Source: Caecitellus pseudoparvulus
Taxonomy: Eukaryota > Protista > Bigyra: Bicosoecida
Length of the DNA: 21,345 nucleotides
Assembly (NCBI GenBank): GCA_965644315.1
Contig: CBFFRQ010000195.1
Span: 1 to 21,345 of the forward strand
Reading direction: 5' to 3'
Shown here piece by piece: positions 1-21,345 of the stretch; within the stretch, counting starts at the first letter, position 1; the number at the start of each line of letters is the position of its first letter. Position numbers and translations under genes: made by a program. The notes below the pieces were generated by a model. It had not been told where the DNA came from. It was given only the letters and a program-made list of their open reading frames with translations, and searched no databases.

Positions 1-3000
1 CGAACACGGCAACCTGCAGCAACATCTCAGGCTGCGTTTCATAGTCAAACGCGGCAGAGTTGTTCACAACAACCTCAGTTCCATTGACCTCGACAGCCCA
101 GCCTGGGTTGTTCTCCAGTGGGATTGACAGCACCGCAGTGTCACTGTCCAGGTCCACGGCCGTAATATTGGCTAGTACAGTTCCCTTTGGAGGATGCTCC
201 GGAAGGGCCTGCGCCTCCTCACAGAGCGGGACCTTGAACATGGAGAATGCGCCGCGTTGGGCAATGGGGTCATGCACCCGAATGTCTTGAAATGCAGTTC
301 GCCCGAAACAGTCACCGTGGAAGGAGGCTTGAGGGTACACGTTTGGCCCAGTTCCAGCAAAGTACGTCGCTGCAACACAGTTGAATCCTGAGGCCTCTTG
401 GCATGCTTCTTCACAATCCTCGCGTGTGAAAGTGCTGGATCCAGTGGTCAAGTCAAAGATGGCAGTTTCGAAGCCAGAAGCAACCTCGCTGCTGCCAGAC
501 ACGAACCCTTGAACCGCGTTTGTGTCCTCCTCCAGGACGAAGTCAGTTTGCCCTTGCAGGGTGCAGATGAAAAACGGCGGATCATTTTCGTCGATAAGGT
601 TGATGGTCACATTGATTTGCCCGGTTTCGAGGGCTCCATCGGAGGCAATGACATGCAACACGACGCTTGGCGTGGTCTCATAGTCTAGCGCAGACACGAC
701 GGTGACTGCACCATTCTCACCGATGACGTCGAACCAGCCGAGTTCGTTACCATCCAAAATTGTGTACGACACAGAGTCCCCTTCATCTGGGTCAGAAGCG
801 TTGAGATGCCCCACGACGGTGCCAAGGGGTGCTAGCTCTGAAACATTGAACGACTGCAGGAGGGAGGCAGTCGGCGGCTCTTGCACGTCTGTGAGAGCAA
901 CCGCAACCTCCCGAGTCATGTTTATGGCGGCACTGGGGCCATCAGGCCCTCCAGAGTCTGTTACTGTGACGTTGAAGGAAATCAACGGCGTGGCTTCGTA
1001 GTCTAGTGAAGTCAGGCCCGACACACTCAGGTCCACTTCCACTGCCCCGTTGGGCTGAACGACGAAAGGAACGGTGCCAACAGAGTCAGGGTGCATAGCA
1101 AAGGTAAGCAATCCCGCGTCGTCAGCGTCCTCGTCCCTGACGCATGGCCTCCCATTTGCACAGTTGGTCAGAGGGGAGCTGGTGGGTGTGCTTGTGCCCG
1201 AGTTCTCAGGAACCGAGAGCACGATTGCGTCAAAGAATGGCGGATCGTTCTTGTCGATTACCCCTACCGTCACAAAGCCCGTCTTTGCATGGTTGGGAAA
1301 GTTGGTCTCAATGAGTTCGAGATCTTGCACGCGGATCTGAAGGTTCCTCCCCTTGCCGGTCGGCAGGACACTCGGCAGGTCTGGGTCTTCAAAGCTCAGC
1401 GCAAACCTGGTCCGGTTGACGCAGCCATCGGGGCAGACGAAGCCAGTGTCCTCACGACCAGAGCCGTCACCCCAGTCAATTGAGTCATCAGAGATGTACA
1501 AGGCATATCGGTTCCGCCCATGCACCGGGTCCTGGGAGTGGAAGCGGATGGTGAAGTTATGGAACGGATCCCCTCGCAGCACTGAGAAGAAGAGCTCATC
1601 ATTGTCCTCATCATCGACACCAAGCAGCCCAACCAGCTCACCCGCCTTTGAGTTTTCCTCAACCAAGACCGTGTTTGCCTCCAAAGAGGGTGGGTCGTTC
1701 CTATCCGTGATATGCACCGTGGCCCATGACTCATCCCAAGTCATGGGAGAGCCGTCATCCTCAACTCGGATGGTGAGGTTGTAGAAGTTCTGCTCCTCAA
1801 AGTTCAAGATGCTCTGGTTCACGCGCACCTGTCCCGAACAAGCGTTGATGGAGAAGGCGCCGTCATCATTGCCACCCACGATGGAGTAGAACGTTGTCTG
1901 GTCCAGGTCTTGATCGAAAGAGGGCACAGCTTCATCCGTCTCTGTTGGGTCAGCAGCAGAGAGGATGATGTTTTCAGGGGTATTCTCAGGAATGGTGAGG
2001 TTTTTCGGGTACACATGCACCTGGTCATTGCGGTTCAGGACGTCGATTTCCACGACAGCAAGGTTGCTGAAAAGGCCATCAGTGACAGCCACGCCAAGGA
2101 CGAAGTACGGGGTGGCTTCGTAATTCACAGCCATGCCATTGGCAACGCAAATATCTGCTGTGGAGTTGATGCTCCACGCCCCCTCCACATTGCCTGAGAT
2201 GATGCTGTACGAGAGAGTGTCCCCAAAGTCGTCGTCCGCAGCGACCAGTTTTCCCAAGCAGAAGCCATTCGAGGCGTTGCGCTCTGAGATATCTTCTGCG
2301 ATGGTGAACTTGGCATTCTCGACGATGGGCGGCTCTTGCACGTCAGAGATGTGCACTGTCATCTCCGCTGAATCTTGAGATGTTGATGGGGCAGACCACG
2401 ATTGAACCTGCACAGGCGAAAAAGTCTGTGATCCCGTGCCTGCCTCACCGCCCCAGCCGTCAGCAACACGCCAGGCGACGTGGTTGGTGCTGCGCCACTG
2501 ACTTCGAGTTCTATCGGGGGAAGGGCCCCAGCCACGAACACCATGCCGGTTGAAGGCCCAGGATATGCCAGAGTACCTGCTCCAGTACGTGTAGGCTAAA
2601 TGTCCATGCATGCCAACCAGTGGCGCCCGACACATGAAGCCAGCACGAGGGCCAATGGTGGCAAATGCGATGTGCCTTGCTGGTGGTCGGGGCTTTGGCA
2701 TGGCGACCTCGTGCTCATGATACATGTCAGCGAACTGGGCAAAAGCCATGCTATCTGGGTCGGTCATGTAGTCTGGGGCTTCATGCACTGCATCTGCCCA
2801 TGCCTGGACACGCACAGAAGAGTAGCGGGAAGACTGGCGATTGACCTTCGGGTATCCAGCAGGAATGTGAATGGAGTGGCCCCGCCGTGCGAGGGACTCG
2901 CTCCCTCTTGCATCCGGAGCGAGAAGCCGCACTTCGCGCTCACTGTAGTAGCTCACGATCCCTCCATACTCCCCGTAGTGGCGATACTTCTGGCCGTCAC

Positions 3001-6000
3001 CCTTTGCTTCAAAGATGAACCCAGCGTTTGGGCCATCGTCCGCCCGCACCATAGTCTTCACGCGAGAAGGCATTGAGTTTAACCCGTGCAGCAGGAAGTA
3101 AAATGACGCTCTGTGCTCCTGAGCATTCAACGTAAACCAGCTGGAATCAAAGTCAGGGGCGGACGCTTCCGTCACAATCACGCGAACTTCAACATCGTTG
3201 CTAAACTGGACGTTTTTCTCAGTCTCAAGCTCTGCACTGCCTTGCTTGTACACTGCACCAGATCCCACCCCCAGGTTGATGATCGCGCCCTTCCCAAAGT
3301 ACGAGAGAGACGGAGCCCACAGGCGCAGGTGGGTCCGGCTGTAGCCAGACACCATGCCACCCCAGTACGACCACGTGGTGTACTCGGCCCAAGAAGCTGC
3401 TCCCATGGTGGTGAAGATGTACCCTTGATTTGGCCCGTCAGCGACCCGAAGCTGCACCTGCACATCCAACTTGGATGGGTCCTTAGTCCGGAAAACTGCC
3501 TTGAGTTCTTCAGGAAACTCCACTTCTCTGTAGCAGTCATCAGTCGACGGGAACATGGGGTTGTCTGGACACATGCCAATCATCGTGAACCACCCAGAGT
3601 CCCACTTACTTGTACCAGCACTCACAGCGAATCTGTGCGTGCGCTTTGCCTCGAAGTCGAGTACATCTCGGCGCACAGCCAGGGTACCATCCTCAGGGAA
3701 GGCCATGAACGCACGGTCTCGAAGCGGTGATGAGGCGCCATGGCTCAGCGCAGCCTGCTGCTCTGCCTTTTCAAGCCCAGAGATGCGAAAGTCTGTGACA
3801 GTGGCGCCGGTTGTAGCGCTGGCAAAGACTGGGATGGGCAAGATGCTGCCAGGGGCCGAGTTTTCTGGGATTGTCACTGACTGCTGGGTGCAGCCGAGCA
3901 CTGTCCGGGCGACAGCATGGCCATCGCCTGGGCCTGGAAGGGATGAGGCTGGCAACTGCCCAACGGGAAGAGTGTCCATGTCAAACGTGATGTTTGGCTT
4001 GCGCACTTCAATGTTGGCAATCTCAGCAGAGGTTCTCCAGCCCGTCCCATACAAGGTGCCTACCGCACTGGCGTTTGAGTAGCTCGTCACTCGCCTCCCA
4101 ATGGCGGCGTATGACGCACCATACCCGAATCGCGCCGCAGGCTGGACGCCAACACCAGACGAGCTGATGATGGGCAAAGGGGGCATGGACAGTGACAGCA
4201 AGGCTGAGTTGAGCTTCTGAGCGTTCAATGGCTTGCGGCGGTACACTCGCAAGTGCCTGAACTGGGAGTACGCAGAAAATGCTGTGAAGAAGCCAATTGT
4301 TCCCTTTGTGTTCGCGCTCGTCGGATCAGTCCAGTTGTTCACCAAGCGGTCGTTGAGGTACGCCGCAAAGTGGTTGCCGTACACGTCAACCCTCACGTTC
4401 ATCCACTCCCTTGTCCCAGCGTGCAGGTCATCATCCCGCCACCTTCGGTTCCCAGTCACGCTCGTGTTCAGAACACGCTCGTCGTCGGGCCCAGAGTGTG
4501 ACGTGAACGCAGTGCAGCGCTCGTGCACGTATGGGCTGAACATGAACTTGTAGTGATGGTCCTCGTCAGTCCACCTGAAAACGATTCCGTTCTGCCGTGC
4601 GTAGGCGTAAACCCACACCTCCACGGTGTAATCGGTCCAATCATAAGCAGCGGGAATGTCTAGCAGAGCAATTGTACCACGCAGCCGGTGGCTGCATGCT
4701 GCAGAGCAGGTGCTGGGCGTCGAGAAGCAGTTGTATGGAGGGCTTCTTGGGTATGCGTAGTAGTACGAACGGGGTTGCAGACCCTGCGTGTTGAACTGCC
4801 ATGTGACTGCTGTGTTTGACATTCGCCAAGGGGCAGTGTTGGTGGGGTACTCGTTCACAATTTTGAAGTGTGAAGCAGGCCCATTTCGACCACAGCAAGA
4901 AACCCCCGACCGAGGAGGAGCCTGAGTCCAAGTCGGGTAGTCTTGGCGGTCGTGATCAAAGACCAAGGCGTGCTCAGACACCCAGGCATATGATCGGCAC
5001 CGGCGTTCATGAAACTGAGTCCCCACAGATACCCACAGGTTGGGCTCATCTGCCACGGGCATCCACCCCTCACCGCTCACGTACCCTGTCATTACCGACG
5101 AGGTCCACTGCTTCCCTGATGGGACGTCGTTGTGCAGGCACACGTCTTCCCAACGGCAAAGGCGCTGTCCCATGTGTCGTTCACAGAAGTCCTTTGCCCC
5201 CTCCCAGGTCTTGTTCGCGGCTGGGTACGGGTTCGAATCCATTGCCTGAACGCTGTATGTCACTTCACGGTTCATGTCTAAAATATCATCATTCGTTGAC
5301 CGTGTGAAGAAGATCGACCGCAAGCCCATGATGCGGGAAACCCAGTTGACGCGGAAGTCATCCATGTAAATGGTAGGCTGGGGCGCGTCCACCGGCCACG
5401 CCAAAGCAGCTGCGAGAGAGGAATTGACTGGAACTTCAGCCTCGTCCATAAGGAAGTCTGCCGCTGCGTCGATTTCGGCCTGAGCAACGTCACTGTCCGG
5501 GTTTGTAATGTCAAATGTGGTTGGCGTGCCGGAGAGAAGGGTCCCAGTGCTGCTATACCTCCAGAAGCTCAAGCCGGTGGCGGCGGCGTCATACTGCACC
5601 CCGTTGTGCACAAGCCGCGCAAGACTGTGAGCAGGCTGCCCCGCAACCTCAACCAGTGGGTCGTTGGCATGGTCAACCACAGTTCTGTGAAAGCGACTGG
5701 CAAAGACACCCCTGCCCTTGGGTTCGGCGAAGACCGCGACCTCATCCACCACCACGCTGTTTTCGAGAGGATGCCCGCCTGGCGAAAACTCGCCATCAAA
5801 TCCAACTCGCAGTGGGTTGTCAGCGTAGACTGGCACCCCCACGTTCCTTCGAAAGACGTTGCCGTTGTGAGAGACAGTGTCAAATGGAGGCTCTTGTCCG
5901 TCCACGTACAGGAATGCACGCCCTGTGATGGCCTGCCACTCTGCCGCAATGAAGTGCTGCCCGATGGAAATGGGCTCATCAGTTGTGATCCAATTTGCCC

Positions 6001-8974
6001 CGAGATCGGTGTTGATGCCGAATCGCAGCCTGAGATCCGAGCCAAGCTCAAAACGGAACGTCCACGATCCAGGCCCGGCTCGGTCGGACACAAGTGGCGA
6101 CCACAGCGTGGGCGAGGTGGAGGCATTCCCGTAGGCTGGGCCAGCGACGCGCACCCAAAACTCAACAGAAAAACCAAGTGTATCAGGGACCTTGCCAGGT
6201 GGCATGCTGGGGCCTTGCACATACTCAGATGCAACGTCGCCTTCCCAGGCGCCGTCAGCGTCGTACGCTTGGTTCGTTGCGAAAGGGGCCGCGGAGCCGC
6301 CGACGGCCATGCCGTCAACACCCGTCGTCTGCTCAGTCACAAACCCTGCCCCGAGGCGCATGTACGTGTGCGGCATATCGGCCAGCACGTGCATGGCGTA
6401 GCTGGCGCCGCCCACAGACACCACTGTCGTCTCGGGGCAAGGCGTGAGCGTGTCAATGGTGAGGAGGTGCACCTCATCCACGAAGGCCTCTGCGGCATCG
6501 TCGCTGGGCACGGCCGCGGCCATGAACCTCACACTCGCAGCAGGGTTGAACGGCTCAGTACCTGGCCCTGCTCCATCGAAATCTTGGCGATACTTGCTCG
6601 CGAACTTGGACCAAATGTGCAGCATCACAGTTTCCCACGTCGCCTCGGGCACATCCCGGGTCTCGTCACAGTGCATGGCTTCTGTGGAGCCAGAGCTGAA
6701 ACAGATGGAGAAGAAGCGCCGGGAGTTACACAGCGCCCTGCCAGTGCAGTCCCATGGCTGGGGTGCTGGGCCTCCCAGGTCCTCGAACACGGCCACCCAC
6801 AGCGGCATTCCCCAGCGTCGTGGCACAGCCGCCGCCTGAGCGGCAAATCTAAGGTATGTGGAAGAAGTGACTGGCCCCGTCAATACAGAGGACGCGAAAG
6901 AGTGGAACTGGGATGGGCTGTTCAGGTACGTGTCTCGGCTCTGCGGGAGACTGGGGCTGACAGGCAGGTTGTACATCTCTGCGAAGTACCTGTGCACGTC
7001 TGCGATTTCATCCTCCGACAGCGTTCTGTTGTACATGATGAACTCTGAGATTTCTCCGGAGGCCTTGTTGGCATGACTTACTCCAGGCATGTCGGAGAAC
7101 GCAATCCGGCCGGGGTCTATGTAGGACTGTGTCCATCTGTTGTCACCCACAAGTTTGCCATTTTGGTAGGCCTTGTTGTACTTGCCAGGGCCGGCTGAGC
7201 CGATGAGAAGGTACCACTTGAAGGAAGACGAGAGCTCTCGCCCGTAGGAGTGTGTCTGGGCTGTGGAATCTCGCATGGTCACATACCCAATATTGGGCAA
7301 GTAAACCCCATGGTAACCAGAATTGGGGCCAATGAAAAATGTGCTATAGTCCCTGGAGTGCATCAGGCGCCCACCTGGCACGGTGTGGTGGCGAAAGAGC
7401 AAGACCACTGTGTATGGAAACTCCAATCGGACAGAGTCACTTTCGAATTGCAGAGCCTGGCCCGTCTCCGCCACATCAAACCGGATGGCAGGGGAGTTCA
7501 GGTCAGTTTCATCAGCAGGGGCCAGCGTGGGGCCCAGGCGAGCACCTATGGGGGGGACGATCATGTCGTGGCCATGGCCAGACTGGTCAGCCCATCGAGT
7601 GACGTGGTCCCCCGCCAGGGTCACACCTTTGCTTGCTTGCAGCCAGACGAAACGCCCATCGGCCGGGAGTGTGTCTTCAGATACCGGGGCGAGCATTGGA
7701 GGCTGGTACAGGCGCACACCCCGCTGCCCATCATAGCGAGCATTGGAGGACACTGAGCTGTCTGCACCCGGCCGTGGACCTGCGTCGAAAGACCAGGTAG
7801 CTGCGGCAGTCGCGGGGTCATCCAGGCGTTCAAAGTCCAGAGTGGTGCCCAGGATGCACAAGTCAGTGCCTCCGGGGCTGCCCTGAAAACACAGGTATCC
7901 CGGCTCGGTGGTGCATGCCGCAGAGCAGCCGTCCCCGTTTGCAGCGTTGCCATCATCACAACCTTCAAATGCGCCGCGCTTTCCGTCGCCACATACAGAC
8001 TTTGAGGCTTGGGTGAGCTCAACAATGCAGGCGTCCTTGAGAAAGGCGCAGTTCACAGTGCCTTGCCGCCCGCTGTGACCAGAAGTGTCTTGTACACTCC
8101 ATCCGTTGGAACTGGCTTCAAACTCGAACTGCACCTCCAGCCCCGAGGTGCCAGGAGGCAGGCCGCCCTGCATGCCGGCGCGGATGTCGTTGTCGGAGCG
8201 AGCCACGCTCCAGATGCGAACTTCATCCAACAGGCCTGACATGCCTGTCTGTGGAATGATGGGGTGCCCGCCCCACAAGTGCAGCTTGCGTTGGGTCAGC
8301 GGGGGCTGGGGCAGCCCAGAGCCGGCAGCCTGCACGACACCATCCAGGAGGATCCTTGCCCTGCCATCCCCGGCTTCATATACGACAGCAATATGAGTCC
8401 ACAAGTTCCTGGGCACACGCCTGCTTGTCGCCACACAGTCGATGCCATCAGAAGTTGGGCTGCTGCGGATGCAGAACTCAAGTTTCCGCTGCAGGTCGAT
8501 CCCAAGGGCAACTGCGGGCGAAAGGGAAGGCAAATGTGACTGCACTGGCCACGAATCACACCTGCTGTCTTCACCAAGACTTCTCGGTGCGCGCAACGAA
8601 GGGGAGAAGCGGAAGAAGCGGAAGCAACGTCCCACTTCCCGACGCCAGCACGCTGGGATGCCGTTCACGCACGGTACTGAGCGAATTCATCGCCAAGGTG
8701 CCACAACGTCGTCCTTGGAGAGTCGTGTTTGAGGAAGAACCACCCTGTGGCCAACAGTGGGGTGAGTGGTGCCGGTGTCTTGCGGCGTGCGCAGGGCAGG
8801 CTGAGGTCGCTCACCCTCCACGGTGAAGGAGGCGCCTCCGAAGCTGAACGGAGCACCCGACAACGTTGAGAACTCCTCCTGCTCATGCTCATAGTCTAAT
8901 ACGAGCACTTTCTGCTGAGCAGCGACTGACGCTGCCAAGCAGGCCAATGCCAAGCACGTAAACACGCCTCGCAT
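1..8974 (-). CDS. Gene A: giant secreted/surface cadherin-repeat protein with LamG, Cys-rich, lectin-like and PAN-like domains; 3 exons join(8974-8815, 8744-8673, 8511-<1); 3'-partial, >2,900 aa
   Basis: GCAGCC-ATG start and signal peptide MRGVFTCLALACLAASVAA. Two GT-AG introns restore the LamG motif FTVEGWFFL...WTHIAVVY...LLDG...LDEVRIWSVARS. The frame is open from 8509 to 1 by manual translation, and no ORF-track entry falls in this frame there. Cadherin Ca-binding motifs (PEN, DxD, LDYE/LNFE, DxNDxP) recur from ~3880 to 1. Confidence 0.93.
221..565 (-). other. Gene A PAN/apple-like domain
   Basis: TREDCEEACQEASGFNCVAATYF...DCFG (CxxxC-x7-C...C pattern). Confidence 0.65.
2395..3604 (-). 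repeat. Gene A three tandem protein-level repeats (~125-150 aa) of an unnamed module inside cadherin repeat 1
   Basis: WDSGWF..DGPNQGYIF..WGGM..LRLWAP; FDSSWF..HGL..DGPNAGFIF..YGGI..VRLLAP; GPRAGF..YSGI..VRGWGP..DGWG. Confidence 0.8.
4892..5209 (-). other. Gene A small Cys/Trp-rich domain, C-type-lectin/Link-fold-like
   Basis: TWEGAKDFCERHMGQRLCRWEDVC...WMPVADEPNLWVSVG...SCC; counterpart in gene B at 15434-15724. Confidence 0.55.
5685..6400 (-). other. Gene A third LamG-like domain
   Basis: YAMHVLADMPHTYMRLG, FSVEFWVR, FLYVDG, VVDEVAVF. Confidence 0.75.
6965..7660 (-). other. Gene A second LamG-like domain
   Basis: VWLQASKGV..VTRWADQSGHGHD...GEISEFIMYNRTLSEDEIADVHRYFAEMYNL. Confidence 0.75.
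7856..7993 (-). other. Gene A Myxococcus-type Cys-rich repeat (DUF4215-like)
   Basis: CGDGKRGAFEGCDDGNAANGDGCSAACTTEPGYLC. Confidence 0.85.
8512..8672 (-). other. Gene A intron 2 (161 nt, phase 1)
   Basis: GTGCGT donor with an in-frame TGA just inside; pyrimidine tract CCTTCCCTTTCGCCCGCAG acceptor; joins to the long open frame (QY-L-ALGID). Confidence 0.82.
8745..8814 (-). other. Gene A intron 1 (70 nt, phase 1)
   Basis: GTGAGC donor and CCACAG acceptor; removal yields FTVE-G-WFFLK (LamG motif). Confidence 0.88.
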
Positions 8975-9407
8975 GGCTGCCCACAGTGAAACGCCGCCTG
9001 CCGTCGACGCCTGACGTGGGGTGTTGACCGCGTGCTCTGCTCGTTTCTGGAGCCACTGATGGAGGTAGGGAATGAAACAACTCCCATGATTGGTCTGGTG
9101 GCCCTTTTTGCGTGTACATGGGTGCTGTGCCACGTTGCAGGGGAGGGACGTGTGGCTCGGCAAGGAGGGCACCTTCCGTGAACTGTCGAAGTTGCCCTTG
9201 CACTTGGCAGTAGAGACCGCTGTTCATACTCAATCCCGACTAAGACAACCGGCAGTGAGGTTACTTCGCACCACTAAGTTGCTCCTCGCTGAACAAGGCT
9301 CCCACAGCAGTTCCGGCGAGAGGGCCGCGAAGCTGCAAAGAGGAGGAGCACCAACGCGCTCGGCCCGCGCTTTGCTGCGCCATCCTTCTCACTCAGCTCA
9401 GAGAACC
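8975..9407. promoter_or_regulatory. Probable bidirectional promoter plus both 5'UTRs (433 bp between divergent ATGs)
   Basis: Lies between two divergent starts. Contains ATTGG (CCAAT on - strand) at 9089-9093, TGACGT at 9013-9018 and initiator-like TCATTCC (- strand, 9075-9069). These short motifs are weak evidence on their own. Confidence 0.6.
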
Positions 9408-12400
9408 ATGGTGAGCAGCAAGTCGTGGAAGACCTTGCTGCTCTCATGCGCCGTCGCTCTCATCTGCCTCGCTGGCAGCGCCTTCGGCGTGCCTGGCACG
9501 GCGGTGTTTGTTGGCGCTGGCCTCGACAGCGTTTCAGCTCCAGCAGTGCCTTTGGGGCCCGACTTCACAGTAGAGGTGTGTATCCCGCGCACAGCGCAGA
9601 TAGCCGCTAGCCAGCTGCCTGTGTAACTGGAGTGACCCCCCTCGCCCGCCCAGGCATGGGTTTTCTTGACGGATCCCAACACTGACGCATTCGGGGACGT
9701 AAGTCGCCACGCCGTTGCCTGCCCACCCGCTCCCCGGCCCTGTACATTGCGCTGGAGGAACTACCCTTGCTCCTCTCGAACTGTTCGCCTCACGGGAAGC
9801 AATTCGTGCGCGGAGAGATCCCCGGACTCTGTTGCCGGCTCTGAGCGACCCAGTCGTGTCCTCGAGCCAGCCCTCCCACGCACTCTCCACACTTTGCCCG
9901 CCACAGAGCGTCATGATGGACTTCGGCACACCAAGTCGAGGAGCTCCACGCATCACTATAGGGCTCCTAGGTGAATCTGTGCGTGCATTCTGCCAGAACC
10001 GCAGCCAAGGCTTCGTTTTGCTGGCCACTTGGCTGAGGCGTCAACTTCCGCTTCACCCGCACTTCGCAGCGACCTCGACTTCGCCTGTGCATCGACAACG
10101 CTGGGAACCAGGGCCCAGAGGAGCGGTGCCTGGTTGCAGCTGAGAAGTTCCCTACAGATCGCTGGGCCTTTGTCAGCGCTGTCTACGATTCAGCTGCCGA
10201 AGAGGGTCGGCTGTATGTTGACGGACTGTTGAAGAGCATTGGGCGGCTGCCCATCCCTGCGCCAGGCTCCCGGCCCCAGCACATCATCGGGGGCAACTTG
10301 GAGCAGTACGCAGTGGAGTCTGCCGCCTTTATAGTCGACACGACCCGCTTCTGGAGCGTCGCCCGAACCGACCAGCAGATCCGTGACTCGATGTTCGATG
10401 ACGATCTGCCTGACAGCCCCATCCCGGCCTGCCTCGAGCTGGAGCTTGACTGGGAAGAGACTGACTCTGACTGGCAGATCATGGACCGCTCAGGAAACAG
10501 CAGGCACGTCACTGTTCGGACAGACGATGTCTCCGGCGTGCGCTGTAGGTCCACTGCCTGCCGTGTCCCCGTGGATACGGCACTCAGGGTGGTGTGTGGA
10601 GATGGAGTGCGCTCTGGCGCCGAAGGTTGCGACGATGGCAACGCTGAGGGTGGCGATGGCTGCTCAGGGGTGTGCTCTGTCGAACTCGGCTGGGTGTGCC
10701 GAAACGGAGAGGACTTCATCTCAGCAGACTCTTGCGAGCGGGGAGAGGTCCTGTTCGCGGAAGGCTTTGAAGGTGGGGCAGCCTCTGCAAGCGTCTGGGA
10801 CTGGTCCAGTAGCCGAGGTACCAATGGACTCGCTTCAACGTGGGACACGTCTCCGATTTACAAGGCGGGCGGTGAGTTCGGCGTCCGCATCCTCACAGAT
10901 GAGCACACAGCTACGTTGACGGGGTGCCCTGCGTTCCTTGGGAACACCGTGTTCCGGGGGGGCATGCCCCCGACACGTGTGGGGCCCTCAAATCGTGCGA
11001 ACATCGTCAGTTGGGCAGCAACTGGTCTGGGTGGCAGCGAGCCTGGCAGCACAGGCTACGTGCTGGAGTTGGGTAGCTCCACCCCGGTCGCCAGCGACTC
11101 GGCTCACTACACCGTGTGGGAGCGCCGTATCAGCGTGCCGCGCATCCAGGCGCTCTGGAACGAGACGCTGTGGCCGACAGGCTCCGTATCCGAGACATAC
11201 CGAGTGTCGGCGTACTTGTTCGTGGAGCCAGCGTGGGATGCGACAAACACCGACATCCTCCGAGCTGAACTGTTGGACAGCACAGGTGCGGTGCTGGCTT
11301 CGACGGCTGGCACCAGATCGCTACCTACCCAGCGCGCATCGTGGCAGTACGTTCACTTGGACATCACAGCCACTGCCCCAGTGAAGGCCCTCGCCTTCTC
11401 GTTGGTAGGGGACGGTCACACCACGGGGAGGGTGTTCGCTACCGACCTTCAGATTACTCGTCATTGCCCGGGCATCCCACCCGGCATTGTCATGTGGATG
11501 AAAGCAGATGCAGGGCTGCCACTTGGCAGCGACAGAGCTAGAGTGGATCTCTGGCAGGGCTCCTCCTTGGGCCAGTTCCGGGGCATTTCTTCAGGTGACG
11601 CGAGGCCGACCTTGCTGCTTGACCACAACCCAGGACGCTTCTCGGTTGGCAACTGGCAATGGCAGGCTGAACAATACGCGCAAGAAGTAGGGTTGCCTGC
11701 CATTGAGAACACGCCCCCCGAAGGAGGCATGCTGTGGGAGAGCTCCTTGGTGGAAATGTCTCGCCCTGCTACGGTCTGTGTCGTTGACCGCAGGTCGCTT
11801 ACTGGCGCTTTCAACCGCTTGCTTCAGGCTACCAAGCACAACATGGTGCTTGGTGTGTACTCCAGTATTTATCGCGGGTACTACAATGGGAACCGATGGG
11901 TAGGACTGTTCGATGACCGGTCCTACCCAGGTGACTCGAGGAACTACATCTATTACTGGGGCGTCACTTGCGCAGTTACAGGGGCCGACTTTATGGAAGG
12001 CCACGTTGGTGGCAGTCGCCGTGGTAGGTACGAGGGGGGATCCGGAACTTCCCACCTGAATTGGGGGCAGCTGGCCATGGGAAGCTACTCTTTCTACCCT
12101 CAGTTCAAGAACTCCCAGGGGCAGATCGGTGAGATTGTCATGTATCGCCGTGTGTTGTCTAACGCAGAGCGGCAAAACGTCGAGCTGTACTTGGCCCACA
12201 AATGGGGGGCATACCTCACTGAGGACTCGCCCACTGCGCACCCTGTCCGCTACCAGCGCGTTGTACAAAACCCCAACTTCCTTCCTGCTCTGGAGAACCA
12301 GGAGCGAGGCCTCGAAGAGCAGGGCTGGGAGGCCCCCACCTTGGATGCCACGTTCCCGACGCTGCTCCGCCTGCAGAGGCTGAGCCTCTTGCAAGAAAGC

Positions 12401-15400
12401 TTCCCGTTCGGGAGGCGCACAGTGAGCGGGTTGGACATCAACTCCACGAGCATTTTCTCCTTTTCGGTGCGAGTTCGGCGCGAGCCATTTTACATGGGAG
12501 TGCCGCTGTGGGTGCTCCTTGCGGATGACGGCCTGGCGAGTGTCCCGCCAAACCACCCCTGCTTCACAGCGAACGAGCAGTGCGATGCGATTCAAGCATC
12601 CAGCAACCCAGGGCACCGCAAGTTTGTCCGCATTTGTGTGAATGGTGCTCAGGAGCTCGGCTTTTGTGACGAGCTTACTTCTGCACCAGTTGATGTTTGG
12701 GCCAAGAAGTCATTCTCTGTGGCCGGCCTGTTTGAGAAGAAGTATGGCTTTGGCATCAAGCTCCCCACAGGCTTCACGATCGTCCTTGCCACAGTTGCAC
12801 CCCTACAGTCAGCAGAGGTGTTTGTTGACGACATCATGCTCTTGAACACGCGCACTGGGGAGCCAGAGCGCGCATGCCCCCCCCTGACATCCATTTCGCG
12901 GGGTGGAACTTCGCGTTCGGTGACTCTGACCGACCCCGCCTCCACTGCATTCACGAATTGGACCATCCATGCTGCGCCAGCAGGAGGTGTTTCCGCAGCG
13001 CACACTGTTTATGGCAGCCACAGCGTTCTGGAGTTTTCAGGCACAGTGAACAGCAGTATTGACATTGCCCCCGACGTTCGCGGCATCATGACAGGCGACC
13101 CCCGAGTGGCTGCTTTGGCGGAGTCCGAACAGCGATACTCCAGAGAGTACTACATGAAGTTCTCGCTGGAGCTGGGCAGCTCCACCGTCGGTTCTGCCAA
13201 GAACATCCCCTCCATCCACATGTGCTCTGACCAAGTTCGACTCGGCTACAGCTACAACGACAACGCTTGGCTGTATCACTACCGTTCTGACTCGGCTCAA
13301 CGCCCACCCTCTGAAGTGGATGAGTTCATGACGGATGACCCCGTACCATCCAGCGAGTTTGCGAATGACGTGGTCAGAATGTGGGACGAGCCCCGAGTTG
13401 AGGCATGGCACCCGGAGGGCTACTCATACGCCTTCTGGATCAAAGTCGAAGAGCATTCACCCTCTTGGGGCTCAGTCTTTTTCCGAGGCTGTGCCAACCC
13501 CGGGTACACCGAGCTGGACCTGTACAACGTGTTCGGAGTCAGAGACCGGCAGCCGGCAGTGTACATGCGCTCGCGCACTTCCAGATTGTACGTTGCCAAA
13601 GCCCATGAATACTACTGGAGCAACAATTGTGAGCCGTATGAGAGCTTGCCGATTGGAAAGTGGGCTCATGTGGCCATTGTGCTTCGTTCAGGGCTGATGC
13701 AAGTGTTCTACGACGGGTTCCAAGTCTGTGCCCGCAGTTTCCAGGGGTACGACATGTTTCACCCCATCATTCTGGCTGCGGGCAACCGGACCTTCGGCTT
13801 TGGACACTGCTACCCGCCTGCTTCGAACACCCGCATGCGAGGTTTCCAGGCGTACCCCTCAACGTTGACTCTTGCTCAGATTCAAGCGCTTGCTGCCGCC
13901 AACACAGATGTCCCCCCAATTTCGGCGATGTCTGCCCCTGGTGACTCTGCAACGATCGAGTGCTATGTGTCTGAGGAATATGTGCAGGTGTACGAGAACT
14001 CTGTACTGAAGCTGAATCGTTCCCGCGTGACACCAGAGCAGGAAGTTCTGGAGACGCAGCATCTGCTTCACCATGACCAGCCCGTTCGCTTCCGCGCCAT
14101 GGCAAATGTCGGTGATTCTGTCGAGTTCACGGTATCGAATGTGAGCATTGTGGAAAGCCGCGAGGATCTGCGCACGCCTCGCTACTGCTCAGCCAGTGGC
14201 CACATGTACCAGGTTGTGTACCAGCCGGAGGTGTCTTTCCAAGAAGCTCGCCTAGAGGCCTCGAAGAAGCGGTTCAATGGAGCCCAGGGGCGTTTAGCGG
14301 CCATTTCCAGCCAAGCTGAGCTTGACTGCATCACTGCCATGACTGCTTGTGAGCGTGTGTGGATTTCTGGCGTGTGGAATGCGGGCTTGGCCCGCTGGGA
14401 GACCCAAGATGGAGATGCGAAGGCAATTGAACCGCTGACATTCCTCCCATGGGCAGCGAATCGAAACCCATCCGGAACCACCGGCTTTCTTCAGCTCCAC
14501 CCTGGGAAGTGTGACGCCGCCAGCTCCACCCGGCTCGGAACCGTTGGAGAGTGTCAAAATTCTTGCCCGAATCATGTGCGCGGGTATGTCGTCGAGTTCC
14601 CAAGCCCCGTCGAGCAAGGCCGAGATTTGCTGAATGCCTCAACTCCCCTGGTCTCTAGCTCGTCTTTTTCGCCGTCTGAGGCTTCACCAACACAAGCTAT
14701 CGCGAGGGCACATGTCACGGGCTCCCGGTCGCCGGACAGCACTTCTGGCTGGACTTTCTCAGTGGGAAGTGGGCAATCTGCACAGGAGCTGGTATTTGAT
14801 CTTGGGGTAGAGCAACTTGTGTCCAGAGTGGGCATGAAGTTTGACCTGGCTGACTCAACGCCTGGCGAGTCGGCTCGGGTAGAACATGGTGCGAGCGCTG
14901 GCGGCCCATGGACCTTGTTCTCCCACCTGGCAGTTGCAGGGGAGGGAGACATCATCCGGGAACAGGTTTTTGCTGTCAAGCAGCCACCAGTCATCGCCCG
15001 GTTTTGGAGGTTTGTCGTCGGCCCCCATGCCGACCCGGGCAACACGAACGCGGTTCGGCTGCGAGGCGTCTTTGCCCAAGACTTTGGCAGCACTTTCGGC
15101 AAGCTGCTGGTAGATGGCGCCGCTCAGGAACCCGTCGAAGTTGACGACGCAACGTTCTCCGGATTGAAGGTGGTCGTGGTTGACCAGGAGGAGGCTGTGG
15201 TCAAAGCTCGTCGCGCCTTCCCCATGCACGGCCCTGGGCACGCTGAAGCACTTGCTGCATTCTTGGACACTGTGGCAGTCGGAGACTCTGTGATGCTTGC
15301 AGCGCACAACATGAAGCCGCTGCGGGAACTGGCCTTCATGGACAACTTTGTGACACGGTACAGACTTGACTCGCTACGGCGCTCGGCCATCCATGCACCT

Positions 15401-18400
15401 GCGCTTGGCTTCTTCCAACATCATCCAAACTCGACTTGGGAGAATGCCAGGGAAGTTTGCATTCAGCAAAAGGCACAATTGTGCGATAAGGACATTGTGT
15501 GCACGCCTCGATGGAGTAGCTATCTTGGGGGCCTGCTGCTCTTCGACGGGCGATCCAGACAAGGTCGCGCGTACATGGCTGTGTCGGGCCGCGATAACTG
15601 GATCGCGATCGGGCGTAGCCATCCAGCCAGAGATACATGCCGTTATTTCGAGGACGTGGAGACCACCGAAACCAATGACGACACGTTTTTCAGCACGTAC
15701 CCGCACACTTACGCCATGTGCTGTAAGTCGCACGAGCCAGAGCTGGGAGTGAACTGGGTTGAGCACCGCGTTGGCGTCAATGCTCTGTACCCGGGAATGT
15801 TTTACATGAACAACGGCCGCCTCTACGCGCATGGGTATCCTTTCGCTCACCCTAACTTTCCGGGGCGCAACGTTCACACTGAAGACAACGCAAACTTCCT
15901 CTCAAGAGGAGCGGCGCCTCAGGATTGGGGAGGGCACCACGCCTACTACGCGGACCCGCTGGCGATGACTTCTTGGAGCGACTTTCGGTACAACGCTTGG
16001 GTGTACATCAACGGATGGCATGCTGGTCTGACATTCAGGGTTGCTTCTCAGAACACTTACTACCGAGTGTTTGCTCACCTTAGCCCGGCGAGTCGGGCAC
16101 GGGTTTGCTTGTACCGGGTGGTGAATGGAACGTCCAGCCCTTGTTTGGAGTACAAAGATAGCAATGACATGACAATGCCACCCTACCGCCAGTGGTCGGC
16201 GTGGGAGATCACAGCGCAAGGAAGGCACATTGTCGTGACCATCGCTGGCTTGAAGTACGTGGACTTCTGGGACACTTCCCCAGATGCAATTTTTAGTGGC
16301 TCTGTGGGTGTGTATCAGTGGTATGGCCATGGTACCCACTTTGATCATGTGAGCGTGGAGCGATATGCCCGGGTAAACGACACGGTGCTGGCGCAAGCTT
16401 TCGCCACCATCGGGATCAACGGACTGGCAGGGCTACAGGCTGCCGGTGGGCCCGTTGGAGACGCTGTGTCCTCTGGCCGAGCGGCAGGCACGACAGTGTC
16501 TTGGTCAGCCATTGGTATGAAGCGGGACACTTCCATGAACCTCACAGCAGCCTCGCACATCAGTGCTTCTGTTCAGCGAGCGTCGTCAGGGGAAATGGCC
16601 AAGGCGGAGTCCCTCTTCACTTGCAGGGACCAGAATGTAAGCATGACGGAGAACTCTCGGGAGTTCACGGAAGCAAACGTGCCCTTGTCCCTGCAGCCAG
16701 GAGCAAGAGTGGGGGGCTTCTATGTCGTTGGTGCCACAGGCAGCGCGCCATTTGGTGTGGACTCTGCGACAGGCAGTCTTGTCGTGCAAAACCAAGACGC
16801 GCTGAACTTCGAGCAGACCGCAAGCTTCCATGTGCAGGTTGCCGCCGAGAGGGCGCTGTACGACAGTGGGTGGCTCCGCTTCGGGTCACAGGCGGGAAGA
16901 CTGTCGTTTGCCGAGATTCGGCACCACGTCGACTTAGACCCAGCTTCAATGAGGGTGGATGTGCTTGTCAGAGCCGTGGACGGCCCGAACAAGGGTTTCA
17001 TCATGCACGGTACGCCTAACATTTTTGTGAGTGATGTCTCCTTCCTGTTCAAGTACGGTGGCGTGCACTTCGGGTGGGGTAGGGAAAGCGTGCGGTTGTG
17101 GGCTCCATCCTTCTACACTGGCTATGCAGCAGGTTTCGCGTGGCACACTGGACAGGGGTGGGGTGGCAAGTACACTGGTGGTGCAGTGACTGAGGAGGCC
17201 TGGCAGCAAGACTCGCACCTGGTGGACGTCAAACTCGTTGTAGCACCCATCATCCCGCCCAGCTTCGACTCTGGCTGGTTCACGGCATTCGCACACAAAG
17301 GCAGGGGCTCCACACAAGTAGTCTGGCATGGCTGCAAGGGGCTGCCGGGACATGTGCGAGTGCTTGCCAAGTTCACAAGTGGCTGGAATGAGGACTTTGT
17401 CTTTGAGGCTGTTGGGTCTGCGCAAGCAGACAGCTCTGCAACCCTCTTCCATCATGGCGCAGTGGTGTTTGCGTACGACAAAGACATGGTGCGCATTCAC
17501 CTTCCCACAACGCGACTCGAGACGGGGAGTGCGTTGATGACGGGCAGTGGTTGGGCCGGCAACGCCATGCCTTCAAAAGCCAACATTGTGGCTGTTCGTG
17601 TGCAAGCATGGGAGGACACCGACGCCGCAGACCCGCCAACTGCAGTGGCAGACCCCTTCAACCTCCACTCATTCTCATTGGCTCACGCTGAAGTGGAACA
17701 CGGCGTTGGCGTTGTGCCTGGCAAAGTCCAGCTGCTGGCCGCCTTGGACAGTGGCATTGCCTCTGGCTTCCGCTTTGACATGCGGGGGACCACTCCCCAG
17801 CAAAATGGCTACTACTCAGGCATCAACTACGGAGGCGTGGCCTATGCATACAATGAGACGCACACCCGCATGTGGGCTCCCTCGCGGCGCATGGATCGAC
17901 CCCAGAGCTACGCACCGCAGCGAGTTGTGTGGGCCGCGCATGGCTGGGGAGTGGAAGCTGAAGCAGGTGAGATGGTCGCCACGATGTACATGAAGACTTG
18001 GGCCACCCAAGCTTCTTCCGTTGACGTTATTAACACGAACGTGAAGCTACTGGATGTTGCTGAGCCGCCTCGCATGCGCGGTCGCTTTCACGTCTTGGAC
18101 GAGAACCTTGCACTCGGCACGGTCGTCGCCGACCTAGAGGTAGAAGATGGAGACTGTGCAAGGTTTGTGGACTGCAACATTACCTTTTCCATTGTTTCTG
18201 GCAACGTAGGCGGCGTGTTCGGTGTCAACGCCTCGAGTGGCGAAGTGTTTGTGCAAGACCCCACCTTCCTCAACTTCGAGTACCTGAGGGAGCTGCAGCG
18301 CAACCGCACTGAGGACCCCACTGTCGCGACGGCTTTCATTGCCGCTGGTGTCCAAGCCAGTGATGGGCGGCTTGTTTCGCTGGCAATGCCCAGTTTTCAG

Positions 18401-21345
18401 GTCCGCGACATCAACGACTACCCTGTCTTGGAAGAGGACCCGGTGCGCTACATTCTGGAGGAGTCTGCTGTAAATACCAAGGTTGGTGCACCAATTGAAG
18501 GTTCTGACGAAGATGACGGCCAGCTCATGCTTTATTCCATAATCGATGGCAACACCGACGGCACCTTTTCGATCGGCGCGTGCTCTGGCCAGTTCAGGGT
18601 GCGGAAGCCGCCGGACTACGAAACGCAGCAAGATTTCAACATCACCATCATGGCATTGGATGATGGCACGCCGCCGTACAATGTGACACGGGTTGTCCGC
18701 ATTCACATCATCAACAAGAACGACCCACCCGAGCTGCAAGTGCAAGACGCTTATGTGTATGAGAATGGCCTCGTCGGGCAGCCGCTCACCCTTTGGCCAT
18801 TGAACGGAACTGACCAGGATCAAGACGACTTGGAGTGGTCCATCATCATTGGAGATCCGAACGACCAGTTTGACGTCATTTCTCAGCCAACAGTGGGCAG
18901 TCGCTCCACGGCTCATTTGACCGTGACGAAGCCCGGCCTGCTTGACTTTGAAGACCCCGCCTTGAATTCCTTCGCCATTCTTGCGATGGTGAATGACACC
19001 GAATTCCAGGCCACGGCATTGGTCAACGTGCATGTGCTGGATGCTAACGACCCACCGCTTGTCCCTGCTGCGCAAGGGTTGAGCATCGTTGAAAACTCGC
19101 CGGCAGGGGCTGTGATTGGAACCCTCTCTGCCTTCGACGAAGACGGCGACACGCTCACGTTTGGTGTTTCAGCGACATACCCTGCTGAGATCTTGTCTTG
19201 GGTCGAAGTGGGTGCAGTGTCTGGACAAGTCACCGTCTCTGCCGCTGGGGGAGGGCAGCTTGACTTCGAAGCAAGTCCCAGCTTCGCCATGCAAGTGTGG
19301 GTACAGGATGATGGCGGGCGAGGCAACGCTTTCCCAGCCGCAACAACACTTGTGAATGTCACAGTGCATGTTCAAAACGTCAACGAAGCACCGGCGTGGA
19401 ATGACTCGAGCGCGGCAGGAACGTTCCTTCTGCCAGAGAACTCCCCTGTCGACTCGGTCGTAGCCTCCATCGGGTACTTTGATGAGGATGTTGCCGCGCT
19501 GCCTCTAGACCAGCAGGGCTTGACCATCACGATCGAAGCGGGAAACCAGAACGGGTTGAGCGGCGGCGGATCAGGAGGTCAGCTTGCCGTGTACTCGGCG
19601 CTGGCGGGTGCTGGAGGAAGTAGCTCAGCTCTTGGCGCTCCGTTCAAGCTTGTGCCTACGCTTGTGGAAGAGGTCGTGCCAGACCCTAACGTCCCCAATG
19701 CCACCATGACGGTCTCCTCCACAGTTGCCGAGCTTCGGGTGGCACATGACGTCATTGATTTTGAGTCCCGCAGCGAGTTCAGCCTGACTCTTCGTGTGGA
19801 GGATGACGACTCGGAGGCACCCCTTCACGATATTGTTGAGGTGTCTGTTAATGTCACAGACCGCAATGACCGCCCGCTGTTCAGATGCAACAGTTCCGCT
19901 TTTACGACATGGGCTACGCCATGGGTCATGCATGGGGGCTGGGGATACGAGCCCAGCGGTGGCTTTGACCTCGGAACGACGCCAGACCGCACCTTTCCCA
20001 TGCCTGGGGCAGAGGCCCCGGTCAGTGTCAGGTTTGGCTCCCCGCTTCCTTCAGACCGGCTGTACGCAGAGCAATGCGAGGCGGAGTGTGCGGGCCTCGC
20101 AGATTGCAGAGGCTTCCTTTACTTTGCATCCACACACAACGGCGGTGGTTCTCCTTTCGCACGCACTTGCTACTTTGACATGCGGAGTGTGTACAGCGTC
20201 CCAGTATACGTCCCCAGCCAGGTAGGCGCAACGTATGGTGGCAGCAAGATGTTCCCTTGCAATCGAGTGCAGCTTAGCGAGCACACGCCGGCAGGCACGC
20301 TGATTGGGCTGCTTCAAGCAACTGACGACGAGGGCGACATGATTTCCCTGGCTCTGCCAGCATCCAACCCGAACGATGGCATTTTGAGGGGTGTCAGCGC
20401 CGTTGGCGTGCAGCCACGGGTTACTTTTGAAGAGACCATCGATGCTTCCTACGTCGAGCCCAACATCACGTTTGATGTCAACACAAACATGACAGTGACA
20501 GGGCCGGGCACATTCGTCGAGTACCTGTATAACGTCACTGTCTCACAATGGACGTTCGAGGTGCTCGATGAACAGGCTTTGAACTTCGAAGGCCAACCAG
20601 TCTCTGAGCCGTGGATTTGGCTGCAAGCCTCGGCCATCGATGAAGCTGGCAGCAACCAGAGTCGGTCGGTGTGGTTTGCTGTGGAGCTCATCGACGAGAA
20701 TGACCAGCCTGTGTGGAGTCCGACTGAATCGTTCTATCGGGCTGTTGCTGAGGCATCTCCCGCCGGGACGGGGATCGGCCTCCCACTCGGGGCGTCAGAT
20801 GAAGATTCCGGGGACTCCATTAGCTTCCACGTGCTGTCTTCTTCGAATCCCCGACTCTCCGTGAGTACCAGTGGCCAAGTATTTGTCGAAAGTACCCTCC
20901 CGACTGTCGCCTCGTCTGAAAACCACACCCTTCACGTGCTGGTCAACGATACCCGTGGCGCAAGCATTGAGGCCACAGTTACTGTCACCATTTCAAACCT
21001 GAACTCAGCGCCCCAGCTGACAAACCCTCTGGCTGTGCGGGCAGTCCCAGAGCTGGCCGCCGTCGGGACTTTGGTGCCTGTGGACTTGATAGGATCTGAC
21101 GTCGACAATGACGACATCGTCTTCCAAGCAGTTGTCATGACGCCAAGCTTAGAGAGAGCACTAGCCCTCCAATCTTTAAGTGCCACCTCTGCAAGGCTTG
21201 AAGTGAACACCTCAACTCTCAATTTCGAGTTCACACCACAACTGGAGGTGGCTGTTTTCCTCACAGACTCACCTGCGAACCCGGCAGATGCTCTGACTGT
21301 GCAGTACACTGTATTCGTTGACATTGATCCTGTGAATGAGTACCC
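9408..21345 (+). CDS. Gene B: giant secreted/surface cadherin-repeat protein, paralog of gene A; 4 exons join(9408-9575, 9654-9698, 9907-9978, 10070->21345); 3'-partial, >3,800 aa
   Basis: AACC-ATG-G start and signal peptide MVSSKSWKTLLLSCAVALICLAGSAFG. Three phase-0 GT-AG introns give FTVE|AWVFL..FGD|SVMMDFG..GES|RPRLRLC. Frame +2 is open from 10070 to the window end. Nine cadherin repeats with linkers DVAEPP, DINDYP, NKNDPP, DANDPP, NVNEAP, DRNDRP, DENDQP, NLNSAP, DPVNEY. Confidence 0.93.
9576..9653 (+). other. Gene B intron 1 (78 nt, phase 0)
   Basis: GTGTGT donor, in-frame TAA inside, C-rich tract ending CCCAG; yields FTVE-AWVFL. Confidence 0.88.
9699..9906 (+). other. Gene B intron 2 (208 nt, phase 0)
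   Basis: Consensus GTAAGT donor; pyrimidine-rich stretch ending CCACAG. Confidence 0.82.
9979..10069 (+). other. Gene B intron 3 (91 nt, phase 0)
   Basis: GTGCGT donor; CTTCACCCGCACTTCGCAG acceptor; places the reading frame in the long open frame. The spliced product ITIGLLGESRPRLRLCI aligns with gene A LALGIDLQRKLEFCI. Confidence 0.75.
10595..10735 (+). other. Gene B Myxococcus-type Cys-rich repeat (DUF4215-like)
   Basis: CGDGVRSGAEGCDDGNAEGGDGCSGVCSVELGWVC. Confidence 0.85.
10925..11467 (+). other. Gene B-specific CBM/galactose-binding-like jelly-roll insert
   Basis: ETYRVSAYL...WQYVHLDIT...GRVFATDLQI, flanked by Cys at both ends; absent from gene A. Confidence 0.55.
11485..12210 (+). 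other. Gene B second LamG-like domain
   Basis: MWMKADAGL...VDLW...GQIGEIVMYRRVLSNAERQNVELYLAHKWG. Confidence 0.78.
13380..13900 (+). other. Gene B third LamG-like domain
   Basis: YSYAFWIKV, LPIGKWAHVAIV, MQVFYDG, YPSTLTLAQIQAL. Confidence 0.78.
14183..14599 (+). other. Gene B C-type lectin-like domain
   Basis: SGHMYQVV..SFQEARLEA..GRLAAISSQAE..VWISG..FLPWA..GYVVEF. Confidence 0.78.
14625..15085 (+). other. Gene B F5/8 type C (discoidin/CBM32)-like domain
   Basis: SGWTF..QELVFDLGVEQLVSRV..GPWT..IARFWRFVV. Confidence 0.65.
15434..15724 (+). other. Gene B small Cys/Trp-rich domain, C-type-lectin/Link-fold-like
   Basis: TWENAREVCIQQKAQLCDKDIVC...DNWIAIG...C...AMCC. Confidence 0.55.
16859..18001 (+). 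repeat. Gene B three tandem protein-level repeats (~125-135 aa) of an unnamed module inside cadherin repeat 1
   Basis: YDSGWL..DGPNKGFI..YGGV..VRLWAP..GWGG; FDSGWF..HG..FVFEAVG..HGAVVFAYD..GWAG; EHGVG..YGGVAYAYN..RMWAP..GWG. Confidence 0.82.
19886..20260 (+). other. Gene B PAN/apple-like domain
   Basis: AEQCEAECAGLADCRGFLYF...TCYF; same position (after cadherin 6) as in gene A. Confidence 0.7.

What the first reader, a model, noticed from the sequence alone, without database searches (positions are those of the whole stretch)
1..21345. Head-to-head pair of giant, colinear, deeply diverged cadherin-lectin paralogs: candidate two-subunit protist adhesion or prey-recognition system
Seen: two divergent genes 433 bp apart encode the same ordered series of modules (LamG, CGDG repeat, split jelly-roll, LamG, split ILEI-like, split cadherin with triple insert, 5 cadherins, PAN-like, cadherins), yet identity is visible only at motif level, so the duplication looks old. 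Established: cadherin repeats form Ca-rigidified stalks, and divergent paralog pairs such as the collagen IV alpha-chain genes are co-transcribed and co-assemble. Inference: A and B are co-regulated and may form a heteromeric surface filament bearing a glycan-binding head, for example for substrate attachment or bacterial capture. I do not recognise this architecture among described metazoan or choanoflagellate cadherin families.
Basis: partly seen in the sequence, partly recalled or inferred. Interest (0 to 1): 0.85.

Follow-up and report, generated by a model that had tools for sequence, protein, structure and literature searches.

The report
Paired giant lectin-cadherin surface receptor genes
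Two huge, anciently duplicated genes for sugar-binding, cadherin-stalked membrane receptors sit back to back in a marine protist; three lineages keep this arrangement, so the two probably work together, but no test of that could be run.

Summary
The window is a whole 21-kb orphan contig of a 30.6-Mb protist genome. It carries the 5' halves of two divergently transcribed genes whose ATGs lie 433 bp apart. Each has a signal peptide, two or three small introns and one giant exon. The two proteins are colinear at about 25% identity (E 2e-103).

Both run LamG, DUF4215, LamG-like, DUF7495, DUF1080, a split cadherin with three inserted modules, five cadherins, a PAN-like module, then more cadherins. 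B has about 1,200 extra head residues.

- **Full-length form.** Two complete copies of the same pair elsewhere in the genome (C20, C68) are 6,066-6,583 aa. They continue into 11-13 IPT/TIG repeats, DUF7630, a nine-helix membrane module weakly like fungal TRP/Flc (PF06011) and a conserved tail. These are multi-pass receptors, not a secreted filament.
- **Pairing.** The head-to-head A/B unit also occurs on two metagenome contigs, at 43% and about 27% identity. Four loci of other relatives are unpaired.
- **Inserted module.** It is an undescribed domain whose fold matches the trimerisation domain of Pseudomonas pseudaminidase. It occurs singly or in threes, which suggests a single-chain pseudo-trimer.

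First readers flagged the same kind of pair on two other pieces of this genome.

The parts
8975..9407 (.). Shared 433-bp spacer between the two start codons; the putative bidirectional promoter.
   Evidence: Read. The spacer is 414 bp in C68 and C20 (345 bp if an upstream in-frame ATG of the A gene is used) and 428 bp in the metagenome relative. It is only about 30-120 bp in the distant pair L044. No conserved sequence block was found. No Rfam match.
1..8974 (-). Gene A, 5' part, about 2,914 codons. Exon model: 8974..8815, 8744..8673, 8511..<1. The 3' half is missing because the contig ends.
   Evidence: Open frame. Signal peptide and GT..AG introns (70 and 161 nt) were read by eye with frame and LamG continuity. 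No RNA support is available.
8183..8974 (-). A: signal peptide plus first LamG_3 (ConA-like) domain, interrupted by two introns.
   Evidence: Pfam PF13385, E 2.7e-14. The exon 1 ending FT(V/I)E is conserved in all copies.
7913..8011 (-). A: DUF4215 cysteine-rich (CGDG) repeat.
   Evidence: Pfam PF13948, E 8e-5, 23.3 bits against a cut-off of 27. It is the only part of the head that finds named database proteins.
5936..7264 (-). A: region with two partial LamG_3-like matches.
   Evidence: Pfam PF13385 at E 4e-4 and 1e-3, both below the cut-off. The splitting itself was not tested.
4967..5218 (-). A: DUF7495. My reading from its residue pattern is that it is C-type-lectin-like; this was not tested.
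   Evidence: Pfam PF24325, E 6.5e-12, 46 bits against a cut-off of 27.
4244..4633 (-). A: DUF1080 / 3-keto-disaccharide-hydrolase-type ConA-like jelly roll.
   Evidence: Pfam PF06439, E 1.2e-6, 29.1 bits against a cut-off of 26.8.
2312..3886 (-). A: first cadherin repeat, split by an insert of three tandem modules of about 125 aa (modules at 3520..2387). The last strand of the cadherin follows the insert.
   Evidence: Own cadherin HMM. AF2 of the 546-aa region gives pLDDT 78.8 and pTM 0.76. A single module gives pLDDT 91.6. Fold match to 3h6j/2w38 residues 329-438 with Z 11.6. No Pfam family.
578..2305 (-). A: five consecutive cadherin repeats. Three linkers in the window have the DxNDxP calcium motif.
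   Evidence: Pfam PF00028, 147.6 bits. Own HMM. Motif scan.
221..577 (-). A: PAN/apple-like cysteine module.
   Evidence: Pfam PAN_1 is faint, E 0.045. The cysteine pattern is conserved between A and B types.
2..220 (-). A: start of the next cadherin repeat, cut by the contig end.
   Evidence: Own HMM, positions 3-74 of 96.
9408..21345 (+). Gene B, 5' part, about 3,853 codons. Exon model: 9408..9575, 9654..9698, 9907..9978, 10070..>21345. The 3' part is missing because the contig ends.
   Evidence: Open frame. Signal peptide and three GT..AG introns (78, 208 and 91 nt) were read by eye. No RNA support is available.
9408..10381 (+). B: signal peptide plus first LamG_3 domain, interrupted by three introns.
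   Evidence: Pfam PF13385, E 7.7e-10.
10592..10675 (+). B: DUF4215 cysteine-rich repeat.
   Evidence: Pfam PF13948, E 2.7e-4.
13430..15307 (+). B-specific extra head modules: LamG_3, a discoidin-like module (F5/8C, weak) and an ILEI-like module (weak).
   Evidence: Pfam E 3e-6, 2.8e-4 and 2.5e-4. This region has no counterpart in A.
15422..16354 (+). B: counterpart of A's DUF7495 followed by the DUF1080 jelly roll.
   Evidence: Aligned to A. PF06439 is weak, E 0.011.
16628..18082 (+). B: split first cadherin repeat with the same three-module insert.
   Evidence: Own HMMs. Alignment to A.
18083..19873 (+). B: five cadherin repeats.
   Evidence: Pfam PF00028 and PF17803. Own HMM.
19874..20257 (+). 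B: PAN/apple-like module.
   Evidence: Pfam PAN_1, E 0.0078, below the cut-off. Alignment.
20258..21343 (+). B: three further cadherin repeats, up to the contig end.
   Evidence: Own HMM. Pfam Big_9 and Cadherin.

Best explanation
The window holds the 5' halves of two divergently transcribed, anciently duplicated genes for giant cell-surface receptors of a marine protist. By their complete paralogs they are about 6,000-6,600 aa.

Each protein has these parts, in order:
- A signal peptide.
- A head of carbohydrate-binding-type folds: several ConA-like LamG domains, the DUF4215 cysteine repeat, DUF7495 and the DUF1080 jelly roll. B adds discoidin-like, ILEI-like and one more LamG.
- A stalk of 11 cadherin repeats. 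The first carries a knob of three modules related to a bacterial trimerisation, H-lectin-like domain. This is probably a single-chain pseudo-trimer.
- A PAN-like module in mid-stalk.
- Then 11-13 IPT/TIG repeats, a cysteine-rich juxtamembrane module (DUF7630), a nine-helix membrane module distantly like fungal Flc/TRP-like proteins, and a conserved tail.

Most likely the head binds glycans on prey, substrate or other cells. The calcium-stiffened stalk holds the head far from the membrane, and the multi-pass module passes the signal inward.

The A-B unit has stayed head to head since before lineages now only 27% identical diverged, and it duplicates as a unit. I therefore infer that the two genes are expressed from one short bidirectional promoter and act together. 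They could be two receptors with different specificities or a cis complex.

Shown here: gene structure, paralogy, architecture, conserved pairing, purifying selection. Inferred: surface location, glycan binding, co-expression, joint action.
For: - Gene structure and the 433-bp spacer.
- A and B are colinear at 25% identity, E 2e-103.
- Domain calls.
- Complete paralog pairs on C20 and C68 have a nine-helix C-terminal module and a tail.
- The same head-to-head pair is on JGI contig Ga0307982_1000105, with A 42-43% and B 44-47% identical. It is also on ENA ERZ27280190 k141_1493298, at about 27% identity.
- The A and B clades have mirrored topologies, with distant members on each side.
- The window pair is 60-62% identical to the C68 pair for both genes, so the unit was duplicated whole.
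- dN/dS between the C20 and C68 copies is 0.01-0.28 over the ectodomains and membrane module, and 0.5 only in the last window of B, which covers the tail.
- The module fold matches the pseudaminidase trimerisation domain at Z 11.6 (PMC9147764). Tandem runs of the module never exceed three.
- The multi-domain model has pTM 0.76, which suggests a compact packing.
Against: - No expression data could be obtained, so co-regulation is only inferred from position.
- The intergenic DNA has no conserved block. Its length ranges from about 30-120 bp to 433 bp.
- Four loci in other relatives have A-type or B-type genes without a partner.
- The membrane modules of A and B are no closer to each other than to other family members.
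- All lectin-type assignments rest on fold family, and several are below Pfam cut-offs.
- The PF06011 relation is weak: 17 bits against a cut-off of 28.5, and 5 of 23 members match.
- The window's own 3' halves are absent from the assembly. Its full-length form is extrapolated from paralogs that are 60% identical.
Confidence: 0.55

Rival explanations
1. Neutral relic. The head-to-head layout is only the footprint of an old inverted duplication. A and B are independent members of a large family of giant receptors, each working alone.
For: - About 30 giant open frames in this genome share the membrane module, in various orientations.
- Four loci in relatives are unpaired.
- The intergenic DNA has no conserved motif and its spacing varies.
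- The A and B membrane modules are not specially related.
Against: - The pair persists at 25% A-B identity in three lineages.
- It was copied as a whole unit at least twice in this genome.
- Both partners stay under purifying selection.
Confidence: 0.28
2. Obligate cis heteromer, which is the reader's idea adapted to the full-length form. A and B co-assemble in one membrane through their stalks, membrane modules or tail helices. This would resemble collagen IV chain pairs or polycystin-1/2.
For: - Conserved pairing.
- Both have the same stalk plan, 1+5+PAN+5 cadherins then TIG repeats, so the heads would sit at similar heights.
- The tails share an NPxx motif followed by an amphipathic helix.
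Against: - There is no direct evidence.
- Each protein is a complete receptor on its own.
- The tail motif is family-wide, not specific to the pair.
- Unpaired relatives exist.
- B's head is about 1,200 aa longer than A's.
Confidence: 0.12
3. Trans ligand-receptor pair for cell-cell recognition (kin, mate or aggregation). This would resemble the paired tgrB1/tgrC1 genes of Dictyostelium.
For: - Paired paralogous adhesion genes with IPT/TIG repeats that duplicate as pairs, as reported for tgrBC (bioRxiv 10.1101/2025.08.01.668227).
- A 5.7-kb tract of gene conversion or identity over the B head between the C20 and C68 copies.
Against: - The recent duplicates have no hypervariable region and show dN/dS of 0.01-0.28.
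- The anchor is multi-pass, not single-pass.
- No population data are available.
Confidence: 0.05

Closest known systems
Non-metazoan 'true' cadherins of oomycetes (Pythium ultimum; PMC2926784)
   Same: Cadherin EC repeats with calcium-binding linker motifs in a protist outside animals and choanoflagellates. There is no catenin-binding domain.
   Different: Here the repeats are part of a protein of about 6,000 aa with a lectin-type head, a domain-in-domain knob, IPT/TIG repeats and a nine-helix anchor. The genes also come as a conserved divergent pair.
CELSR/Flamingo and Fat-type giant cadherins of animals
   Same: Long cadherin stalk combined with LamG domains. CELSR also has a multi-pass anchor. 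Pfam gives faint CELSR2 and FAT4 cadherin sub-family hits.
   Different: Pfam finds no EGF, GAIN/GPS or class-B 7TM domain. The anchor has nine helices and is PF06011-like. LamG sits at the tip and not near the membrane. IPT/TIG repeats are present.
Polycystin-1 / polycystin-2 and fungal Flc/Pkd2-type PF06011 proteins (PMC9600462, PMC8618638)
   Same: A giant adhesive ectodomain, including a lectin-type module and Ig-like repeats, is fused to a multi-pass TRP-like module. The idea of a receptor coupled to calcium entry follows from this.
   Different: There are no PKD, REJ, GPS or PLAT domains. Similarity to PF06011 is below Pfam's cut-off. No channel activity is known.
Dictyostelium tgrB1/tgrC1 paired recognition genes
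   Same: Adjacent paired paralogs for IPT/TIG adhesion proteins that duplicate as pairs. That they are divergently oriented is from my own knowledge.
   Different: Tgr proteins are about 900 aa, single-pass and highly polymorphic. Here the proteins are seven times larger and multi-pass, and the duplicated copies evolve under purifying selection.
Collagen IV alpha-chain gene pairs
   Same: Head-to-head paralogs on a short shared promoter.
   Different: There is no collagen or triple-helix sequence. Co-assembly is unproven here.
C-terminal trimerisation domain of Pseudomonas aeruginosa pseudaminidase (PDB 2w38, 3h6j)
   Same: The fold of the inserted module: VIA Z 11.6 with rmsd 2.9 over 105 residues, Foldseek probability 1.0, profile E 0.015.
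   Different: About 20% identity. Here there are three copies in one chain, inserted into a cadherin repeat, instead of one copy per chain of a homotrimer.

Membership tests
Cadherin superfamily (EC repeat, PF00028) | EC repeats scoring above Pfam's gathering threshold. | tested here: met
   A scores 147.6 bits and B 116.3 bits against a cut-off of 28.8. In the window, 7 repeats are found in A and 9 in B; each full-length copy has 11.
Cadherin superfamily (EC repeat, PF00028) | Calcium-binding linker motif DxNDxP between repeats. | tested here: inconclusive
   Only 3 (A) and 4 (B) linkers in the window match D.[ND][DE].P, and 3-5 of about 10 in full-length copies. Other linkers are degenerate.
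Classical cadherins | Single-pass anchor and a cytoplasmic catenin-binding domain. | tested here: not met
   The complete paralogs have about nine hydrophobic helices. Pfam finds no cadherin cytoplasmic domain in the tail.
CELSR/Flamingo adhesion GPCRs | GAIN/GPS plus a class-B 7TM domain after the cadherin and LamG domains. | tested here: not met
   A Pfam scan of the C-terminal 3,000 aa of c68A and 1,083 aa of c68B finds TIG, DUF7630 and a weak PF06011 only.
PF06011 TRP-like (fungal Flc/Pkd2-type) membrane proteins | Match to PF06011 above the gathering threshold. | tested here: inconclusive
   17.2-17.6 bits against a cut-off of 28.5. 5 of 23 family members match at E<=0.01, best 7e-5. The nearest Atlas cluster is 'TRP C-terminal domain-containing' at 0.96. 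One homolog carries PF06011.
Polycystin-1 | PKD repeats, REJ, GPS, PLAT and 11 membrane helices. | tested here: not met
   Pfam reports none of these domains.
TgrB1/TgrC1-type recognition pair | Adjacent divergent paralogs with IPT/TIG repeats. | tested here: met
   Orientation and spacer. TIG repeats in the complete copies.
TgrB1/TgrC1-type recognition pair | High polymorphism or diversifying selection, and trans heterophilic binding. | tested here: inconclusive
   Paralog comparison gives dN/dS of 0.01-0.28 with no hypervariable region. Alleles and binding cannot be tested here.
Pseudaminidase-type trimerisation domain | Shared fold over the whole domain, standing clear of other matches. | tested here: met
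   Z 11.6 against a next-best Z of 5.0. Foldseek E 5e-5 and TMq 0.62.
Pseudaminidase-type trimerisation domain | Forms a trimer, here proposed as an intramolecular pseudo-trimer. | not testable with these tools
   The evidence is indirect only. Tandem runs are 1 or 3 and never more, and the four-domain model has pTM 0.76.
Head-to-head co-regulated, co-assembling pair (collagen IV type) | Shared bidirectional promoter with correlated expression, and physical co-assembly. | not testable with these tools

The most novel reading that the evidence does not exclude
A and B are the two obligate subunits of an adhesion-gated receptor-channel. Their TRP/Flc-like nine-helix modules co-assemble, in a polycystin-1/2-like way. 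Each subunit carries a single-chain pseudo-trimeric lectin knob grafted into a cadherin repeat. The head-to-head gene unit has been kept for stoichiometric co-expression since before lineages now 27% identical diverged.
Probability: 0.12. Interest if true: 0.85.

Novelty: new variant of a known kind. Interest (0 to 1): 0.6.

Why it matters
Cadherins outside animals are barely studied. This family joins a cadherin stalk to a lectin-type head, IPT/TIG repeats and a multi-pass TRP-like anchor, and no paper or named database entry that I could find describes that design.

The deep conservation of a divergent A/B gene unit gives a concrete, testable case of two giant receptors that may need each other. 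This bears on how free-living protists sense prey, surfaces or partners.

The inserted module is an unannotated domain family of 237 cluster representatives. It appears once per chain in bacterial fibre-like proteins and three times per chain in eukaryotic giants. That would be a clean natural example of turning a homotrimer into a single-chain pseudo-trimer, placed inside another domain.

Tried and rejected
- **Bacterial origin.** I considered this because of the giant intron-less frames. I rejected it because of the signal-peptide exons with GT..AG introns splitting the LamG domain, and because the 30.6-Mb genome is eukaryotic by the earlier notes (telomeres, protist).
- **Haplotigs.** C20 and C68 are not alleles of one locus. 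Only 39 kb are shared, and the flanks differ.
- **Pseudogene in c20A.** The frame break is a cluster of about 13 one-base insertions in 300 bp, which looks like assembly error.
- **Extending the window.** The 3' halves of the window's genes are not in the assembly.
- **Promoter motif.** Aligning four spacers shows nothing conserved.
- **Short contigs.** The contigs of P0004, P0027 and P0018 were too short to show neighbours.
- **Solved structure for the membrane module.** None found.
- **Named homologs of the A head.** The only hits go through the DUF4215 repeat.
- **Organism identity.** It could not be established with the tools.
- **ncRNA and tandem repeats.** Rfam and the tandem-repeat scan of the window are empty.
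- **Spliced models.** The small 5' exons were only translated locally, exon by exon. All searches used the giant exons by reference.
Full report
**What is in the window.** The window is the whole of contig C195 (21,345 bp) of a 30.6-Mb, 215-contig eukaryotic assembly. Earlier notes of this scan call the organism a GC-rich marine protist.

Stop-to-stop scanning finds two enormous open frames. One is on the - strand, 8686..2 (2,895 codons). The other is on the + strand, 10037..21343 (3,769 codons). Both run off the contig. At 58% G+C this is far beyond chance.

Upstream of each frame lie short exons.
- Gene A starts at ATG 8974 (-) with a hydrophobic signal peptide. It has two GT..AG introns, giving exons 8974..8815, 8744..8673 and 8511..<1.
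- Gene B starts at ATG 9408 (+) with a signal peptide. It has three introns, giving exons 9408..9575, 9654..9698, 9907..9978 and 10070..>21345.

I read the introns by eye from splice consensus, reading frame and continuity of the LamG domain. I sent no joined spliced model to any search tool. The small exons were translated locally one by one, and all searches used the giant exons by reference.

In both genes the first intron falls right after the motif FT(V/I)E of the first LamG domain, within one base of the same point. The same exon 1 ending is seen in every other copy.

**Paralogy and modules.** BLASTP of A against B gives one colinear alignment of 1,838 residues at 25% identity, E 2e-103. 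Profile tiles built from three A-type proteins map in order along B over the whole length. B has about 390 extra residues at 285-672 and about 800 at 961-1796.

Pfam finds the following:
- Weaker LamG_3 matches further on.
- DUF7495 above the cut-off in A, and the DUF1080 / 3-keto-disaccharide-hydrolase jelly roll.
- About 500 residues with no Pfam family.
- Cadherin repeats well above threshold.
- A faint PAN match with a cysteine pattern conserved between A and B.
- More cadherins after that.
- In B's extra region, another LamG_3, a weak discoidin (F5/8C) match and a weak ILEI match.

A cadherin HMM built from these proteins themselves finds the pattern 1 + 5 + gap + further repeats in both. 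The first repeat matches model positions 1-86. After about 400 residues, the last strand and linker (positions 79-96) follow. With the insert removed, the match runs end to end.

I did not test the 'split jelly-roll' and 'split ILEI' claims.

**The full-length proteins.** A DNA search of the genome found two more copies. Both turned out to be complete head-to-head pairs.
- On C20, the B type is 6,581 aa. The A type is in two frames.
- On C68, the B type is 6,583 aa and the A type 6,066 aa.

The two loci share only a 39-kb block at 94-97% DNA identity, with different flanks, so this is a recent segmental duplication. The window's A and B are 62% and 60% identical to the C68 proteins. The pair was therefore also duplicated as a unit earlier.

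Beyond the point where the window ends, the complete copies continue as follows:
- More cadherins, 11 in all per protein.
- 11-13 IPT/TIG repeats.
- A cysteine-rich DUF7630 module.
- About nine hydrophobic helices.
- A lysine-rich tail of about 170 aa.

The helix module matches PF06011 (the fungal TRP-like/Flc family) only weakly. It scores 17 bits against a cut-off of 28.5, and 5 of 23 family members match with a best E of 7e-5. The nearest ESM-Atlas cluster is 'TRP C-terminal domain-containing protein' at 0.96.

All sequence homologs are unnamed marine metagenome fragments. One carries PF06011 and several carry a WW domain. PF06011 proteins are described as regulators or channels of calcium homeostasis in fungi (PMC9600462, PMC8618638; listed).

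The same membrane module ends about 30 giant open frames (2,700-8,657 codons) in this genome. The DUF7495-DUF1080 head is found only in the six A/B genes.

The 3' halves of the window's own genes are not in the assembly. C195 is thus an orphan fragment, and its full-length form is inferred from paralogs.

**Is the pairing conserved?** The only close database relative of the B head, P0001 (6,489 aa, 44% identical), lies on JGI contig Ga0307982_1000105. There, an A-type gene 42-43% identical to the A genes of this genome sits head to head with it, 428 bp between the start codons.

A more distant A-type protein, P0006 (31% identical to A), lies on ENA contig ERZ27280190 k141_1493298. It is head to head with a gene that is colinear with residues 128-2420 of B, including B's specific extra modules. 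The start codons there are only about 30-120 bp apart.

In contrast, four loci have no partner within the 6-10 kb upstream of the gene start. These are two B-type loci and one A-type locus in sample ERZ25074506, and one A-like locus in SRR23287149. Three further contigs were too short to tell.

A quick maximum-likelihood tree puts distant metagenome proteins on both the A side and the B side, with SH-aLRT of 91-99. Within each clade the order of the paired copies is mirrored. The careful search did not finish, so this is the quick tree only.

The A/B duplication is therefore old. The divergent unit has been retained in three lineages and lost or never linked in others.

**Selection.** Between the C20 and C68 copies, dN/dS is 0.01-0.28 along both genes and reaches 0.5 only in the window that covers B's tail. 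Both partners are therefore maintained. No hypervariable region of the kind expected for a Tgr-like recognition locus appears.

**The inserted module.** An exhaustive HMMER search with the split-cadherin region found 237 cluster representatives. Many are small proteins that look bacterial to me. In these, a single copy of a 125-aa module ends a chain containing tail-fibre-like repeats. None has a Pfam family.

AlphaFold2 with a 90-sequence alignment gives pLDDT 91.6 for one module. Its only clear structural relative is the C-terminal domain of Pseudomonas aeruginosa pseudaminidase:
- Foldseek probability 1.0 and TMq 0.62.
- VIA Z 11.6 against a next-best of 5.0.
- Profile E 0.015.

That domain is used as an autonomous trimerisation domain in engineered lectins (PMC9147764). 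The next matches, around Z 5, are H-type lectins and phage fibre or tailspike tips.

In the 152 proteins I held, the module occurs in tandem runs of one, two or three, and never four or more. There are 58 runs of three and 42 single C-terminal copies. Runs of two may hide a divergent or cut third copy.

The 546-aa model of cadherin plus three modules has pTM 0.76, which is high for four domains. I infer that the three modules pack as a single-chain pseudo-trimer grafted into the cadherin repeat. I could not inspect coordinates, so this stays an inference.

**How it most likely works.** Shown here: two secreted-type N-termini, heads made of carbohydrate-binding fold families, cadherin and IPT/TIG stalks, a multi-pass anchor and a conserved tail. 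The tail carries an NPxx motif followed by an amphipathic helix and is shared across the family.

Inferred: the heads bind glycans on prey, substrate or other cells. The stalk projects them far from the membrane. The nine-helix module transmits the event, possibly as ion flux.

The pair is most simply explained by selection for joint expression from a short bidirectional promoter. I put this at about 0.55. A neutral relic of an inverted duplication is the main rival, at about 0.28. An obligate cis heteromer (about 0.12) and a trans ligand-receptor pair like tgrB1/tgrC1 (about 0.05) are possible but have no direct support.

The membrane modules of A and B are no closer to each other than to other family members. 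This gives no support to a dedicated A-B channel.

**Comparison with known systems.**
- Cadherins outside animals and choanoflagellates are known from oomycetes (PMC2926784).
- Cadherin, laminin G, lectin and IPT domain genes are up-regulated in starved Cafeteria (PMC7852580). That fits a sensing or adhesion role but concerns another organism.
- The present architecture fails the tests for classical cadherins, CELSR/Flamingo and polycystin-1.
- Membership of PF06011 is inconclusive.
- I found no paper or named database entry for the architecture.

It is a new variant of the giant-cadherin adhesion-receptor kind, not a new category. First readers of this scan flagged the same kind of pair on two other pieces of this genome (s1-668493, s1-652658). 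I found those loci independently.

**Verdict.** Interest is 0.6.

Noticed in passing
window 2387-3520 (-) and 16841-18007 (+); proteins P0003-P0152: An unannotated domain family of about 125 aa (motifs DSGW, DGxNxGFIFE, YGG, VRLWAP, DGWGG). 237 cluster representatives and no Pfam family. It occurs as a single C-terminal copy in small proteins with tail-fibre-like repeats that look bacterial, and as sets of three in giant eukaryotic proteins. No tandem run exceeds three.
   Followed up: yes
G000:C20:41500-47200 against G000:C68:~874900-880600: A tract of about 5.7 kb covering the B head (aa ~150-2050) is 100% identical between the two loci, in a background of 1-5% divergence. This is either gene conversion or assembly collapse.
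   Followed up: partly
G000:C20:55490-55800: The A-type gene on C20 loses its frame through about 13 one-base insertions within 300 bp, relative to C68. It looks like a local assembly error and not a pseudogene.
   Followed up: partly
G000, about 30 loci (for example C94:54367-55548, C32:717233-719134, C32:740450-742237, C89:786392-790052): A large family of giant open frames (2,700-8,657 codons) shares the DUF7630 plus nine-helix module. Two sister genes on C32 are convergent and 21 kb apart, and two on C89 are tail to tail 2 kb apart. Head-to-head pairing is therefore specific to the A/B subfamily.
   Followed up: partly
window ends (1 and 21345): Contig C195 ends inside both genes, and the missing 3' halves are nowhere in the assembly. 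It is open whether the fragment is a third locus of the same genome or comes from a low-abundance relative.
   Followed up: partly
L017:~8920-9198 (+), L020:1-450 (-); tails of P0001, P0005, P0117: The cytoplasmic tails share an NP[LMI][LM] motif followed by an amphipathic helix across A types, B types and other family members. Some metagenome relatives add a WW domain.
   Followed up: no
window 8815/8814 (-) and 9575/9576 (+); L021, L022, L023, L044: In every A-type and B-type copy, exon 1 ends at the FT(V/I/L)E motif of the first LamG domain. In the window genes the first intron follows directly, within one base of the same point in A and B. If the other copies splice there too, the intron is older than the A/B duplication.
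   Followed up: partly
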